DNA from: Candidatus Eiseniibacteriota bacterium
GTDB taxonomy: Bacteria > ARS69
Assembly: GCA_052390515.1 (NCBI GenBank)
Contig: JBQTGV010000005.1
Location: forward strand, 34,802 to 98,801
Reading direction: 5' to 3'
Length of the DNA: 64,000 bases
Positions within the stretch are counted from its first letter, which is position 1. Each line of letters begins with the position of its first letter. Both the position numbers and the translations under genes were made by a program. Shown in pieces: positions 1 to 64,000 of the stretch. The notes beneath the pieces were generated by a model, which did no database searches, was not told the DNA's origin, and worked only from the letters and a program-made list of their open reading frames with translations.

Positions 1-428
1 CGCCCGAGCGGCAGCAGGACGATCCCCGCGCGGACGCTTGCGGCGCGGTCCAGCGTCAGGTCGACCTGCGCCAGCTCGACGGTGACTTCCTCCCCGCCCT
101 CCTCGAACTCGAGCTCGCTGAAGATGTGCACCCGCTCGCGGATGTCGGTAGCCACGAGCAGATTCCAGCGCGTGAGCTGCACGCCGAGCGCGCCGGTGGC
201 GCCTTCCTCGCGCTCCCAGGCTGCGTTCGCCTCGAGGTATCCGCCGACCGAGATGCGCCCGAAGATCCCCTCGAGATACGGCTTGTCGTCGTAGCCGCCC
301 GGCACGAAGGGCCTCTGCCGCGCGACCGATGTGTCGGCGGCCTGCGCCTCGGCGGCCTGCGCCCGGCAGGACGTCGCCACGAGGGCACCCAGGCAGCCGA
401 CGATCGCCACCGTCGTGAAGCCGCTCAC
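1..428 (-). CDS. Outer-membrane beta-barrel/porin-like protein, runs off the window start (not in ORF track)
   Basis: Read by hand: GTG at 428 overlaps the stop of the DHOR gene (GTGA). Translation MSGFTTVAIVGCLGALVATSCRAQAA...RISVGGYLEAN...FSELEFEEGGEEVTVELAQVDLTLDRAASVRAGIVLLPLG shows a signal peptide then alternating beta strands. Frame open to position 1. Confidence 0.75.
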   Translation of the reverse strand, partial: MSGFTTVAIVGCLGALVATSCRAQAAEAQAADTSVARQRPFVPGGYDDKPYLEGIFGRISVGGYLEANAAWEREEGATGALGVQLTRWNLLVATDIRERVHIFSELEFEEGGEEVTVELAQVDLTLDRAASVRAGIVLLPLG

Positions 429-1639
429 CGGGACTCCACGAAGTCGAGCAGCGCCGCCCGATCCGCCGCCGGAAGCGTGGCGAAGGCGTCGCGAGCCGCC
501 TGCGCCTCGCCGCCGTGCAGGAGGATGGCCTCTTCGACGCTGCGCGCGCGCCCGTCGTGCAGCAGGAACGCGTCGCCGTCCAGGAACTCGCGCAGGAGGC
601 GCAGCCCCCAGAGAGGCGTCGTCCGCCATTCGCGCCCGTCCGCGTCTCCGTCGCCCCGATAGTCGGCGAGCCCATCGCCCATGTCGTGCAGGAGCAGGTC
701 CGAGTAGAGCGTCACGTCCCGGTCGGCCAGCGCCTCCACCGTGCTCGGTCCGGTTCGAAGCGTCGGGACGTGGCAGCTCGCGCAGCCGACGGCGCCGAAC
801 ACGGCCGAGCCCCGCTCGCGCGAGGCGTTCCAGTCTCCCGGTTCCGGCGGTGCGAGCAGACGCAGGTAGTTCACGACGGACAGCACGGTGCTCGCCGGGA
901 TCTCGGGATCCGCCACACGGTCCGCCGCCTCGGTGGGAATGGAGGCGAGCGGGTTGCGAATCTCGTCCGGCCGGAAGTCGGTCGTGATGCCCATGTCCTG
1001 GTGATAGGCATCGACCGTCTGCTGAAGCAGGCTGGACACCTGAGCCTTGCGACCGAATCGTCCGAGCTCCTGCGCGGAGGCACCCCCCGGCTCGTGCGCA
1101 GGCACGAACGGCGCCGGCGAAACCCAGTTGGGGCGTCCGGAGATGCCGTCGCCATCGGCATCGGCCGGGTCGGCGCGGCTCAGGACGTCGGCCACCGGAA
1201 CCGCCTCGATGAGCCCGACCCCGAACACCGGCGGTGGCAGCCGGCGCGACACTTCCGCGCCCGGCGGAAGAGTCTCGGGCTGGGCTCCCGGAATCGCGCG
1301 ATCCTGCACCTGCGGGCCGCCGAGCTCGGGCGAGGGATCGCCTCCGAAGCTGAAGCGCGTCAGCACGTTCTCGATCCGCCCGCGACCGTCTCCGCTGTGA
1401 CACGCGGCACACGAGACGTTGTTGAAGACCGGCCCGAGCCCTTCGTTCACCGCGAACGGCTTGCCGAACTGCTCATCGCCCTCGGCGAAAGCGGCCAGCT
1501 GGTCGGCGGTGAGACCATCGAACGGGGAGTCGAAGAGGTCGCCGGGGTCGGGCTCGCCGGTGATCAGTCCGTCGCAGGCTGCGGCGATGAGCGCGGCCAG
1601 GGAGAAGATCGTCTTGATCCGGCGCCGATTCTTGCGCAT
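425..1639 (-). CDS. Di-heme oxidoreductase (DHOR) family c-type cytochrome lipoprotein
   Basis: Lipobox LIAAAC. Motifs GLGPVFNNVSCAACH, RLPPPVFGVGLIEA, DADGDGISGR, GRFGRKA, CASCH, YSDLLLHDMG, WRTTPLWG, LHDGRARSVEEAILLHGGEA. RBS AAGGAG at 1645-1650. Confidence 0.9.
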   Translation of the reverse strand: MRKNRRRIKTIFSLAALIAAACDGLITGEPDPGDLFDSPFDGLTADQLAAFAEGDEQFGKPFAVNEGLGPVFNNVSCAACHSGDGRGRIENVLTRFSFGGDPSPELGGPQVQDRAIPGAQPETLPPGAEVSRRLPPPVFGVGLIEAVPVADVLSRADPADADGDGISGRPNWVSPAPFVPAHEPGGASAQELGRFGRKAQVSSLLQQTVDAYHQDMGITTDFRPDEIRNPLASIPTEAADRVADPEIPASTVLSVVNYLRLLAPPEPGDWNASRERGSAVFGAVGCASCHVPTLRTGPSTVEALADRDVTLYSDLLLHDMGDGLADYRGDGDADGREWRTTPLWGLRLLREFLDGDAFLLHDGRARSVEEAILLHGGEAQAARDAFATLPAADRAALLDFVESR

Positions 1640-1656
1640 GCCCGCTCCTTCGCCCT

Positions 1657-1697
1657 GAATGAGAATGTTAGTATAAACTAAACCTGATATTAGTCAA
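1657..1697 (-). promoter_or_regulatory. Sigma70-type promoter TTGACT-N16-TATACT inside an AT-rich patch with Fur-box-like half sites
   Basis: -35 at 1697-1692 and -10 at 1675-1670. AATGAGAATGTTAGT and TGATATTAGTCA overlap the promoter. Most AT-rich stretch I saw in the window. Confidence 0.6.
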
Positions 1698-1899
1698 TCC
1701 TACATCGTGCCCGCCGTCCGCCGCCCATCAGCCGACGCGCGCCGGCCATCCGGCCGCCCGTCATCCCACGGCGCACCCCGCCATCCGCCGGTCCTCCCCG
1801 GTCGTATCTCCTTCGGAAACCTCGCAGCCGCGCCGGCGTTGAAGCACCAAGCGCGGCGCACCGTTGCCGGATCGGCGGACCTTGAGGAAAGTGGGGCGC

Positions 1900-2247
1900 A
1901 TGAACACCCTCTCCCGACTGCAATCGATCGCTTCCCCGCCCAGGGTGGGCGAACGGCGCCTCTCCCAGGTCGTCCGGGTCATCGTGGACGAGCGAGAGGG
2001 AATCGACCTGCCGAAGATCGCGCTGGCTCCGGGGGACCGTCTCATCGTGCTGAACCGCTCGGGCCGGACGCTTCGGGTCGCGCCGCTGGACTTCTTCGGG
2101 AGCGCGTTCTGCCGCTTCGCCCTGGAACCGGGCGAGGCCACTTCGCCCATGGTCGTTACCGGGCTGTGGTTCCAGGTCGAGTTGCTGGCCGGAGCGGACC
2201 GGATCTACCCGCTCGACGTCGACCTCGTGCCCAACAACTCGCGCTGA
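1900..2247 (+). CDS. Hypothetical protein, 115 aa
   Basis: ATG at 1900, GC-rich third codon positions, followed by a hairpin. Confidence 0.65.
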   Translation: MNTLSRLQSIASPPRVGERRLSQVVRVIVDEREGIDLPKIALAPGDRLIVLNRSGRTLRVAPLDFFGSAFCRFALEPGEATSPMVVTGLWFQVELLAGADRIYPLDVDLVPNNSR

Positions 2248-2254
2248 CGCGACG

Positions 2255-2284
2255 AGGCCCCGGATCTTTCTCGATCCGGGGCCT
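2255..2284. terminator. Hairpin between convergent ORFs, probable terminator
   Basis: Perfect 12-bp stem AGGCCCCGGATC / GATCCGGGGCCT with loop TTTCTC. Confidence 0.65.
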
Positions 2285-2295
2285 TCGTGCTTCCT

Positions 2296-2445
2296 TCAGG
2301 CCGTCCGGGGTTTCGTGCTGCTTCGCAGCTCCTCCGCCTGCACTTTCAGCGCCTCCCACGCTTCCGCGAAGCGGTCGTGGATCCGGCGTTGACGGAGAAC
2401 CCGCTTGCGCGGCTGCCCGCCGCGCACCCAGGGCCTCTTTCGCAT
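2296..2445 (-). CDS. Small basic hypothetical protein, 49 aa
   Basis: MRKRPWVRGGQPRKRVLRQRRIHDRFAEAWEALKVQAEELRSSTKPRTA with host-like codons. Upstream TTGACG-N17-TAGTGT (2587-2559). Ends 11 nt before the hairpin. Confidence 0.45.
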   Translation of the reverse strand: MRKRPWVRGGQPRKRVLRQRRIHDRFAEAWEALKVQAEELRSSTKPRTA

Positions 2446-2616
2446 GGGCACAGCCCCTGCGTCCCCGCGACCGCTCGAGCGCACGCCGGGGACTCTGGCG
2501 CGACACCCGATGACGCGATGGAATTCAACCGGGCAGACACCGAACCCGGTTGCGGGGCACACTAGGGCGAGCATCACCCATCGTCAAGGAAACGAACACC
2601 ATATCGAGTGGCAGGC

Positions 2617-4191
2617 ATGGCGAAGCAACACAACCCCTGGGGGTGGGACGTCACGGCGCGCGTCCTCGCCGCCGCACCGATCGCCGGCGGGCTCGTCGTG
2701 CTCGCGGCGGTTTGGAACGCGGGACGCGCGGCGAACGCGGGACCGCTCGGGTTCCGGCTGGACGACGCCTGGATCCATCTCGTGTACGGCCGCGGCCTGC
2801 TCGAGAACGGATTCCTCGCCTACGTCGACGGAGAGCCGTCGACGGGCTGCACGTCGCCGCTGTGGGCGCTCTGTCTCGCGGCGGTGCACGCCGTCGCCGG
2901 ACCCGGCGTCGACTCGATCGTCCGCGGAGTGCTGGTCCTCGGCGCGCTCCTTCACCTGGGCGGGATCGTCGGGGCCACGCGGCTGGGCTTCGCCCTGACC
3001 GGATGCCGCGCGGCCGGAGCCGCGGCGGGAACCCTCATGGCCGCTGCCACGCCCGTAGCGGCCGCGGCGTTCTCGGGCATGGAAGTGGCGCTCGCCGGAA
3101 CGCTCACTCTCTTCGCCATGGACGCCGTCGCCCGGCGAAGGTGGAGTGCGGCCGGCTGGCTGCTCGCTCTGGCCGCGCTCGCCCGGCCGGAGGCGGCGGT
3201 CCTTTCGCTTCTCGCCGCCACGCTCGTGACGCCGCGACGCACCGCGCTCTTCGCCCGGCTGCTCCTGCCGCCGGTCTTCGCCGCAGCGCTCGTCGCCGCG
3301 CACCACCTCGGGGCCTCGGGCTCGGCGCTCCCGGCCACGTTCCACGCGAAGGCGGCCGTGTCCCTCGCCGCGCTGCCCCATCGCCTCGTCGTCGTGCTCC
3401 GCGACATGATGCCCGGAATCCCGCCCTTCGCCGCCGGGCTCGGCTGGATCGCGCTGCTGGGGCTGGCGACCCGCCGCGACCTCGCGCTCCCGTTCCTGGC
3501 CGGTGCGGCCCTGCTGCTCGCGAACCTCGTGCTGATCGATCCGGTCGATCCGGCCGCGTTCTACCACCTTCGCTACGTGCTGCCGGCCCTGCCGCTGCTG
3601 CTCGTGGCTCTGGCGGTCGGAGCGCGCGCGCTGGGCGACCGGCTCCGCGGCCGTCTCGTCTACGCGCCGCTCGCCGTGCTGCTCGCGCTGGCGGCCGCCG
3701 GCGCCGCTACGACCGCGGGCCCGGTCAGCCGGCACCTGCACAACGACGTGCGCAACATCAACGAGGTACAGCGCGCGATCGGCGAATGGCTCGCGGCGAA
3801 CCTGCCGGCGGGCACCCGAGTGGCCGCGTCGGACGCGGGCGCGGTGCGCTACTTCTCCCGGCTGCCCGTGATCGACGTGCTCGGGCTGAACACGCCCCAG
3901 ATGCTGGCGAATGACGAGGGGTTCCTCAGCGCCCATCCCGTCGGCGCCGTCGTGCTGATGCCCGCATGGTTCCGGCCGGCGGACGGTGCCGGGCCGCTCG
4001 TCGCGGTCTTCGCCGCGGAGACGGCGGATTACACGGTGACATCGAACCCGCAGATGGCACGTCAGGTGGTGCTCTCGGCCGCACCCGGCGCGACGAGCCG
4101 CGTGCGCGCTCGCTTCGTCGGATTCCGGAGCTTCGAGGTCGACGTGGATCCCCCCGGTACTACGCGGCGGAATCTCCCTTCCGGTACGTGA
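2617..4191 (+). CDS. GT-C fold integral membrane glycosyltransferase (arabinofuranosyltransferase/AftD-like)
   Basis: LDDAWIHLVYGRGL, GCTSPLW, SGMEVAL, LARPE, RYVLP, DAGAVRYFSRLPVIDVLGLN; many TM helices. Confidence 0.75.
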   Translation: MAKQHNPWGWDVTARVLAAAPIAGGLVVLAAVWNAGRAANAGPLGFRLDDAWIHLVYGRGLLENGFLAYVDGEPSTGCTSPLWALCLAAVHAVAGPGVDSIVRGVLVLGALLHLGGIVGATRLGFALTGCRAAGAAAGTLMAAATPVAAAAFSGMEVALAGTLTLFAMDAVARRRWSAAGWLLALAALARPEAAVLSLLAATLVTPRRTALFARLLLPPVFAAALVAAHHLGASGSALPATFHAKAAVSLAALPHRLVVVLRDMMPGIPPFAAGLGWIALLGLATRRDLALPFLAGAALLLANLVLIDPVDPAAFYHLRYVLPALPLLLVALAVGARALGDRLRGRLVYAPLAVLLALAAAGAATTAGPVSRHLHNDVRNINEVQRAIGEWLAANLPAGTRVAASDAGAVRYFSRLPVIDVLGLNTPQMLANDEGFLSAHPVGAVVLMPAWFRPADGAGPLVAVFAAETADYTVTSNPQMARQVVLSAAPGATSRVRARFVGFRSFEVDVDPPGTTRRNLPSGT

Positions 4192-4915
4192 TGATGTTCA
4201 TGGCCGACAGCCGCCTTGTTTCGATTTCTATGAGGCCGGCATCCGCGGCGAGCCGGCGATACGCCCCCGTTTCGACGTAGCGGACGAACGGCACTTCGAG
4301 GAAGTCGCGCGTGCGTGCATCCGCGTCCGCGCTTCCGATCGGTCGTCCGGCGAGACCGTACCGGAGCCGCAGCATCGCGCGCGTCGACGCGAAGACGAAG
4401 CGCCGCCACGGCCGAAAGCTCGAGCGATCGTGCAGGGAACGCAGGAAAGCCGGCAGAGTACCGGGGGCGTAGACGCCGAGGACGAAGATGCCCGCAGGGC
4501 GCAACACCCGCGCGATCTCGCGGAGCGGTCGCTCGGGATCCGGCAGGTGGTGCAGAACGCCGACGCACAGGATGCGATGGAAGGTGGCGTCCGGGAACGG
4601 CACGTCGTGGAGATCGGCCTGCACCCGCCGTCCGTACTCGATGGCGCGAAGCGCCGCCCCGGAGATGTCCAGGAAGACAGGCGCCGGCCGATAGCCGCGC
4701 AACGCTTCGTGGAAGATCGATACCCCGGATCCGAAGTCCCCGAGAAGCTCGCCGTGGGCCTGCGGCAGCAACCGCTCGTATGCGGGATGGCTGGTGCGAG
4801 ACGGGAAGTTGAACTCCCGATAGAAGCCCGCCACTCGACCGGCCAGCTCGGACGCGCCGGCGTCCTCGCCCACGTTCGCCCCGGGGGCCGCTCCGAATGA
4901 CGACGTGACTCGCAT
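4160..4915 (-). CDS. Class I SAM-dependent methyltransferase
   Basis: Motif I LGDFGSGVS, FLDIS, QADLHDVPFPDATF, GVLHHLPDP, EIARVLRPAG. Confidence 0.85.
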   Translation of the reverse strand: MRVTSSFGAAPGANVGEDAGASELAGRVAGFYREFNFPSRTSHPAYERLLPQAHGELLGDFGSGVSIFHEALRGYRPAPVFLDISGAALRAIEYGRRVQADLHDVPFPDATFHRILCVGVLHHLPDPERPLREIARVLRPAGIFVLGVYAPGTLPAFLRSLHDRSSFRPWRRFVFASTRAMLRLRYGLAGRPIGSADADARTRDFLEVPFVRYVETGAYRRLAADAGLIEIETRRLSAMNIITYRKGDSAA

Positions 4916-4981
4916 CGCCGCATGATAGCGGAGCCGCGGGGCGAGTGTCTCGCGCGGCCGCGTTCGCTCGCCACCCCGGGC

Positions 4982-5011
4982 TTGAGACCGCGCGAAGCGC
5001 TCGCTTATACT
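4982..5011 (+). promoter_or_regulatory. Putative housekeeping promoter TTGAGA-N18-TATACT
   Basis: Intergenic, upstream of the carbamoyltransferase gene. Confidence 0.55.
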
Positions 5012-5095
5012 CGCTCCCTCTTGCGGAGGCGAGCGGTCGGACCATGGACTCGCTTTCGACTCCGGTCACGCGACGGTGAAGTTACGGAGAAGGCC

Positions 5096-6802
5096 GTGCT
5101 CGCTCTCGGAATCCACGATGGCAAGGACGCCGGCGTCGCGCTCGTCGGGGACGGCGACGTTCTCTTCGCCGCCAACGAGGAACGATACACGCGTCGGAAG
5201 CTGCACTTCGGGTTCCCGGTCCTCTCCCTGGAAAGGATGTTCCGACACACCGGGGTGAAGCCGACCGACATCGCAGTCGTGACGGTCGGGTTCGAGGCCA
5301 TGGTGGAGAACTCTCAGGCCGCCTACGACTACTCGGCGGAGCCACGACTCCACCAGCGGATGTATTCGTCGCTCACCCGCTCGCTCGGACCGATCATGGA
5401 CTCGGAAGCGGCCGCGTACGGATCCCTTCAACTGATGAAGATCCTGGCGCGCAACAAGGACGAGCTGCGCCGCAACGTTCGCGCCGCGGGAATCCAGGCG
5501 CCGATTCGGTTTCTCAATCACCATCGTTCGCACGCCGCCTCTGCCTACTACATGTCGGGCTGCGAGGATGCCGTCGTCATCTCGTCCGACGGTGGAGGCG
5601 ACGGCGTCTCCGGCGGCATCTACGTGGGCAGAGCCGGCCGACTCGAGCACAAGTCGACGTTCTCGAAGCTCAATTCCGCCGGCATCTTCTGGGAGATCGT
5701 CACGCAGATCTGTGGTTTCAATCCGGAGAGGCACGGCGGCAAGATCACCGGCCTCGCCGCCTACGCTCCGGGGGACGAGGCCTACCGCATCCTCTCGGAG
5801 ATGTTCGCGTCCAACCGGCGCAGCGGCGGGCTCCTGAACGTGAGCAGGCGCGCGTTCCGCGATGCGTTCGACCTCGTCCGCCGGCGAGTCGGTCACCTGA
5901 GCATCCAGGAGCTCTCCTCGGGAGCGCAACGGATCCTGGACGAGGCCTTCGTGGAGACCACCGCCGAGGCGATCCGGCGATACGGGACCGGTAACATCGT
6001 GCTGGCGGGCGGCACCTTCGCCAACGTGCGCACCAATCTCCGCATTCGCGAGGTTCCCGGCGTCGAGAGCGTGTTCGTCTTTCCGCACATGGGCGACGGC
6101 GGAATCGCGCTCGGCAGCGCGCTCCTGTTCCACGGGGAGAACGGGGGATGGCCGGTGGGGACGATCGACGATCTCTACTGGGGGGACGGGTGGACGGAAA
6201 CGCAGATCCGTGCCGAGCTCGAGTCCGCGTCCGGGATCCGTTTCGAGCGGCTGGAGGAGCCTGCCGAGGCCATCGCCTCCGCGCTCGCACGGAAGGAAGT
6301 CGTCGGGATCTTCCAGGGGCGGATGGAGTACGGACCGCGCGCGCTCGGGCACCGCAGCATCCTCGCGGAGCCGACGGACACGACCATGATGGATTGGCTG
6401 AACAAGAGGCTGGCGCGGACCGAGTTCATGCCATTCGCGCCGATCATCCTCGAGGAGGAGGCTCCCCGCTACTTCGAGAATTTCGAGGGGAACGCCTATC
6501 CCGCGAAGTTCATGACGATCTGCCTTCGATGCACACCGCTCTGTCGCGAGAAGGCTCCCGGAGTCGTGCACCTCGACGGCACCGCCCGACCGCAGACGGT
6601 GAACCGCGTCCGGGACGCGTACATTCACCGGGCGCTCACTCGGTACAGGGACCTGACCGGTCTCCCGCTCAGCATCAACACGAGCTTCAACAAGCACGAG
6701 GAGCCGATCGTCGGGAGTCCCGCGGACGCGATCAGCGAACTGAAGCGCGGTGCCGTGGACCAGCTCTTCTTGGAGTCGTTTCGTGTGACCGTGCCCGACT
6801 GA
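5096..6802 (+). CDS. O-carbamoyltransferase (NodU/CmcH/TobZ family)
   Basis: LGIHDGKDAG, EERYTRRK, HHRSHAASAY, DGGGD, LAGGTFANV, GDGGIALGSA, GRMEYGPRALGHRSILA, FMPFAP, VHLDGTARPQTV, INTSFNKHEEPIV. GTG at 5096 with GGAGAAGG RBS. Confidence 0.93.
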   Translation: MLALGIHDGKDAGVALVGDGDVLFAANEERYTRRKLHFGFPVLSLERMFRHTGVKPTDIAVVTVGFEAMVENSQAAYDYSAEPRLHQRMYSSLTRSLGPIMDSEAAAYGSLQLMKILARNKDELRRNVRAAGIQAPIRFLNHHRSHAASAYYMSGCEDAVVISSDGGGDGVSGGIYVGRAGRLEHKSTFSKLNSAGIFWEIVTQICGFNPERHGGKITGLAAYAPGDEAYRILSEMFASNRRSGGLLNVSRRAFRDAFDLVRRRVGHLSIQELSSGAQRILDEAFVETTAEAIRRYGTGNIVLAGGTFANVRTNLRIREVPGVESVFVFPHMGDGGIALGSALLFHGENGGWPVGTIDDLYWGDGWTETQIRAELESASGIRFERLEEPAEAIASALARKEVVGIFQGRMEYGPRALGHRSILAEPTDTTMMDWLNKRLARTEFMPFAPIILEEEAPRYFENFEGNAYPAKFMTICLRCTPLCREKAPGVVHLDGTARPQTVNRVRDAYIHRALTRYRDLTGLPLSINTSFNKHEEPIVGSPADAISELKRGAVDQLFLESFRVTVPD

Positions 6803-6824
6803 GCCTCGGCCGGAGGAGGAGCGC

Positions 6825-8126
6825 GTGCGACGATTTTCGGAACACTGGAAGTTCCCGGACTCGGTCGCGGCGCTGGTTCCGCAGGGATCTCCGGCTCAGC
6901 CGGACTCACCACCCCCGGAGCGCGCGATCTTTCGCGGATCGACCGTGTGGATTCACGCGGTCGACCCCGCCTCGACGGACTACCTCACCGACGACGGACG
7001 AGGGATCCAGCCCGACGATGCGATCGCCAACGTCCAGCTCGAGCGATATGTGCCCGCGGCCGCGGAGGATCTGGGTCGCGAGAGCCGACTCAAGTCCATC
7101 TACTACCTCTTGAAGCCGGTCATGCCGCGCGCCTGGCAGCTCGCCGCGCAACGCACGAACGCGCGTCTCCGGCTCCGCCAGATCGACTTTCCGGACTGGC
7201 CGCAGGACGACTCCCTGAACTCCGTACTGACGGGACTCCTCGATCGCCTCCTCGAGCGCGCCGGGAGACGGCAGGTGCCGTTCCTCGGGTTCTGGCCTCG
7301 CGGCCACGAGTGGGCGGCCTGCCTCACCCACGACGTCGAGACCGCCGCCGGGCTCGCCGCGTCCGATCGGATGGCCGGCATCGAGGAGGAAGCGGGAGTG
7401 CGTTCCACCTGGTTCATCGTCCCCGAGCGCTATCCGGTGACTCCCGGCGACTTCCGTGGACTGCAGGATCGTGGCCACGAGATCGCCGTCCACGGCCTCA
7501 ATCACGACTGCCGCGAGTTCTCGACGCGCGCGGAGTTCGTGCGTCGGACGCCGCTGATCGACGCGTATGCCAGAGCCTGGGGGTCCGTCGGATTCCGCTC
7601 GCCGGCGCTCTACCGCAACCCGGACTGGATCCCCGACCTCGCGATCCGCTACGACAGCTCGTTCATGGACACGGCGGTGCTCGAACCTCAACGGGGAGGC
7701 GTGAGCGCCCCGTTTCCATTCCATCTCGACGAGAAGGTGGTCGAGCTTCCCATCACCCTTCCCATGGACCACCACCTCATCAACATCCTCCGCACCGACA
7801 CCGTCACTGGAGTGTTGGCGAAGTTCGAGTGGGTCGTGGAGCGGCACGGCCTCGTCAACGCCCTCTTTCATCCCGATTACAACTTGCAGCCGGAGAGGCT
7901 CCGCGACTATCGCGCCATCGTGCAAGCGATCCGCGCGCGGCCGGGCGGATGGATCGCTCCGGCGGCGGAGATCGCCGATTGGTGGGATCGGCGGAGGCGG
8001 TCCAGCGTGATCGAGGAAGACGGAGGCGCGCGCATCGAGGGGCCTGCGGCGAAGGACGGCGCCGTGTGGCGCGCCGTGCGGTCGGAGGCCGGGCTGCGCA
8101 TCGAGCCGGAGAGCGGCTCCGCCTGA
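6825..8126 (+). CDS. Polysaccharide deacetylase family protein (CE4-like)
   Basis: CLTHDVE, HEIAVHGLNHD, GFRSP, YDSS, ELPITLPMD, LFHPD. Confidence 0.85.
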   Translation: MRRFSEHWKFPDSVAALVPQGSPAQPDSPPPERAIFRGSTVWIHAVDPASTDYLTDDGRGIQPDDAIANVQLERYVPAAAEDLGRESRLKSIYYLLKPVMPRAWQLAAQRTNARLRLRQIDFPDWPQDDSLNSVLTGLLDRLLERAGRRQVPFLGFWPRGHEWAACLTHDVETAAGLAASDRMAGIEEEAGVRSTWFIVPERYPVTPGDFRGLQDRGHEIAVHGLNHDCREFSTRAEFVRRTPLIDAYARAWGSVGFRSPALYRNPDWIPDLAIRYDSSFMDTAVLEPQRGGVSAPFPFHLDEKVVELPITLPMDHHLINILRTDTVTGVLAKFEWVVERHGLVNALFHPDYNLQPERLRDYRAIVQAIRARPGGWIAPAAEIADWWDRRRRSSVIEEDGGARIEGPAAKDGAVWRAVRSEAGLRIEPESGSA

Positions 8127-8163
8127 CCCGTGGGTCCGCGTGTCGCCGGTCAGCCCGCAGGGC

Positions 8164-8376
8164 TCAGGCGCGGCCGTGCCGGGCGAGGATCTCTCGCCAG
8201 GTCGCCTCGTCGAGCTGCTCCGACTCGTCGACGAGCATCACCGGGATGCCGTCGTCGATGCGGTAGCGGCGTCGCGTGGCGGGGTCGGTCGAGACCAGGG
8301 TGTCCTCGTCGAGGACCAGCGGCGCCCGCGAGAGCGGACAGACGAGCATCTCCAGCAGCTCGGGATCGATGGACAC
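8164..8376 (-). CDS. Trm112 family protein (UPF0434/YcaR-like)
   Basis: IDPELLEMLVCPLSRAPL...YRIDDGIPVMLVDE. Confidence 0.88.
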   Translation of the reverse strand: MSIDPELLEMLVCPLSRAPLVLDEDTLVSTDPATRRRYRIDDGIPVMLVDESEQLDEATWREILARHGRA

Positions 8377-8417
8377 GGCTCCCTCCCGGACGGCAGCGAA
8401 GCTATCATGGTCCCGCC

Positions 8418-9743
8418 ATGGCCCGAAACCCCCTCGTCGCCGCGCGCCACGTCGCGAAGGAGCTTCGCGCCGACGGTCACGAGGCCTTCCTGGCGGGCGG
8501 AGCCGTCCGCGACCGCCTCCTCGGCCTCGAGCCCCACGACGTCGACGTGGCCACCTCGGCGCGGCCGGAGCAGATCATGGCCCGCTTCCCGGAGAGCCGC
8601 CTGGTCGGCGCCGCGTTCGGCGTGGTCCGCGTCCACCAGGGCGAGGACGAGATCGAGGTGGCCACGTTCCGCAGCGAGGGTCCCTACCTCGACGGCCGCC
8701 GGCCCAGCTCGGTGCGCTTCGCCACGGCCGAGGAGGACGTCCGGCGCCGCGACTTCACCGTGAACGGACTCCTGATGGACCCGGAGACCCTGGAGGTCCT
8801 CGATCGGGTGGGCGGCCGGGCGGATCTCGAGACGCGCACGCTCCGGGCCATCGGCGATCCTCGCGATCGGTTCCGCGAGGACCATCTTCGCCTGCTCCGC
8901 GCCGTGCGCCTCGCGGCACAGCTGGACTTCGCCGTCGAGCCGGGAACGAAGGCCGCAGTCGTGGAGCTGGCGCCGCTGGCGCGGGAAGTGGCGGCCGAGC
9001 GCACGCGCGACGAGCTGCTGCGGCTGCTCACCGGTCCGGCGCCGGCGCGCGGCCTCGAGCTGCTGCACGAGTGCGGTCTGCTGCGCGTCGTGCTCCCCGA
9101 CATCGCGGCGCTGGAGGGGGTGCCGCAGCCGCCCGAGTTCCATCCCGAGGGCGACGTGCTCACGCACACCGTGCTGCTGCTCCGACACCTCCGCTCCGCG
9201 TCGCCCACCCTGGCGCTCGGCGCGTTGCTGCACGACGTGGGCAAGCCGGCGACGTTCGTGCGCGGACCAGATCGCATCCGCTTCCCCGATCACGCGCGGG
9301 TCGGCGCGGAAATGGCCGACGGGATCTGCCGCGAGCTGCGCCTCTCCAACGAGTCCCGCGAACGGGTGGTCGATCTCGTCGCGCAGCACATGCGGTTCCT
9401 GGACGCGCAGAAGATGAAGACGTCCACGCTGAAGCGCTTCCTGCGCATGCCGTACTTCGACGAGCACCTCGAGCTGCACCGGGCGGACTGCCTCGCGAGC
9501 CATGGCAAGCTCGATAACTGGGAGTTCGTGTGCTGGCGCCTCGCCGAGTACGGAGGCGAGGAGCTGCGCCCGGCCCGACTGCTCGGCGGCGGCGACCTGC
9601 TGGCGCTGGGCTACCAGGAAGGCCCCGCCGTGGGTGCCGAGCTGCGCGCGCTGGAGGAGCTGCAGCTGGCCGGCGAGATCACCACGCGGGAGGAGGCGCT
9701 CGCCCGAGCCCGCCGCGATCTGGTCAAGCTTCGATCAACCTGA
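8418..9743 (+). CDS. cca: Class II tRNA nucleotidyltransferase (CCA-adding) with HD domain
   Basis: AGGAVRD, DVDVAT, EVATFR, RRDFTVNGL, FREDHLRLLRAVR, FHPEGDV, LLHDVGK. ATG at 8418. Confidence 0.9.
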   Translation: MARNPLVAARHVAKELRADGHEAFLAGGAVRDRLLGLEPHDVDVATSARPEQIMARFPESRLVGAAFGVVRVHQGEDEIEVATFRSEGPYLDGRRPSSVRFATAEEDVRRRDFTVNGLLMDPETLEVLDRVGGRADLETRTLRAIGDPRDRFREDHLRLLRAVRLAAQLDFAVEPGTKAAVVELAPLAREVAAERTRDELLRLLTGPAPARGLELLHECGLLRVVLPDIAALEGVPQPPEFHPEGDVLTHTVLLLRHLRSASPTLALGALLHDVGKPATFVRGPDRIRFPDHARVGAEMADGICRELRLSNESRERVVDLVAQHMRFLDAQKMKTSTLKRFLRMPYFDEHLELHRADCLASHGKLDNWEFVCWRLAEYGGEELRPARLLGGGDLLALGYQEGPAVGAELRALEELQLAGEITTREEALARARRDLVKLRST

Positions 9744-9881
9744 CGCCGGTCGTGTCCTCCCGAATCAGGCCGCCAATCTGACGCCGGCCCCTTTACCCGA
9801 CGGAGCCCGCCGGGCGATAATCGAACGGCTCATCGTTCGTCGGAATCCTCGGGTTCTTCAACCGCAGTCCTGGGAGGTCTC

Positions 9882-11192
9882 ATGCGCTTCCGGCGCCTCG
9901 CGATCGTCGCGGCCGGCATCTTCGCGTTCGCCGCGGCCACGCCCGTTCCGGCGGAGCCCGTTCGGATCAACGGGCTCGAGTTCGACAGCTGGCAGGACTA
10001 CGTGCACTCCGACTACTTCAAGCAGAACGGCATGCGCTGCGGCACGCAGGTGAGCATCCCGGAGGACGGAATGATCCTCGGCGTCCCGAACGACTGCGGC
10101 TCCAGCAACACCAACCCGCTCGCCGAGTACGACCCCGGCGCCACGATCACCATCCCGGTCGTGGTGCACATCATCACCAACACCGCCGGCACGGTCGGGC
10201 AAGTTCCGGACGCGCTCGTGCACAGCCAGATCGACATCCTGAACGAGGACTTCCTCGCGCTGACGGGCACGAACGGGGCGAACGGCAACTACGCCGCCAT
10301 CCAGTTCCAGCTCGCCACGGAGGATCCGCTGGGGAACCCGACGACGGGCATCACTCACAGCGCGAATACCACCTGGTACAACGACGGCGGCAACTACTTC
10401 AACACACTGGCCTGGGACACCGACGTGTACCTGAACATCTACACGAACTCGGCCCAGGGCTTCCTCGGCTACGTCCCGAACCTCCCGCAAGGCGGCGGCG
10501 TGGGACTCAACTCCGACCGCGTCGTGATCCTGTGGAGCGCGTTCGGGCGGGATGCCCCAGTCGGTCCACCGTACGACCAGGGCCGCACCGCGACGCACGA
10601 GGTCGGGCACTACCTGGGCCTCTACCACACCTTCCAGGCCTGCGGCACGGCGGCCACGTGCCACACCTCCGGCGATTTCATCTGCGACACGAATCCGGAG
10701 GCTTCGCCGACGTTCGGATGCCCGGGCAGCCGCTTGACCTGCACCCCCCCGGTCCAGGCTCCGGTCGAGAACTACATGGATTACTCCGACGACCTGTGCA
10801 TGACGGAGTTCACCGTCGAGCAGGTCAACCGCATGCGTTGCACGATCGAGCACTGGCGGCCGAACCTGCCGCTGCCGGGCGCGGTCGGCGCGAACGTGCT
10901 GGCCGAGCGGAGCGCCTTCCAGCTGCTGCATCAGAACGTGCCCAACCCGTTCCACCCCATGACGCAGATCCGCTTCGACCTGCCGGCCTCCGCCGACGTG
11001 TCGCTCCGGGTGATGGACGTCGCCGGCCGCACGGTGCGCACGCTCGCGGGAGGGCGACAGTCCGCCGGCTCCCATCAAGTGAGCTGGGACGGCACCGACG
11101 AGGCGAACGCCCCGGTCGCCGCAGGGGTGTATTTCTATCGCCTGGAGACGAGCCTCGGGTCGGAGACGCGGCAGATGGTGAAGGTGAAGTAG
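9882..11192 (+). CDS. Secreted M43 (ulilysin/pappalysin-type) zinc metalloprotease with C-terminal FlgD-Ig-like domain
   Basis: Signal peptide, RCGT cysteine switch, IPVVVHII, HEVGHYLGLYHTF, Met-turn NYMDY, C-terminal QNVPNPFHPMTQIRFDL...WDGTD...GVYFYRL. Confidence 0.92.
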   Translation: MRFRRLAIVAAGIFAFAAATPVPAEPVRINGLEFDSWQDYVHSDYFKQNGMRCGTQVSIPEDGMILGVPNDCGSSNTNPLAEYDPGATITIPVVVHIITNTAGTVGQVPDALVHSQIDILNEDFLALTGTNGANGNYAAIQFQLATEDPLGNPTTGITHSANTTWYNDGGNYFNTLAWDTDVYLNIYTNSAQGFLGYVPNLPQGGGVGLNSDRVVILWSAFGRDAPVGPPYDQGRTATHEVGHYLGLYHTFQACGTAATCHTSGDFICDTNPEASPTFGCPGSRLTCTPPVQAPVENYMDYSDDLCMTEFTVEQVNRMRCTIEHWRPNLPLPGAVGANVLAERSAFQLLHQNVPNPFHPMTQIRFDLPASADVSLRVMDVAGRTVRTLAGGRQSAGSHQVSWDGTDEANAPVAAGVYFYRLETSLGSETRQMVKVK

Positions 11193-11316
11193 CCGACCAT
11201 CCCGGAAAGCGCGGCCGGTTCTACCTCGCTCGATCTCGCTCGCCGTCCATGGCTCCCGGCGCGGCGGCGACGACGCGGGGCAGAACTGGCTGCGCTTCCG
11301 GGATCCCGCCGGCCCT

Positions 11317-13989
11317 TCACTTCCCCCCCGTGATCTCCTCCCTCACCAGCTCGATCCGCCGCTGAATCGCCGCGTCCTCCGGGCGAAGCCTCTGCGCCGC
11401 CTCCAGCAGCCGCAGCGCGTCGTCCAGCGCGCCGGCGCGTCGTGCCGCGAAGGCCTCGTCGACCCATGCTCGCGCCGCCTCACCGCGTAGCCCCGACGCG
11501 GCGAAGTCCTCGCGCGTGCCGCCGGCGTTCGCCGCGAACGAGACGAGGATGACGACGAGGAGGGCGGCGAAGGGCAGCGCGTTGCGCAGGCCACCGCCCG
11601 GGCCGGACTCCGACACGAGGCCGATCGTGGGGCGCCTGCGGGCCGCCACGAAGAGCGCACCCCACGCGAGCAGCGACACGAGCGAGACGGCCGCTCCCGC
11701 CGTCACGGAGCGCGGCTCGTGCCGCAGCTCGACCGTCCCTCCCGTCGCCGGCGCGACGAACCCTGCGAACAACCCGTCGGCGCGGAACACGGGGATATCG
11801 CTCCCGTCGGCTCCCTTCGCCTTCCAGCCCGGGTCCCACGACTCCGCCAGCACCACGATTCCGCGCGCCCCTGCCGGCACGTCCACGTCCCAGCGTCCGG
11901 CTCCCTGCTCCCGCGCCGCGAGCGCTGCATCGGCCGGGCCGCGCTGCTCCGCGGCCGGCAGTCCGGGCGGCGCGGTCTCGAGCAGCACCGCGCGCCGCGG
12001 ATCGTGGTCGTCGGCCCGAACGCGCGCCAGCAGGCCGGCACGGTCCACGGTCTCCCACGACGCGGCCAGCCGTGCGCGCGGCAGCGGATCTGCGTTGCTC
12101 GAGACCCACACGTCGCCCGGCAGTGCCTTCGCCTCCCAGCCCGCGCCGGCAATGCCGGAGCCGGTGGAGATGACCGCGTCGACGGCCAGCAGATCGGCCT
12201 GAGCCTCGGACAGCTCCGCTCTCGGGGCCGCGCCGGGCGCGCCGGCGAGTCCCGTCCACTCCAGCCACTGGGCCGGCGGGAGCGAGGTGAACCCTTCGCC
12301 GGAGTCCACGCCGTAGAGCAGGCCGCTGTTCGGCGGCAGCGTCCACGCGCCGGAGCGATAGCTCGCCTCGTTCCCCTTCCAGGCCGGCGTGAAGAGATCC
12401 GCCCGCGGCGCGCCGGGCGCACGCACCCACAGCTCGTCGACGCCCTGGCGGAAGACGCGCGGCCGGGGCTCGGTTCTCGGCAGTGCGGCGACGAGCGGAG
12501 GAGGCTCGACGATCCATGCCGCCGGGATCATCGGGTTGAACGGCGCGCCCCAGCTGCCGAGGTCCGCGGCCAGCACCGCTGCCGGAACGAACGCGGCCGC
12601 ACGCGGCACTCGGCGGAGCGCGAGCAGGCCCGCCGCCGCGAGCGCCGCGGCGAGCACCGTCGCGAGGCGGACCGAGCCGTCCTCCGCCGCGCGCGAGATC
12701 GAAGCGAGTCTCTCCGGCCAGAAGCGTCCGGTTTCCGCGATCCAGCCGTCCGGCGAGCGCGTGCCTTCGCCCTGAATCCACGCGGCGGCGGCGAACAGCA
12801 CCATCACCGACGCTCCCACGGCGAGCGCCCGCCGCCTTCGCGGCGCCGTCTCTCGCAGCAGCGCGTCGACGCCGAGTCCGGCCAGCGTCGCGAGCGCGAG
12901 AGTGAAGAGCAGGGCCCAGCGCGCCGGCAGTCGGGTCGAGGAGAGCAGCGGCACCCAGGAGAGCGCGCGGTAGGCCGGCGTGTACTTGCCAAGCATGAGG
13001 AGCAGCGAGAGCGCCGCCGCCGCCGAGAGGCACAGCGTCGCGCGGTCACGCCGCAGGACGAGCGCCGCCGCGGCGAGGCCCAGTGCGAGAATCCCCGCGT
13101 ACGAGCAGGTCTCGGCGAAGTGGCTCCAGTCCGGCCCGCCGTGGAACGTGCCGTCGACTGGCGTTCCGAAGAGATCCGGCGCCGCGAGCGTGGACAGCTG
13201 CCACGGCGGGAACGAGCCGAAGGTGAGGAAGTCCCAGTCCGCGGCGCCCGCCCGGGGCGTGCGCCCGATCAGCTCCCGCGCGGGAAGCACCTGCACCGCG
13301 GCGACCCCCGCCGCGAGCACGGCCGCGCCGAGGAGCACCGCGACGCCGCGCGCAAGCGTGCGTGCGCTCCCGCCTCGCCCGAGCAGCAGTCCCGCAGCCA
13401 GCGCGAGCGACATGATCGTCGCGTAGGGGTGCGCGCCGGCCAGTGACAGAGCGAGCGTTCCGGCCAGCGCCAGTGCCGGCCGCGCGCGGCCGGCGGCGGC
13501 GTCCCACGCGAAGGCCGCAGCCCACGGCGCGAGCGCCGCACCGACGAGCAGATTGAAGTGCACGACGTGCGTCACCAGGAACCCGGAAAGCTCGAACGCC
13601 ACCCCCGCAGCGATCGCCCCCGCCCATCCCGCAGAAAGCCGGCGCGCCAGGAAGCACGCTCCCGCACCGGCCAGCGCGAAGTGCAGCAGCACGCTGGCCG
13701 AGAACGCCGCGGTCGCCGGCAGCAGGAGGAAGAGCAGGAACGTCGGCGGGTAGAGCGGGCCCGTCTGGGTCTCGGCGAAGAGCGGGAATCCGGCGAACAT
13801 CCCCGGGCACCACGTGGCGAACCGCCCCTGGCGGAGCTCGTCGAACCACCAAGCGCGGAACGCGAGGTTCTGCATCCAGGTGTCGTAGTGGAAGAACGAT
13901 CGACCCTCGAGCGCGCCGGGGAAGAGCGCGAGCGCCACGGCCGGGAACACGAGCCAGGGACCGGCCGCCCGCAGTCGCGCGGGGATCAT
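11317..13989 (-). CDS. YfhO-like polytopic membrane protein (GT-C type), short C-terminal TPR
   Basis: WCPGMFAGFPLFAETQTGPLYPP, many TM helices, RLPARW, LPRARL, VVLAESWDPGWKA...RADGLFAG. Confidence 0.8.
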   Translation of the reverse strand: MIPARLRAAGPWLVFPAVALALFPGALEGRSFFHYDTWMQNLAFRAWWFDELRQGRFATWCPGMFAGFPLFAETQTGPLYPPTFLLFLLLPATAAFSASVLLHFALAGAGACFLARRLSAGWAGAIAAGVAFELSGFLVTHVVHFNLLVGAALAPWAAAFAWDAAAGRARPALALAGTLALSLAGAHPYATIMSLALAAGLLLGRGGSARTLARGVAVLLGAAVLAAGVAAVQVLPARELIGRTPRAGAADWDFLTFGSFPPWQLSTLAAPDLFGTPVDGTFHGGPDWSHFAETCSYAGILALGLAAAALVLRRDRATLCLSAAAALSLLLMLGKYTPAYRALSWVPLLSSTRLPARWALLFTLALATLAGLGVDALLRETAPRRRRALAVGASVMVLFAAAAWIQGEGTRSPDGWIAETGRFWPERLASISRAAEDGSVRLATVLAAALAAAGLLALRRVPRAAAFVPAAVLAADLGSWGAPFNPMIPAAWIVEPPPLVAALPRTEPRPRVFRQGVDELWVRAPGAPRADLFTPAWKGNEASYRSGAWTLPPNSGLLYGVDSGEGFTSLPPAQWLEWTGLAGAPGAAPRAELSEAQADLLAVDAVISTGSGIAGAGWEAKALPGDVWVSSNADPLPRARLAASWETVDRAGLLARVRADDHDPRRAVLLETAPPGLPAAEQRGPADAALAAREQGAGRWDVDVPAGARGIVVLAESWDPGWKAKGADGSDIPVFRADGLFAGFVAPATGGTVELRHEPRSVTAGAAVSLVSLLAWGALFVAARRRPTIGLVSESGPGGGLRNALPFAALLVVILVSFAANAGGTREDFAASGLRGEAARAWVDEAFAARRAGALDDALRLLEAAQRLRPEDAAIQRRIELVREEITGGK

Positions 13990-15569
13990 CCGGCGGCCTC
14001 CACCCGGCGCCAGACCGTGACCGTGGCGAACGGGTACAGCCAGTCGTGCGGGGCGAAGCTCCGCCCGAAGATCCGTCGCTCGCGCGGCGGGATGCGCTCA
14101 AAGACGGCCGCCGGGCGGTAGTCGGCGCGGAGCTCGCGCAGGAATCCGAGGGCCGCGGGAACCCCGGTGCGCTCCTCCTCGCGGTGCTCGAACTCGCTCA
14201 GGACGAAGAACTCGGGAGCGTTCCGCTCCAGCGCCGTGACGTTCCACCCGCGGAACACGACGAAGCGGTACCGGCCGCGCTCCGCCTCGTAGGCCGCGAA
14301 CGTCTCGTACGCGTCGTCGCCGCCGTTCCACGGCGTGATGGCGGCGGTGTAGTGCCACGGCGTCTTGGCCAGCCCGACACCCGCGCCGTTCGGCGCGTTC
14401 GCCTGCATCCACTCCGCCGCCGCCGTGCGCGGGTCGGTGGCGGCGAACGCCGCCTGCTGGCGACCGGTCAGCATCACGAGCGACGCCAGCACGATCGCGA
14501 GCACGCCACGCCGCGCACCCCCGTGCCGCACGGCCGCGGTGCCGTGCGCGGCTGCGACGGCCAGCACCGGCGCGAGCGGCAGCAGGTAACGGAGGAAGCG
14601 CACCTCGGACGCGCCGAGCAGCGCGAAGTACGCCGACGCGAACGCCAGCACGACGAGGTCCGCGGCGCTTCGCCGCCGAGCGAGCAGCACGAGCCCCGCG
14701 CCGCCGGCCAGCGCGAGGGGTACGCCGGCGACGTACGGAAGGTTCGCGGTCAGGTGGTACCACCAGCCGTTGCCGGTCTGAGCGAAGACCTCGCCGTGTC
14801 CGCTGCGCGCGTGCTCGAACAGCTCGAACCCGACGTCCTCGCGGAACGCGGCGAAGTCCAGCACGGCGTATGGAGTGGCGAGCACGAAGGCGGCGAGCGC
14901 CGCGAGGCACGCCGCCCCGGCACGGCGCAGCTTCCGCCCGGCGTCACCCGCTGCGCCGGCGCGGCCCACCGCGACGGCGACCACCGGCGCGAGCAGGACG
15001 ATGCCCGCGTTGTACTTCGTCGCCGCGGCGAGCCCGGCGGCGGCTCCGGCAAGCGCGGCGCTCTTCGCCGAGGGCGTCTCCGCCACGCGTACCGCCAGGA
15101 TGAGCGTGAGCGTGGTGAGGAACGCCGCCGGCACGTCCACCGTCGCGAAGGCCGAGTGCAGCACGTGTCCGGGCATCAGCGCGAGGAAGGACGCGGCCAC
15201 CCACGCGGCGCGCTCTCCGGAAAGCGCCCGCGAGAGCTTCGCCACGAGCACCACCGTTCCGGCGGCGAACGCCAGCGTGATCAGCCGCGCGATCACGTGC
15301 GTGCCGACGACGGTCTTCACGAATCCGGCGGCGTGCAGCGGCCAGGCGAGCAGCCACGTGAGATAGATGGTCGCGCTCCCGTAGTGGAAGAAGCGCGGGT
15401 TCAGGTCGCCCGTGTTGAGCATGCCGTTCACCGTGCCGGCGACGGAGAACTCGTCCGGATGGTACGAGAAGAAGTGCGTCTCGTCGGGCAGACCCCAGCC
15501 GAGCCCGGCCGCCCGCGCGAGGACGGCGAGTCCCACGATCCCGAGCGCGGCCCCGCCCGGCTTCTTCAA
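13986..15569 (-). CDS. GT-C glycosyltransferase (PMT_2/ArnT-like)
   Basis: GLGWGLP, YHPDE, LNPRFFHYGS, SAFATVDVP, ATKYNAG, RYLLPLAP. TTG start overlaps upstream stop (TTGA). Confidence 0.82.
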   Translation of the reverse strand: MKKPGGAALGIVGLAVLARAAGLGWGLPDETHFFSYHPDEFSVAGTVNGMLNTGDLNPRFFHYGSATIYLTWLLAWPLHAAGFVKTVVGTHVIARLITLAFAAGTVVLVAKLSRALSGERAAWVAASFLALMPGHVLHSAFATVDVPAAFLTTLTLILAVRVAETPSAKSAALAGAAAGLAAATKYNAGIVLLAPVVAVAVGRAGAAGDAGRKLRRAGAACLAALAAFVLATPYAVLDFAAFREDVGFELFEHARSGHGEVFAQTGNGWWYHLTANLPYVAGVPLALAGGAGLVLLARRRSAADLVVLAFASAYFALLGASEVRFLRYLLPLAPVLAVAAAHGTAAVRHGGARRGVLAIVLASLVMLTGRQQAAFAATDPRTAAAEWMQANAPNGAGVGLAKTPWHYTAAITPWNGGDDAYETFAAYEAERGRYRFVVFRGWNVTALERNAPEFFVLSEFEHREEERTGVPAALGFLRELRADYRPAAVFERIPPRERRIFGRSFAPHDWLYPFATVTVWRRVEAAG

Positions 15570-17782
15570 GGGAGTCCCCGACCCCGCCGGAGCGCCCACT
15601 CCCCGCCGAGCAGCGCGAGCAGCGCGAGGAACACCAGAGGCTGCTCTTGGAACGGCCACTCCTTCACGGATTGCTCCACGACGGGCTCCAGGTCCAGGAG
15701 CTCCGGCAGCTCATCGAGCGCCGACAGCTCGAGGAACCGTCCCCCCGACTCCTGCGAGATCTGCTGCAGCATGGCGAAGTCCGGCGCCGGATCCTCGAAC
15801 TCCAGCCGGTAGGGAGCCACGGTCATCTCCGAGCGATCCTCGCCGAGCTCGGCGCCTCCGGCGCTCGCAGCGCCGTCGACGCGATAGTCGCCCGGCGGAA
15901 GGCCGGGCAGGGTCCCGCGGTACCGTCCGCCTCCGACATCCGGCAGCGAGATCTCCCGCGCTCGCTCGTCTTCGGTCCCGAGCGGACCGAGCACGGTCGC
16001 GCGCACGTCGGCTCCTTCGATCGGGCGAAAGTCGTCGTCGTACACCTGACCCTCGATGATCACCGTCTCGGCACCGTCGAAAAGGCTCTTGCCGGGGCGG
16101 ACCAGCACCTGCTTCAGCTCGTCGCGGGCGACGAGCCAGCGTACGCTCCGCGACACCAGGTGCCGGAACGCGTCTCCCGGACGGCCCGTCCCCCAGAGAT
16201 ACAGATCCCATCTCCAGTACGGGCCGCCGGCCACGGCCAGCACGCGGCCGCGCCCGGTCTCCAGCGTCGTGACCAGGGGCATCTCCTCCCGTGCCGCTCC
16301 GTCCAGCTCGCCCAGGACGAGAGTGCGCGCCTCCGGCCGGCGGCGGAGGAACATCGGCGCCTCGGCGAGCGGAGGCAGCTCGCTCCACAGGCGTGCGTTC
16401 GCCGCCTCGTCGTCGGCGAGCGTCGTCACCGGATGCGTGCGCCCGGATTGCGTGAGCCGCGGCAGGACCTGGCCGCGCCGGGGCCGGGACATGGGCTCGG
16501 ACACGAACGGCATCAGCTCGGCGAGCGGGCTGCCGGTCAGGTCGAACGCGCGGGCCGATCCCGTCACCAGGAGCGCGCCTCCGCGCTCGCTGACGAAGCG
16601 CGCCAGATTCGCGGAGTTCGTGGAGCCGAGATCCGAGGCGGCCATGTCGGAGAGCACCACCAGATCGTACCGCGCGAGATCGGCGTAGCGCGTCGGGAAG
16701 GCCTTGCCGCGCCGGCCCAGGGCTCCCTCGAAACCCGTCAGGGACTGTACGGTCGCGTCGACCTGGAGGGAAACATCGGCCTCCAGCGCGCGCTTCAGGA
16801 ACGTCAGGTCGAACGTCGGGCGGGAGGCGGCGAGCAGCACGCGGATCTTCTCGCGCAGCACTCGCACCGCGAAGAGGTGCTCGTTGTTGGACGCGGAGAT
16901 CTCGCCCTCCTGCGGCCTCGTCCACACGCGATAGACGTGGAGGCCCTCCTCGTGCGGCACGTACTCGAGGTCCACGCCGGCCTCGATCCCGCCTCCGGGA
17001 AGGTCGACCGTCGCCGAGTCGATCACCGCGTCCCCTTCGGACAGATAGACGCGGACTCCGGGCGCGGCATCGCCGCGGGCGCGGATCTTCGCCTCCACCG
17101 GAACGACGTTGTCCAGGTACGACACGCCCGAGGCGATCACGTCGAACACCGACAGATCCGTGACCGGACCGGAGCTTCCCACGCCGACCGTGTAGACGGG
17201 AACGGCCAGACGTCGCGCTTCGGCGCGGGGATCGGCGCCGACGTTGCGCGATCCGTCGGACAGCATGACCACGGCGCCGGTCCGGCTGCGCAGCCCGCCC
17301 ACGCCGTCGGCCAGCGCGCCGGCGAGGTCGGTGCGATCCTCGCGCGGGACGAGATCCATCTCGCCGTCCTCGCCGGTGAGCGGCTCCACCGAGCCGCCGA
17401 AGCGGTACGCGTCCACGCGCCCCTCGCCCTGCAGCGCCTCGAGCAGCTCGGTGTCCGCGAGCGCCTTCGCCATGCGCTCCGCGCGGGTCGGCGCCGGACC
17501 CGCCGTCTCGCCCTCGCCTTCCGGGAACGGGATCGTCATCGAGAGCGACGCGTCGGCGAGCAGCACGATCCGCGGGGGTGCGCGGCGCTCCGCGAAGAAC
17601 GCCAGCACCGGCTCCATCAGCAGCAGCACGACGAGCGCCACGGAGGCGAGCCGCAGGGCGAGCAGCGGAAAGCGCGGCGCGGCGTACAGGCGAAGCGAGA
17701 GCACGAGCAGCACCGCCGCCAGCGCGAGCAGCACCAGCCAGGGCCCGCCGAGCAGCTCCAGCGAGACCGAGGTCGGCGTCAC
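15566..17782 (-). CDS. Membrane-anchored vWA plus glutamine-amidotransferase-like domain protein
   Basis: N-terminal TM helices, MIDAS DASLSM, TDLAGAL, MLSDG, VPVYTVGVG, C-terminal EWALRRGRGL. Confidence 0.8.
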   Translation of the reverse strand: MTPTSVSLELLGGPWLVLLALAAVLLVLSLRLYAAPRFPLLALRLASVALVVLLLMEPVLAFFAERRAPPRIVLLADASLSMTIPFPEGEGETAGPAPTRAERMAKALADTELLEALQGEGRVDAYRFGGSVEPLTGEDGEMDLVPREDRTDLAGALADGVGGLRSRTGAVVMLSDGSRNVGADPRAEARRLAVPVYTVGVGSSGPVTDLSVFDVIASGVSYLDNVVPVEAKIRARGDAAPGVRVYLSEGDAVIDSATVDLPGGGIEAGVDLEYVPHEEGLHVYRVWTRPQEGEISASNNEHLFAVRVLREKIRVLLAASRPTFDLTFLKRALEADVSLQVDATVQSLTGFEGALGRRGKAFPTRYADLARYDLVVLSDMAASDLGSTNSANLARFVSERGGALLVTGSARAFDLTGSPLAELMPFVSEPMSRPRRGQVLPRLTQSGRTHPVTTLADDEAANARLWSELPPLAEAPMFLRRRPEARTLVLGELDGAAREEMPLVTTLETGRGRVLAVAGGPYWRWDLYLWGTGRPGDAFRHLVSRSVRWLVARDELKQVLVRPGKSLFDGAETVIIEGQVYDDDFRPIEGADVRATVLGPLGTEDERAREISLPDVGGGRYRGTLPGLPPGDYRVDGAASAGGAELGEDRSEMTVAPYRLEFEDPAPDFAMLQQISQESGGRFLELSALDELPELLDLEPVVEQSVKEWPFQEQPLVFLALLALLGGEWALRRGRGLP

Positions 17783-18528
17783 GCGCGCAGCTCGCGGGCC
17801 CGCTGCACGAGGCGCGGCAGGATGGAGCCGGAGGGTCCGCGCAGCGACCAGTCGAGCTCGCCGGTCAGCTCCGTCGTCTCGGGATTCACCTCGACGGTGG
17901 ACGCTCCCGCGTCACGCGCGGTGAGTGGAAGCCCGGCGGCGGGCCACACCACGCCGGACGTGCCCACCACGAGGCACACGTCCGCTTCCCGGGCATGGCG
18001 CGCGGCCAGCGCGAACGTCTCGGCGGGCAGCAGCTCGCCGAAGAGCACCACGGCGGGGCGGAGAATCCCGCCGCACGCGCACCGCGGCGGGAGCGCCGGG
18101 GCCGGGAAGGGGAACGGATCCACCACGGCGCCGCATCCCGCGAGGCAGCGCGCGCGCCACAGCGAGCCGTGCACCTCGAGAACCTGCGAGGAGCCGGCGC
18201 GCTGGTGGAGGCCGTCGATGTTCTGGGTGATCGTGACGACCTCCTCGAACACGGCCTCCAGCGCCGCGACGGCCTCGTGTCCGGCGTTCGGAGCGACCGA
18301 CTGCACGTGCTCGCGGCGGCGCTCGTAGAACTCCCACACCTTGCGCGGGTTCCGCTCCAGCGCCTCCGGCGTGGCCACCTCTTCGATGGAGTGCTGCTCC
18401 CAGAGCCCGCCCGCGTCGCGGAACGTGGCGACGCCGCTCTCCGCGGAGATCCCGGCGCCGGACACGACCACGACTTTGCGCGCCGAGGCGAGAGCCCGGG
18501 CTGCGTGCTCGAAGTCGTCCACGGTCAT
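17779..18528 (-). CDS. cobB: NAD-dependent protein deacylase (class III sirtuin)
   Basis: GAGISAESGVATFR, YxxR (FYERR), TQNIDGLH, HGSL, Zn-binding Cys pairs, RPAVVLFGE, GTSGVVWPAA. Confidence 0.93.
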   Translation of the reverse strand: MTVDDFEHAARALASARKVVVVSGAGISAESGVATFRDAGGLWEQHSIEEVATPEALERNPRKVWEFYERRREHVQSVAPNAGHEAVAALEAVFEEVVTITQNIDGLHQRAGSSQVLEVHGSLWRARCLAGCGAVVDPFPFPAPALPPRCACGGILRPAVVLFGELLPAETFALAARHAREADVCLVVGTSGVVWPAAGLPLTARDAGASTVEVNPETTELTGELDWSLRGPSGSILPRLVQRARELRA

Positions 18529-19028
18529 GGTCCCGGATGTTCGGCTGCGGCGCGCACCAGCACCGAGAGGGCGTGGGGGAGGACCGGCGCCAGCGCCGCG
18601 AACATGTCCACGGCACCCTGGGGGCTGCCGGGCAGGTTCACGATCAGCGATCCCGCGCGGAGCCCGGCGACGCCTCGGGAGAGCGGCGCGAAGCGCGAGC
18701 GGGCGAGCGTGGCCGCCCGCGCGTGCTCGGCGAGCCCCGGCGCCTCGCGCTCGATCACCGCGAGCGTCGCCTCGGGGGTGACGTCCCGCGGCGCGAACCC
18801 CGTGCCCCCCGTCGTGAGAATCAGCGGCACGCGCTCCACGTCCGCCAAGCGGATCAGCTCCGCCTCGATCACGGTGCGCTCGTCCGGGACGATGCGTCGG
18901 GCGACGACGTCGAAGCCCGCAGCCCCGGCCGCCTCCGCGAGAGCCGGCCCGGAGCGGTCCTCGCGCTCCCCGCGATGCGAGCGGTCGCTCACGGTGAGCA
19001 CCGCGGCGCGGAACCGCTCGCCGGTCAC
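18525..19028 (-). CDS. MogA/MoaB family molybdopterin adenylyltransferase
   Basis: LTVSDR, DRSGP, IVPDE, TTGGTGFAPRDVTPEAT, LSRG, NLPGSP. GTG start overlaps moaC stop. Confidence 0.92.
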   Translation of the reverse strand: MTGERFRAAVLTVSDRSHRGEREDRSGPALAEAAGAAGFDVVARRIVPDERTVIEAELIRLADVERVPLILTTGGTGFAPRDVTPEATLAVIEREAPGLAEHARAATLARSRFAPLSRGVAGLRAGSLIVNLPGSPQGAVDMFAALAPVLPHALSVLVRAAAEHPGP

Positions 19029-19516
19029 GACCCGCGCTCCGCCTCCGCCTTCCAGTCCCCGGACCTTCCGCCGCGCTTCTCCAGCAGTCGGATCCCCTCG
19101 ATGCGCAGGTTCCGATCGACGGCCTTGAGCAGGTCCCAGGCAGTGAGCAGCGACACCGCGACCGCGGTCAGCGCCTCCATCTCCACGCCGGTTCGGGCCG
19201 AGACCACCGCGGTCGCGGCCACGCGCACGCACCCCTCGTCCGGTCGCGGCTCCACCGCGACTTCCACGTGGCTCAGCGGCAGCGAGTGACAAAGCGGGAT
19301 GAGCTCCGCAGTGCGCTTCGCCGCGGCGATCCCCGCGATCTGCACGGCGGGGACGAAGTCGCCCTTGGGCAGGGCGCCTCCGTGGATGCGGCGGATCGTG
19401 TCGGGGGACGCACGGAGGAAGCCCTCGGCCACGGCGATCCGGTCGGTCGACGGCTTCCCGGAGACATCGACCATCCTCACCCGTCCGTCGGGGCCCAGGT
19501 GGGAAAGGTCGCTCAA
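19025..19516 (-). CDS. moaC: Cyclic pyranopterin monophosphate synthase
   Basis: LSHL...MVDVSGK, KGD, AAKRTAELIPLCH, TGVEMEALTA, DLLKAVD, LLEKRGGRSG. Confidence 0.95.
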   Translation of the reverse strand: MSDLSHLGPDGRVRMVDVSGKPSTDRIAVAEGFLRASPDTIRRIHGGALPKGDFVPAVQIAGIAAAKRTAELIPLCHSLPLSHVEVAVEPRPDEGCVRVAATAVVSARTGVEMEALTAVAVSLLTAWDLLKAVDRNLRIEGIRLLEKRGGRSGDWKAEAERGS

Positions 19517-19713
19517 GTCTTGTCCCGTGGCGCCTTGGGGGCCTGCGACTCGCCGCCCTCCTCGCTGGGGCCGCGCAGCTCCTTGCGGAACTCGCGGATT
19601 CCCTGCCCCATGCCCTTCATGAGGGCGGGGATCTTGGCGCCGCCGAACAGCAGCACGAGGACCAACGCGATGACGACGAGCTCCATGCCGCCCGGCATGC
19701 TGACGAGGACCAA
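19513..19713 (-). CDS. tatA: Twin-arginine translocase TatA/TatE subunit
   Basis: MPGGMELVVIALVLVLLFGGAKIPALMKGMGQGIREFRK. TTG at 19713 after GGGAGGG; ATG at 19699 region is an alternative start. Confidence 0.9.
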   Translation of the reverse strand: MVLVSMPGGMELVVIALVLVLLFGGAKIPALMKGMGQGIREFRKELRGPSEEGGESQAPKAPRDKT

Positions 19714-19823
19714 TCGACACCCTCCCTGACCCAGGATCCGCCTTGCCCGGGGCAAGGGCACGGGGCACTCCCTCTGGTGGAGGCCCGCGGGCTCGGCTAG
19801 GTTCGCCGGCCTGAGGAGGAGCG

Positions 19824-21935
19824 ATGTCGTTTCGACCGGGGCGTTGGGCGTGGGTCGCCGCGGCGGTCGCGGGGGCGGTCGTTCAGGGGTGCGACGGCGG
19901 CGGTCCGGACGAGGCGCGGCTCGACGGTCAGGCGGCGGCCTATCGGTCCCGGGCGGAGGCTGCCGAGCAGGGGGGCGACTCCGAGGAGGCGCTCGCGTCC
20001 TTCCGCGACGCGGCGCGTCGCTACCCGACCGAGGCGTGGGCGTGGTCCGGCGCCGGCCGCGCCGCCTCGAGGCTCGGGCGGTTCGACGACGCCGAGCAGG
20101 CCTGGCTGACCGCGGTGCGCTGGGACTCCTCCCTCGTCGCCGAGCGTGTCGCGCTCGCCGAGATCGCGCTGGAGGACGGCCGCGCGGCCGAGGCCGTGGC
20201 CCGGATGGACGAGGCCGTTCGCGCGGGCGGCGAGAGCCCGGAGGCGCTCGCCCTCCGCGGGCTCGCACTGGCCGCGGCCGGTCGGGCGGTCGAGGCCAGG
20301 ACCGCGGTGGACCGCGCTCTGGCCCTCGGTCCGGAGAGCATCACCGCACGGATCGCCCGCGCGCGCCTCGCCCTGGCCGGCGGCTCCTCGGAGGAAGCGG
20401 TCGCCGAGCTGGAGCGGCTGGCCGGCGCCCATCCCGAGGACCCCGACGTGCACTCCGCCCTGGCGCGGGGACGGCTCGCCTCCGGCGACGGCGAGGGGGC
20501 GAGGACGGCGCTCGCCCGGGCGCTGGCGCTCGACAGCGGCCGGCCCCCGGACCGGCGGCTTCGCGCCCGCCTGCTGCTCGACTCCGCCGATTTCGACGGT
20601 GCGGCGCGCGAGTTCGCCCGCCTCCTCCGGGACAACCCCCGCGACGCGGTCGCGCTGGAGGGGATCGGCGCCTGCGCGTTCGCGAAGGGCGATCCGGAGG
20701 CGGCGGAGGCTGCGTTCCAGCACGCGATCGAGTCCGCGCCCGAATCGGCCGACGCGCACTTCGCGCTGGCGCGCTTCCGCATTCGACAGGGTCGTTTCGA
20801 CGAGGCCGTGGCGCTGTTGAGGCGCGCGCGAGCCCGCGCGCTCGCCCCGGCACTCCAGGAGCAGATCGACGCCACGCTCGCGGAGGCGTATCTGGCGCTC
20901 GGCGAGCCCCAGAACGCCGCGGCCATCACCGACGGACTGCTGCACAAGAACCCCGCCTCCCCGGCCGGGCGCGCCGTGCTGCTCGCCCACTCGCGGTGGC
21001 TGCTCGAGCACGGCGACGCCGCGCAGGCTCAGGACTTGGCCGGCCGCGCTCTCGCCGCGGACTCGACCGACGCGGAGGCGCTCGTGGCGCGTGCCGAAGC
21101 CTCCGCGGCGCTGGGGCGGACGGCCGAAGCCGAGCGGGAGCTGCGCGCGCTGCTCGCCGCGGGCCGCGGCGGGGCGGCCACCTACCTCGCGCTCGCGCGG
21201 CTGTGCCTCGCCGGTGAGCGGCTCCGCGAAGCGCTCTCCTTTGCGACCGAGGGGGAGCGCCTCGCGCCCGACGAGCCCGACTTCGCCGTGATACGCGGCT
21301 TCGCCGCGATGCAGCAGGGAGACGCCGGCGCCGCCCGCACCGCGTTCGAGCGCGAGCGCGAGCTCCGGCCGGAAAGTCCCAAGCCCTGGATGAATCTGGG
21401 CCAGCTGGAGATGGACGCGGGCGATCCGGCGCGTGCCGCCGAGTGCTTCGCCGAGGCGCAGAAGCGGGATCCGGCCGGCTGGTTCCCGTCGTACCAGCTC
21501 GGCCTCGCACTGGACCGCGCGGGGCGCGCCGCCGAGGCGATCGATGCCTACAAGGCGGTCCTGTCCCGGAACGAGCGGGTCGCCGAGGCGCACAACAACC
21601 TCGCGTGGCTGCTGGCCGACCGGGAGATCGATCCCGTCCTCGCCGAGGTGCATGCTCGGCGCGCCGTGGAGCTCGCCCCCGACAACGCGAACGTGCTGGG
21701 GACGCTCGGCTGGACGCAGTACCGCAACGGTCTGCTCGACGAGGCGGTCACGTCCCTGGAGAGGGCGAAGAAGCTGGAGCCCCGCGACTCCATGAAGAGG
21801 TACCTGCTCGGCGTCGTTCGCCTGGAACGCGGCGAAGCGGCCGCGGCGCGCGCCGAGCTGACCGAAGCCCTTCGCCTGGACCCGGCGTTCCCCCGCCGGG
21901 AGGACGCCCGCAGGCTGCTCGACCGCCTGGATTGA
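19824..21935 (+). CDS. TPR-repeat lipoprotein
   Basis: Lipobox VVQGC, tandem TPRs, C-terminal NNLAWLLA...TLGW (PrsT-like). RBS GAGGAGGAG. Confidence 0.85.
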   Translation: MSFRPGRWAWVAAAVAGAVVQGCDGGGPDEARLDGQAAAYRSRAEAAEQGGDSEEALASFRDAARRYPTEAWAWSGAGRAASRLGRFDDAEQAWLTAVRWDSSLVAERVALAEIALEDGRAAEAVARMDEAVRAGGESPEALALRGLALAAAGRAVEARTAVDRALALGPESITARIARARLALAGGSSEEAVAELERLAGAHPEDPDVHSALARGRLASGDGEGARTALARALALDSGRPPDRRLRARLLLDSADFDGAAREFARLLRDNPRDAVALEGIGACAFAKGDPEAAEAAFQHAIESAPESADAHFALARFRIRQGRFDEAVALLRRARARALAPALQEQIDATLAEAYLALGEPQNAAAITDGLLHKNPASPAGRAVLLAHSRWLLEHGDAAQAQDLAGRALAADSTDAEALVARAEASAALGRTAEAERELRALLAAGRGGAATYLALARLCLAGERLREALSFATEGERLAPDEPDFAVIRGFAAMQQGDAGAARTAFERERELRPESPKPWMNLGQLEMDAGDPARAAECFAEAQKRDPAGWFPSYQLGLALDRAGRAAEAIDAYKAVLSRNERVAEAHNNLAWLLADREIDPVLAEVHARRAVELAPDNANVLGTLGWTQYRNGLLDEAVTSLERAKKLEPRDSMKRYLLGVVRLERGEAAAARAELTEALRLDPAFPRREDARRLLDRLD

Positions 21936-22091
21936 CCCCCGCACCGATCCGGCGTGAGACGCGGGGTGTCGTTCGGGTATGATCCGCACGGCGGCTGGCA
22001 ACGACGCACCTCGACGTTCCGGCCCGCGCTCGAGCCGGATGCCGGCATGCTCCGGAGCTCGGCGTGAAAGAGCGAGGGGAGGAGGGACGCG

Positions 22092-22460
22092 GTGGCGAGA
22101 ATCCTCGTCGTCGACGACGAAGAGCAGGTTCGCGACATGCTGCAGGAGATGCTGCAGTCCACGGGCCACGACGTACTGGTCGCGTCGAACGGAGATGCAG
22201 CTCTCGAGCTGCTGCGAGAGTCGCGGTGCGACCTCGTCATCGCCGACATCTTCATGCCGGGCAAGACGGGGCTCGACACGATCAAGGAAGTTCACCAGGA
22301 GCATCCAGACGTCAAGATCGTGGCGCTCTCGGGCGGCGGCGGGTTCGATCGCTTCGACGTCCTCGAGATGGCGCCCGACTCCGGCGCGACGGTCACGATG
22401 AAGAAACCCGTCGACTTGGAAGAACTGGTCATGATCATCCGGAATCTGACGCGCACGTAG
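22092..22460 (+). CDS. Stand-alone response regulator receiver (CheY-like)
   Basis: ILVVDDE, DLVIADIFMPGKTGL, IVALSG, KP. Strong RBS GGAGGAGG. Confidence 0.92.
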   Translation: MARILVVDDEEQVRDMLQEMLQSTGHDVLVASNGDAALELLRESRCDLVIADIFMPGKTGLDTIKEVHQEHPDVKIVALSGGGGFDRFDVLEMAPDSGATVTMKKPVDLEELVMIIRNLTRT

Positions 22461-22578
22461 CAACGCACCACCGGCCCCGGGCAATTCCCCCGCCCGGCGG
22501 CCTTTCACTTCCGCTCAAGAGCGACGCGGGACCGCCCGATCCACCCGGGGAACCGGCTCCTCATCCTCGGGCGGCAAC

Positions 22579-23451
22579 ATGGCTCTGTGTCACCGACTCC
22601 TGATCGCTCTCGCCGTGCTTCCCCTCCTCTCCGGCTGCAACAACCTGTGGGAATGGACCGCGGGTGCGGACGGGTACGACGCCCTTCTCGCCGACGGCAA
22701 GGCGGCGCTCCGCGACGGCGACTACGACCTCGCCGTGCAGAAGCTGGGCGACGCCGTCGCGGTGGAGCCGAGCCGCGGCGAGGCCCGCTACTACTATGCG
22801 AAAGCGGCGGTGCTGCAGTCCGGCATCGACGTGGTGGAGATCGTGCAGGCCATCATCGACGCCGACGAGAACGGCGGCGCCGCGGAGATCTTCGCCTTCG
22901 AGACGCCGCTCGCCGACCGCGTGTACCGCGTGAACCGGACGGTGATCGACGCGCTCCTGCCCATCCATGACGGTGCCGCCGACGCCGTCGGACTGGGCAG
23001 CTCCGACGTCGGCCTGGATCTCGCCGTCGCGCACACGCTCCGCGGGATCCTGCGCCTGCGTGACACCAACGGCGACGGAACCATCGACGCGCTCGACCTG
23101 ACGGTCAGCGAGTTCTCCCTGGAGGAGGGCGGCGGCTATTCCCTCGAGGGGATCGACAATCTCCCGCCCGACGACTTGAACGCCATGCTCGACGATCTGA
23201 ACGCGCTGCTCACCAGCGGCGGGGACCTCGCCAGCGGGACCGGCGGCGTCATCGATCCAGAGGAACTGGACGAGCTGGTGGACTCTCTCGGCGGAGACCT
23301 GTCCGCGTTCTACGTGAACACCGGCGCCCCGGGCAATCCCGGCGAAGGCGACAACGACGGGGACGGCGCGACCGACGAGGAGTGCCTGAACGACCTGGAC
23401 GACGACGGAGACGGCCGCGTGGACGAGGACGCGACGGTGTTCTGCGCATGA
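22579..23451 (+). CDS. Acidic lipoprotein with TPR and DxDxDG Ca-binding-like repeats
   Basis: Lipobox LLSGC; DTNGDGTID, DNDGDGATDEE, DDDGDGRVDED. Confidence 0.8.
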   Translation: MALCHRLLIALAVLPLLSGCNNLWEWTAGADGYDALLADGKAALRDGDYDLAVQKLGDAVAVEPSRGEARYYYAKAAVLQSGIDVVEIVQAIIDADENGGAAEIFAFETPLADRVYRVNRTVIDALLPIHDGAADAVGLGSSDVGLDLAVAHTLRGILRLRDTNGDGTIDALDLTVSEFSLEEGGGYSLEGIDNLPPDDLNAMLDDLNALLTSGGDLASGTGGVIDPEELDELVDSLGGDLSAFYVNTGAPGNPGEGDNDGDGATDEECLNDLDDDGDGRVDEDATVFCA

Positions 23452-24512
23452 CCTCCGCCCGCCTCTCCAGGGGTCTCCTGACTGGCGCGACGCTGCTCTT
23501 GCTCGCCGGCGAAGCGGACGCGGACGCCCCGCATCCCACGCTCCGCGGGGTGCGGCCGCTGGGCATGGGCGGCGCGTTCCTCGCCGTGGCGGACGACCGC
23601 AACGCGCTGCACGACAATCCCGCGGGCCTCGCGCGCCTCATGCGGACGACCATCTCCGGGCTCGGCGTGCACGGCGCGATCGACGACGAGTTCCTCTCCG
23701 TCGTGGACTTCATCCAGGAGCACGAGGAGCAGTTCTCGGACTTCTCCACGGTGGACGCGGCGTTCCTGGACGAGCTGGAGCCGTACGACGACCGCTGGGT
23801 CTCGGCCGACGCCGGCGCGTACGCGGACCTGACCCGTCCCGGATTCGGCATCGGCGTGTTCTCGACCGGCCGCGCGCAGATCAAGGTCGATCGCGGCGTG
23901 TACGAGCCGCGCGTGCACGCCGACGTGCTGGACGACATCGTCGCGGTGGTCGGCGGTGCGATGGATCTCGGCCGCGGCGACCTCGCCGTCGGCGGAACCT
24001 TGAAGACGATCTGGCGAAGGCAGTTCAGCCGCGTCCTCACCGCGCGCGAAGTGGCCGACTTCCGGGCGGACGATCTCGTGGAGCGGCTCGAAGGAGCCGA
24101 CGCGGGCTTCGCCATGGATCTGGGCGCTTTGTGGTCGCCGCTCGACTCGCCGTTCAGCGCGGCCGCGGTCCTGCGCGACGCCGCCGGACGCGTGGCCGGC
24201 GAAAGCCTCGGTCCGGCGTTCGACGTCGGCGCGGCCTGGCACGTTCGCCCGCGGCTCGTTCTCGCCGCCGACCTCCGCGACACGTTCGAGAGCGAGACCG
24301 CGTTCGGCACGAAAGTCCACGTCGGAGCGGAGCTGAGGTTCCCCGTCGTCACGCTCCGGGCCGGCGCGAACCAGGGCTACTCCACGATCGGCGCGAGCCT
24401 CGCCCTCCCCGTGCTCTCGATGGACTACGCGTTCTACGGCCGCGAGCTCGGGCATCTCCCCGGCGCGGACGGACAGTATCTCCATGCGGTGGAGGCAAGG
24501 CTCGGCTTCTAG
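23448..24512 (+). CDS. Outer-membrane beta-barrel of the TraF_2/FadL/PorV-like clan
   Basis: Signal peptide, RPLGMGGAFLAVADDRNALHDNPAGLA, HVGAEL, LRAGANQGY, C-terminal Phe. ATGA overlap with the lipoprotein gene. Confidence 0.8.
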   Translation: MTSARLSRGLLTGATLLLLAGEADADAPHPTLRGVRPLGMGGAFLAVADDRNALHDNPAGLARLMRTTISGLGVHGAIDDEFLSVVDFIQEHEEQFSDFSTVDAAFLDELEPYDDRWVSADAGAYADLTRPGFGIGVFSTGRAQIKVDRGVYEPRVHADVLDDIVAVVGGAMDLGRGDLAVGGTLKTIWRRQFSRVLTAREVADFRADDLVERLEGADAGFAMDLGALWSPLDSPFSAAAVLRDAAGRVAGESLGPAFDVGAAWHVRPRLVLAADLRDTFESETAFGTKVHVGAELRFPVVTLRAGANQGYSTIGASLALPVLSMDYAFYGRELGHLPGADGQYLHAVEARLGF

Positions 24513-24572
24513 GGCCCGGGTTCTAAAGGTCACGCTCCCGGAGGCCGATCCGCCCCACGAGGACCCCGCGGC

Positions 24573-24602
24573 TTGACACTGCGCGGGGGATTTCGCTAGT
24601 TT
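24573..24602 (+). promoter_or_regulatory. Putative promoter TTGACA-N18-TAGTTT
   Basis: Perfect -35 upstream of the bactofilin gene; RBS AGGAGG at 24632-24637. Confidence 0.6.
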
Positions 24603-24642
24603 CACCGACCTTCCCCTCGCCCGAGAAGTCCAGGAGGCTCTC

Positions 24643-25098
24643 ATGATCGGCAAGAAGCCGGGGCTCGGTCCCGACAACGGCGAAGCGACATCCGTCATCG
24701 GAGAGAACTCCGCCTTCCAGGGAACGCTCGAAGTCGACGGAAACCTGCGCGTGGACGGCAAGTTCAGCGGCACGTTGCGCATCACCGAGACGGTCCACGT
24801 CGGCAAGAACGGATTCGTGGACGCGGAAGTGCACACGCGCAGCGCCGTAGTGGCGGGCACCATCAAGGGAAACCTGCACGCCTCCGAGAAGATCACGCTG
24901 CAGAGCGGATCGCGGCTCGAAGGCGAGATGGTGACGGCGCGCCTCGTGATCGAGGAAGGTGTCTCCTTCCAGGGCAGCTGCAACACGGCCAAGGGCGCGG
25001 CGACCGGTCCCGCGCGGAAGTCGGACACTTCCCGCGACGAGGCCAAGACGGTGCAGGACAAGATCGAGCAGGTCGCCGAGGCGCTCTCCAAGAAGTAG
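24643..25098 (+). CDS. Bactofilin (polymer-forming cytoskeletal protein)
   Basis: SVIGENSAFQGTLEVDGNLRVDGKFSG...VVAGTIKGN...LVIEEGVSFQGSC. Confidence 0.93.
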   Translation: MIGKKPGLGPDNGEATSVIGENSAFQGTLEVDGNLRVDGKFSGTLRITETVHVGKNGFVDAEVHTRSAVVAGTIKGNLHASEKITLQSGSRLEGEMVTARLVIEEGVSFQGSCNTAKGAATGPARKSDTSRDEAKTVQDKIEQVAEALSKK

Positions 25099-25124
25099 TC
25101 GGCGGCGGCATCGGATCGTGGCCG

Positions 25125-25156
25125 AGGCCCCGGAGTCTGCTAGACTCCGGGGCTTT
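25125..25156 (+). terminator. Hairpin/intrinsic terminator after bactofilin
   Basis: GCCCCGGAGTCT-GCT-AGACTCCGGGGC followed by TTTCG. Confidence 0.65.
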
Positions 25157-25194
25157 CGATTGGAGCCTCGACGAGCCGCGGGGACGGACACGGA

Positions 25195-27636
25195 ATGACC
25201 CACGACGACTCCAGCCGCGATCTGACGCTCGACTCGCGATCGATCCCGCCACCGCAGCGTAATCTGCCGTCCGGGATCGGTGGCTACCGGATCCTCGGCA
25301 TCCTCGGCGAAGGCGGCATGGGAATCGTCTACGAGGCCGAGCAGCCTTCCCCGCGCCGGCGGGTCGCCCTGAAGGTCGTGCGCGGCACCGAACTCGTCGA
25401 CGAGCTGCGCCTCAAGATGTTCGAGCGGGAGGCAGCCACGCTCGGCCGGCTGGACCACCGGAACATCGCCAGCATCTACGAGTCCGGCCGCACGCCGGAG
25501 GGGCGCCACTTCTTCGCGATGGAGCTGGTCCGTGGACCGAGCCTCGCCACCTGGCTGGCCGGCCGCACGGCGGCCCCCGATCGCGCCGAGCTCGAGCTGC
25601 GCTTGCACCTCTTCCGGCAGATCTGCGATGCGGTGCACTACGCCCACCAGCGCGGCGTGATCCACCGCGATCTCAAGCCCTCCAACGTCATCGTCACCGA
25701 GGCGCCGCAGTCCGGCACGGGGTCCGGCGCCCTGTCCTCGATGGCGAAGATCCTGGACTTCGGGCTCGCGCGCATCACCGAGGAGGACGTCGCGGCGACG
25801 CAGATCACCGAGGTCGGCGCCATCAAAGGGACGCTCGCCTACATGGCGCCGGAGCAGGCGCGCGGGGAGGTCGCCGCGATCGACGTGCGCACCGACGTCT
25901 ACGCGCTCGGCGTCTTGCTGTACGAGCTTCTGACCCGCGAACGGCCCTACAACGTCGACACGGGATCCCTGCTCTCGGCCGTCGGAGTCATCTGCGAGCA
26001 CCCGCCTCGCCCGCTCTCGGCGGTCTGGAAATCGACGACGCGCCTCGATCCGGACCTCGCGACGATCGTCGCGACGGCACGGGAGGAGGAGCCGGATCGG
26101 CGCTACGCGAGCGCCGCGGCGTTCGCCGAGGACGTCGGCCGCTTCCTCGAGTCCGAGCCGATCCTGGCCCGTCCCGCCAGCACGATGTATCAGCTGAGCA
26201 AGCTGGTCGCGCGGCAGAAGCCGCTCTTCGCCACCGCGGCAGCGGCTCTCGTGCTGCTCGTCGCGGCCGCCGTCGGCGTGAGCATCCTGTACGTGCGCTC
26301 CGAGGCCAACCTGGCACGCGCGCTGGAAGCGGAGCAGGCCGCGCGCCGCGAGGCCGAGACCGCGGAGCGGACATCGACCTTCCTCGTCGATCTCTTCGAC
26401 CGGGCGAATCCCGAGCGGTCCCGCGGGGCGACCGTGACCGCCCGCGAGGTCATGGACGAGGGCGCCCGGCGGATCGCCGGAGATCTCGCCGGAGAGCCGG
26501 TCATGCAAGCGCGCCTGCTTTACACGATCGGTCAGGTCTACCTCAGCCTCGGTCTCTACGACGACGCGCGCCGCCTGATCGAGCAGTCCCTCGCGCTGCG
26601 TCGCGAGCACGTTCCCGCCGGCGATCTCGACATCGCCGCGAGCACGCACCAGCTGGCCCGAGTGCTCGAGGCCCAGGGCGATCCGAAGGCGGCGCGGGCC
26701 GCCTTCGACGAAGCCGCGGGGCTCTACGAGCGGAACGGGGCGAAGGGGACCGACGGCCTGATCGACCTCCTCGGTAACCTCGGCTGGATGCTCGGCCAGA
26801 ACGGAGATTTCGCCGCGGCGAACGAGATGCTGGACCGGGCCATGGCGCTGGCCGAGGCGAAGCAGCCGCCGGACGAGGAGCGCATCCTCGATCTGCTCAA
26901 CAACCGCTCGACGACTCTCATGGATGAAGGCGCGCCGGATTCGGCGCTCGTGGTCCTGGATCGCGCGCTGGCCCTGTCGCGCCGACTTCACGGAGACGGC
27001 GACCGGGACATGGCCAGCATCCTCACGAACATGGGCGTGGCGCACTCCATGGCCGGCCGCTTCGACGAGGCCGCGAGGAAGTCGCTCGCCGCGCTCGGCA
27101 TCTACCAGAGCCTGCACGGGGACGCTCACCCGCTCGTGGCGAAGGAGATGGCGAACCTCGGTATCTCGCTCGCTCAGCAGGGACGGCGAGACGAAGCCCG
27201 CCCGTACTTGGAAGGCGCGCTCGAAGCGCTCGAACGCATCCACGGTCCCGAGCACCCGGCCGTCGCGCAAGGGTGGATGAACCTCGGACTGCTCGAGCTC
27301 GAGTCGGGGAACGCCCGCAAGGCGATCGTCCACCTGCAGCGAGCGGCCGAAGTGCACGAGCGCGCCACCGGGCTGGAAACGCCGTCGCTGTCGACGTCGC
27401 TCTATCATCTGGCGACCGCACGCGGTGCCGTCGGAGAGATCGCGGAGGCACGGCGCCTCCTGCTGCGCGTCATCACGATCGACGAGAAGATCTTCGGGCC
27501 AGCGTCCGGCGAAGTGGCGGACGACCTGGAGGCGCTGTCGAGCCTGCAGCGCGAGGCCGGCGACGGAGCCGAAGCCGACCGGACCGAGGCCAGGATGCGG
27601 GCCATCCGGGAGAAGCTGGCGGGCGCCGGCAGCTGA
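25195..27636 (+). CDS. Membrane Ser/Thr protein kinase with periplasmic TPR repeats
   Basis: LGEGGMGIVY, VALK, HRDLKPSN, DFGLA, GTLAYMAPEQ, DVYALG, one TM helix, TPR_12-like repeats. Confidence 0.93.
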   Translation: MTHDDSSRDLTLDSRSIPPPQRNLPSGIGGYRILGILGEGGMGIVYEAEQPSPRRRVALKVVRGTELVDELRLKMFEREAATLGRLDHRNIASIYESGRTPEGRHFFAMELVRGPSLATWLAGRTAAPDRAELELRLHLFRQICDAVHYAHQRGVIHRDLKPSNVIVTEAPQSGTGSGALSSMAKILDFGLARITEEDVAATQITEVGAIKGTLAYMAPEQARGEVAAIDVRTDVYALGVLLYELLTRERPYNVDTGSLLSAVGVICEHPPRPLSAVWKSTTRLDPDLATIVATAREEEPDRRYASAAAFAEDVGRFLESEPILARPASTMYQLSKLVARQKPLFATAAAALVLLVAAAVGVSILYVRSEANLARALEAEQAARREAETAERTSTFLVDLFDRANPERSRGATVTAREVMDEGARRIAGDLAGEPVMQARLLYTIGQVYLSLGLYDDARRLIEQSLALRREHVPAGDLDIAASTHQLARVLEAQGDPKAARAAFDEAAGLYERNGAKGTDGLIDLLGNLGWMLGQNGDFAAANEMLDRAMALAEAKQPPDEERILDLLNNRSTTLMDEGAPDSALVVLDRALALSRRLHGDGDRDMASILTNMGVAHSMAGRFDEAARKSLAALGIYQSLHGDAHPLVAKEMANLGISLAQQGRRDEARPYLEGALEALERIHGPEHPAVAQGWMNLGLLELESGNARKAIVHLQRAAEVHERATGLETPSLSTSLYHLATARGAVGEIAEARRLLLRVITIDEKIFGPASGEVADDLEALSSLQREAGDGAEADRTEARMRAIREKLAGAGS

Positions 27637-27637
27637 G

Positions 27638-28519
27638 ATGGACTCCCTCTTCCTCGTCAACCCACGCGCCGGCCGCGGCCGCGGCGAGCGCATCGCGCGG
27701 GAGCTGCCGGCGCTGCTGGCCGCGCGCGGTGCGCGGGCCGACGTGCGCATCACCGAAGCGCCCCGCGACGCGGTCCGGCTCGCCCGGGAGGCTGCCGCGG
27801 CCGGCGCATCGCTCGTCGTCGCCGTAGGCGGGGACGGCACCGCGCACGAGGTCGTCAACGGGATCGCCGGCTCGCGCGCGACCTTCGCTCTGATCCCGGT
27901 CGGCAGCGGCAACGACCTGGCGCTGGCGCTCGGCATCCCGTCCGAGCTCGATGCGGCCCTCGACGTCGCGCTCTCCGGCGCCGAGAAGGCGATCGATCTC
28001 GCGCGCTTCGACGACGCCTGGTTCGCGAACAGCCTGGGGCTGGGCTTCGAGGCGCAGGTCACGATCGAGAGCCGCTCGATCACCTGGCTCCGCGGCTTCG
28101 CCATCTATCTCGCCGCCGTACTCCGCGCGCTCGCGCGCCTGCGCTGCCCGCAGCTCGTGATCCGGGCGGACGACCGCGTCCTCGAGGGGCGAAGGCTCCT
28201 CGTGTGCGTCGGCAACGGTCCGCGCGTCGGCGGCGGCTTCTACCTCACTCCCGACGCCGTGAACGACGACGGGCTGCTCGACCTGTGCATCGTCGAAGGC
28301 ATGGGCCGCTGGCGGGTCCTGCGCACCTTACCCAAGGCCATCCGGGGCGCGCACGTCGGCGATCCGCGCATCACCATGCTCCGCGCCCGCTCGATCGAGA
28401 TCGAGTCCGACGAAGGGTTCCCGTTCCACGCCGACGGCGAGGTCATCGACGCCGCCTGCCGGCGCCTCTCCGTGCGCGTCGTCCCTCGAGCGCTGACGGT
28501 CCGCGTGCCTCGCGCCTGA
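27638..28519 (+). CDS. Diacylglycerol/lipid kinase family protein (YegS/DAGK)
   Basis: VNPRAG, GGDGTAHEVVNG, IPVGSGNDLA, GNGPRVGGG, DDGLLD, HADGE. Confidence 0.92.
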   Translation: MDSLFLVNPRAGRGRGERIARELPALLAARGARADVRITEAPRDAVRLAREAAAAGASLVVAVGGDGTAHEVVNGIAGSRATFALIPVGSGNDLALALGIPSELDAALDVALSGAEKAIDLARFDDAWFANSLGLGFEAQVTIESRSITWLRGFAIYLAAVLRALARLRCPQLVIRADDRVLEGRRLLVCVGNGPRVGGGFYLTPDAVNDDGLLDLCIVEGMGRWRVLRTLPKAIRGAHVGDPRITMLRARSIEIESDEGFPFHADGEVIDAACRRLSVRVVPRALTVRVPRA

Positions 28520-28520
28520 A

Positions 28521-29873
28521 TCAGAACGCGAACTGCGTCCGCGCGAAGATCGCCCTCTCCGTCTCACGGTCCTCGCCGTTGGCCGCGCCGCCTTCGAACT
28601 CCGTCCGCACGTAGTCCGCGACGAGCTTCACGTTCCGGCTCAGCGTCCAGGTGACCCCTGCGCCCCACGCCTTCGCCCCTTCCACGGACGAAGCCGGATT
28701 CGCGAGGATCGGGAACGCGTTGTCGCCGACGGTGAGCTTCTGATACCTCGCGTCCAGCTCCACCGCGCCCCACTGACCCTGGGAGGAATCGTACGGTCGC
28801 TTGGGGGACACACCCTTCGGCGCAGCCTCGTCCGCGGTGAGCAGCACGACGCCGGTGACCTGCCACGCGCTGACCTCGTGCTCGATCGTGTCGACGTCGA
28901 GCGTGATCTCCTGAGTGGACTCCACCCACTCGCCGAGCACGCCGAGCCGGCGCCAGAACCACTGTCCCTGCGGTGAGAGGCGGGTGTGCTTGCCGTCGGC
29001 GAAGGCGGTCGTCGTCGCGGCGGTCGTCCCGGACCCGACGCGGTAGGCGAAGATCGTCGACTGCCCTTCGGAGCGGATCGACCCGAGGCCGGTGCTCGCC
29101 GGCGATCCCTCGGGGCGGCTCACGCTCGCCGCGACGGCGAAGGAGAGCCCGCGCAGGTCGGGCGACGTCGACTTCTTGAACGGCGTGGCCAAGATCCGGC
29201 CGGCGAGCTCCTTGTTGTCGTTCGTGTCGCCGTCGCCGGATCCGCCGTCGGCGACGCCGTTGAACACTCCGGCGGCCCACGTCACGACTCCTCCCGACAC
29301 GTCGCCGGAGAGCTGCAGGCCGATGTCCCGGTTGGGCACGAGCGACGTCGGGAACGCGCGCTCGATGAAGACCATCTCGGTCGCGGACTGGAGCCGCTCG
29401 AATCCGAGCGGCGGCTTGAACTTGCCGACGCGTGCACGGAGCGCAGGGCTCCGGCGCCACTCGACGTACCCGTCCTGGAGCGCGGCGGTGCCCCCACCCC
29501 AGTCCGGCATGATCCGGAAGTCGAACGACTTTGCCGCGGTCACCTCGATGATCGGCCGGACACGGCGTATCAACAGGCCGCTGGTCTGCGGGCGGCGGTC
29601 GTCTCCGGCGAAGAAGCGCCCGTCGACGTGCAGGTAGCCGCGGATCTTCAGCGAGTACGCGCCGTCCGCCGACTTCCAGGAGAACCCGTCCTTCCCGGCC
29701 GAGAACGTCGCGGCGGTCTTCGCCTTCTCCGCGGCGACCTCGTCCGCCACCTCGAGCCTTCGCTCGAGCACTCGGACGCGCTGATCGAGGTCGGCTGCCG
29801 GATCCTCCGCGCGCAGCGGCCCGGCACCGGCGAGCACTCCGAGGACGACGAACGGAACCCAGGGACTTCGCAT
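28521..29873 (-). CDS. OprO/OprP family anion-selective porin
   Basis: Signal peptide, coiled segment, IRRVRP, GKFKPPLGFERLQS, FIERA, PNRDIG, C-terminal RTQFAF. Confidence 0.88.
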   Translation of the reverse strand: MRSPWVPFVVLGVLAGAGPLRAEDPAADLDQRVRVLERRLEVADEVAAEKAKTAATFSAGKDGFSWKSADGAYSLKIRGYLHVDGRFFAGDDRRPQTSGLLIRRVRPIIEVTAAKSFDFRIMPDWGGGTAALQDGYVEWRRSPALRARVGKFKPPLGFERLQSATEMVFIERAFPTSLVPNRDIGLQLSGDVSGGVVTWAAGVFNGVADGGSGDGDTNDNKELAGRILATPFKKSTSPDLRGLSFAVAASVSRPEGSPASTGLGSIRSEGQSTIFAYRVGSGTTAATTTAFADGKHTRLSPQGQWFWRRLGVLGEWVESTQEITLDVDTIEHEVSAWQVTGVVLLTADEAAPKGVSPKRPYDSSQGQWGAVELDARYQKLTVGDNAFPILANPASSVEGAKAWGAGVTWTLSRNVKLVADYVRTEFEGGAANGEDRETERAIFARTQFAF

Positions 29874-29970
29874 GATCCACCTCCAGGGGAATGCCATACG
29901 CCATGCTGGTCGAAGGTAGACATGCGGCGGTTTCGCGGGCAGCCTCGCCGGGGTGACGACGAGGTGACGT

Positions 29971-30004
29971 CCGGCATGGCCGGCATGCCCGGCATGCCGG
30001 CATT
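29971..30004. repeat. Four tandem CCGGCAT(G/T) units
   Basis: CCGGCATG g CCGGCATG c CCGGCATG CCGGCATT, abutting the -35 of the FIST gene. Confidence 0.7.
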
Positions 30005-30032
30005 GAAGATTCCGCCGCCCGCGGTCTAAGAT
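30003..30032 (+). promoter_or_regulatory. Putative promoter TTGAAG-N18-TAAGAT, 6 nt before ATG (leaderless)
   Basis: -10 at 30027-30032, ATG at 30039, no Shine-Dalgarno. Confidence 0.55.
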
Positions 30033-30038
30033 GCAGCC

Positions 30039-31217
30039 ATGAAGTGGGCCTCGGCTCTGTCGCTCCGGATGGACACGGACCGCGCGGCCGGCGAGTGCAT
30101 CGAGGCACTCCGCCGCTCGCTCGACGGCTCGCCGCCGGACGTGCTCTTCGTGTTTCCTTCCGGAGATCACGCCGGTCGGGACGGGCAGCTCGCCGCGGCC
30201 CTGCACACGGCTTTCCCCGGCGCGCTTCTCGTGGGCTGCTCGGCGGCCGGGGTCATCGGCGGCGGGCACGAGGCCGAGGACACGACCGCGCTCTCGCTCA
30301 CCGCGGCCGAGCTGCCCGACGTGACGCTCGCTCCGATCCGCGTCGAGCCTGCGGACCTGCCGGATCTCGACGAGAGCCCCTCGGCGTGGCGCGACCGGAT
30401 CGGTGCCGGCGACGCGACCGCGGAACGCTCCTTCGTGATCCTCGCGGATCCGTTCTCGAGCAGGATCGACGAGCTGCTCCAGGGGCTGGACTATGCCTAT
30501 CCCGGTTCGCCCAAGGTCGGCGGTCTCGCCAGCGGGTCCGGCCAGGCGTTCGGCAACGTGCTGTTCCTCGGGGAGCGGCGCTTCCGCGACGGCGCGGTCG
30601 GGGTGGCGCTGGGCGGCAACGTGCGCATGGAGACCATCGTTTCGCAGGGCGGACGACCGGTCGGCCCCAGCTTCCCGATCACGCGGTGCGAGCGCAACGT
30701 GCTGTTCCAGCTGGACGGCCGCCCCGCGCTCGAAGTGTTGCAGGAGGTCTACGAGAACGCCGTCGAGGATCTCCCGGAGGGAGCGCACCCCGCGTTCTTC
30801 GTGGGCGTCCGCGCCTCCGAGGTGGGCGAAGGTCCCGGTTTCCTCATCCGCAACATCCTCGGCGTGGATCCGTCCTGCGGGGCGATCGCCGTAGGCACGC
30901 TGCTCCGCGACGGACAGGTCGTCCGCTTCCACGCGCTCTCCGCCGAGTCCGCCGACGAGGAGCTGCGCGCGCTCCTGGAGCGCTACCGCGACCGCGCCGG
31001 GGCCGCGGCCGAGGGCGCGCTGCTCTTCTCGTGCAACGGCCGCGGACAGGGCCTCTTCGGTACGCCGGACCACGACTCGCGCCTCTTCCACGACGTACTG
31101 CGCGGCGATATCGCGTTGGGGGGCCTCTTCTGCGCCGGCGAGATCGGGCCCGTCGGAACGAGCACGCACGTGCACGGCTTCACCAGCTCGTTCGGCATCC
31201 TCGCTCGGCGGCGCTGA
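30039..31217 (+). CDS. FIST N/C domain protein
   Basis: VGCSAAGVIGG, LADPFS, VGGLASG, VSQGGRPVG, LIRNILG, LLFSCNGRG, GLFCAGEIGP, HGFT. Confidence 0.92.
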   Translation: MKWASALSLRMDTDRAAGECIEALRRSLDGSPPDVLFVFPSGDHAGRDGQLAAALHTAFPGALLVGCSAAGVIGGGHEAEDTTALSLTAAELPDVTLAPIRVEPADLPDLDESPSAWRDRIGAGDATAERSFVILADPFSSRIDELLQGLDYAYPGSPKVGGLASGSGQAFGNVLFLGERRFRDGAVGVALGGNVRMETIVSQGGRPVGPSFPITRCERNVLFQLDGRPALEVLQEVYENAVEDLPEGAHPAFFVGVRASEVGEGPGFLIRNILGVDPSCGAIAVGTLLRDGQVVRFHALSAESADEELRALLERYRDRAGAAAEGALLFSCNGRGQGLFGTPDHDSRLFHDVLRGDIALGGLFCAGEIGPVGTSTHVHGFTSSFGILARRR

Positions 31218-31219
31218 GC

Positions 31220-31759
31220 ATGGACCGCGAGGCGCTGCAGCGGCTGGTGTTCGACCACGCACGCTATCCTGGCGTCCTGCTCCACCTCATCCAGGGCGCG
31301 CCCGAGGACTTGCTCCGCGAGCGCGAGGCCGAGGGGCGCTGGTCGCCGCTGGAGATCCTCGCTCACCTGCGCGACGAGGAGACGGCCGACTTCCGCGCGC
31401 GCGCCTTGGCCGCGGTGGAGGGCCGGCCGATCGAGGGCACCGTCGACCCGGAACGATGGGTCGTCGAGCGACGCTGCAACGAGATGGACCCGGGCGCCGT
31501 CTACCTCGACTTCGCCACGGAGCGCGCGGACTCGTGCCGCTGGCTCGAGGGGCTGACGGTGGAGGACCTGCGGCGAAGCCTCAGCCATCCGGTGGCCGGC
31601 ACCATGCGCGCGGGAGACTTCATCGCCGCGTGGCGGGTGCACGACCTGCTGCACCTGAAGCAGATCGCGCAGGCGATGTCGGTGATCACCGCCCGGCATC
31701 TCTCCGAGTGGCGCGTGGACTACGCGGGGCGCATCCCGGGTCTTCCCGAGCGGCGCTGA
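31220..31759 (+). CDS. DinB_2 family protein
   Basis: WSPLEILAHLRDEE...HDLLHLKQI His triad. Confidence 0.85.
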   Translation: MDREALQRLVFDHARYPGVLLHLIQGAPEDLLREREAEGRWSPLEILAHLRDEETADFRARALAAVEGRPIEGTVDPERWVVERRCNEMDPGAVYLDFATERADSCRWLEGLTVEDLRRSLSHPVAGTMRAGDFIAAWRVHDLLHLKQIAQAMSVITARHLSEWRVDYAGRIPGLPERR

Positions 31760-33463
31760 TCACCTCAGGGGTACGTACAGCTCCGCGGTCACGCCTTCGG
31801 CCTTCAGGCTCTCGATCCGCCGGTGTCCCAGGAGTGCGCGCTGCATCTCCTCCGGCACCGGGAACCCGTCGAACGCAAGGCGCCACACGCGCGCACGCGG
31901 CTCCTTGGCCGCCACCGCCTCCCAGTTCCGCGGAACGAAGCGGTACCGGCCCAGCTCGACGTAGTAGAAGATCGGTGTCGTGCACCAGTGGTCGATCACG
32001 AACACGAGATCGCCGTCCTGGAGCGCGGGCTTCCAGCGCTCGGCCAGCCCGCGGTAGTCGTGCGGGCTCTGCACCCGCCCCGCGTACCAGCGGAGGCTGG
32101 CGGCGTGCGCCGCGCCGAGACCGAGGGTCAGCACCAGGGCGACGACCACCGCAGCGGCTCGGTTCCGGCGGTTCGCGAGCCACGCCACCCCGCGCGCGAG
32201 CACGATCAGGAGGAACGGTACGAAGAGGATCATCTGCCGTTCGGCGAAGAGCGGCGTGAAGGCCGTCGCCGCCGCGACCACGACCGTCGGCACCACCGCG
32301 AGCGTCGCGGCGAGGGAAAGCGAGGCGGAGCCGCGGTGCAGGGTGTCGAGCAGCCGCGTCCAGATCCGCACCAGCACCGAGTCCGGCCGCCGCGCCAGCG
32401 CCGCGACGAGCACGAGCAGAGCCGGGAACACCGCCGTCGCCGAGAGCGTGCCTGCTTTCGCGGGAGCGTACCCGGCGTAGAATCTCGCCGCCGCCAGCAC
32501 GACGCCGGTCATCACCACGCCCGCACCGGCGAGCCATCCGAGATTCGGACCCTGCATCTCCTCCGGCTGCCTCTCCCGCGTCCGGCCGCGCACGGCGAAG
32601 AGCCCTGCCGCGAAGAGCACCGCGCCGACCACGGGAAGCACCAGAGGCGCCCACCGCGGCACGGCGTACGGCACCGGGTTCGTCTCCACGAAGAGGAAGC
32701 CGAGCTGCAGGAGATCGCGGACACCCTCGATCAGATCGCCCTCGAAGTGCGCCGCGCGGCTCTGGAACACGGCCAGCGTGACGATCGGGCTGGCCAGCAC
32801 GACGGCGAGGAGCTGCGTCCGGAGCACGGCGACGGCGGTCCGCGGCGCCCTCCGGTTCTCCACGAGGTTCCACAGCACGTGCGTCGCGGCGAAGATCCAG
32901 AAGTAGTACTCGATCACGAGCCCGAGGGTGAGCGTCGTACCGTAGAGGAGCAGCGCCGGCCGACGCTTGCCGCCCGAGGAGACGCGCAGCAGCAGCACGC
33001 TCGCCGCGAGCGCGAGGAAGCAGAGCATCGCCGCGGGCCGCGCGACCTGCGACCAGTAGATCTGGTGACCGGAGAAAGCCACGAGGGCGGCGGCCACGAA
33101 CGCCGCCCGACGATCGCCTTCGAGCCTCGCCAGCAGGAACACCAGCGCGATGCACGCGGTGCTCAGGAGCACCCCGGGCAGGCGGATGGCGAGGAGGCTC
33201 GTCCCGAACGCCTTGGTCCAGAACCACATCAAGGCGTACCAGCCCGGCGGATGCACCTCCCACATGGAGTTCACCACGGCGCGGTCCAGCGTGAGCCGCG
33301 CGCGTGGCTCCCCGAAGTCGTCCGGGAGCACGATGCCGGGTACGTAGCTCTCGGTGTGGCCCATCGCCCGGGCCTCGAGATCGTGCAGGCGGAGCGCGAG
33401 ACCCGCGGCCACCAGGACGGCCAGCACCAGGAGCGCGACACCGCCGGACCGACGTTCGGTCAA
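31760..33463 (-). CDS. GT-C glycosyltransferase (GT39/PMT_2-like)
   Basis: LALRLHDL, HPPGWYALMWFW, IRLPGVL, YWSQVARP, many TM helices. TTG start is approximate; TTGACA at 33517-33512 upstream. Confidence 0.78.
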   Translation of the reverse strand: MTERRSGGVALLVLAVLVAAGLALRLHDLEARAMGHTESYVPGIVLPDDFGEPRARLTLDRAVVNSMWEVHPPGWYALMWFWTKAFGTSLLAIRLPGVLLSTACIALVFLLARLEGDRRAAFVAAALVAFSGHQIYWSQVARPAAMLCFLALAASVLLLRVSSGGKRRPALLLYGTTLTLGLVIEYYFWIFAATHVLWNLVENRRAPRTAVAVLRTQLLAVVLASPIVTLAVFQSRAAHFEGDLIEGVRDLLQLGFLFVETNPVPYAVPRWAPLVLPVVGAVLFAAGLFAVRGRTRERQPEEMQGPNLGWLAGAGVVMTGVVLAAARFYAGYAPAKAGTLSATAVFPALLVLVAALARRPDSVLVRIWTRLLDTLHRGSASLSLAATLAVVPTVVVAAATAFTPLFAERQMILFVPFLLIVLARGVAWLANRRNRAAAVVVALVLTLGLGAAHAASLRWYAGRVQSPHDYRGLAERWKPALQDGDLVFVIDHWCTTPIFYYVELGRYRFVPRNWEAVAAKEPRARVWRLAFDGFPVPEEMQRALLGHRRIESLKAEGVTAELYVPLR

Positions 33464-33664
33464 TTCGAACCTTCCGATGAGGGGCGAAGCTCTATCGCCG
33501 GCCCGATGCCCTGTCAAGGACGGCGCCGGCGGGGGTGGCCAAGCGACACGGGGATCTCGCTCGCGGGCGAGAGGGCGTGGCCCGCGCGAGTTCCGCAGCG
33601 ACGCCGCGCGGCTTCCCCCGGAATGACGTTGGCGCGCTCGCTCGCGATCTCCTATCGTGCGGCG

Positions 33665-35719
33665 ATGCGGCGGTCCGTCATCCACGGCGCTCTCTGCGGA
33701 ACGACCGCTTGGCTGGCGTACGCCGCGGCGGAGCACGCGTTCTTCGCCGTCGTCCCGCGCGTCGTCAAGCCGCAGCTCGCCTGGCGCATGCTCCATCACG
33801 AGTCGTCGCTCGCCCTGTTCCTGTTCTACGCGGCGGCGGGGGCGGCTCTCGGTGCCGTGGCCGGCGCTGCGCTGCATCGGGCCGGCGAAGCGCGCGTCCG
33901 CTCCGCGGCCCTGGCCACGGTGAGCGGAGCCTTCGCCCTCAACCTCGCCGCGCAGCAGGCGGCGAGACCGGCCGCGCTCACGCTGTCGCTGCTCGCGCTC
34001 GCCGTGGCGATCACCGGCGTGCTGCTCGCCGTTCCGCGCCTCGCCGCGCTCGCCCGCCCGCTGCCCGTGGCGCTGCTGCTCGTCGGACCGCCGTGGCTCA
34101 CCAAGGATCTGCTGGCGAACGCGGGCGCGCCGCTGCGCGCCGGCGCTCCGGTCGCGTTCTGCGCCGTCGTCCTGCTCCTCTCCGCCTTCGCCGCGCGGGT
34201 CGCCGCGCGGAGAGGCACGCTCCAGCCCAAGCTCGCCGGAACGGCCGCGGTGGCCCTGGCCGTCGCCCTGGCCGGCCTCACGGTCAACCGCCTCCCGGCG
34301 GCGGCCGGGACGAGCGCAGCCTCCGGCGCGCCCCACGTACTGCTCGTGGTGCTGGACACGGTGCGCGCCGACCACCTTTCCCTGCAGGGCTACGAGCGCC
34401 GGACTTCTCCGCGCCTCGAGGAGTTCGCCCGCGAGGCCACGGTCTTCACCCGCGCGATCGCCGCGGGGGACATGACTCTCTCGACGCACGCCTCTCTCTT
34501 CACCGGCCTCTACGCCCGCGAGCACGGCGCGCACCATCCGGACCCGGAGCACTCCGGCCCGGGCGCGCCGGCCCCTCTCGCCGACCGCTTCGACACGCTG
34601 GCCGAGCACCTATGCGGCGCCGGCTATCGCACGTTCGGAGTCGTCGCGAATCACGGGTACCTCGGCCCGTTCTTCCGCCTGAACCAGGGCTTCGACTACT
34701 GGGACTCGCGCGCGGCCGTCGCGTGGACGCCTGCGAAGTACTTCCTGCGCACCGCGGTGCTGGGCGCGGTGGATGGCCGGCGCGCTTCCCCCGACGAGGG
34801 GCACCGCGCGTTCCGCACCGCCGACGAGATCGACGGCGAGGTGTTCGCCCTGCTCCGCCGCCTCGGCGACTCTCCCGCCCCGCTGTTCCTCTTCGTGAAC
34901 TACATGGACGCACACTTCCCGTACGTGCCTCCTCCGCCGTACGACACCCTGTTCCCCGGGCGGGATCCTTCGCTTTCCGTCGAGGAGCTGGACCGCAAGC
35001 GCCGCGACGTCGTCGTGCGCGGCGGTTCCATCACCGAGGCGGAGCGGCGCCACCTGCTGTCGCAGTACGACGGAGGAGTGGCCTACGTCGACGCGTGCTT
35101 CGGCAAGCTCATGGACCATCTGGAGGAAGACGGCTCCTGGGGCGATTGGCTCGTCGTGGTGACCTCCGACCACGGCGAGGCGTTCGGCGAGCGCAACCTG
35201 ATGGACCACGGCATGTCCGTCTACCAGGATCAGGTGTTCGTACCGCTGGTCATCAAGGCGCCGGCGGCGGCGCAGGCTGAGCCCGGCACCGTCGTGGACA
35301 GGCCGGTCAGCTCGGTCGACGTCTTCGCGACCATTCTGGCGAGCGCCGGCCTCGACGTCCCTCCGGGGACCGACGGCCGAAGCCTGCTTGCGGCGGTCGA
35401 CCCGCGGCCCGTCTTCGCCGAGCACTTCCCGTTCGAGAGGCTCGCGCGCCACGATTCGACGTACGCCCACGCCGAGCGTGCCGTCGTCGAGGACAGCCGC
35501 AAGCTGATCCGCTCGTCGCGCGGAGAGAGAGAGCTGTTCGACCTCGCCGCCGATCCGGACGAGCTCGCGAGCGTGGCCGGCGCGGACACCGTGGCGGCCG
35601 CTCGGCTCGACGCCGTGATGACGAGGTGGCTGGAGACGACCGTGCCGGCCGCCGTCGACACGGTGTCCCTGGATGCGGATGCCACCGAGCGCCTGCGCGC
35701 GCTCGGCTACGTCCAGTAG
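33665..35719 (+). CDS. Membrane-anchored sulfatase/alkaline-phosphatase-superfamily enzyme
   Basis: About 7 N-terminal TM helices, then LVVLDTVRADHL, MTLSTHASLFTG, NYMDAHFPY, TSDHGEAFGE, DHG, VPLVIK, ERLRALGYV. Confidence 0.88.
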   Translation: MRRSVIHGALCGTTAWLAYAAAEHAFFAVVPRVVKPQLAWRMLHHESSLALFLFYAAAGAALGAVAGAALHRAGEARVRSAALATVSGAFALNLAAQQAARPAALTLSLLALAVAITGVLLAVPRLAALARPLPVALLLVGPPWLTKDLLANAGAPLRAGAPVAFCAVVLLLSAFAARVAARRGTLQPKLAGTAAVALAVALAGLTVNRLPAAAGTSAASGAPHVLLVVLDTVRADHLSLQGYERRTSPRLEEFAREATVFTRAIAAGDMTLSTHASLFTGLYAREHGAHHPDPEHSGPGAPAPLADRFDTLAEHLCGAGYRTFGVVANHGYLGPFFRLNQGFDYWDSRAAVAWTPAKYFLRTAVLGAVDGRRASPDEGHRAFRTADEIDGEVFALLRRLGDSPAPLFLFVNYMDAHFPYVPPPPYDTLFPGRDPSLSVEELDRKRRDVVVRGGSITEAERRHLLSQYDGGVAYVDACFGKLMDHLEEDGSWGDWLVVVTSDHGEAFGERNLMDHGMSVYQDQVFVPLVIKAPAAAQAEPGTVVDRPVSSVDVFATILASAGLDVPPGTDGRSLLAAVDPRPVFAEHFPFERLARHDSTYAHAERAVVEDSRKLIRSSRGERELFDLAADPDELASVAGADTVAAARLDAVMTRWLETTVPAAVDTVSLDADATERLRALGYVQ

Positions 35720-35724
35720 TCGAT

Positions 35725-37422
35725 CTAGTGGCCGCGTTGCTCGCGCAGAGCGTGCAGCGCCTCGGCGTTGCGGCGGATCTCCGCGTTCCCGGGAAAGCGC
35801 CGCAGCGCTTCCGACGCCGTCCCGCCGGCGCGGTCGAGATCGCCGAGCTCGGCGTACGCGGCGATCAGCAGCGAGAACGGCGCCGGATCGTCGGGCCGGA
35901 GGCGGCGAAGCCGCTCGTAGGCCTCCACCGCCTCGGCGTGGCGCCCCGTGCGGTAGTACATCCAGCCGAGGTGCTCGAGCGCTTCCTGGTGATCGGGCTC
36001 CGCGGCGAGCAGCTGCCGGAGCGGTCCGACGGCCGCCTCGTAGTTGCCGGCCTCCCGCTCCAGCACCCCGAGGTAGAGCAGCGCCGTCGGGAAGCCGGGC
36101 TCGATCTCGAGCGCGCGCCGGAGATGCGCGCGCGCTTCCGCCGCGCGGCCCGCCTCGATCTCGCATGAGGCGAGGCGCGTCCGGAACAGCGGCGACTCCG
36201 GTGTGGTGGCCACCGTCGCGGCGGCGAGCGCGCAGTCGTCGCGCCAGTCCCCGCTTCGCCGCACGGTCATCACGGCCAGCGCCACCACCGCAAAGGTCAG
36301 CCCCACCAGGACCGGTCGCCGCCAGCGGCCGTCGAGCAGCGGGACCGCGAGCCCCGCGAGCAGCACGGCGAAGCCCGCCGACGGCGTGTAGAGGAGCCGT
36401 TCGGCCTTGCTCACCCCGATGGCGAAGGGGAGGTTCGACACGGGGAAGAGCGCCGTCAGAAAGAAGGCCGCGCCCCACGCCGCCGCCGGAAGCCGCGCGC
36501 GTCCGCGGAGGAGAAGCCAGCCCAGGACTGCGAGCAGCGCGACTGCCGCCGCGGTTCCCGGTTCCCACGGCGCCCGCGCGATCGGCACCACCGCCGCCGG
36601 ATAGTCCGCGGAGAGCCGGATCGGCGCGAGGAGCAGGCCGACGTACTCGAGCGCCACGCGAAGCGCCGTCCAGATCCGCTCCGCGCCCGTCGCCTCGGCG
36701 AGCGCGACGTGGATGCTTCGCCCGGAGACCGCAGCGGACCGCATCGCGAGGAACGCCGCCGCGGCGACCGCGAATCCGGCGAGCACGACGATCGCCCGGC
36801 GGTCTCCGCGCAGCAGCCAGCGCCGCTTCCGCAGCATCGCCTCGGTGACCACGATGATCGCCGGCGCCACGACGCCGCTCTCCTTCGAGAGCATCCCGGC
36901 GAAGTACGCCACCGGCGCGAGCACGGACCAGAACGGCGAGCCGCGCGGCGCGCGGAACCAGGCGAAGCAGGCGAGCAGCGTGCCGAGGCAGGCCAGGATC
37001 TCCGCGCGTCCCACGATCCCGCACACGACCTCGGTGTGGACGGCGTGGACCGCGAAGAGGACGGCGGCCGTGGCGGCGACGCGCTCGTCGGCGAAGAGCC
37101 GCAGGACGAGACGCCCCAGGAGGAAGGTTGCGAAGGCGTGGAGCAGCACGTTGACGGCATGGAAACCGGCCGCGCTCCCTCCGTGGACGGCGTGCTCGAG
37201 CGCGTACGTCGTCATGGTCAGCGGGCGGTACAACGTGTGGTCGGCGTACGGGTAGCCGGCCCAGTAGTCGCTCCGGAACAGAACCGCCGGATCGACGGAG
37301 CGCACCAGCGGGTTGTCGCGGACGATCTCGATGTCGTCGAGCGTGAATCCGGCGCCGAAGGACCGCAGGTGCACTGCGGCGGCGAGGAGAGGGGCGGCGG
37401 CGAGGATTCGCCGCGCGATCAC
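35725..37422 (-). CDS. TMTC-like (DUF1736) protein O-mannosyltransferase homolog with C-terminal TPRs
   Basis: FTLDD...NP, DYW, YRPL, FHAVNVLLH, LFAVHAVHTEVV..IVGRAEIL, LSKESG, LSADY, AERLLYTPS, DWRDD, TPRs. GTGA overlap. Confidence 0.85.
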   Translation of the reverse strand: MIARRILAAAPLLAAAVHLRSFGAGFTLDDIEIVRDNPLVRSVDPAVLFRSDYWAGYPYADHTLYRPLTMTTYALEHAVHGGSAAGFHAVNVLLHAFATFLLGRLVLRLFADERVAATAAVLFAVHAVHTEVVCGIVGRAEILACLGTLLACFAWFRAPRGSPFWSVLAPVAYFAGMLSKESGVVAPAIIVVTEAMLRKRRWLLRGDRRAIVVLAGFAVAAAAFLAMRSAAVSGRSIHVALAEATGAERIWTALRVALEYVGLLLAPIRLSADYPAAVVPIARAPWEPGTAAAVALLAVLGWLLLRGRARLPAAAWGAAFFLTALFPVSNLPFAIGVSKAERLLYTPSAGFAVLLAGLAVPLLDGRWRRPVLVGLTFAVVALAVMTVRRSGDWRDDCALAAATVATTPESPLFRTRLASCEIEAGRAAEARAHLRRALEIEPGFPTALLYLGVLEREAGNYEAAVGPLRQLLAAEPDHQEALEHLGWMYYRTGRHAEAVEAYERLRRLRPDDPAPFSLLIAAYAELGDLDRAGGTASEALRRFPGNAEIRRNAEALHALREQRGH

Positions 37423-39656
37423 GAGTGGCCCGCACCCCCGAGCGTCACGCGCCGGCGTTCCAGCCTCTCCGGAGCGGGAGCGCTCTCCACGATTCGGTAG
37501 AAGCCGTCGAGGTCGAATCCCTCGAGCCGTTGCTTGACGTCCGTCTTCGGCCACCAGATTTCCACCGATTCGACGCGTGACGCCTGACCGAGGCCGATCT
37601 CCTGGCGGAACGGGGCGGACCCGAAGCTGCCCCGCGGCCACTGCCAGCGGACCACCTCGCGCATGGCTCCGCCTTCCTCGAAGCGCACCCGGATGCGGCA
37701 CCCCAGCGCGTCGCGGTTCGATTCGACGCCGACGAGCTCCAGGCAGATCCAGCGGTTGCCGTGGCCCGGGTTCACGAAGAGGCTGTTGTAGTAGCTGTCG
37801 TACGGATACATCCCGCCCAGCTGCGAGAACACGTCCTGGTCGCCGTCGTTGTCCAGGTCGGCGAACGCGATACCGTGACCCTTCTGCAGATTGCCGAAGC
37901 CACCGGAGAAGGTCACGTTCTGGAACCGGCCGTGCGCATCGTTCCGGTACATCATGTTGGGCATGAGCACGTCGAACTCCGGTCCGCCGGTGCCGACGTA
38001 GAAGTCCAGCCAGCCGTCGTTGTCCAGGTCGCCGTAGTTCGCGCCCATGGTGAGCGCCTGGATCGTCAGCCCCGCCTCCTCCGTGACGTCGCGGAACGTC
38101 GCGCCCTCGTTGCGGTACAGCGTGTTGCGCGCGGTGGCCGCGTCGGCCCGCAGCCAGCTCTTCACGTACGCGTTCATGTCGCCGCCGTAGCCGGCCACGA
38201 AGAGGTCGAGCAGACCGTCGTTGTCGTAGTCCCACCACCACGTGGAGAAGCTGTTGACCGGCTTGTCGACACCGAGACCCGGCGCGATGTCCGTGAACGT
38301 GCCGTCGCCGTTGTTGCGGTACAGCCGGTTCAGATCGTATTGCGACGAACAATACAGGTCCGGGTAGCGGTCTCCGTCCCAGTCGCCCCAGGCGGAGCCC
38401 TTGATCAGCTTGAACGTCTCCACGCCAGCCGCCGCGGCGACGTCGGTGAACGTACCGTCGCCCTCGTTGCGGAACAGCTCGGCGGGGAAGCGCATGCGGG
38501 AGTTGGGCGGCGGCGTCTCGTTCCCGCAGAAGAGGTCGAGGTCCCCGTCCAGGTCTTAGTCGCCGAACGAGGCGTTCTGCACCGGATAGTCCACGCGCTC
38601 CAGTCCGGCGCGCGCGGTCACGTCCTCGAACGTGCCGTCGCCGCGGTTGCGGAGCAGCGACTTCGGCATGCGCCCGTAGGTGCCGAGCCAGCCGCCGCGC
38701 AGCACGAGGAGGTCCCGCCAGCCGTCGCCGTCGTAGTCGGCGTGGACGATGTTGAGACCGCCGAGCTGGCCGAGGATTCCCGCCTCCTCGGTGCGCTCCG
38801 TGAAGGTCCCGTCGCCGGTACCGCGCCAGTAGCGCATCTGCCCCTCGGGATTGGCGGTGGACACGAACACGTCCAGGAAACCGTCTCGATCGAAGTCCTC
38901 GATCGCCACGCCCCCCGCCAGGTTGAACGAGGCGAACCCCAGCTGCCCGGCCAGGTCGGAGAAGCGCCCGATGTCGTAGTCCGACTCGAGCGTCCGCGCC
39001 GGGAGCACCACCTTGGGATGCAGGTCGCCGGGATAGTCGCCGAGAGCCATCTTCGAGATGTTGGCGAACCACCGGGCTTGCGGCCGGAGCTGCACCGGAG
39101 CGCGGTCCACCAGGAAGATGAACGTGCCGAGGGCCCGCTCCGTACCGCCCCGGGAGGCGTGGACCCCGCTTCCCTGCAACGGGAACACGCAGCTCGCCGT
39201 CGAGTGGTGGTGAACGCAGTTCTGCAGCTCGCCGATGCGCAGCTGGGTGATGCCGAGCAGGTATCCGGTCAGCGGCGAGGGGTTCCGGTCGAAGCTGGAC
39301 TGGAAGTGCGCCTCCGCTTCCTCCGCGCGGCCGTGCTTGAACAGCTCGAAGGCGAGCCCGAACTCGTGCTGGGCCATCCGCTCGGCGGTGAATCCGGTCG
39401 TGTCCGCGTCCTCGAGGGCCTCGAGGTTCGCCAGACCGAAGTACATGTTGTCGCTGGCCTGCAGCTGCCGGGCGATCGCCAGAAGGCGGGCATGCTTCTG
39501 GTTGAGAGGTCCGCCGTCGTGCGTCGCAGCAGCGGCCCCGGGCACGGCATTGTCCGCCGGCTGCGCGGCCGGCACGGTCTCGTCGCGGACGGCGCATCCC
39601 GCGGCGAGAAGAACTCCGAACGCTGCGCCGGCGGCCGACATCCGGATCGTGGTCAC
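37419..39656 (-). pseudogene. CRTAC1/ASPIC-UnbV FG-GAP lipoprotein interrupted by an in-frame TAA at 38556-38558
   Basis: Two ORF-track pieces lie in the same frame: ...QNASFGD*DLDGDLDLF... Lipobox LLAAGC; C-terminal HGNRWICLELVGVESNRDALG..IGLG UnbV domain. Could be a sequencing error. Confidence 0.75.
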
Positions 39657-41290
39657 GGCGTGATCTCTCCCTCCACGAGCAAATGATAGCGGTTCACGGC
39701 CAGGGCCGGCCGACTTTCGTGCAGCCCCGAAGGCCAGTCCACCACCACCGAGTCGATCGCCGCGCGCTCCCCGAGGCCGAAGTGGATCCGCGGGTCGCTT
39801 CGGGAAAGGTAACTCGCTCCCGCCTGCACCTCCTCGGTGCCGGCCAGGCGGCCGCCGGCCCAGAGCGCCACACGTGCACCGACGCCGTCCCGGTTGGAGC
39901 GCGTACCTTTCGTGCCGAACCCGATCCAGTGGCGGCCGGGCGCTCCGGTGTTCTCCCAGAGCACGGCCCGGTCGTTCTGGTTCACGACCACGATGTCGAT
40001 ATCGCCGTCGTCGTCGAGATCGCCGAACGCGGCTCCCCGCCCCGCCCGGGGCACGAGCATTTCCGGGGCGAGCTCCGCGGTCACGTCCGCGAACGTCCCG
40101 TTCCCGCGGTTGCGGAACAGGAGCGCGCGCTGCTTCCACGAAGTCGTCGGGTCGGACTTCTCGGCGTCTGATTCGGTATGGCCGTTCGCGACGAACACGT
40201 CCTTCCATCCGTCCAAGTCGAAGTCGAAGAGCTTCGTCCCCCAGCCGACGTACGGCAGGCTGGGCGCACCCAGCCCGGACGACGCGGATGCGTCCAGGAA
40301 GTAGCCGGCCCCCTCGTTGTGGTACAGCGAGTTCGTCTCGTCCACGAAGTTGGTGACGAAGAGGTCGATCCAGCCGTCGTTGTCGTAGTCGCCGGCGGCG
40401 ACGCCCATGCCGGAGAGCTCCACGCCACTCTCGGAGTGGCTCGTGCCGGCGAGCAGTCCGATCTCCTCGAAGGTGCCGTCGCCCCGGTTCCGGAACAGCA
40501 AATTGGCGCACAGATCGTTGGCCACGTAGATGTCGATCCAGCCGTCCTGGTCGAAGTCGGTGCCGACGACCCCGAGCCCCCGGCCCCGCGCCGCGGTGAT
40601 CCCGGCCCGTTCGCTGACGTTCTCGAACGTGCCGTCCCCGCGGTTGCGGTAGAGGAGATGCGTCTCCGCGGGATAGCGCCGCGGCGGGCAGTACAGGCGA
40701 AGCGCGCCGTTGTCCGCGTGGCACACGTTGCTGTCCGGATCGGCCACCACGGCGTAGTTCGCCACGTACAGGTCCAGCCGACCGTCGTGATCGTAGTCCA
40801 GGAACGCGGCACTCGTTCCGAAGCGCGGGTCGGCCACGCCGGCGCGTTCCGACGTTTCGCGGAACGTCCCGTCGCCGCGGTTGACGTAGAGCCGGTCGGG
40901 ACCGTGGGTCGTCACGAAGACGTCCTGGTCCCCGTCGTTGTCGAAGTCGGCGGCGGTCGCGCCCATTCCGTAGCCGCGCTCGCCGAGCCCGGAGCGCGCG
41001 GTGACGTCGGCGAAGCGCAGACCGCCGAGGTTCCGGTAGAGGTGGTTCCCGCCCACCGAGGTCACCAGGTACACGTCGAGCCGGCCGTCGCCGTCGTAGT
41101 CGAAGATGCAGGCGCCCGAGCCCATCTGCTCCTGGCACTGCTTGGTTCCGGTGGCACCGTTGGAGTGCACGAAGTCGATCCCGGCCGCGGCGGTCGCGTC
41201 CCGGAAGACGGGAGCAGCCGACCCTGCGCCCTCCGGCGCGAGGACGGCGACCGCCAGCCACGCTGCTCTCGCCGTCGTCTGCAGGGTCAC
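39653..41290 (-). CDS. CRTAC1 family protein (FG-GAP repeats plus ASPIC/UnbV)
   Basis: Repeated DYDxDGxLD and LYRNxGDGTF; SNRDGVGA...YLS..HFGLG. Confidence 0.9.
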   Translation of the reverse strand: MTLQTTARAAWLAVAVLAPEGAGSAAPVFRDATAAAGIDFVHSNGATGTKQCQEQMGSGACIFDYDGDGRLDVYLVTSVGGNHLYRNLGGLRFADVTARSGLGERGYGMGATAADFDNDGDQDVFVTTHGPDRLYVNRGDGTFRETSERAGVADPRFGTSAAFLDYDHDGRLDLYVANYAVVADPDSNVCHADNGALRLYCPPRRYPAETHLLYRNRGDGTFENVSERAGITAARGRGLGVVGTDFDQDGWIDIYVANDLCANLLFRNRGDGTFEEIGLLAGTSHSESGVELSGMGVAAGDYDNDGWIDLFVTNFVDETNSLYHNEGAGYFLDASASSGLGAPSLPYVGWGTKLFDFDLDGWKDVFVANGHTESDAEKSDPTTSWKQRALLFRNRGNGTFADVTAELAPEMLVPRAGRGAAFGDLDDDGDIDIVVVNQNDRAVLWENTGAPGRHWIGFGTKGTRSNRDGVGARVALWAGGRLAGTEEVQAGASYLSRSDPRIHFGLGERAAIDSVVVDWPSGLHESRPALAVNRYHLLVEGEITP

Positions 41291-42993
41291 AGTTCCTCCC
41301 GGATCGCGGCGGCCCGCCCCTCGATGTGATCGGCTTCAGCGCTCCGGCCCAGGAGGCGGAGCACGTCGGCGAAACGGCGCGCCGCGCCGGCGTCTCCCGG
41401 CTTCGCGTGGAACTCCCGGCGTGTGTCCCGCTCCTGCCTCTCGAGGTGCTGCATCTCCTCCGCCTTCTTGGCGAGCTCCTCCGCCTCTTCCCGGCGACCC
41501 GCCTCGCGCAGCAGGCGCGACAGTGCATCGTACGGAGCCGCCGAAGTCGAAGCAACGGCGATGGCCTCGCGCAGGTCGTCCTGCGCCCACCCGGCCTTCC
41601 CCAGCGCGACGCGCGCTTCCGCTCTGGCCGTCAGCCACTCCTGATTCCGGGGACGCGCGCGGAGCGCCGTCGAGAGGAGCGCCTCGCCCTCCTCGGGCCG
41701 CCCCGCTCCGGTGAGCGCCCGGCCGAGCAACGCGACCACTCGCACGTCCTGCGGCGCGGCGCGGCGCGCCTCCTCGAGCGTCTTCGCCGCCTCCTCGAAG
41801 CGCGCGGCCTGGGTGAGCAGCCTGCCGAGAAGCAGCGTCATCTCCGGATTGGCCGGCTCCCGCTCGGCCGCGGCGCGGGCGTTCTCGAGCGCCGCGTCCA
41901 TGTCTCCGGCCAGCAGGTGCGCCTCCGCCGCGAGCCGGTGCGCGGCGGCGCCTCCCGAGGTTCGCTGCACCGCGCGTCCGGCCGCGGCGATCGCGCGCTC
42001 CGCGTCCGCGTCGGCCAGCGCCACCTCCGCCAGGGCGAGATGCGGTCGCGGAAGATCCGGACCGTCCTCGCAGACCGATTCGAGGATGAGCTTGGCCTCG
42101 TCGAACCGGCGGGCTTGAGCGAGCGCGGTCGTCAGCCCGTACGCGGCTTCGAGGTTGTCGCTGTGCGAGTGGAAGCCGGTCTCCAGACTTTCGATGTCCA
42201 TCTGCAGCGGGTGCAGGGCCTGATAGCGCCGACGCATGTCCTCGGCTTCCGCTTCCGCTCCGGTCAACTGCAGGGCGCGCGCCAGATTGAAGAACGCGTG
42301 GGCGGGCTGGGGAGGGAGGATCGTCCCGCGGCGGAAGTCCTCGACCGCGCCGGCGAAGTCCCGTCTGCGGAGCCGGGCGAGCCCGCGGTGGTACACGGCG
42401 TCTCCCAGGAACGGGTTCGCCTTCAGAGCGAGGTTCAGCTCCGCCACGCCCTCCTCGTCTCGGCCCGCCAGCACGAGCGTCTTCCCGAGCCCGGCGCGGG
42501 CGGACGAGTTCTCCGGCTCGAGCGAGAGCGCCGCGCGGAAGGCCGCCTCGGCGCCGGCGTAGTCGGCGGTGCCCACCATTCCCCCGCCGAGCAGGACCCG
42601 GCCGAGCGCCACGTGGTACCGAGCCGTGGCGGGCGACAGCCGTGCCGCCTCGCGCGCCGCCTCCACCGCGGCGAGGTTCCGCCGCCGCCGCTGATCGAGT
42701 TCGGACTTTGCGTGATGCGCGCGCGCGTCTCCGGGCGCCAGCTCCACCGCGCGTGCCGCGGCTTCGACCCCGAGCGAGGTGCGGCGGGTCAGCAGCGCGG
42801 TGCGCGCCAGCAGGATCCACGGCTCCGCATCGTCCATCGCTCCGCGCGTCTCCGCCGCGTCCACCAGCTCCGAGGCGAGGCGGAAGGCGTCCTGACGGCG
42901 CCCCTCGGCGAGCGCGCGCTCCACCTTCACCGACGGTGACTGCGCGCAGCCGCACAGGACCGCCGCCGCGACGACCGCGAGCGCACGCCTCAC
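41287..42993 (-). CDS. TPR-repeat lipoprotein
   Basis: GTG start overlapping upstream stop, lipobox VLCGC, tandem TPRs. Confidence 0.82.
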   Translation of the reverse strand: MRRALAVVAAAVLCGCAQSPSVKVERALAEGRRQDAFRLASELVDAAETRGAMDDAEPWILLARTALLTRRTSLGVEAAARAVELAPGDARAHHAKSELDQRRRRNLAAVEAAREAARLSPATARYHVALGRVLLGGGMVGTADYAGAEAAFRAALSLEPENSSARAGLGKTLVLAGRDEEGVAELNLALKANPFLGDAVYHRGLARLRRRDFAGAVEDFRRGTILPPQPAHAFFNLARALQLTGAEAEAEDMRRRYQALHPLQMDIESLETGFHSHSDNLEAAYGLTTALAQARRFDEAKLILESVCEDGPDLPRPHLALAEVALADADAERAIAAAGRAVQRTSGGAAAHRLAAEAHLLAGDMDAALENARAAAEREPANPEMTLLLGRLLTQAARFEEAAKTLEEARRAAPQDVRVVALLGRALTGAGRPEEGEALLSTALRARPRNQEWLTARAEARVALGKAGWAQDDLREAIAVASTSAAPYDALSRLLREAGRREEAEELAKKAEEMQHLERQERDTRREFHAKPGDAGAARRFADVLRLLGRSAEADHIEGRAAAIREEL

Positions 42994-44624
42994 CGTGGCT
43001 CCTCGAGGACGTGGTAACGATCCGGCTCCAGGCCGCGTCGCACGTCCCGAGCTCCGGTCGGCCAGCGGATGATCACCGAGTCCACCTCCGCGCGGGAGCC
43101 GAGGGCGAAGAGCAGTCGGCGGTCGTGACAGGACAGGAAGCTCCCGCCGGCACGAACCTCCTCGACGAAGCCGCGCCCGCCGGCGTGTAGCTCGACGGCT
43201 GCGCCGATGGCGTTGGGGTTCGAGCGCGTTCCGGCGAGCTCGAGACCGATCCAGCGGCGCGCCGCGCGGCGGTTCTCGAACACCCGAGCGGGTGCGTTCT
43301 GGCACAGCACGACGAGATCGGGGTCGCCGTCGTCGTCCAGGTCCCCGACCGCGGCGCCCCGACCCGCGGTGCGCTCCCGGAAGTCGGGCGCGTACGCATC
43401 GGTGACGTCCTCGAAGGTGCCGTCGCCCAGACCCCGGTAGAAGAAGCTGGGCTGCCGATAGCCTTCGGGATCGTCGACCCTCGCCGCATCCGGCTCCACG
43501 TGCCCGTTCACCACGAACACGTCCCGCCAGCCGTCGCCGTCGAAGTCCACGAAGTCCGTGCCCCACCCCACGTAGGGGAGGCTCGACCGGCCGAGACCCG
43601 ATCTCGCCGTCTCGTCCTGGAAGAATCCGTCTCCTTCGTTATGGTACAGGGTGTTCGTCTGGCCGACGAAGTTCGTCACGAACAGGTCGATCCACCCGTC
43701 GTGATCGTAGTCCCCGGCGGCGACGCCCATGCCGGACTCCGCGCGTCCGGTCTCCGAGTGGCTCACGCCGGCATAGTACGCCACGTCCTCGAACCGACCG
43801 TGGCCGTCGTTGCGCAGCAGGTTGTTCGGATCCAGGTCGTTCGCCACGTAGATGTCGTGATCCCCGTCGTGATCGTAGTCGGTGACGACGACCCCGAGCC
43901 CGCGGCCCAGCAGGTCGGCGAGGCCGGCCTCCTCGGTCACGTTCTCGAACGTGCCGTCGCCGCGGTTGCGGTACAACGCGTCGGCGGCGGGCGGGTAGTC
44001 CGTCGGTCGGCAGACCAGACGCAGGACGCCGTCCTGCGCGAGGCACACGTTGGTGTCGGGCTGGGCCACGTACACGTAGTTCGCGACGTACAGGTCCAGG
44101 TCGCCGTCCCTCTCTGCGTCCAGGAACGCCGCCCCGCATCCCCAGCGTGCGTCGGACAGGCCACGGGCCGCGGCTTCCTCGCGGAACGTGCCGTCGCCGC
44201 GGTTCATCCACAGGCGAATCGCCCCGAAGCCGGTCACGACGAGATCGTCGTCACCGTCCCGGTCGACGTCGCCGGCGACGGCCGCCATTCCGTAGCCCGC
44301 ATCCCCCACCCCGGCACGATCGGTCACGTCCTCGAAGCGAAGGCCACCGAGGTTGCGGTAGAGGCGGCTCTTCCCCACGCAATTCACCAGGTACACGTCG
44401 ACACGCCCGTCTCCGTCGTGATCGATGAGGCACGCTCCCGAGCCCATCGTCTCCTGGTACTGCTTCTCTCCCGTCGCGCCGTTCGAGTGCGTAAAGGCAA
44501 TCCCGGTGGAGCCCGTGACGTCCACGAGGATCGCCCCCCCGGCCGGCTCGGCCGCGAGGGTCGGACGGGAGAACGCGGAGAACGCGGCGGAACCGAGGGC
44601 GAATGCAACGTAGGCGGCTCTCAA
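42990..44624 (-). CDS. CRTAC1 family protein (FG-GAP repeats plus ASPIC/UnbV)
   Basis: HSNGATGEKQYQETMGSG, DxDxDG repeats, SNPNAIGA..FLS..FALG. TTGA overlap. Confidence 0.9.
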   Translation of the reverse strand: MRAAYVAFALGSAAFSAFSRPTLAAEPAGGAILVDVTGSTGIAFTHSNGATGEKQYQETMGSGACLIDHDGDGRVDVYLVNCVGKSRLYRNLGGLRFEDVTDRAGVGDAGYGMAAVAGDVDRDGDDDLVVTGFGAIRLWMNRGDGTFREEAAARGLSDARWGCGAAFLDAERDGDLDLYVANYVYVAQPDTNVCLAQDGVLRLVCRPTDYPPAADALYRNRGDGTFENVTEEAGLADLLGRGLGVVVTDYDHDGDHDIYVANDLDPNNLLRNDGHGRFEDVAYYAGVSHSETGRAESGMGVAAGDYDHDGWIDLFVTNFVGQTNTLYHNEGDGFFQDETARSGLGRSSLPYVGWGTDFVDFDGDGWRDVFVVNGHVEPDAARVDDPEGYRQPSFFYRGLGDGTFEDVTDAYAPDFRERTAGRGAAVGDLDDDGDPDLVVLCQNAPARVFENRRAARRWIGLELAGTRSNPNAIGAAVELHAGGRGFVEEVRAGGSFLSCHDRRLLFALGSRAEVDSVIIRWPTGARDVRRGLEPDRYHVLEEPR

Positions 44625-46315
44625 GCGACAGGCTCCCAGGCGAACGCGCGAGCGCGCACCCTGCCGGCCTCGGCCGCGAGACCGCAGTCGGAAAGCAGGC
44701 CGGCGAGCTCGAGCGCACGTGCGAAGTCGGACGGGTCGCGGCCCACGCGTTCGCGGAGCTCGGCGACGGCGGCGATTCGCCGGCGCGCATCGCGCAGCTC
44801 TCCCTCCTCGCGCCCGACGTGGCCGCCCCCGGCTCGGACCGCGCCGATCAGCGCCTCCCGGGGCGGGATCCACAGCGGCGCGAGCTCGATCGCGGCACGG
44901 AGGTCCGCCTCGGCGCCGCGGGCGTCGCCCCCGTCCAGCCGCGCGAGAGCGCGCTCGTACAGCCAGCGGTGCCGGCGCGGCCTCTGGTCGAGCGCCGCGG
45001 TGAGCGCTCGCACCGCCTCGCCCGGATGGCCGGTGGCGCGCAGGATCCGACCACGCGCCGCATCCAGCCGCGGGTGACGGTTGACGAGCGCCCGCGCTTC
45101 CTCGAGCACGCGGGCTCCCTCCTCGACAAGCCCGGCGTCGAGCAGCGCGTCGAGCAGCGTGAACCGGTATTCGGTCTCCTCGGGAACGAGCCGCACCGCT
45201 TCGCGGGCCGGAGGGACGGCGTCGTCCACTGCTCCGCACTCCGTCGCCACGACCGCGGCGAGGTTCAGCACCTCGGGATCCTCCGGAGCGAGCTCCTGCG
45301 CCGAGGCGGCGGCCCGGGTGGCCGTCTCGCACCGCGACGCGTCCAGCGCAGCGCGCGCGAGCAGCGGCGGCGGAGCGGAGAGCTCCGGCTCATCCTCGCA
45401 CAGCGAGTCGAGCAACGGGATGGCCTCGTCGTGGCGCTCCAGTTCGGTGAGAACGCGTCCCAGCTCGGTGGCCACGGCCACGTCGCCGGACTCCAGCGAG
45501 TACGAAAGCCACAGGCCCCCGACGTACTCCTCGCGCTTCGTCGCCACCTCGTGCAGGCGCCGCTGCTCCTCGGCGTCGTCGTGCCGACCGAGCCGCGCGT
45601 AGGCCCGCGACAGATTGAAGTGCACGGCCGGATCGGTGGCGCCGAGCGCGAGCGCCCGCTCGCAGTCCGCCGCCGCTCCGGCGAAGTCCCGGGTCCGTAG
45701 CCTCGTGATTCCGCGGAGATGCAGCAACTCTCCGAACTCGAGTCCCTCGTCCACGAGCGAGTCGAGGATCTTCGCCCCCTCCTCCTGCTCGTCGCCGAGC
45801 ACCAGCGCCTTCGCCAGCCAGAAGCGGGCGCGCGGGTCGTCGGGCTGCCGGCGAAGCGCCTCGCGCAGCTCCGCCTGGCTCGCCGCGTACTCCGGGGTCC
45901 CCTGCCGGCCCTGCACGAGCAGGATCTGTGCGTGCGCCAAGCGCAGCTCCGGCCGGTCCGGCGCGAGCTGGACGGCGCGGGCGGCGCTCTCCCGGGCCCG
46001 CAACGTCAGGGACCGGCGCGCGTCGAGGACCGCTTTCAGCATGTGAGCCCCGGCGTCCTCCGGCGCGAGCTCCGCCGCGCGTGCGGCGCTGGCCGCGGCA
46101 CCCGAGATCCGTAGCGTCCGGGCGCCCGCGACCGCCAGATGAAAGCGGGCCTCGGCCGACTCCGTGCCCCCCGCGACCGCCGGGGCGAGGATCCGGAAGG
46201 CCTCCTGGGGGTCGCCCGCCTCCAGGGCACGGCGCCCCCGGGCCACGGCATCGTCCCCCTCCGGCGAGCATCCTCCGAGGAGCGCCAGCGAGATGGCTAT
46301 CGGAAGGCGCCGCAA
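44621..46315 (-). CDS. TPR-repeat lipoprotein
   Basis: TTG start after GGAGAAG, lipobox LLGGC, tandem TPRs. Confidence 0.82.
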   Translation of the reverse strand: MRRLPIAISLALLGGCSPEGDDAVARGRRALEAGDPQEAFRILAPAVAGGTESAEARFHLAVAGARTLRISGAAASAARAAELAPEDAGAHMLKAVLDARRSLTLRARESAARAVQLAPDRPELRLAHAQILLVQGRQGTPEYAASQAELREALRRQPDDPRARFWLAKALVLGDEQEEGAKILDSLVDEGLEFGELLHLRGITRLRTRDFAGAAADCERALALGATDPAVHFNLSRAYARLGRHDDAEEQRRLHEVATKREEYVGGLWLSYSLESGDVAVATELGRVLTELERHDEAIPLLDSLCEDEPELSAPPPLLARAALDASRCETATRAAASAQELAPEDPEVLNLAAVVATECGAVDDAVPPAREAVRLVPEETEYRFTLLDALLDAGLVEEGARVLEEARALVNRHPRLDAARGRILRATGHPGEAVRALTAALDQRPRRHRWLYERALARLDGGDARGAEADLRAAIELAPLWIPPREALIGAVRAGGGHVGREEGELRDARRRIAAVAELRERVGRDPSDFARALELAGLLSDCGLAAEAGRVRARAFAWEPVA

Positions 46316-46481
46316 CGGCTTCTCCGGGCGAGGGGCACCGCGCAGTGTAAGCCGGGACGTCGAGGAATCGCCACACCGTGACGTCTCGCCACGCTTGCGC
46401 GGCCCGCGCCTCCTTCCGCGCGCAAGCCCCGAACCCGTTGAGAGAGCATCGGTTCCAGCAACCGTGGGCCCAGCCGGGTCG

Positions 46482-46497
46482 TGGCACGACGGGTGCA
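46482..46497 (+). promoter_or_regulatory. Sigma54 (-24/-12) promoter-like site
   Basis: TGGCACGACGGGTGCA, GG-N10-GC spacing, 50 nt before ATG 46548. Confidence 0.6.
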
Positions 46498-46547
46498 TTG
46501 AGGCCTGCCGAGTTCCGAACACCTGACCCGAAACGAGGAGTCCGACC

Positions 46548-47378
46548 ATGAACCGGATGAAGAGCCTGCGAGCCCTGACCCCCGCCGTGCTCGGCCTGAT
46601 CATGCTCACCACCACCGGCTGTCTCGACGAGTCCCCGACCAGCCCGGTCGACCCGCAGGCCGACGCTCCGGCCCTCCCCGCCCCGGAGAACCTCACGTTC
46701 CCGCTCGGATTCTTCGACCAGGGCGCGGCGATGCAGCGCGCCGCCGGCAAGGACCACTTCTTCAACGCGTACGTTCGCGTCGTGGTCGTGCACACGATCG
46801 TCGACCTGATGCTCACTCCGCCGATCGCCGCGTTCGCGCTGGCGCTGAACACGCCGCCGAGCCTGCAGGACGACGGCTCATGGATCTGGGTGTACACGTA
46901 CGTGAACGGCAGCGAGGAAGCGCAGATCCGCCTCCGCGGCAAGTCCCTCGGCGGCGACCGGGTCGCCTGGGAGCTCCGCGTGACCAACCGGCACGAGGTC
47001 CCCGCGCTGAACAACGTGGTGTGGTTCGAGGGTGAGACCGACGACGAGGGCGAAGCGGGCTTCTTCCTCTTCCACGACGTGTTCGAGGACGCGAACCCCG
47101 TCAGCGGCCGTCTCGACTGGGGCGCGGACAGCCAGGGCGACTTCCTCCGCCTGACCGACCTCGACGACAACCCGAACGACACGCTGGAGTACCGCGAGGT
47201 GGGGACCCGCAAGTCGCTCACGTTCAGCGACGCGTCGAGCCCGGGCCTGGGCTGGTTCGTGAAGTGGGACGAGTCCGACGGCACCGGCAGACTGCAGGCG
47301 CCCGACTACAACGGCGGCCTCGAGGCGTGCTGGGACGAGCACCAGAACGACACGGTGTGCGACTCGCCCGCGTCCTAG
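46548..47378 (+). CDS. Hypothetical lipoprotein
   Basis: Lipobox TTTGC, RBS GAGGAG, beta-rich, C-terminal CWD...C. Confidence 0.85.
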   Translation: MNRMKSLRALTPAVLGLIMLTTTGCLDESPTSPVDPQADAPALPAPENLTFPLGFFDQGAAMQRAAGKDHFFNAYVRVVVVHTIVDLMLTPPIAAFALALNTPPSLQDDGSWIWVYTYVNGSEEAQIRLRGKSLGGDRVAWELRVTNRHEVPALNNVVWFEGETDDEGEAGFFLFHDVFEDANPVSGRLDWGADSQGDFLRLTDLDDNPNDTLEYREVGTRKSLTFSDASSPGLGWFVKWDESDGTGRLQAPDYNGGLEACWDEHQNDTVCDSPAS

Positions 47379-47499
47379 GCGAGTCGGCGCGGACGACGAG
47401 CCGCCCATAGACGACTCGCCGGCCGTACGATGGGGCCGCTCGGGATCCGCCGGGCGGCCCCTTGCCGTTCGCCTCCGTGCCGTTCTACGCTGTCGCTCA

Positions 47500-48012
47500 A
47501 TGAAAACTCCCGACGTGTGGCTTCGCGGTCCGGTCGCGGCGGTCCCGGCCATGCTGCAGCCGGTCGCGCACGCGCTGCTGCAGGTGCGTGAGGACGTCCG
47601 CCCCTTCGTGCGGTTGTCCGCCGAGTCCCTCCACGCGCGACCCGGCGGTGCCGCGTCCATCGCCTTCCACCTGCACCACCTGGCCAACGTGCTCGACCGG
47701 CTCTTCTCCTACGCCCGGGGCGAAGCGCTCAGCGATGAGCAGCGGCGGGATCTCGCCGCGGAGCGGGCCGGCGGTGATCCGGCGCTCGGGGCCCAGGCGC
47801 TGGTGCTGCGGCTCGAGGCGAGGATCGATGCGGCGCTCGAGCAGCTTCGCCGTACTTCGCCCGCGTCCCTGAGCGACGAACGTCGAGTCGGTTCCGCGGG
47901 CCTGCCGTCCAACGTGCTCGGACTGCTCTTTCACGCCGCCGAACACAGTCAGCGCCACGCCGGCCAGATCATCACCACGGCGAAGCTGGTCGCACCGAAC
48001 CACGAGGAGTGA
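47500..48012 (+). CDS. DinB family protein
   Basis: WLRGP, SIAFHLHHL, DRLFSYA, FHAAEHSQRHAGQ. Confidence 0.88.
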   Translation: MKTPDVWLRGPVAAVPAMLQPVAHALLQVREDVRPFVRLSAESLHARPGGAASIAFHLHHLANVLDRLFSYARGEALSDEQRRDLAAERAGGDPALGAQALVLRLEARIDAALEQLRRTSPASLSDERRVGSAGLPSNVLGLLFHAAEHSQRHAGQIITTAKLVAPNHEE

Positions 48013-48014
48013 AC

Positions 48015-48515
48015 ATGTCGATCGCCGACGCGCTGGTTGCGGATTTCCGTGAGGAAGCGGAGAACACGAGGAAGGTTCTCGCCGCGGTCCCCGATGACCG
48101 CATGGACTGGAAGCCGCACGCGAAGTCGATGTCTCTCGGTCGGCTCGCGGGGCACATCGCCGAGACGCCCGCCTGGACCCCCTCGATGATGCAGGACGAG
48201 CTGGATTTCGCGAAGGCCGGCGCGGGGTGGGAGTCCTTCGCTCCGTCCAAGGGCTCCGAGCTGCTCGAGCGCTTCGAGCGCGAGATCGAAGCCTTCCCGA
48301 GACTGCTCAGCGGCAAGACGGACGACTTCCTGAAGCGGACCTGGACGATGCGGCACGGGGACCACGTGCTCTGGCAGGTGCCGCGGCACACCGCGATCCG
48401 CCTCACATCCATCCACCACATCGTCCACCACCGCGGCCAGCTGACCGTGTACCTCCGGCTCCTGGGAGTGCCGGTGCCCCCGACTTACGGACCGACCGCG
48501 GACACGGAATCCTGA
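48015..48515 (+). CDS. DinB family protein
   Basis: WKPHAKSMSLGRLAGHIAE...HIVHHRGQLTVYLRLLGVPVPPTYGP. RBS GAGGAG. Confidence 0.92.
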   Translation: MSIADALVADFREEAENTRKVLAAVPDDRMDWKPHAKSMSLGRLAGHIAETPAWTPSMMQDELDFAKAGAGWESFAPSKGSELLERFEREIEAFPRLLSGKTDDFLKRTWTMRHGDHVLWQVPRHTAIRLTSIHHIVHHRGQLTVYLRLLGVPVPPTYGPTADTES

Positions 48516-48531
48516 GCGTCCGCGGCGACGA

Positions 48532-48562
48532 AGGCGGGCCCGGGGCTGACCCGGGCCCGTCT
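48532..48562. terminator. Hairpin between convergent genes
   Basis: AGGCGGGCCCGGG-GCTGA-CCCGGGCCCGTCT. Confidence 0.6.
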
Positions 48563-48567
48563 CACGT

Positions 48568-49353
48568 TCACGAGGTGGGGCTGCCGGCCCCGCAAATGTA
48601 GTCCTCGGTGCCCGTCACCACGACGTTGCCGTTCCGGCGCAGCGTCCAGTTCATGACGCCGCCGGACAGCGTGCCGTCGAAGGTGTGCTGGTTCATCGTT
48701 CCGGTGACCGTCCCCGTCGCGCACCCCGCGGGGTCGGAAATGTCCAGGGACAGCGAGTAGCTCCACGTCGCGGAGTGGGTCCTGGGCACCGTGAGATTGC
48801 CGAGGTGGATGGCCGTCGTTCCCGTGAGGGCGCCACCGCCGGTGATGTCCACGATGCTCCCGGTCCGGACGGCCTGGAGACCGGCGTCCGCCTCCCAGTC
48901 GTAATCGATGTCGAAATCGCGGTCCGCCGGGTGGTAGTTCCCCACGTTCGTGCCGGAGAGCTGCACGTCGGCCTGATCGGTCAGGTCGTCGGGATACTGC
49001 TGCGCCTGTCCGGCGGCGTGGAAGCTGACCAGCGCCGTGAAGGTGGCCAAGCCCGAGGCCTCGGGTTCGTCGTACGGCTCGGTGCCCTGCACGGTCCACT
49101 GGCCGAGGTTCGGGTCGTAGCTCGCGGTCGTCTCGCGCAGCGGCGAAGATCCGTCGGGATCGCTCACCGTCTCCAGCATCGAGCCGAGCATCTGGAACGC
49201 GGTGTCGGCGATGCCCTCGGCGGTGTCGTTCTCCGCCGCGGTCAGCGCGGCCTCGTCGCCGGCGGCGGGATCGTCGTCGCCGGAGAGGCAGCCGGCGAGA
49301 AGCGCGGCGCAGAGAATGGGTAGAAACCTCACGGGGCGGATGAGTCTCCGCAT
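48568..49353 (-). CDS. Hypothetical Thr/Asp-rich beta-strand lipoprotein
   Basis: ATG at 49353 after GGGAGGG, lipobox LLAGC. Confidence 0.8.
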   Translation of the reverse strand: MRRLIRPVRFLPILCAALLAGCLSGDDDPAAGDEAALTAAENDTAEGIADTAFQMLGSMLETVSDPDGSSPLRETTASYDPNLGQWTVQGTEPYDEPEASGLATFTALVSFHAAGQAQQYPDDLTDQADVQLSGTNVGNYHPADRDFDIDYDWEADAGLQAVRTGSIVDITGGGALTGTTAIHLGNLTVPRTHSATWSYSLSLDISDPAGCATGTVTGTMNQHTFDGTLSGGVMNWTLRRNGNVVVTGTEDYICGAGSPTS

Positions 49354-49558
49354 TCGGAACCCTCCCAATAGACGCGGGGCGATTCGGCTTCCTCCTCTAT
49401 CGGCCGGAGCGGGCTTGCTCCGAAGTGCGTCGCAGCGTGTTCGCATTTTGCCCACCGCACCCTCCGTCGTGCACATCGCGCCGCGGCGCGAGCGTCAGGA
49501 ACGGCAAAGCCAGCCAACGACCCGCGAACGGTGGCGCGAGCTGCCAGCGTTCCGCCCG

Positions 49559-49574
49559 CGGCCCGGAGGTTGCA
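49559..49574 (+). promoter_or_regulatory. Sigma54-like promoter ahead of the large envelope operon
   Basis: CGGCCCGGAGGTTGCA, GG-N10-GC with TTGCA -12 element. Confidence 0.45.
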
Positions 49575-49653
49575 TTCCCTCCGTTACCCGCCGCCCGCGG
49601 ACGGTTGGTCCCTGGCGGCTTTGTGCAGCTTTCGAACCCGGAGTGGGCGCGAC

Positions 49654-50088
49654 GTGGCCACGAATCGCCGTGGGCGACGCCTGGGGGGAGTGCTGGCATG
49701 CTGGGTCATCGCCGCAGGCTGCGAGGGGCCGGCGGGTCCGACGCCTCCTCCCGGAGGCGGGCAGGACTTCGTGCTCGACTTCGCCCGGTTCCAGAGCGAC
49801 GTGCTGCCGGTGCTCGCGCAGTACAGCTGCAACACGGCGAGCTGTCACGGCGGCGGGATCCGCGGGACCTTCGAGCTCTCTCCCGCGGAAGCACCGGACG
49901 CGTCGTTCGACTTCGCCCAGGCCGAGCTGCAGGTCGACCCGTACGACCTGACCGCGAGCCCGCTGCTCGTCGAGCCGCTCTCGGAGGCGGCCGGCGGTAC
50001 GGCACACGCGTGGAAGCCGTTCGACTCGACCACGCATCCGGGATACGTCGCCATCCGCGACTGGATCCTCGCCGGAGAGTTCCAGTGA
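49654..50088 (+). CDS. Small lipoprotein with atypical CX4CH cytochrome c-like domain
   Basis: Lipobox IAAGC; FQSDVLPVL..CNTASCHGG..SPLLVEP..GGTAH..YVAIRDWI. Confidence 0.75.
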   Translation: MATNRRGRRLGGVLACWVIAAGCEGPAGPTPPPGGGQDFVLDFARFQSDVLPVLAQYSCNTASCHGGGIRGTFELSPAEAPDASFDFAQAELQVDPYDLTASPLLVEPLSEAAGGTAHAWKPFDSTTHPGYVAIRDWILAGEFQ

Positions 50089-50693
50089 GCGCCCGGGTCG
50101 CGGCCGTCGCCGCCACGTGTGCGGCGCTCTGGGCCTCGCCCGCCGCCGCCGAGGACGATCGCAGCGCGATCTTCCACGGCCGCGAGTATCTCGTGCCCGA
50201 GCTGGCCGAGAACGGATTCGCCGTCGAGCCCGGACCGCGTCCGTACCTGCACCGCTTCGCGTTCAGCCCCGCGTTCGGGCGTCTGGGGGACGAGAAGCTC
50301 TACACCATGCGCGTGGCCTACAACCCGAACCGCTGGCTGGGGTGGGAGGCGGGAGTGGCGCACAACCCCGGGCAGTCCGTGCACGCGCTGCTGCACACGC
50401 TGAGCGCCGTGGTGCGGTGGCCGCTGCCGGGACGGTTCCAGCCGTACGGCACGCTCGGCTACGGGATGATCCTGGTGTTCCCCGGCGAGGCGCTCAACGC
50501 CGACCCGGTCACCGAGAACGCGCTCAGCGCCGGCGGAGGTCTCGAGCTGTACGTGCGCAACGATCTCGCCGTGCGTGTCGAAGCCCGTCGCCTGGTGGTG
50601 CCAGGAACCGATCCGGTCTCCGGCGACACCGCGATGTACGGCTACCGCGAGATCACCGCCGGATTTTCGTTCTACCGCGGGCTCGGCCGATGA
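50085..50693 (+). CDS. Small outer-membrane beta-barrel (OmpA/OmpW-like fold)
   Basis: Signal peptide (SPAAA), FQPYGTLGYG, GGGLELY..LAVRVEAR, EITAGFSFY. GTGA overlap. Confidence 0.78.
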   Translation: MSARVAAVAATCAALWASPAAAEDDRSAIFHGREYLVPELAENGFAVEPGPRPYLHRFAFSPAFGRLGDEKLYTMRVAYNPNRWLGWEAGVAHNPGQSVHALLHTLSAVVRWPLPGRFQPYGTLGYGMILVFPGEALNADPVTENALSAGGGLELYVRNDLAVRVEARRLVVPGTDPVSGDTAMYGYREITAGFSFYRGLGR

Positions 50694-50725
50694 AGCCCGC
50701 AGCGCCCACCCCCGAGGAGTCGTTC

Positions 50726-52744
50726 ATGAGACGCGCCGAGTCCTTGCGCATGCTGCCGGTGGCGATCGTCACCGCCGTCGTTTCGCTCCCGGCCTGCCGG
50801 GACAGCGCCCCCGACGATCTCATCACGTCGGAGGACACCACGGAGGCGCTCGTCTTCGTGAAAACCTCCGTCGAGGAGTCCCTGAACCGGAGCTGGGGCG
50901 ACGGCAACCTGTACAAGCTCTCGCCGATCGCGCCGGACGGCATCGTCACGCCGCTGACCGCCTTCACCGACGCGGGCGTGGCCGATCCGTGCGTCTCGTT
51001 CGACGGCGAGAAGATCCTGTTCTCCATGCGCGCTCCGGGCGAGAACGACCGCAACATCTGGGAGATCGGGGCGGACGGCACCGCTCTGCGGCGGGTCACC
51101 AGCGGCGGTGGGCACGACTTCGACCCGCTGTACCTGCCGGACGGCCGCATCCTGTTCACCAGCTCCCGCGACAACGAGATGGACGAGTACAACCACTCGC
51201 CGGCGGAGCACCTGTACACCTGCGACGCCGACGGGGCGAACCTGGAGCGCGTCAGCTTCAACCAGAGCGACGACTTCGACCCGGCCCTCCTGCCCGACGG
51301 CCGGATCATCTACACGCGCTGGGACCACTTCGGGACGTTCAACCGCTTCCCGCTCTTCGCCACCAATCCGGACGGGACCGGCACGTTCCACCACTTCGGC
51401 CCGCACGAGCGGAACTTCTTCCACGCCCAGCCGCTGCCCGACGGCCGCATCGTGGCCATCGAGTCCACGATGATCAACGAGGACGCGGGCCCGCTCGCCC
51501 TGCTCAAGCCCGAGCAGGGACCGGCGGATCCGGCCGGCTCGAACTACGACCTGCACTGGGACGTGCTCACGGCTCAGGTGAACAACGACGGCGCCCCGTG
51601 GACGTACGGCGCGTTCAAGTATCCCTTCCCGCTCGGCGCGAACCGCTTCGTGGCGTCGTACTCGCTGCCCGCGGCCACCGATCCGGAAGTCGACTACGGT
51701 TTGTACAGCTTCACGCTCGTGCAGGAAGGCGCGGGGACGACGGCCGATCCGGCCACTCTCTCGGTGCGCGACCTCACGTTCCTCTACAACGATCCGGCGA
51801 CGAACGAGTACGACGCGCAGCTGCTCGCGCCGAAGGTCAAGCCGCCGGTCATCGCTTCGCAGGTCGTGCCCGGGGCCACCTCCGGCGTGTTCCTCGCGCA
51901 GGACGTGTTCAACCGCGGCACGAGCGACGGCCAGGAGCGCCCGCTGCGCGGCGTGCAGGTCATCGACGAGATCGCGGTGATCGCCGCGCGGCCGACCCGG
52001 CCCGGCGAGTCCGGTGACTTCTCGGCGAACGAGTTCGAGAAGCGCGCGCTGATCGGCTTCGCGCCGGTTTACCCGGACGGCTCGTTCAAGATCGAGGTGC
52101 CGGCCAACACGCCGATCAGTTTCGCGACGCTGGACGAGTACGACCGCGGCATCGTGACCAAGCGCACGCACATCTACGTGCGCCCCGGCGAGCAGTTCAC
52201 CCAGTGCGTCGGCTGTCACGAGGACCGCCAGGCCGGCGGACCGGCGGTGACCAACCCGAACCCGCTGGCGGCGGCTCAGCCGGCCACGAACCTGAACCTG
52301 CCCGAAAACCAGTGGACCATCATCAACTACGAGAACGACATCGGCCCGATCGTCCAGGCGAAGTGCGCGAGCTGCCACTTCACGGACTATTTCGAGACGA
52401 CGACCGTCGACTCGTCCGTGACTCCGCCGCTGGTGACCACGGTGCCGGACAGCACGCCCGCGCCGGCCAATCTCGACCTGTCGAGCATCCTGGAGCAGGC
52501 CGACGACATGATGGGCATGTTCCCGCGCGGGTACCTGAACCTCTCCGGCGAGCCCATGGAAGGCGTGGCCAACGTGGTCGACCCCGTGTTCCCGCGCCGG
52601 TCCGTGCTCGTCGACGCGGTGCTGGGTCTCGACTCGCGCGCGGCGCTCGGCCCGCATCCCGATCCGGCCGGACCGGACGCGCTGACCGACGCGGAGAAGC
52701 GCCTCTTCAACCTGTGGGTGCTGCTGGGCGCCCAGTACAAGTAG
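50726..52744 (+). CDS. Hydrazine-synthase-alpha-related beta-propeller lipoprotein with two c-type heme motifs
   Basis: Lipobox SLPAC, PD40-like blades (DPCVSFDGEKILFS, DFDPLYLPDGRILFTS, LPDGRIIYTRWD), HZS-alpha middle-like PDGSFKIEVPANTP..RPGE..CVGCHE, second CASCH. RBS GAGGAG; ATG at 50690 is an alternative start. Confidence 0.85.
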   Translation: MRRAESLRMLPVAIVTAVVSLPACRDSAPDDLITSEDTTEALVFVKTSVEESLNRSWGDGNLYKLSPIAPDGIVTPLTAFTDAGVADPCVSFDGEKILFSMRAPGENDRNIWEIGADGTALRRVTSGGGHDFDPLYLPDGRILFTSSRDNEMDEYNHSPAEHLYTCDADGANLERVSFNQSDDFDPALLPDGRIIYTRWDHFGTFNRFPLFATNPDGTGTFHHFGPHERNFFHAQPLPDGRIVAIESTMINEDAGPLALLKPEQGPADPAGSNYDLHWDVLTAQVNNDGAPWTYGAFKYPFPLGANRFVASYSLPAATDPEVDYGLYSFTLVQEGAGTTADPATLSVRDLTFLYNDPATNEYDAQLLAPKVKPPVIASQVVPGATSGVFLAQDVFNRGTSDGQERPLRGVQVIDEIAVIAARPTRPGESGDFSANEFEKRALIGFAPVYPDGSFKIEVPANTPISFATLDEYDRGIVTKRTHIYVRPGEQFTQCVGCHEDRQAGGPAVTNPNPLAAAQPATNLNLPENQWTIINYENDIGPIVQAKCASCHFTDYFETTTVDSSVTPPLVTTVPDSTPAPANLDLSSILEQADDMMGMFPRGYLNLSGEPMEGVANVVDPVFPRRSVLVDAVLGLDSRAALGPHPDPAGPDALTDAEKRLFNLWVLLGAQYK

Positions 52745-52752
52745 GAGGAACC

Positions 52753-53286
52753 ATGACGCGCGGACCCCGAGGCTCGCTCGCGGCGCTGCTGGCTGCCGCC
52801 TGGGCGGCCTCCGCCGCCCCGGTCGCGGCCGGCGAGATCGCCGCCTGGGGACCGGCCATCGCCAAGCACGAGTTCCGTGCGCTGGACGGAGGCACCGTCT
52901 CCTTCGCCGAGCTCTCCGGCGACGTCGTGGTCCTCAACTTCTGGGCGAGCTGGTGCAAGCCCTGCAAGCGCGAGCTCGTGGAGCTCGACGAGTGGAGCCG
53001 CACCGCCGGCTCCGGCGTCCGCATCATGGCGGTCTCCATCGACCGCGACCGGGCCCGTGCCGAGCGCTTCATCCGCTCGGAGAAGCTGGCGCTGCCGATC
53101 TATCTGGACGGGCCCGACGGCCTGGCCAAGGACCTCGACCTGCCTTCGTTGCCGTGCACCGTCGTGCTGGACTCGCGCGGCCGCGTCGTGCACGTCGACC
53201 GCGGCTCGGGGTCGATCGCGGAGATCGCCCGGGCGGTGAAGGAAGTGCTCGGCTCGCGGGCGACCGCCGCGGAGGTGTCGGGATGA
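52753..53286 (+). CDS. TlpA/ResA-like thiol-disulfide oxidoreductase, exported
   Basis: LNFWASWCKPC, LP cis-Pro loop, signal peptide, RBS AGGAGG. Confidence 0.92.
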   Translation: MTRGPRGSLAALLAAAWAASAAPVAAGEIAAWGPAIAKHEFRALDGGTVSFAELSGDVVVLNFWASWCKPCKRELVELDEWSRTAGSGVRIMAVSIDRDRARAERFIRSEKLALPIYLDGPDGLAKDLDLPSLPCTVVLDSRGRVVHVDRGSGSIAEIARAVKEVLGSRATAAEVSG

Positions 53287-53492
53287 AGCGCCTCGTGACG
53301 TTCGCCTTGCTGTGTCTCGCCGCGTCCGGTTGCGCGTCGGTCAAGCCGTGGCAGAAGGAGCATCTCGCCGATCCGATCATGTCCTTCGAGGACCACTCCC
53401 GCGAGGCGACCCGCGAGCTGCACTGGATCGAGGCCCGCGAGGGGTCCACCGGCGGCACCGGTGCCTCCGGAGGAGGCTGCGCGTGCAACTGA
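53283..53492 (+). CDS. DUF4266 family small lipoprotein
   Basis: ASGCASVKPWQKEHLADPIM...AREGSTGG...GGGCACN. Confidence 0.9.
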   Translation: MKRLVTFALLCLAASGCASVKPWQKEHLADPIMSFEDHSREATRELHWIEAREGSTGGTGASGGGCACN

Positions 53493-54625
53493 CCCCGCGT
53501 CTTCGGATCGCCGGCGCGCTGGCCGGTCTCGCTGCTTTCGCTCCGACCGCCTCCGCGGCCGAGATCGAGGAGCAGGAGGCGGGGCTGCGCTTCGAGATGT
53601 TCACCGACTCCGACGACGTGCACGTGTTCACGACCGCGACCGACTACGATCTCGATCTGGCGAACGGCGCGCACCTGCTCGTCGGACTGAGCCGTCAGGT
53701 CGTCGTCGTGCCGGCCATCACCGCGCCCGCCGGCACGCCGGAGGCGGTGGACGCGGTCTCCGGCGCGAGCCGTCCGATCTCCTCGTCCCAGGATCCCTTT
53801 TCGGAGTTCCGCAAGCAGCGCAACCAGCTCGACTCCTCGATGCGCTGGCGGAACGTCACGGCGGGGTACTACCTCTCGGACGAGAGCGACTACTTCGCGC
53901 AGCAGGTGCGGGGCGGGTACGAGCTGCTGCTCTTCGGCGAGAACGTGGAGCTGTCGCTGGCCGCGTCCTACGGCTGGGACGACATCGAGCCCGCGGCGGA
54001 CGACGACACAGCCACGCCCGGCGACCACCGCTCGACGCTCTACTGGAGCGCCGTCGCCACGCGCGTGCTGACTCCGACGACGATGCTCCAGGGCGGGATC
54101 GAGAACTCGCAGGTCGACGGCCTGCAGCACAACCCCTACCGGACCGTGTGGGTGGCCGGCGCGTACGCCGCCGAAAGACACCCCGACGACCGCTCGCGGT
54201 GGGACGCGTTCGTGAAGGTGAACCAGTACCTGCCGAACCGCTCCAGCGTGAACGCCACGTACAAGCACTACTTCGACGACTGGGGGATCGAGTCGCACAC
54301 GCTCGGAACGATGCTCCACCAATACGTCAACGAGTCCGTCGTCGTGCGCTACCGCTACCGCTTCTATCGCCAGTCGGCAGCCGACTTCTGGCGCGACGAC
54401 TACACCGAAGCCGGCGGCGTGGACGGGTTCCAGACCGCCGACTACCGCGTCGGGGAGTTCGACGCCCATCTCTTCGGGACCAAGCTCACCTGGGATGTCG
54501 GCCGCGGTCCCCTCGCCGTTCCAGCCCTCAATGGAATTCGCGTCCATCTGAAGTACGAGCGCTACTTCAACAGCAACAATTTCTCCGCGAACATCTTCGA
54601 GAGCGGACTCACGCTCTCGTTCTGA
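53483..54625 (+). CDS. DUF3570 family outer-membrane protein with flavinylation motif
   Basis: Starts MQLT overlapping the DUF4266 CACN end; DAVSGAS, SDESDY, NPYR, ERHPDDR, DDWGIESHT, RYRFYRQSAADF, C-terminal Phe. Confidence 0.87.
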   Translation: MQLTPRLRIAGALAGLAAFAPTASAAEIEEQEAGLRFEMFTDSDDVHVFTTATDYDLDLANGAHLLVGLSRQVVVVPAITAPAGTPEAVDAVSGASRPISSSQDPFSEFRKQRNQLDSSMRWRNVTAGYYLSDESDYFAQQVRGGYELLLFGENVELSLAASYGWDDIEPAADDDTATPGDHRSTLYWSAVATRVLTPTTMLQGGIENSQVDGLQHNPYRTVWVAGAYAAERHPDDRSRWDAFVKVNQYLPNRSSVNATYKHYFDDWGIESHTLGTMLHQYVNESVVVRYRYRFYRQSAADFWRDDYTEAGGVDGFQTADYRVGEFDAHLFGTKLTWDVGRGPLAVPALNGIRVHLKYERYFNSNNFSANIFESGLTLSF

Positions 54626-54645
54626 GGGCACGGAAGGAGGGAACC

Positions 54646-56283
54646 ATGCGGACATCTCTGCTGCTCGCCACGCTCTTGATGCTCTCCGGCACGGCCCACG
54701 GAAAGTCGTTCGTGGGTGCTCCAATTTTGGAGAGCGAAGGGCTCCAGTCGCTGAACCGCTCGGTGACCCGGGCGGAGCTCGCCCGCGATCTGTTCGGCGA
54801 GCCGTACGACACGGCGGTGCTCGGCAGCATCGACGTCTACGATCGCTTCCCGTACCTCGAGTCGCGCTGGTTCCAGATCGTGTCCGATCCGGCGTGGGAC
54901 CGTCTGCTGGCCGGTGAAGTCGGTGGCAGCCTCACGGCTCACGATGGCGCCGGTACGGCGTTCGGCCGGCTCGACGGGCCGCGCGGCGTCGCGGCGGACG
55001 CGTCGGGCAGGGTCTGGGTGGCGGACACCGACAACCACCGCGTGCTCGCCTTCGGCACCCGGAGCGAGTACGGCCGCATCGAACTGACTCCGCTCTTCGC
55101 CGTGAGCGGTCTGTCCCGTCCCTTCGACGTGGCCTTCTCCGACGGCGGGACGCCCTTCGTTACCGGCGACGACCGCATCTACGTGGCCGACACCGGCGCC
55201 AACCGCGTGGTCGCGTTCGACGTGACCGACTCGGGTGCCCGCGAGGTCGCTTCCTTCGGCGGGCTCGGCTCCGGGCGGGACCGCCTCGCCGGGCCGCTGG
55301 CCGTGGCGGTCGGCCGGTCCGACGGCGCCTCCACGCGCGACGTGTACGTCGCCGACTCGCACAGCGGACGCATCGTGCGGCTGCAGGATCAGGGCGACCG
55401 CTTCACGTGGACGAGCGAGACGGCGCAGGCCGGTGCCGTCACCTCGCTGGACACGGACCACTGGGGCGCGGTCTACGCCGCGTCGCCCTCGGCCGGATCG
55501 GTGACCAAGTACTCGACCGACCTGCTGGAAGTGGCCGCGCTGAACACCGGCGTCGAGCGTCCGCGCGCGTTCCACGTGCCGTTCGCCAACCGCACCGATC
55601 ACCGCAGCGGCCGAGTCGTCCGCGCCGGTCAGGGCTCGGGGCTGGTCGTCGAGGAGTGGACCGACGCTTCCGGCATGCAGCTCGTGCACCTCGGCGTGGA
55701 AGTGACGGGCCTCGCGGTGCGCACCCAGCACGGTGTCCAGGCCGACTTCGTCACGACCGATCACGCCGTGCTCTCCGCGGAAGTCGTGGAGGCCGCGACC
55801 GGTCGCACCGTGCTGACCCGCGACCTGGGCACGCACGGCGCCGGGCGGCAGTCGCTCGAGCTGGCCGACGTGGATCTGGCTTCCCTCGCCGGCGGCGATC
55901 ACCTGCTGCGCATCACCGCTTCGTCCGCGTACTCCGGCGTCGAGCCGGCCCGCGCCGAGGCGAGCTTCCCGTGGAACGGCGGCATCGCCGCGCTGCCGGG
56001 ATCGGCTTCCGTCGTCTCCATCGAGCCGAACCCCTTCGGAGGCAGCGCGTCCATCCGCTTCGCCGTGCCCGCAGGGGAGCGCCGGGATTTCGCGCTCCGC
56101 GTGTACGACGTGAGCGGCCGCCTGGTGCGCGTGGTCGACGAGGGCCAGGCCGTGCCCGGCGTGCACACGCGGACCTGGAACGGTGACGACGACTCTGGCA
56201 GGCCGGTCGCGGCCGGAGTGTACCTGGTCCGTCTCGTCGCCGGCACCGACACCTCCACCCGCAAGACGGTGCTGCTGCGATGA
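54646..56283 (+). CDS. Secreted NHL-repeat beta-propeller with C-terminal FlgD-Ig-like domain
   Basis: PRGVA..VWVADTDNHRV, IYVADTGANRV, VYVADSHSGRI; C-terminal EPNPFGGSASIRF..VYDVSGRLVR..WNGDD..GVYLVRL. Confidence 0.85.
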   Translation: MRTSLLLATLLMLSGTAHGKSFVGAPILESEGLQSLNRSVTRAELARDLFGEPYDTAVLGSIDVYDRFPYLESRWFQIVSDPAWDRLLAGEVGGSLTAHDGAGTAFGRLDGPRGVAADASGRVWVADTDNHRVLAFGTRSEYGRIELTPLFAVSGLSRPFDVAFSDGGTPFVTGDDRIYVADTGANRVVAFDVTDSGAREVASFGGLGSGRDRLAGPLAVAVGRSDGASTRDVYVADSHSGRIVRLQDQGDRFTWTSETAQAGAVTSLDTDHWGAVYAASPSAGSVTKYSTDLLEVAALNTGVERPRAFHVPFANRTDHRSGRVVRAGQGSGLVVEEWTDASGMQLVHLGVEVTGLAVRTQHGVQADFVTTDHAVLSAEVVEAATGRTVLTRDLGTHGAGRQSLELADVDLASLAGGDHLLRITASSAYSGVEPARAEASFPWNGGIAALPGSASVVSIEPNPFGGSASIRFAVPAGERRDFALRVYDVSGRLVRVVDEGQAVPGVHTRTWNGDDDSGRPVAAGVYLVRLVAGTDTSTRKTVLLR

Positions 56284-56888
56284 TCCGCCGCGGTCTCGCC
56301 TCCGCTTCGCTCGCGCTCGTGGCGCTCTCCGGATGTCTCGGAGAGCCGCCCATCGAGGAGACGTGGACGCGGCTCGAGATCCTCGACGCCAGCCCCACGG
56401 ATGCGGCGGCGTTCGCCGTCGGCTCGGCGACGACCGCGGTCACGATGCGCGCGCGCGTCACCTACCGCGAGATCCTCACCGGGTTCCTCGTCGCGGAGCT
56501 GCGCGCGGGGAGCGGGATCACCACCGCCGAGACCGCGCTGGACGCGGACGATCCGCTCGCCGTGGCCCGCGAGGTCGACCAGATCCTGGGGTCTTCCACG
56601 GCGATCGGCACGGAAGCGATCCCGGTCACCGGGTGGGACAGTCTGGTCCAGGAGCTCACCATCACGTTCGACGCGGGCACGCCGACGCCGACGGCGATGG
56701 ACAGCTCGGTGGCCGGCGCCGGCTCGAATCCGGTGACGTCCACCGGTCTCTTCCTCCTCCTGTACTTCTCCGACGACGTGCAGGAAGTGGAGCTCCAATC
56801 CGGCGAGGAGATCGAGATCGTGACGCCGGTGCTTTCCGATCAGCGCGACATCCTCTCCACCGGAATCGAGATCGTCCCGGCGTCCTAG
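56280..56888 (+). CDS. Hypothetical lipoprotein
   Basis: Lipobox ALSGC, ATGA overlap. Confidence 0.8.
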   Translation: MIRRGLASASLALVALSGCLGEPPIEETWTRLEILDASPTDAAAFAVGSATTAVTMRARVTYREILTGFLVAELRAGSGITTAETALDADDPLAVAREVDQILGSSTAIGTEAIPVTGWDSLVQELTITFDAGTPTPTAMDSSVAGAGSNPVTSTGLFLLLYFSDDVQEVELQSGEEIEIVTPVLSDQRDILSTGIEIVPAS

Positions 56889-56897
56889 GAGCGAACG

Positions 56898-57533
56898 ATG
56901 CGAACGACCCCCAGCATCCTGACCGCGTTCGCCGTCCTCGGCGCGACGGCCGCCTCCGCACAGACCTCCGTGCACGTCGGCCCGTTCGCTGGGACCATCG
57001 CCCTGGACAGCCACTTGGCCGACTACCGCTGGGACACGCGGGCGCGTGCGGTGTGGGGCGCCGCGGCGCGCGCCGAGGGCGGACCCTTCGGCGGCGGCCT
57101 GCGCGTCTGGCGCGCCTCCACACGGCAGTCGACCGGCATCCCCGGCGAGGACGTCGCCCCGGAAGTGAAGCTCACTGCCACGGAGGTTCTGGGCGAAGCG
57201 CGTCTCGTGCGCCTGGCCGGGTTCCGCCTGCTCGGCACGGGCTCCGTGGGGCGCCTGCACCTCGGCTACTCGCCGGACCGCCTCGTCCTGGACGACGGCG
57301 CCGGTGGCTCCATCGAGGTGGCGTTCGATCCGATCACGGAATGGACCGGCGGACTCGGTCTCGGTCTTCGCCGAACCGTCCCGTTCGGCTTGGAGGCCTC
57401 GATCGCCGTCGAGCACGGCTGGTTCCGTCTCGACACGGCGCACCGCGCCGGCTCCGAGATCGTGGAAGACCGCGAGACGTTCGGCAGCTGGACGGGCCGC
57501 GTGGAGCTCACGCACCGCATCCTGAGAATCTGA
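56898..57533 (+). CDS. Putative small outer-membrane beta-barrel
   Basis: Signal peptide (AASA-Q), amphipathic strands, RBS AGGAG. Confidence 0.7.
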   Translation: MRTTPSILTAFAVLGATAASAQTSVHVGPFAGTIALDSHLADYRWDTRARAVWGAAARAEGGPFGGGLRVWRASTRQSTGIPGEDVAPEVKLTATEVLGEARLVRLAGFRLLGTGSVGRLHLGYSPDRLVLDDGAGGSIEVAFDPITEWTGGLGLGLRRTVPFGLEASIAVEHGWFRLDTAHRAGSEIVEDRETFGSWTGRVELTHRILRI

Positions 57534-57544
57534 GGAGCACGATC

Positions 57545-58450
57545 ATGCACGCTCTCGATCCCCACCGTCTCGCGAAGGCCACGATCCTCCTCCTGGCGAG
57601 CGCCGCCGCCGCGTTCTCCGAGGAAGACGGCGCGGCGCGCACGTCCGACGTACCCGACGCACCGCCCGTGGTCGATGCGCCCGCCGCGCCCGCGCCCTCC
57701 GCCGAGAGTCGGATGAACCAGCCCTGGATGATCACCGACCGCATGGTCCGCCTGAACCGCGCCGACGTGAACGTGGTGCGGACCGGCCCCGGCGAGAGCT
57801 TCGCCGTCGCGCGGCTCGTTCCCGAAGGCGCCTCCTTCCTGGTGCTGGCCAAGAAGGACGAGTGGTACAACGTGCGCCTCTCCGAGTCGGAGACGGCCTG
57901 GGTGCACGAGTCGCTGTGCGAGGAGTACTCGGACCTCTCCGGCCTCGAGTTCCGTCCCAACCCGCGCCTGTTCTCCCGCGTCGGCAGCTTCACCCTGACC
58001 GCGTACACCGGCGGGTACTCGTTCGACCGCAAGTCCAACTCGCTGACGCTCGGCGGGCGCTGCGGCTATCACGTCTTCGACTACATCGAAGTGGAGGGCG
58101 GCGCAGGCTGGACGCACGTGAGCCGCCCCGCGGAGATCGTGGAGACGCTCTTCGGTCTCAGTCTCGAGGAAGAGCAGTTCCACATGCTCTTCTACGAGAT
58201 GAACGCGAACCTCAACATTCTGCCCGGTCGTCAGCTCGTTCCCTACGTCACCGCCGGCGTCGGCTCCACGATCCTGGAGGGCGCCAGCGAGGGCACGTTC
58301 AACTACGGCGGCGGCATCCACTTCTTCATCAGGAAGCAGACTGCCATCCGCTGGGAGTTCCGCACGTACCGGTTCGACTCCGGCGCGGACGAGGCGCGCC
58401 GGACCAACAACAACTACGCGTTCACCGTGGGCACGACGCTGCTGCGATGA
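57545..58450 (+). CDS. SH3b domain plus outer-membrane beta-barrel protein
   Basis: NVVRTGPGESF..KDEWYNV..AWVH (SH3b), then LVPYVTAGVGS..FNYGGG..IRWEFRTY..YAFTVG barrel strands. Confidence 0.83.
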   Translation: MHALDPHRLAKATILLLASAAAAFSEEDGAARTSDVPDAPPVVDAPAAPAPSAESRMNQPWMITDRMVRLNRADVNVVRTGPGESFAVARLVPEGASFLVLAKKDEWYNVRLSESETAWVHESLCEEYSDLSGLEFRPNPRLFSRVGSFTLTAYTGGYSFDRKSNSLTLGGRCGYHVFDYIEVEGGAGWTHVSRPAEIVETLFGLSLEEEQFHMLFYEMNANLNILPGRQLVPYVTAGVGSTILEGASEGTFNYGGGIHFFIRKQTAIRWEFRTYRFDSGADEARRTNNNYAFTVGTTLLR

Positions 58451-58464
58451 AGGAGGGCCGCGAG

Positions 58465-59016
58465 ATGATTCGAGGGCGATTCGCGATGGCGGTGGTGGCC
58501 GTGCTGGCCGGCGCGACCGCGGCGGGGGCGGACGATCCGATCCCGCGCACCGCGCGGGACGGCGAAGGGCTGGCCCGCGACGCCGCGGTCGTGTGGGCGG
58601 ACGACGCGCGCCTGGTGTACGTGGAGAACGATGAACCCCTGGCCGAGCTCGGCACCGCCGAGCGCTGGGGGTACCTCTTCTATTCGCCCTCGCGGGACGC
58701 CGCGCGCGCGTACTCGGTGCGGGACGGGAAGATCCGCACCGCCACCGATCTCGGCTTCGACTTCGAGGCACCGCCGCTCCCGACGGAGTGGATCGACAGC
58801 GCGGCCGCGCTCTCCGTCGCGGAGGAGAAGAGCCGCGAGTTCCGCGAGAAGCACGGCGGCCGGTTGCGCGCGATGTTCCTGGTTCGCGGCCTGCTCTATC
58901 CCGAGAACCCCGACGTGCCCACGTGGGCCGTCGTGTACGACTCCTCGACGACGTCCGGACTGTGGGTCGTCGTCGACGCTCGCTCCGGAGAGGTGGTGCG
59001 CACATGGAGAGGATGA
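58465..59016 (+). CDS. Exported hypothetical protein (PepSY-like)
   Basis: Signal peptide, WIDSAAAL, WAVVY..VVVDARSGEVV; RBS AGGAGGG. Confidence 0.75.
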   Translation: MIRGRFAMAVVAVLAGATAAGADDPIPRTARDGEGLARDAAVVWADDARLVYVENDEPLAELGTAERWGYLFYSPSRDAARAYSVRDGKIRTATDLGFDFEAPPLPTEWIDSAAALSVAEEKSREFREKHGGRLRAMFLVRGLLYPENPDVPTWAVVYDSSTTSGLWVVVDARSGEVVRTWRG

Positions 59017-59843
59017 CCCGGTGGGGAGTCACGACAGGGCTCGCCGGCTTTGCCGCGCTGGCGGCGCTGGCCGCCGCGGCGGATGAGAACGTGCCGGTGG
59101 GCGCGAACGCCCCGGCGCCGCTGCCGCCTGCCGGCGAGGCGTACGAAGTGGAGCACGTCGAGGCGGACGAGCCGAAGCATCCGACGCTCCGCTTCCTCGG
59201 CGAGAACCGGGACTTCTTCCGCGCGCGCTTGGACGAGCTGCGCCTCCTGCTCCGCGAGGGCTGGGACGGACAGGGCGAAGACCTGGATCCGCGCTGGCTC
59301 GCGTGGCGCGAGATGCTGGACGAGATCAACGCCGCGGGAGACTCCGCCGCGGTCTCCGACGAATGGATCCGCCGCCGCGAGCTCCTCGACAGCGTCGGCG
59401 AGCTCGTCGAGCTCGAGCTGGAGATGGACGAGATGGAGGAGCTGCTGGCCGATCAGGGAGACCGCCTCACGCGGCTGGAGGAGGACTTCGTCGGCCGCCA
59501 GCAGACCGCGCTCGTCGTGCTGGTCCGGGGAGCCGCGTCGCGCGGGACGCCGGAGACGGTGATCCTCAGCGAGGTGGACGGCCCGGCGCACCGCATCTCG
59601 CTCTCCGAGCGGGTTCGCGGATCCCTCGAACGGGGCGGCTCGGCGGAGCTGTTCCACAGGCTGGTGGAGCCGCGGGAGCACCACTGGGAGGTGTCCTTCG
59701 AGGGCGAGGGCTGGAGCGACCTGCACGTTCCGCTGGACCTCGATCCCGAACGCGACCGCATGACGTTCCTGGAAATCGATCTCTCGCAGCTCGAGCCGAT
59801 CGACGGAGAAGCCCGACCAGCGTCGCGATGGTGGGTGAGGTGA
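59013..59843 (+). CDS. Exported coiled-coil plus beta-sandwich hypothetical protein
   Basis: Signal peptide, acidic coiled coil, RLEEDF..TALVVLV..SLERGG..ELF..H..EVSFEG; ATGA overlap. Confidence 0.78.
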   Translation: MTRWGVTTGLAGFAALAALAAAADENVPVGANAPAPLPPAGEAYEVEHVEADEPKHPTLRFLGENRDFFRARLDELRLLLREGWDGQGEDLDPRWLAWREMLDEINAAGDSAAVSDEWIRRRELLDSVGELVELELEMDEMEELLADQGDRLTRLEEDFVGRQQTALVVLVRGAASRGTPETVILSEVDGPAHRISLSERVRGSLERGGSAELFHRLVEPREHHWEVSFEGEGWSDLHVPLDLDPERDRMTFLEIDLSQLEPIDGEARPASRWWVR

Positions 59844-59846
59844 CGC

Positions 59847-62800
59847 GTGATCGCCCCCATCGTCGTGATACTGGCTGCGGCCTCTGCGCCGCTTGCGCCC
59901 GGGACCGGGGATTCGTGGAACGATCTCTGCCTTCGGCGCGCCGTCGCCTTGTGGTGGCTCGGGGAGCCGGAGCGCGCTCTCTCGGTGCTGTCCGAGCGCG
60001 ACCCTGCTCTCCCGGAGTCGGACGCCGCGCGTGCCGAGCTGGTACGCGCCTTCGCCCTGTACGCCCGCGGCGAGCGCTCGCCCTTCGGTGACGCTGCCGG
60101 CGCGCTCGGTGACACGGACACCGGCGACGGCGTCGACGCGCTGCTGCTGGCCACCGGAGACATGTCCGACTCCGACGTGTTCCGCAACGCGCTCGTCGCC
60201 CGCGCCGCGCTGACGCCGGAGGAAGCGGACGCCGCGTGGGAGCGCGTGGCCCGCGCCGATCCGGAGAGCGCGCCGGAGCGCACGCTCGTCGCCGCGGCCC
60301 GTGCGCGCCTGGCGGCGCGAGCCATCGCCTCGGGCGCCGATCCCGCGGAGTGGCTGAAGAGCGAAGAGGGCGACGCCGGCACCGGTCTCTCCCACGTCGA
60401 TCACCTGAGGGGCCGTGCGGCGCTGGAAGCAGGCGATGACGCCGCCGCGACCGCCATCCTCGGTGCCCTGCTGGCCGAAGGTCCCGGCTATCCGCGCGCC
60501 GACGACGTCCGCCGCGAGCTGGCCACCGCGGCGCTCCGCCAGGGACGGTGGGACGAAGGCTACGCGCTGCTCACCGAGGCCGAGCGGGGTCGCGCGGCGG
60601 AGCGTGCCGCGCTCGACTCGCTGGCCGCGCGTGCCGCCGCCGGGGAGGACGCGAGGCTGTGGGCCGCCTGGAACGCGGCCGGCGACGGACCCGGGACGCT
60701 TCTCCTCGACCCCTCGCGAATCGACGGCGCCATGTCCGCCGCCGCGGAGCGGCTGCTCGACCTTCGCGGTCGTGCCGAGCGGGTCGCGCCGGCGATCACG
60801 GCAGCGGACCTCGGGATCTCCCCGGGAACGCCCGGTCTTCCCGCGTCGCTGCGCGCGCCCGACGCCGGCGAACGCGCGCGCGTGGCCACCGCGGCCGACT
60901 CCACCGCCGCCGCCCGCCGCGAGGCCGCGGATGCGCAGCGCCGGCTCGAGGACGAGCGCCTCTCCGCCGCGCGCGAGGGGATCTACCTCGAAGGCGGCCT
61001 GACGAAGGCGGCCGCCGAGTTGCGAGCCGCCGAGGAAGTCGCGGCCCGCGCCGAGGCGTTGCTCGCCCGCGTCGACGAGATCGTGGCGCAGCTGGCCGGC
61101 GCCCGCGACGCCGAGGTTCGGCGCATCGCCGAGCGCACCGCGCGGTTCACCGAGGATGCACGACGAAACCTGATCGTGGCGCGCGCGCTGCTCCACTTCC
61201 GCGTCAACGGACCGTCGCGGAAGGAGACTCTGCCGCCCGGGATTCCCTCGCCGGGCGAGTTGCTCGACCTCGAGGTGCAGCTCGTCGCGGGGCTGGAGCG
61301 ATGGTTCGCGGCGTTCGCCGCCGCCGCGCCCGCACTGGTGACGAAGTCGCACGACGAGGTCTGGTACCCGCGCGCCACCGACGGCCCGAAGGCGCTCGCC
61401 GCGCTGGCCGCGCGTCGGACGGCGGAGGCGAAGCAGCTCGGCGGGGCGATCGCCGCGGCGCGGGATGCCGCCGAGGCGCCTTCACGCTTCGCTCCGTTCG
61501 AGCATTCCGTGGCGCTGGCGGCCGGCCGCGCGAGAGAGAGCGCCGCGCAGGAATCGGGGATCCGCCGGGAGATCGCCGCGCGGCGGATCGACGAGGCGCG
61601 CGCGCGGCTCGATGCCGAGGCCGAGGCCATCGCCTATCCACTGGCGGTGGCCGCCCACGAGCGCGGCGTGGGCGCCGGCGACACCGACGAGGGGCGGCAC
61701 CTGCGCGTCGAGGCGGCCGCGCGTTACTCCGAGTTCCTGGCGGCGTACCCGAGCGCCGCCGCTCGCAGCGAGGTGCGCTTCCGTCTGGCCGACGCGCAGC
61801 TCGCGTTGGCGAAGGACGGCTTCCGCGAGTCGGTCACCCGCTTCCTGGGAACCGCTCCGTCCGCCGACGACTGGAAGCGCCCGGAGCTGGCGCCCTTCGT
61901 CGATTACGAGCCGGCGCTCGAGCAGTACCTGGCCATCCTGGAGGAGGACCCGACGTGGGCGCACCGTGACGCGGCGATGTTCCACGCCGGAATGATCCTC
62001 TCCGACGAGTCCGACTCGCGCGGCCAGGCTCTCCTCGGCGAGCTCGTCGAGAGGCACCCGCAATCCGCGCACGCCGCCGAGGCCCACCTCCGGCTCGGCG
62101 ACGAGCTGTTCGACCAGGGCGAGTGGGCCTTGTGTCGCCCGCACTTCGAGCAGGCAGCCGCCGGGACCGACGCGGAGATCGCGGCCATCGCCCTGTACAA
62201 GTCCGGGTGGGCGGACTACAGCCTCGGACGGTTCGACGAGGCCGCGCGCACCTACGTGCGTCTGCTCGATCACTACGCGGCGAACCCCGACGCGGCGCGC
62301 ACCACCGACATGCGCGAGGAAGCCGCGGACCATCTCGTGCATTGCCTCGCGCGCGGGGGCGGAGCGTCGGCCTTCGCCCGCACGTTCGACGCGATCGGCC
62401 CGCGCCCGTGGGAGCAGTCCTCGCTGGTGAACCTCGGCGCGCTGCTCCGCGACGCGAGCCTGTTCGAGGAGGCCGCCTCCTGCGACTCCCTGTGGCTCGT
62501 GCGCTGGCCGCACGACGCCGAGGCCCTGGCCGCGGCGCGCCGTCTCGTGGAAACGCGGGAGCGCGCCGGCTGGGCCGACGCGGCCATCTCGGCGCGGCTG
62601 GAGCTCGCGCCGGACTTCCGCCGCGGATCCGGCTGGTCGGACGCGCAGACCGACTCGATCGCCGCGCTCGGCGACGAGTTCGCGCGGTCGGCGCTGCGCA
62701 CCGTCGCGCTGCACCACCACCACACCGCCCGCGAATCGGGAACCCCGGCCCGCTGGCGTGCCGCGCTGGAGGCCTACGCCGCGCTGCTCGACGGCTGGCC

Positions 62801-63998
62801 CGAGCACGCGGAAGCGGCGACGTTCCACTACTATTCCGGCGAAGCGGCCACCGCGCTCTCCGATCCGGCGCTCGCCGTGAAGCACTTCGAGATCGCCGCT
62901 GCCGCCGAGGGCGCGCCGTTCGCCGCGGACGCCGCATGGCAGGCAGTCGCCGCGCGGGACGCCTGGTACGAGTCCTCCGACCCGAAGGACGGGGGTCTCG
63001 GACGGGCGCTGGCCAAGGCGATCGACGAGTTCGCCGGCCGCTATCCCGGCGAACCGCGCCTTCCCGACCTGCGCTGGCGCCGCGCGACCGTCTCCCTCGC
63101 CCACGGCTGGAGGGACGAAGCGGTCACCGCGTTCGCTCGGTTCGCGGAGATGCACCCCGGCGATCCGCGCACGCTCACCGCCGTGAGGCTCCACGCGCAG
63201 ACGCTCTACGAGCTGGAGCGCTTCGACGAGGCTTCCACGGCGTACGACGCTGCCGCGACCTTCGCCCGTGCTTCGGGCGCCGACTCGCTCGCCGCGGAGC
63301 TCGAGCCGCTCGTTCCGCACTGCCGCTTCCTGCACGGCGAGCGCCTCTCCGGTGAGAAGGCCGCCGTCGTGTTCGAGGAGGTCGCGGTGCGGTGGCCGGG
63401 CTGGGAGCACGCCGACCGCGCTCTGTATCGCAGCGGCCTCGCGTGGGAGAGCAGCGGCCGCCCGTCCGACGCCGTACGCGCGTGGACGTCGCTCGTCGAG
63501 CGCCATCCGGCGAGCGAGTACGCGCGTGACGCCCTGCTGCGCATCGCCGAGACGTGGGAGAAGGACGACCGGCCGGCGCTGGCGGCGACCGCGTTCCGGC
63601 GCTTCTCGGAGACGTTCCCGGACGACCCGGACGCCGGCTCGGCGCTGCTGCGCGCCGCGGACTTGATGATCGCCGCGGGGGACGTGGCGCAGGGCGAGAC
63701 CATCCAGGACTCGTACCTCGCGCGCTGGCCCGGCGACGTGCAGGCCGCCTTCTCGATTCTCGAGCCCCGCGCCGGCCGCGAGCTCGCGGCCCGCAGCGCC
63801 CCCACCGGCGCCGGGACATCCGGACCCATCGTCGCCATTTTAGGCCGAAGGTCGCTGGAACGTCGAGCAAGCGACGGCCGGCGGCTCAGTTTCGCTGTTG
63901 GGTCGGACGCACCAGCACGTCGTGGACCTCGACATGCAAGGGCTGGACCAGAATCCACCGCACGGCTTCGGCCACGTCCCCCGCTTCCAGCATCTTGA
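59847..63998 (+). CDS. Very large exported TPR/coiled-coil protein (GltC/GltD-like by inference); last ~60 codons appear spurious
   Basis: BamD/YfiO-type TPRs (YPS..RFRLAD, HPQS..EAHLRLGD, LYKSGW, ALYRSG). Codon usage degrades after ~63800, where the frame overlaps a convergent gene. Confidence 0.8.
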   Translation: MIAPIVVILAAASAPLAPGTGDSWNDLCLRRAVALWWLGEPERALSVLSERDPALPESDAARAELVRAFALYARGERSPFGDAAGALGDTDTGDGVDALLLATGDMSDSDVFRNALVARAALTPEEADAAWERVARADPESAPERTLVAAARARLAARAIASGADPAEWLKSEEGDAGTGLSHVDHLRGRAALEAGDDAAATAILGALLAEGPGYPRADDVRRELATAALRQGRWDEGYALLTEAERGRAAERAALDSLAARAAAGEDARLWAAWNAAGDGPGTLLLDPSRIDGAMSAAAERLLDLRGRAERVAPAITAADLGISPGTPGLPASLRAPDAGERARVATAADSTAAARREAADAQRRLEDERLSAAREGIYLEGGLTKAAAELRAAEEVAARAEALLARVDEIVAQLAGARDAEVRRIAERTARFTEDARRNLIVARALLHFRVNGPSRKETLPPGIPSPGELLDLEVQLVAGLERWFAAFAAAAPALVTKSHDEVWYPRATDGPKALAALAARRTAEAKQLGGAIAAARDAAEAPSRFAPFEHSVALAAGRARESAAQESGIRREIAARRIDEARARLDAEAEAIAYPLAVAAHERGVGAGDTDEGRHLRVEAAARYSEFLAAYPSAAARSEVRFRLADAQLALAKDGFRESVTRFLGTAPSADDWKRPELAPFVDYEPALEQYLAILEEDPTWAHRDAAMFHAGMILSDESDSRGQALLGELVERHPQSAHAAEAHLRLGDELFDQGEWALCRPHFEQAAAGTDAEIAAIALYKSGWADYSLGRFDEAARTYVRLLDHYAANPDAARTTDMREEAADHLVHCLARGGGASAFARTFDAIGPRPWEQSSLVNLGALLRDASLFEEAASCDSLWLVRWPHDAEALAAARRLVETRERAGWADAAISARLELAPDFRRGSGWSDAQTDSIAALGDEFARSALRTVALHHHHTARESGTPARWRAALEAYAALLDGWPEHAEAATFHYYSGEAATALSDPALAVKHFEIAAAAEGAPFAADAAWQAVAARDAWYESSDPKDGGLGRALAKAIDEFAGRYPGEPRLPDLRWRRATVSLAHGWRDEAVTAFARFAEMHPGDPRTLTAVRLHAQTLYELERFDEASTAYDAAATFARASGADSLAAELEPLVPHCRFLHGERLSGEKAAVVFEEVAVRWPGWEHADRALYRSGLAWESSGRPSDAVRAWTSLVERHPASEYARDALLRIAETWEKDDRPALAATAFRRFSETFPDDPDAGSALLRAADLMIAAGDVAQGETIQDSYLARWPGDVQAAFSILEPRAGRELAARSAPTGAGTSGPIVAILGRRSLERRASDGRRLSFAVGSDAPARRGPRHARAGPESTARLRPRPPLPAS

Positions 63999-64000
63999 GT
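63886..64000 (-). CDS. 3' end of an SDR oxidoreductase (YdfG/DHRS11-like), partial (not in ORF track)
   Basis: Hand translation LKMLEAGDVAEAVRWILVQPLHVEVHDVLVRPTQQRN-stop matches the SDR C-terminal pattern L..EDVAEAV..L.QP.HV.I.D..VRPT.Q. Confidence 0.8.
   Translation of the reverse strand, partial: LKMLEAGDVAEAVRWILVQPLHVEVHDVLVRPTQQRN

Follow-up and report, generated by a model that had tools for sequence, protein, structure and literature searches.

Two kinds of described envelope system bear on the locus reported here. The first is the flavinylation module: DUF3570 proteins have been described as ApbE substrates, and the linkage of TlpA-DUF4266-DUF3570 to ApbE, which the original prediction for this DNA had named as established, is indeed already published (PMC8238504). 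The second is the Glt machinery, in which GltA/B/H/K hold the propeller-containing adhesin CglB (PMC11761067; PMC9946355). We analyzed a window of 64,000 nucleotides from a Candidatus Eiseniibacteriota genome, in which genes akin to both systems stand in one operon. The original prediction, made from the letters alone, had placed a 13-gene cluster at 49559..63830 and suggested one complex that couples an outer membrane electron relay to a scaffold resembling the Agl-Glt core.

Extent and conservation of the operon

A GC3 frame plot, a start-codon survey and a codon-usage gene caller agree on a run of 13 consecutive genes, g01 to g13, at 49654-63998; they and all other features with coordinates below lie on the + strand. 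As had been predicted, neighboring genes are tightly packed, overlapping by 4 to 10 nt or spaced 3 to 32 nt apart, with the start of g08 overlapping the stop of g07 (ATGA). A signal peptide or lipobox, expected for nearly all of the proteins, is visible at 13 of 13 N-termini. The predicted interval needs correction: its 13 genes hold, but 49559 marks a promoter-like site rather than a gene start, and the cluster extends past 13 genes. This site, a sigma54-type -24/-12 element (CGGCCC-N5-TTGCA, 49559..49574) about 80 nt upstream of g01, is the one the prediction had pointed to; it matches at 9 of 11 positions scored in a scan with GG and GC fixed. At the same threshold, both strands of the whole window together contain eight such sites, and 40 of 61 related loci have one in the 450 nt before g01. 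No terminator-like site was found in 49000-64000 (mean in shuffled sequence, 3.2), and within the operon the + strand showed neither internal terminators nor sigma70-like promoters.

The window ends with its contig, which cuts the operon; the apparent stop of g13 is 2 nt from the contig end. The remainder is on another contig of the same genome (G000:C136), which carries the C-terminus of g13 and then six further genes: a TPR lipoprotein, a small protein, a TolQ/ExbB protein, two TolR/ExbD proteins and a TonB-like protein (g14 to g19). The best reading is that g01-g13 make up the first two thirds of one operon driven by sigma54, which comprises 19 genes, or 20 counting the adjacent ApbE gene of most relatives.

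We retrieved 80 loci with a g06 profile seeded by the motifs of its DUF3570 subtype; their metagenome labels include Eisenbacteria, Krumholzibacteriota, Latescibacterota and others. The run is contiguous and colinear in 77 of the 80, and all 13 genes are present in order in 43 of the 45 loci that span g01 to g13, at protein identities of 31-70% and with at least four phylum names among the labels. The family genomes examined first have all 13 genes colinear in four of four cases. In each of five genomes from other lineages, g13-g16 and g19 lie downstream of the cluster, and the sole match to NF033768 above cut-off is found right behind it. These results show that the entire gene order is conserved across several candidate phyla, so that the co-conservation implied by the prediction is borne out. 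They also show that in the 80-locus sample the DUF3570 subtype is always accompanied by the cluster; the converse is not implied.

The Glt-like half

The giant TPR protein g13 (59847..64000, with the ORF running to 63998) is a GltD homologue truncated by the contig end, with TPR families and a YbgF/BamD-like C-terminal part. It continues for about 220 residues on C136. Its orthologues have 1460-1608 amino acids, and the one in genome G004 aligns to the end of the window's contig (C5) and then to the end of C136. Pfam assigns g16 to MotA_ExbB, g17 and g18 to ExbD, and g19 to TonB_C. The g19 protein scores 88.4 bits with NF033768 (cut-off, 40), 65 bits with GltG and 47.7 bits with GltJ; its C-terminal domain is of the AgmX/PglI (GltG) type, and tonB_Cterm gives 22.8 bits, below the cut-off of 27.1. 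NF033768 is above cut-off in 87 of 401 diverse genomes, and the domain alone is therefore no mark of a Glt system.

At a genuine Glt locus, with a true GltG of 1033 bits, the profiles of g13, g14 and g19 match three consecutive genes, those for GltD, GltE and GltG, at 113, 58 and 54 bits, although the g14 score (57.9 bits) is no better than the TPR background of 56.9 bits. On genes in the GltD position, the g13 profile gives 113-169 bits. The rest of G000, searched with the g13 and g19 profiles, yielded no other matches, g13 finding nothing above 22.8 bits. Two other Glt-type loci have the order g13-g14-g16-(ExbD)-g19 or g13-g14-g19-g16. Judged by sequence, these tool results show that the last seven genes share both homology and gene order with the Glt core complex. 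They encode the giant TPR protein (GltD-like), a TPR lipoprotein (GltE-like), a small protein, a TolQ-like protein, two TolR-like proteins and a GltG-type TonB-like protein. The Agl-Glt resemblance, proposed from g01-g13, thus gains a motor and a GltG-type protein on the next contig.

We also considered whether the operon encodes a Tol-Pal paralogue for envelope integrity or division. The best NCBIfam matches of g16-g18 are TolQ/TolR models, below their cut-offs; the C-terminal TPR part of g13 exceeds the tol_pal_ybgF cut-off (TIGR02795, 96.4 versus 90.1 bits); and g03 has a TolB-like PD40 propeller. However, none of the 19 proteins is a Pal/OmpA-like lipoprotein by Pfam, a much better full-length TolB-like gene is present at G000:C121 (318.8 bits, versus 48.6 for g03), and the genome has two further TolQ/ExbB paralogues. 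We regard a Tol-Pal function as very improbable.

Redox proteins and the outer membrane set

Pfam and NCBIfam agree with the predicted calls of an HzsA-like protein, a CxxC thioredoxin, a DUF4266 CxC protein, DUF3570, NHL plus FlgD, SH3 plus barrel, and TPR. Conservation within the cluster is highest for g03 (50726 or 50690..52744; median identity of 64% outside the window's own lineage), a lipoprotein with a PD40/TolB-like propeller, an HZS_alpha middle domain and two CXXCH motifs. It aligns colinearly with 5c2v_A (E = 8e-16), both CXXCH included, and 61 of 62 orthologues keep the pair; g03 is homologous to the alpha subunit of hydrazine synthase, with two predicted CXXCH hemes. The lipoprotein g01 (Cys23; 49654..50088) is a candidate for a c-type heme or metal site. 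The window copy has a lipobox and the predicted CX4CH (CNTASCH), but only 23 of 60 relatives have this spacing, the remainder being CX5CH; C-x4/5-CHGGG[IL]RG is present in 61 of 61 orthologues. Pfam matched none of 24 g01 orthologues, and hhalign found no link between g01 and the heme domain of g03. The AF2 model of g01 (pLDDT 83) has c-type cytochromes as its top fold matches, all nonsignificant (Foldseek E of about 3; VIA Z of 4.3 to FoxE).

Three genes form the thiol/flavin set. The exported g04 (52753..53286) is a TlpA/ResA-type thiol:disulfide oxidoreductase (WxxWCxPC; CKPC) by Pfam (AhpC-TSA, Redoxin, Thioredoxin_8), below cut-offs on the NCBIfam ResA/TlpA models; CxxC is present in 70 of 70 orthologues. 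The DUF4266 lipoprotein g05 (Cys17; 53283..53492; PF14086, 65.7 bits) ends in GGCACN, and its CxC is kept in 75 of 75 orthologues. The outer membrane barrel g06 (53483..54625; PF12094, 140.5 bits; C-terminal Phe) is a divergent DUF3570 subtype, in which DA[IV][ST]xASRPI is conserved. An FMN-attachment-like D..[ST].A[ST] occurs in g06 of 79 of 80 loci; the motif published for flavinylation in its strict form, [S/T]GA[S/T], is found in 9 of 78 orthologues, and the window protein has a single copy of it rather than two (SGAS, residues 93-96). In 36 of 50 loci, the gene immediately upstream on the same strand encodes ApbE. The window's own lineage lacks this adjacency; elsewhere in G000 there are one ApbE and two DsbD_TM proteins.

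Sequence searches found no solved relatives of g05 or g06. We modeled the two as a complex, which scored 0.64, against 0.02 for the best control; 116 of 157 solved complexes attain the mark for this score, as do 2 of 215 mismatched pairs. Runs share at least 61% of contacts, the partner pLDDT is at least 63, and g05 contacts alternating strand residues of g06. The model places the CxC lipoprotein inside the DUF3570 barrel.

A plug in a barrel is reminiscent of gated barrels, and with an ExbB/ExbD/TonB_C set at the operon end, it could point to TonB-type energized uptake, in which g19 gates g06 and the flavin/heme proteins reduce an extracellular metal, such as Fe(III), before import. Flavinylation clusters have been described as often tied to iron transporters, with VIT1 in 25 DUF3570 clusters (PMC8238504). 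Yet no match to TonB-dependent receptors, periplasmic binding proteins, or the ABC or Feo families was found among the 19 proteins, the scores given above put the C-terminal domain of g19 with the GltG/AgmX type rather than with classical TonB, and known uptake systems do not have a 1600-residue GltD-like pillar. This makes uptake quite unlikely.

The prediction had counted four outer membrane barrels. Of these, g06 and g10 are confirmed; g10 (57545..58450) joins an exported SH3 domain (SH3_3, 27.2 bits) to an OMP_myx_plus-type barrel (OMP_b-brl, 37.3 bits; TIGR04565, 62.7 bits, cut-off 60). The small exported candidate g02 (50085..50693), with a signal peptide and a median identity of 53% outside the window's own lineage, matches weakly (OMP_b-brl, 25 bits, cut-off 28.7; TIGR04565, 27.8 bits). 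The exported g09 (56898..57533) has no Pfam or NCBIfam family in its window copy and is a possible small barrel by weak OMP_b-brl matches in 2 of 24 orthologues. Pfam and NCBIfam give no family for the lipoprotein g08 (Cys19; 56280..56888), and Pfam matched none of 24 orthologues. The exported g11 (58465 or 58447..59016) has no family in its window copy, and 4 of 24 orthologues show a weak PepSY-like domain at the C-terminus (17.7-20.3 bits, cut-off 24). The exported g12 (59013 or 59004..59843) has no Pfam match in 24 orthologues; its AF2 model (pLDDT 81) combines a long helix (residues 93-160) with a beta-sandwich at the C-terminus and has no significant match in the PDB (best Foldseek E, 1.5e-3). 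Among 1.84 billion proteins searched, relatives of g12 amount to 195 representatives at E ≤ 0.001.

The exported NHL propeller g07 (54646..56283; NHL, FlgD_ig/Por_Secre_tail) carries a C-terminal type A sorting domain of T9SS (TIGR04183, 29.5 and 33 bits, cut-off 23) and, from this domain, is probably T9SS cargo; G000 holds a SprA_N match and 143 T9SS sorting domains above cut-off. This invites a reading as gliding or surface-adhesin transport, where g07 is an adhesin moved or unmasked by the Glt-like motor, and the role of the redox proteins is confined to its maturation or regulation. Gene order and homology are shared with the Glt core, and the three small barrels plus lipoprotein resemble the GltA/B/H/K holders of CglB. 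But the core complex has been described as insufficient for motility by itself and as present in nongliders (PMC3169522). The cytoplasmic parts of GltI or GltJ were not found in the cluster, and for g02, g08, g09 and g10, NCBIfam gives no GltA/B/H/K match beyond the TIGR04565 domain model. Conservation peaks in the di-heme g03 rather than in the putative adhesin, and the window g07, with zero cysteines, offers none for a thiol system to act on. Adhesin transport is thus doubtful.

One machine or two

The halves are separable, given a short form, standalone redox sets and redox-free Glt loci. Genome G066 has the short form (barrel, barrel, g03-g07) without a Glt-like half. The canonical TlpA-DUF4266-DUF3570-ApbE set stands alone in G003, of the same phylum, and in 6 of 10 regions fetched from a broad sample. 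The true Glt loci examined (G222, G279 and G319) contain no redox module genes, and G219 keeps a divergent cluster without g08, g09 and the motor genes. The operon could then hold two independent systems, ApbE with a g01-g07 redox/propeller set and a g08-g19 Glt/Tol-like motor and scaffold, coregulated without physical interaction. Such a split is possible, if on the unlikely side: against it stand the 13-gene order, constant over the identities and phyla given above, the g07/g08 overlap, the lack of internal terminators or sigma70-like promoters, and the small barrels g02 and g10, which fall across both halves.

We favor, at a probability of roughly 0.58, one Glt-type envelope-spanning machine that includes a redox module dependent on ApbE. 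A proton-driven motor in the inner membrane would work, by way of a TonB-like arm and the pillar formed by the TPR protein, on an outer membrane platform of three small barrels (g02, g09, g10), lipoproteins (g08, g01, g03), the coiled-coil g12 and the PepSY-like g11. The extracytoplasmic redox module would be built into this platform. A DsbD/CcdA protein whose gene lies outside the operon may bring in the reducing power, which would go first to the TlpA-like g04 and from it to g05, the plug inside g06; g06 itself would bear an FMN that ApbE has attached. The di-heme g03, perhaps together with g01, would form the acceptor or catalytic end. T9SS would bring the propeller g07 to the cell surface, where the platform would hold or move it, much as GltABHK hold CglB.

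We infer the redox chemistry and the physical coupling of the halves. Overall, the original interpretation is supported: each of the refuting checks it had named came out in its favor, and the profile matches identify no already characterized complex for the whole; that a single physical complex passes electrons along a heme/thiol/flavin relay is, likewise, what we infer. The pairing of a Glt-type motor with a flavin/thiol/heme outer membrane set appears to be undescribed so far. The operon product is best explained as a machine that spans the envelope and belongs to the Agl-Glt/Nfs (Tol/Ton-related) type, which in these bacteria would serve as a motor-coupled cell-surface redox assembly.

Gene content and extent of the operon

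Since the 70% G+C of the window crowds raw lists of open reading frames (ORFs), genes were located in three ways. We plotted third-position G+C by frame, inspected candidate start codons together with the bases before them and the N-termini they imply, and ran a gene caller whose training set was the long ORFs of this genome. All three returned the same 13 consecutive plus-strand genes, g01 to g13, from 49654 to 63998. Neighbors overlap by 4 to 10 nt or are spaced by 3 to 32 nt, the tight packing described in the original prediction. The gene calls, and the profiles used below, were made in this analysis. Almost all of the domain content that had been named was upheld by Pfam and NCBIfam. g03 combines a PD40 propeller, an HZS_alpha middle domain, and two CXXCH motifs; g04 is a TlpA/ResA-type redoxin with a CKPC motif; g05 is a DUF4266 protein with a CAC end; g06 belongs to DUF3570; and g07 carries NHL repeats and a FlgD_ig/Por_Secre_tail C-terminus. 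g10 joins an SH3_3 domain to an outer membrane protein barrel (TIGR04565, 62.7 bits; cut-off, 60), g13 is a giant tetratricopeptide repeat (TPR) protein whose C-terminal part scores above the YbgF model cut-off, and g02 gave a weak barrel match. For g01, g08, g09, g11, and g12, Pfam and NCBIfam returned no family. The expected export signals are present as well, a lipobox in g01, g03, g05, and g08 and a signal peptide in the remaining proteins.

The cluster had been described as ending at 13 genes. The count is right for the window, but the whole unit comprises 19. The window stops where contig C5 stops, 2 nt away from the g13 stop codon. In four related genomes, six plus-strand genes follow g13 gaplessly; in one of them, G004, these encode a TPR protein, a small protein, MotA_ExbB, two ExbD proteins, and a TonB_C protein. 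Their counterparts in the window's genome, g14 to g19, are found at one end of contig C136. Before g14, at the very end of that contig, about 220 residues can be aligned to the C-terminus of g13 from G004, so the real g13 has about 1,600 residues. Full-length g13 has 1,608 residues in G001 and 1,589 in G005. In public DNA runs (contigs of three), nothing bridged C5 and C136 or covered the last 150 nt of the window, and the join is therefore based on the orthologue alignment alone.

A sigma54-type site does precede g01, as predicted, at 49559-49574 (CGGCCC-N5-TTGCA, 9 of 11 positions of TGGCAC-N5-TTGCW). At an equal threshold, such a site is present within 450 nt upstream of g01 in 40 of 61 loci, and the whole window has 8 on both strands; in loci with an ApbE gene, it lies between ApbE and g01. 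Nothing terminator-like was seen within 49000-64000, compared to a shuffle mean of 3.2. The plus strand of the same interval has no sigma70-like sites. On C136, about 2.5 kb past g19 and on the opposite strand, a histidine kinase and a sigma54-dependent response regulator are encoded (locus L020, 3993-6870, plus strand); this pair is a possible activator of the operon's sigma54 promoter. Genes upstream of ApbE are not conserved, recurring in at most 6 of 36 loci. In the window, the cluster is preceded by genes for an FG-GAP/UnbV_ASPIC protein and a 541-aa TPR protein and by two adjoining DinB-family genes (42990-46246, minus strand, and 47500-48515, plus strand), as well as by a divergent 261-aa gene without a family (48568-49353), whose position in G004 is taken by a GH113 hydrolase.

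Conservation and modular variants

The window's phylum is represented by only 12 species genomes, all of one family. Orthologues of g03 with 69 to 77% identity occur in 8 of the 11 relatives, and the copy in G005, a ninth relative, is interrupted by in-frame stops. The 13-gene order is complete in G001, G004, G007, and G011, and in G008, G009, and G010 it holds up to the contig limits. The cluster is absent from G002, and G003 has TlpA-DUF4266-DUF3570-ApbE only. This is a canonical set (locus L018, contig C11, 8812-12258, minus strand) in a 2.7-Mb genome with no NF033768 match. On contig C15 of G005 (locus L016, about 9300-11900), in-frame TGA stops and frameshifts disrupt g03, and g04 is shortened, but g05 to g19 are intact; either the cytochrome gene is decaying or the assembly is in error.

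DUF3570 was found in 29 of 401 genomes of a broad sample, and we fetched ten regions around its lower-scoring copies. The full cluster is present in two, and one of these also has ApbE. In a third (G219), the cluster is divergent and lacks g08, g09, and the motor genes, and a fourth (G066) holds a short form consisting of barrel, barrel, g03, g04, g05, g06, and g07. The other six contain the canonical module, in which TlpA and ApbE are not always included. These modular variants show that the redox and Glt-like halves are separable, which is the main argument for a rival explanation, that two independent, noninteracting systems share one operon. We favor a single Glt-type machine with a redox module.

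A wider scan covered one genome per species and used a profile of six close g06 orthologues, since no conserved stretch remained when two distant DUF3570 copies were part of the alignment. It yielded 80 loci with 41 to 59% identity, 30 of them labeled Eisenbacteria/Eiseniibacteriota, 10 Krumholzibacteri-, 4 Latescibacter-, 6 Gemmatimonad-, 5 with other names, and 25 without a label. The phylum names are the submitters' own, and the five loci under names of unrelated phyla may be binning errors. Profiles of all cluster genes were then searched against the six-frame ORFs of these loci. The co-conservation on which the original prediction depended was borne out, with a single contiguous colinear run in 77 of the 80 loci. 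Among the 45 loci spanning g01 to g13, 43 hold all 13 genes in order; the two exceptions are the frameshifted G005-type locus and a locus without a g04 match. Because two motifs of this DUF3570 subtype served as the seed for the loci, the result means that the subtype always occurs with the cluster; the converse is not implied. Further downstream, g13, g14, g15, g16, and g19 follow in five genomes of other lineages, and the sole above-cut-off NF033768 match of each lies right at this place. The g17 and g18 profiles, built from two sequences, detected ExbD genes in only one or two of these five, with a gap of about 1 kb at that place; in G004, Pfam finds two ExbD genes there. Outside the window's own lineage, g03 is the most conserved cluster protein (median identity, 64%) and g08 is the least (37%). 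The g12 family has just 195 representatives at an E value of ≤0.001 among 1.84 billion proteins, a size so small that the system must be rare.

The Glt-type 3′ half

In Myxococcus-type gliding machinery, a "core complex" has been defined as GltD, GltE, GltG, and GltC together with AglR, AglQ, and AglS; its genes are also clustered in some Gammaproteobacteria, Geobacter, and Fibrobacter, where their role is unexplained (Luciano et al. 2011, PMC3169522). A resemblance of our cluster to the Agl-Glt core had been proposed, and profile searches support it. Profiles of g13, g14, and g19 match three consecutive genes of G222 at 113, 58, and 54 bits, at the locus of a true GltG (1,033 bits; cut-off, 650). 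The g13 profile, made from seven orthologues, hits the gene upstream of GltE/GltG there (E value, 2e-34; profile positions 614-1438) and scores 169 and 143 bits on the equivalent genes of G279 and G319. By profiles, the gene order is g13-g14-g16-(gap)-g19 in G279 and g13-g14-g19-g16 in G319, and the g16 profile scores 148 bits on the G279 gene between the GltE-like and GltG-like genes. As controls, the window's genome, which is rich in TPR proteins, was searched with the g13 profile, which finds only g13 (next score, 22.8 bits), and with the g19 profile, which matches nothing besides g19.

The individual proteins fit this assignment to different degrees. g19 has a transmembrane segment at its N-terminus and matches NF033768, the AgmX/PglI C-terminal domain, at 88.4 bits (cut-off, 40). 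Its match to the GltG model is confined to the C-terminal part (65 bits; cut-off, 650), and the 47.7 bits on the GltJ model come from the shared C-terminal domain only. NF033768 is above its cut-off in 87 of 401 diverse genomes; since it is so frequent, the Glt argument rests on GltD homology and gene order. g16 is a MotA_ExbB protein (105.4 bits), g17 and g18 are ExbD proteins (69.5 and 85.9 bits), and the best NCBIfam matches of the three are TolQ/TolR. g14, with the lipobox LGGC, reaches 40.8 bits on NF033758 (cut-off, 225), tied with PilW and PrsT, and its profile gives 57.9 bits on GltE versus a TPR background of 56.9 bits in the window's genome. What favors g14 as a GltE candidate is its gene position. 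We also considered NF033759 as a GltD model and rejected it, as it represents TraA. Pfam finds no TPR family in g08 to g12, and NCBIfam, whose coverage of GltA/B/H/K/F is uncertain, has no model at an E value of ≤1 for g02, g08, g09, or g15.

The motor genes themselves vary. Those of the window's genome (L020, 10419-11973) and of G011 are mutually close (327 bits). The genes at the same position in G001, G004, G005, G007, and G010 are far from them, at 61 to 74 bits (compared to locus L002, 3422-5086), and the g17 and g18 profiles find none of these. Since the ExbB/ExbD lineage of the first two differs from that of the other five, the motor was apparently replaced within the operon with its slot kept.

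As judged from sequence, the 3′ half of the operon is homologous to the Glt core. Like Agl-Glt and Nfs, it comprises a giant TPR pillar, a TPR lipoprotein, a small protein, a TolQ-like and two TolR-like proteins, and a membrane-anchored AgmX/PglI TonB-like protein, in one block ordered as in two Glt-type loci. Several small outer membrane barrels and a lipoprotein lie just upstream, comparable to gltA-B-K (Cambillau and Mignot 2025, PMC11761067). [quoted passage not shown] In Nfs, the corresponding upstream barrel genes are nfsA-B. Other differences are that no cytoplasmic GltI/GltJ-type parts were found in the cluster, that no GltC counterpart emerged, that g19 has no FHA domains and is 312 aa long compared to the 650 positions of the GltG model, and that the hosts are uncultured FCB-type candidate phyla. 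With Tol-Pal and TonB-ExbB-ExbD, the operon shares the 5:2-type proton channel family (MotA_ExbB), ExbD/TolR, a TonB_C-like arm, and YbgF-like TPR repeats. It differs from them in having no Pal and no TonB-dependent receptor, and its scores are below all equivalog cut-offs; Pfam finds no OmpA/Pal family among the 19 proteins. On the TolB model, g03 scores 48.6 bits (cut-off, 343), while a TolB-like gene on contig C121 reaches 318.8 bits. This far better separate gene argues against the cluster being the cell's Tol-Pal system.

The redox module and a proposed role

The TlpA-DUF4266-DUF3570 module had been presented as linked to ApbE, and this link is indeed already published (PMC8238504). ApbE attaches flavin to DUF3570 at two [S/T]GA[S/T] motifs (Meheust et al. 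2021, PMC8238504), and the same study describes clusters of ApbE, DUF3570, a thioredoxin-like protein, DUF4266 with a CXC end, and sometimes DsbD, with no assigned role. In the window, the module's genes are adjacent, with 140.5 bits for g06 on PF12094, 65.7 bits for g05 on PF14086, and 66.7 bits for g04 on Redoxin. Cysteine motifs are retained almost without exception in orthologues: two CXXCH in g03 (61 of 62), CxxC in g04 (70 of 70), and CxC in g05 (75 of 75). The subtype of g06 scores 120 to 157 bits on PF12094, compared to 280 to 400 bits for canonical DUF3570. The window's g06 has a single SGAS, and the strict [S/T]GA[S/T] motif occurs in only 9 of 78 orthologues. At the same column, nearly all have DA[IV][ST]xASRPI, and a relaxed D..[ST].A[ST] is found in 79 of 80. 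The broader consensus of ApbE sites is Dxx(s/t)gA(T/S). A TGAS in g05 was rejected as a flavinylation site because it is not conserved.

Of the 50 loci with enough upstream DNA, 36 have a same-strand ApbE gene as the immediate upstream neighbor of g01. In the window's own lineage (the window and six loci with enough upstream DNA), no ApbE adjoins the cluster; the single ApbE of this genome is on contig C124, beside NusG_II and Hpre_diP_synt_I genes. Two DsbD_TM proteins are likewise encoded outside the cluster. The module resembles the published flavinylation clusters in having DUF3570, DUF4266 with a C-terminal CxC, and a thioredoxin-fold protein side by side, with an FMN-acceptor-like motif kept. 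It departs from them in its divergent g06 subtype, mostly with one relaxed DAIT[T/S/G]AS and not two [S/T]GA[S/T] motifs, and in its thioredoxin partner, AhpC-TSA/Redoxin/Thioredoxin_8 here and PF13899 there (PMC8238504). It also has no DsbD in the cluster and sits in a 19-gene operon with a motor. A second, more divergent DUF4266/DUF3570 pair (35.1 and 41.6 bits) is found on contig C103 of the window's genome (locus L011, 6324-8772, plus strand); a BNR/sortilin-like propeller precedes it in place of TlpA and the HzsA-like protein, and FG-GAP/FlgD_ig, DUF7453/FlgD_ig, and CHAT proteins flank it.

A model of mature g05 with mature g06 scored 0.64, compared to 0.02 for the best control. Among solved complexes, 116 of 157 attain this mark; among mismatched pairs, 2 of 215 do. 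At least 61% of contacts agree between runs, and the partner pLDDT is at least 63. The modeled g06 residues that contact g05 are every second one along many strands, which is the barrel lumen. Neither protein has a solved relative by sequence. The model supports g05 being bound inside the g06 barrel. Such an arrangement, with a small lipoprotein in the lumen beside redox cofactors, would recall plug-in-barrel assemblies of the outer membrane such as LptD-LptE and the MtrA-MtrB porin-cytochrome conduit. Unlike these, to which it has no sequence or solved-structure relation, it would use a thiol pair and FMN, not a deca-heme wire.

g03 aligns with the hydrazine synthase alpha subunit HzsA (5c2v chain A) at an E value of 8e-16 in five colinear stretches, so that the propeller, middle, and C-terminal domains correspond and both CXXCH motifs align. 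HZS_alpha gives 62.3 bits, and the equivalog model gives 84 bits versus a cut-off of 800, a domain-level match only. Unlike hydrazine synthase, the cluster has no beta-gamma (propeller plus CCP_MauG) partner, and no CCP_MauG or HzsB/C-like protein was found among the 19; g03 is a lipoprotein whose partners are TlpA, DUF4266, DUF3570, and the NHL propeller. The published non-anammox alpha plus beta-gamma set has a true example in G002, at a locus separate from the cluster type (L019, contig C244, 3-9575). It encodes, in order, an FG-GAP/ASPIC protein, an HzsA-like protein (550 aa), a fused propeller and CCP_MauG, a cytochrome c554-like protein, a propeller, and two periplasmic binding proteins, which matches the "clade III" arrangement (PMC12758564). 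The HzsA-like/NHL pairing recurs outside the cluster: the distant genome G037 (locus L009, contig C38, 5330-17424, minus strand) has two tandem pairs of a one-heme HzsA-like protein (674 to 676 aa) followed by an NHL plus fn3 protein (976 to 990 aa), with no DUF3570 module.

All 61 g01 orthologues have C-x4/5-CHGGG[IL]RG, and fold matches of g01 to cytochromes were not significant. Kinship of g01 with the C-terminal heme domain of g03 or with PSCyt1 was rejected; hhalign had aligned signal peptides only, and Pfam matched 0 of 24 orthologues. The C-terminus of g07 is a T9SS type A sorting domain (TIGR04183, 29.5 and 33 bits; cut-off, 23), and the genome has an SprA_N match (41.8 bits) on a 2,105-aa frame. 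The genome as a whole has 145 T9SS type A sorting-domain matches, 143 of them above the cut-off, a very large secretome for 4.3 Mb. The g12 model (pLDDT, 81) pairs a beta-sandwich with a helix some 68 residues long; fold searches returned generic beta-sandwich matches only, with no significant solved relative. Of 24 g11 orthologues, 4 show weak similarity to PepSY, and g08 has a Pfam family in none of 24.

In myxobacteria, the adhesin CglB, which contains a propeller, is shielded and exposed by GltABCHK (PMC11761067; PMC9946355). By analogy with GltABCHK, the motor would act via g19 and g13 on an outer membrane platform of small barrels and lipoproteins. Electrons would pass from DsbD to g04, g05, FMN-bearing g06, and then the hemes of g03 and g01. 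That g03 is so highly conserved suggests that the system exists for the chemistry of this protein. We consider it speculative, at roughly one chance in four, that this is a new class of envelope machine, in which a Glt/Tol-type motor powered by the proton motive force mechanically gates or drives an outer membrane electron conduit (an FMN-bearing DUF3570 barrel with a CxC plug, fed by periplasmic thiol chemistry) for a surface HzsA-like di-heme enzyme and a T9SS-delivered propeller. The passages on DUF3570/DUF4266 covered here make no mention of motor, TPR, or HzsA-like proteins. Searches combining these phylum names with gliding/TonB or HZS_alpha listed nothing relevant, and PMC12758564, in the part considered, covers only alpha homologues beside beta-gamma homologues. 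Within the literature searched, the machine is a variant combination not yet described.

The operon joins three sets of proteins without an assigned function, the Glt core of nongliders, the ApbE/DUF3570/DUF4266/thioredoxin cluster, and orphan HzsA relatives, in one strictly conserved unit. Each set thereby gains defined partners and can be tested in the context of the others. Glt-type machines are extended to Eisenbacteria-, Krumholzibacteria-, and Latescibacteria-labeled lineages, which have no known cell biology, and a DUF4266 plug in a DUF3570 barrel, as modeled, offers a concrete structural hypothesis for a widespread flavinylated outer membrane protein. The operon also hints at the role of the ancestor of the myxobacterial gliding motor. 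If the motor does gate the conduit, the cell surface would be the site of action of the orphan HzsA-like proteins found beyond anammox bacteria, and the core complex ancestral to myxobacterial gliding would first have served cell surface redox chemistry.
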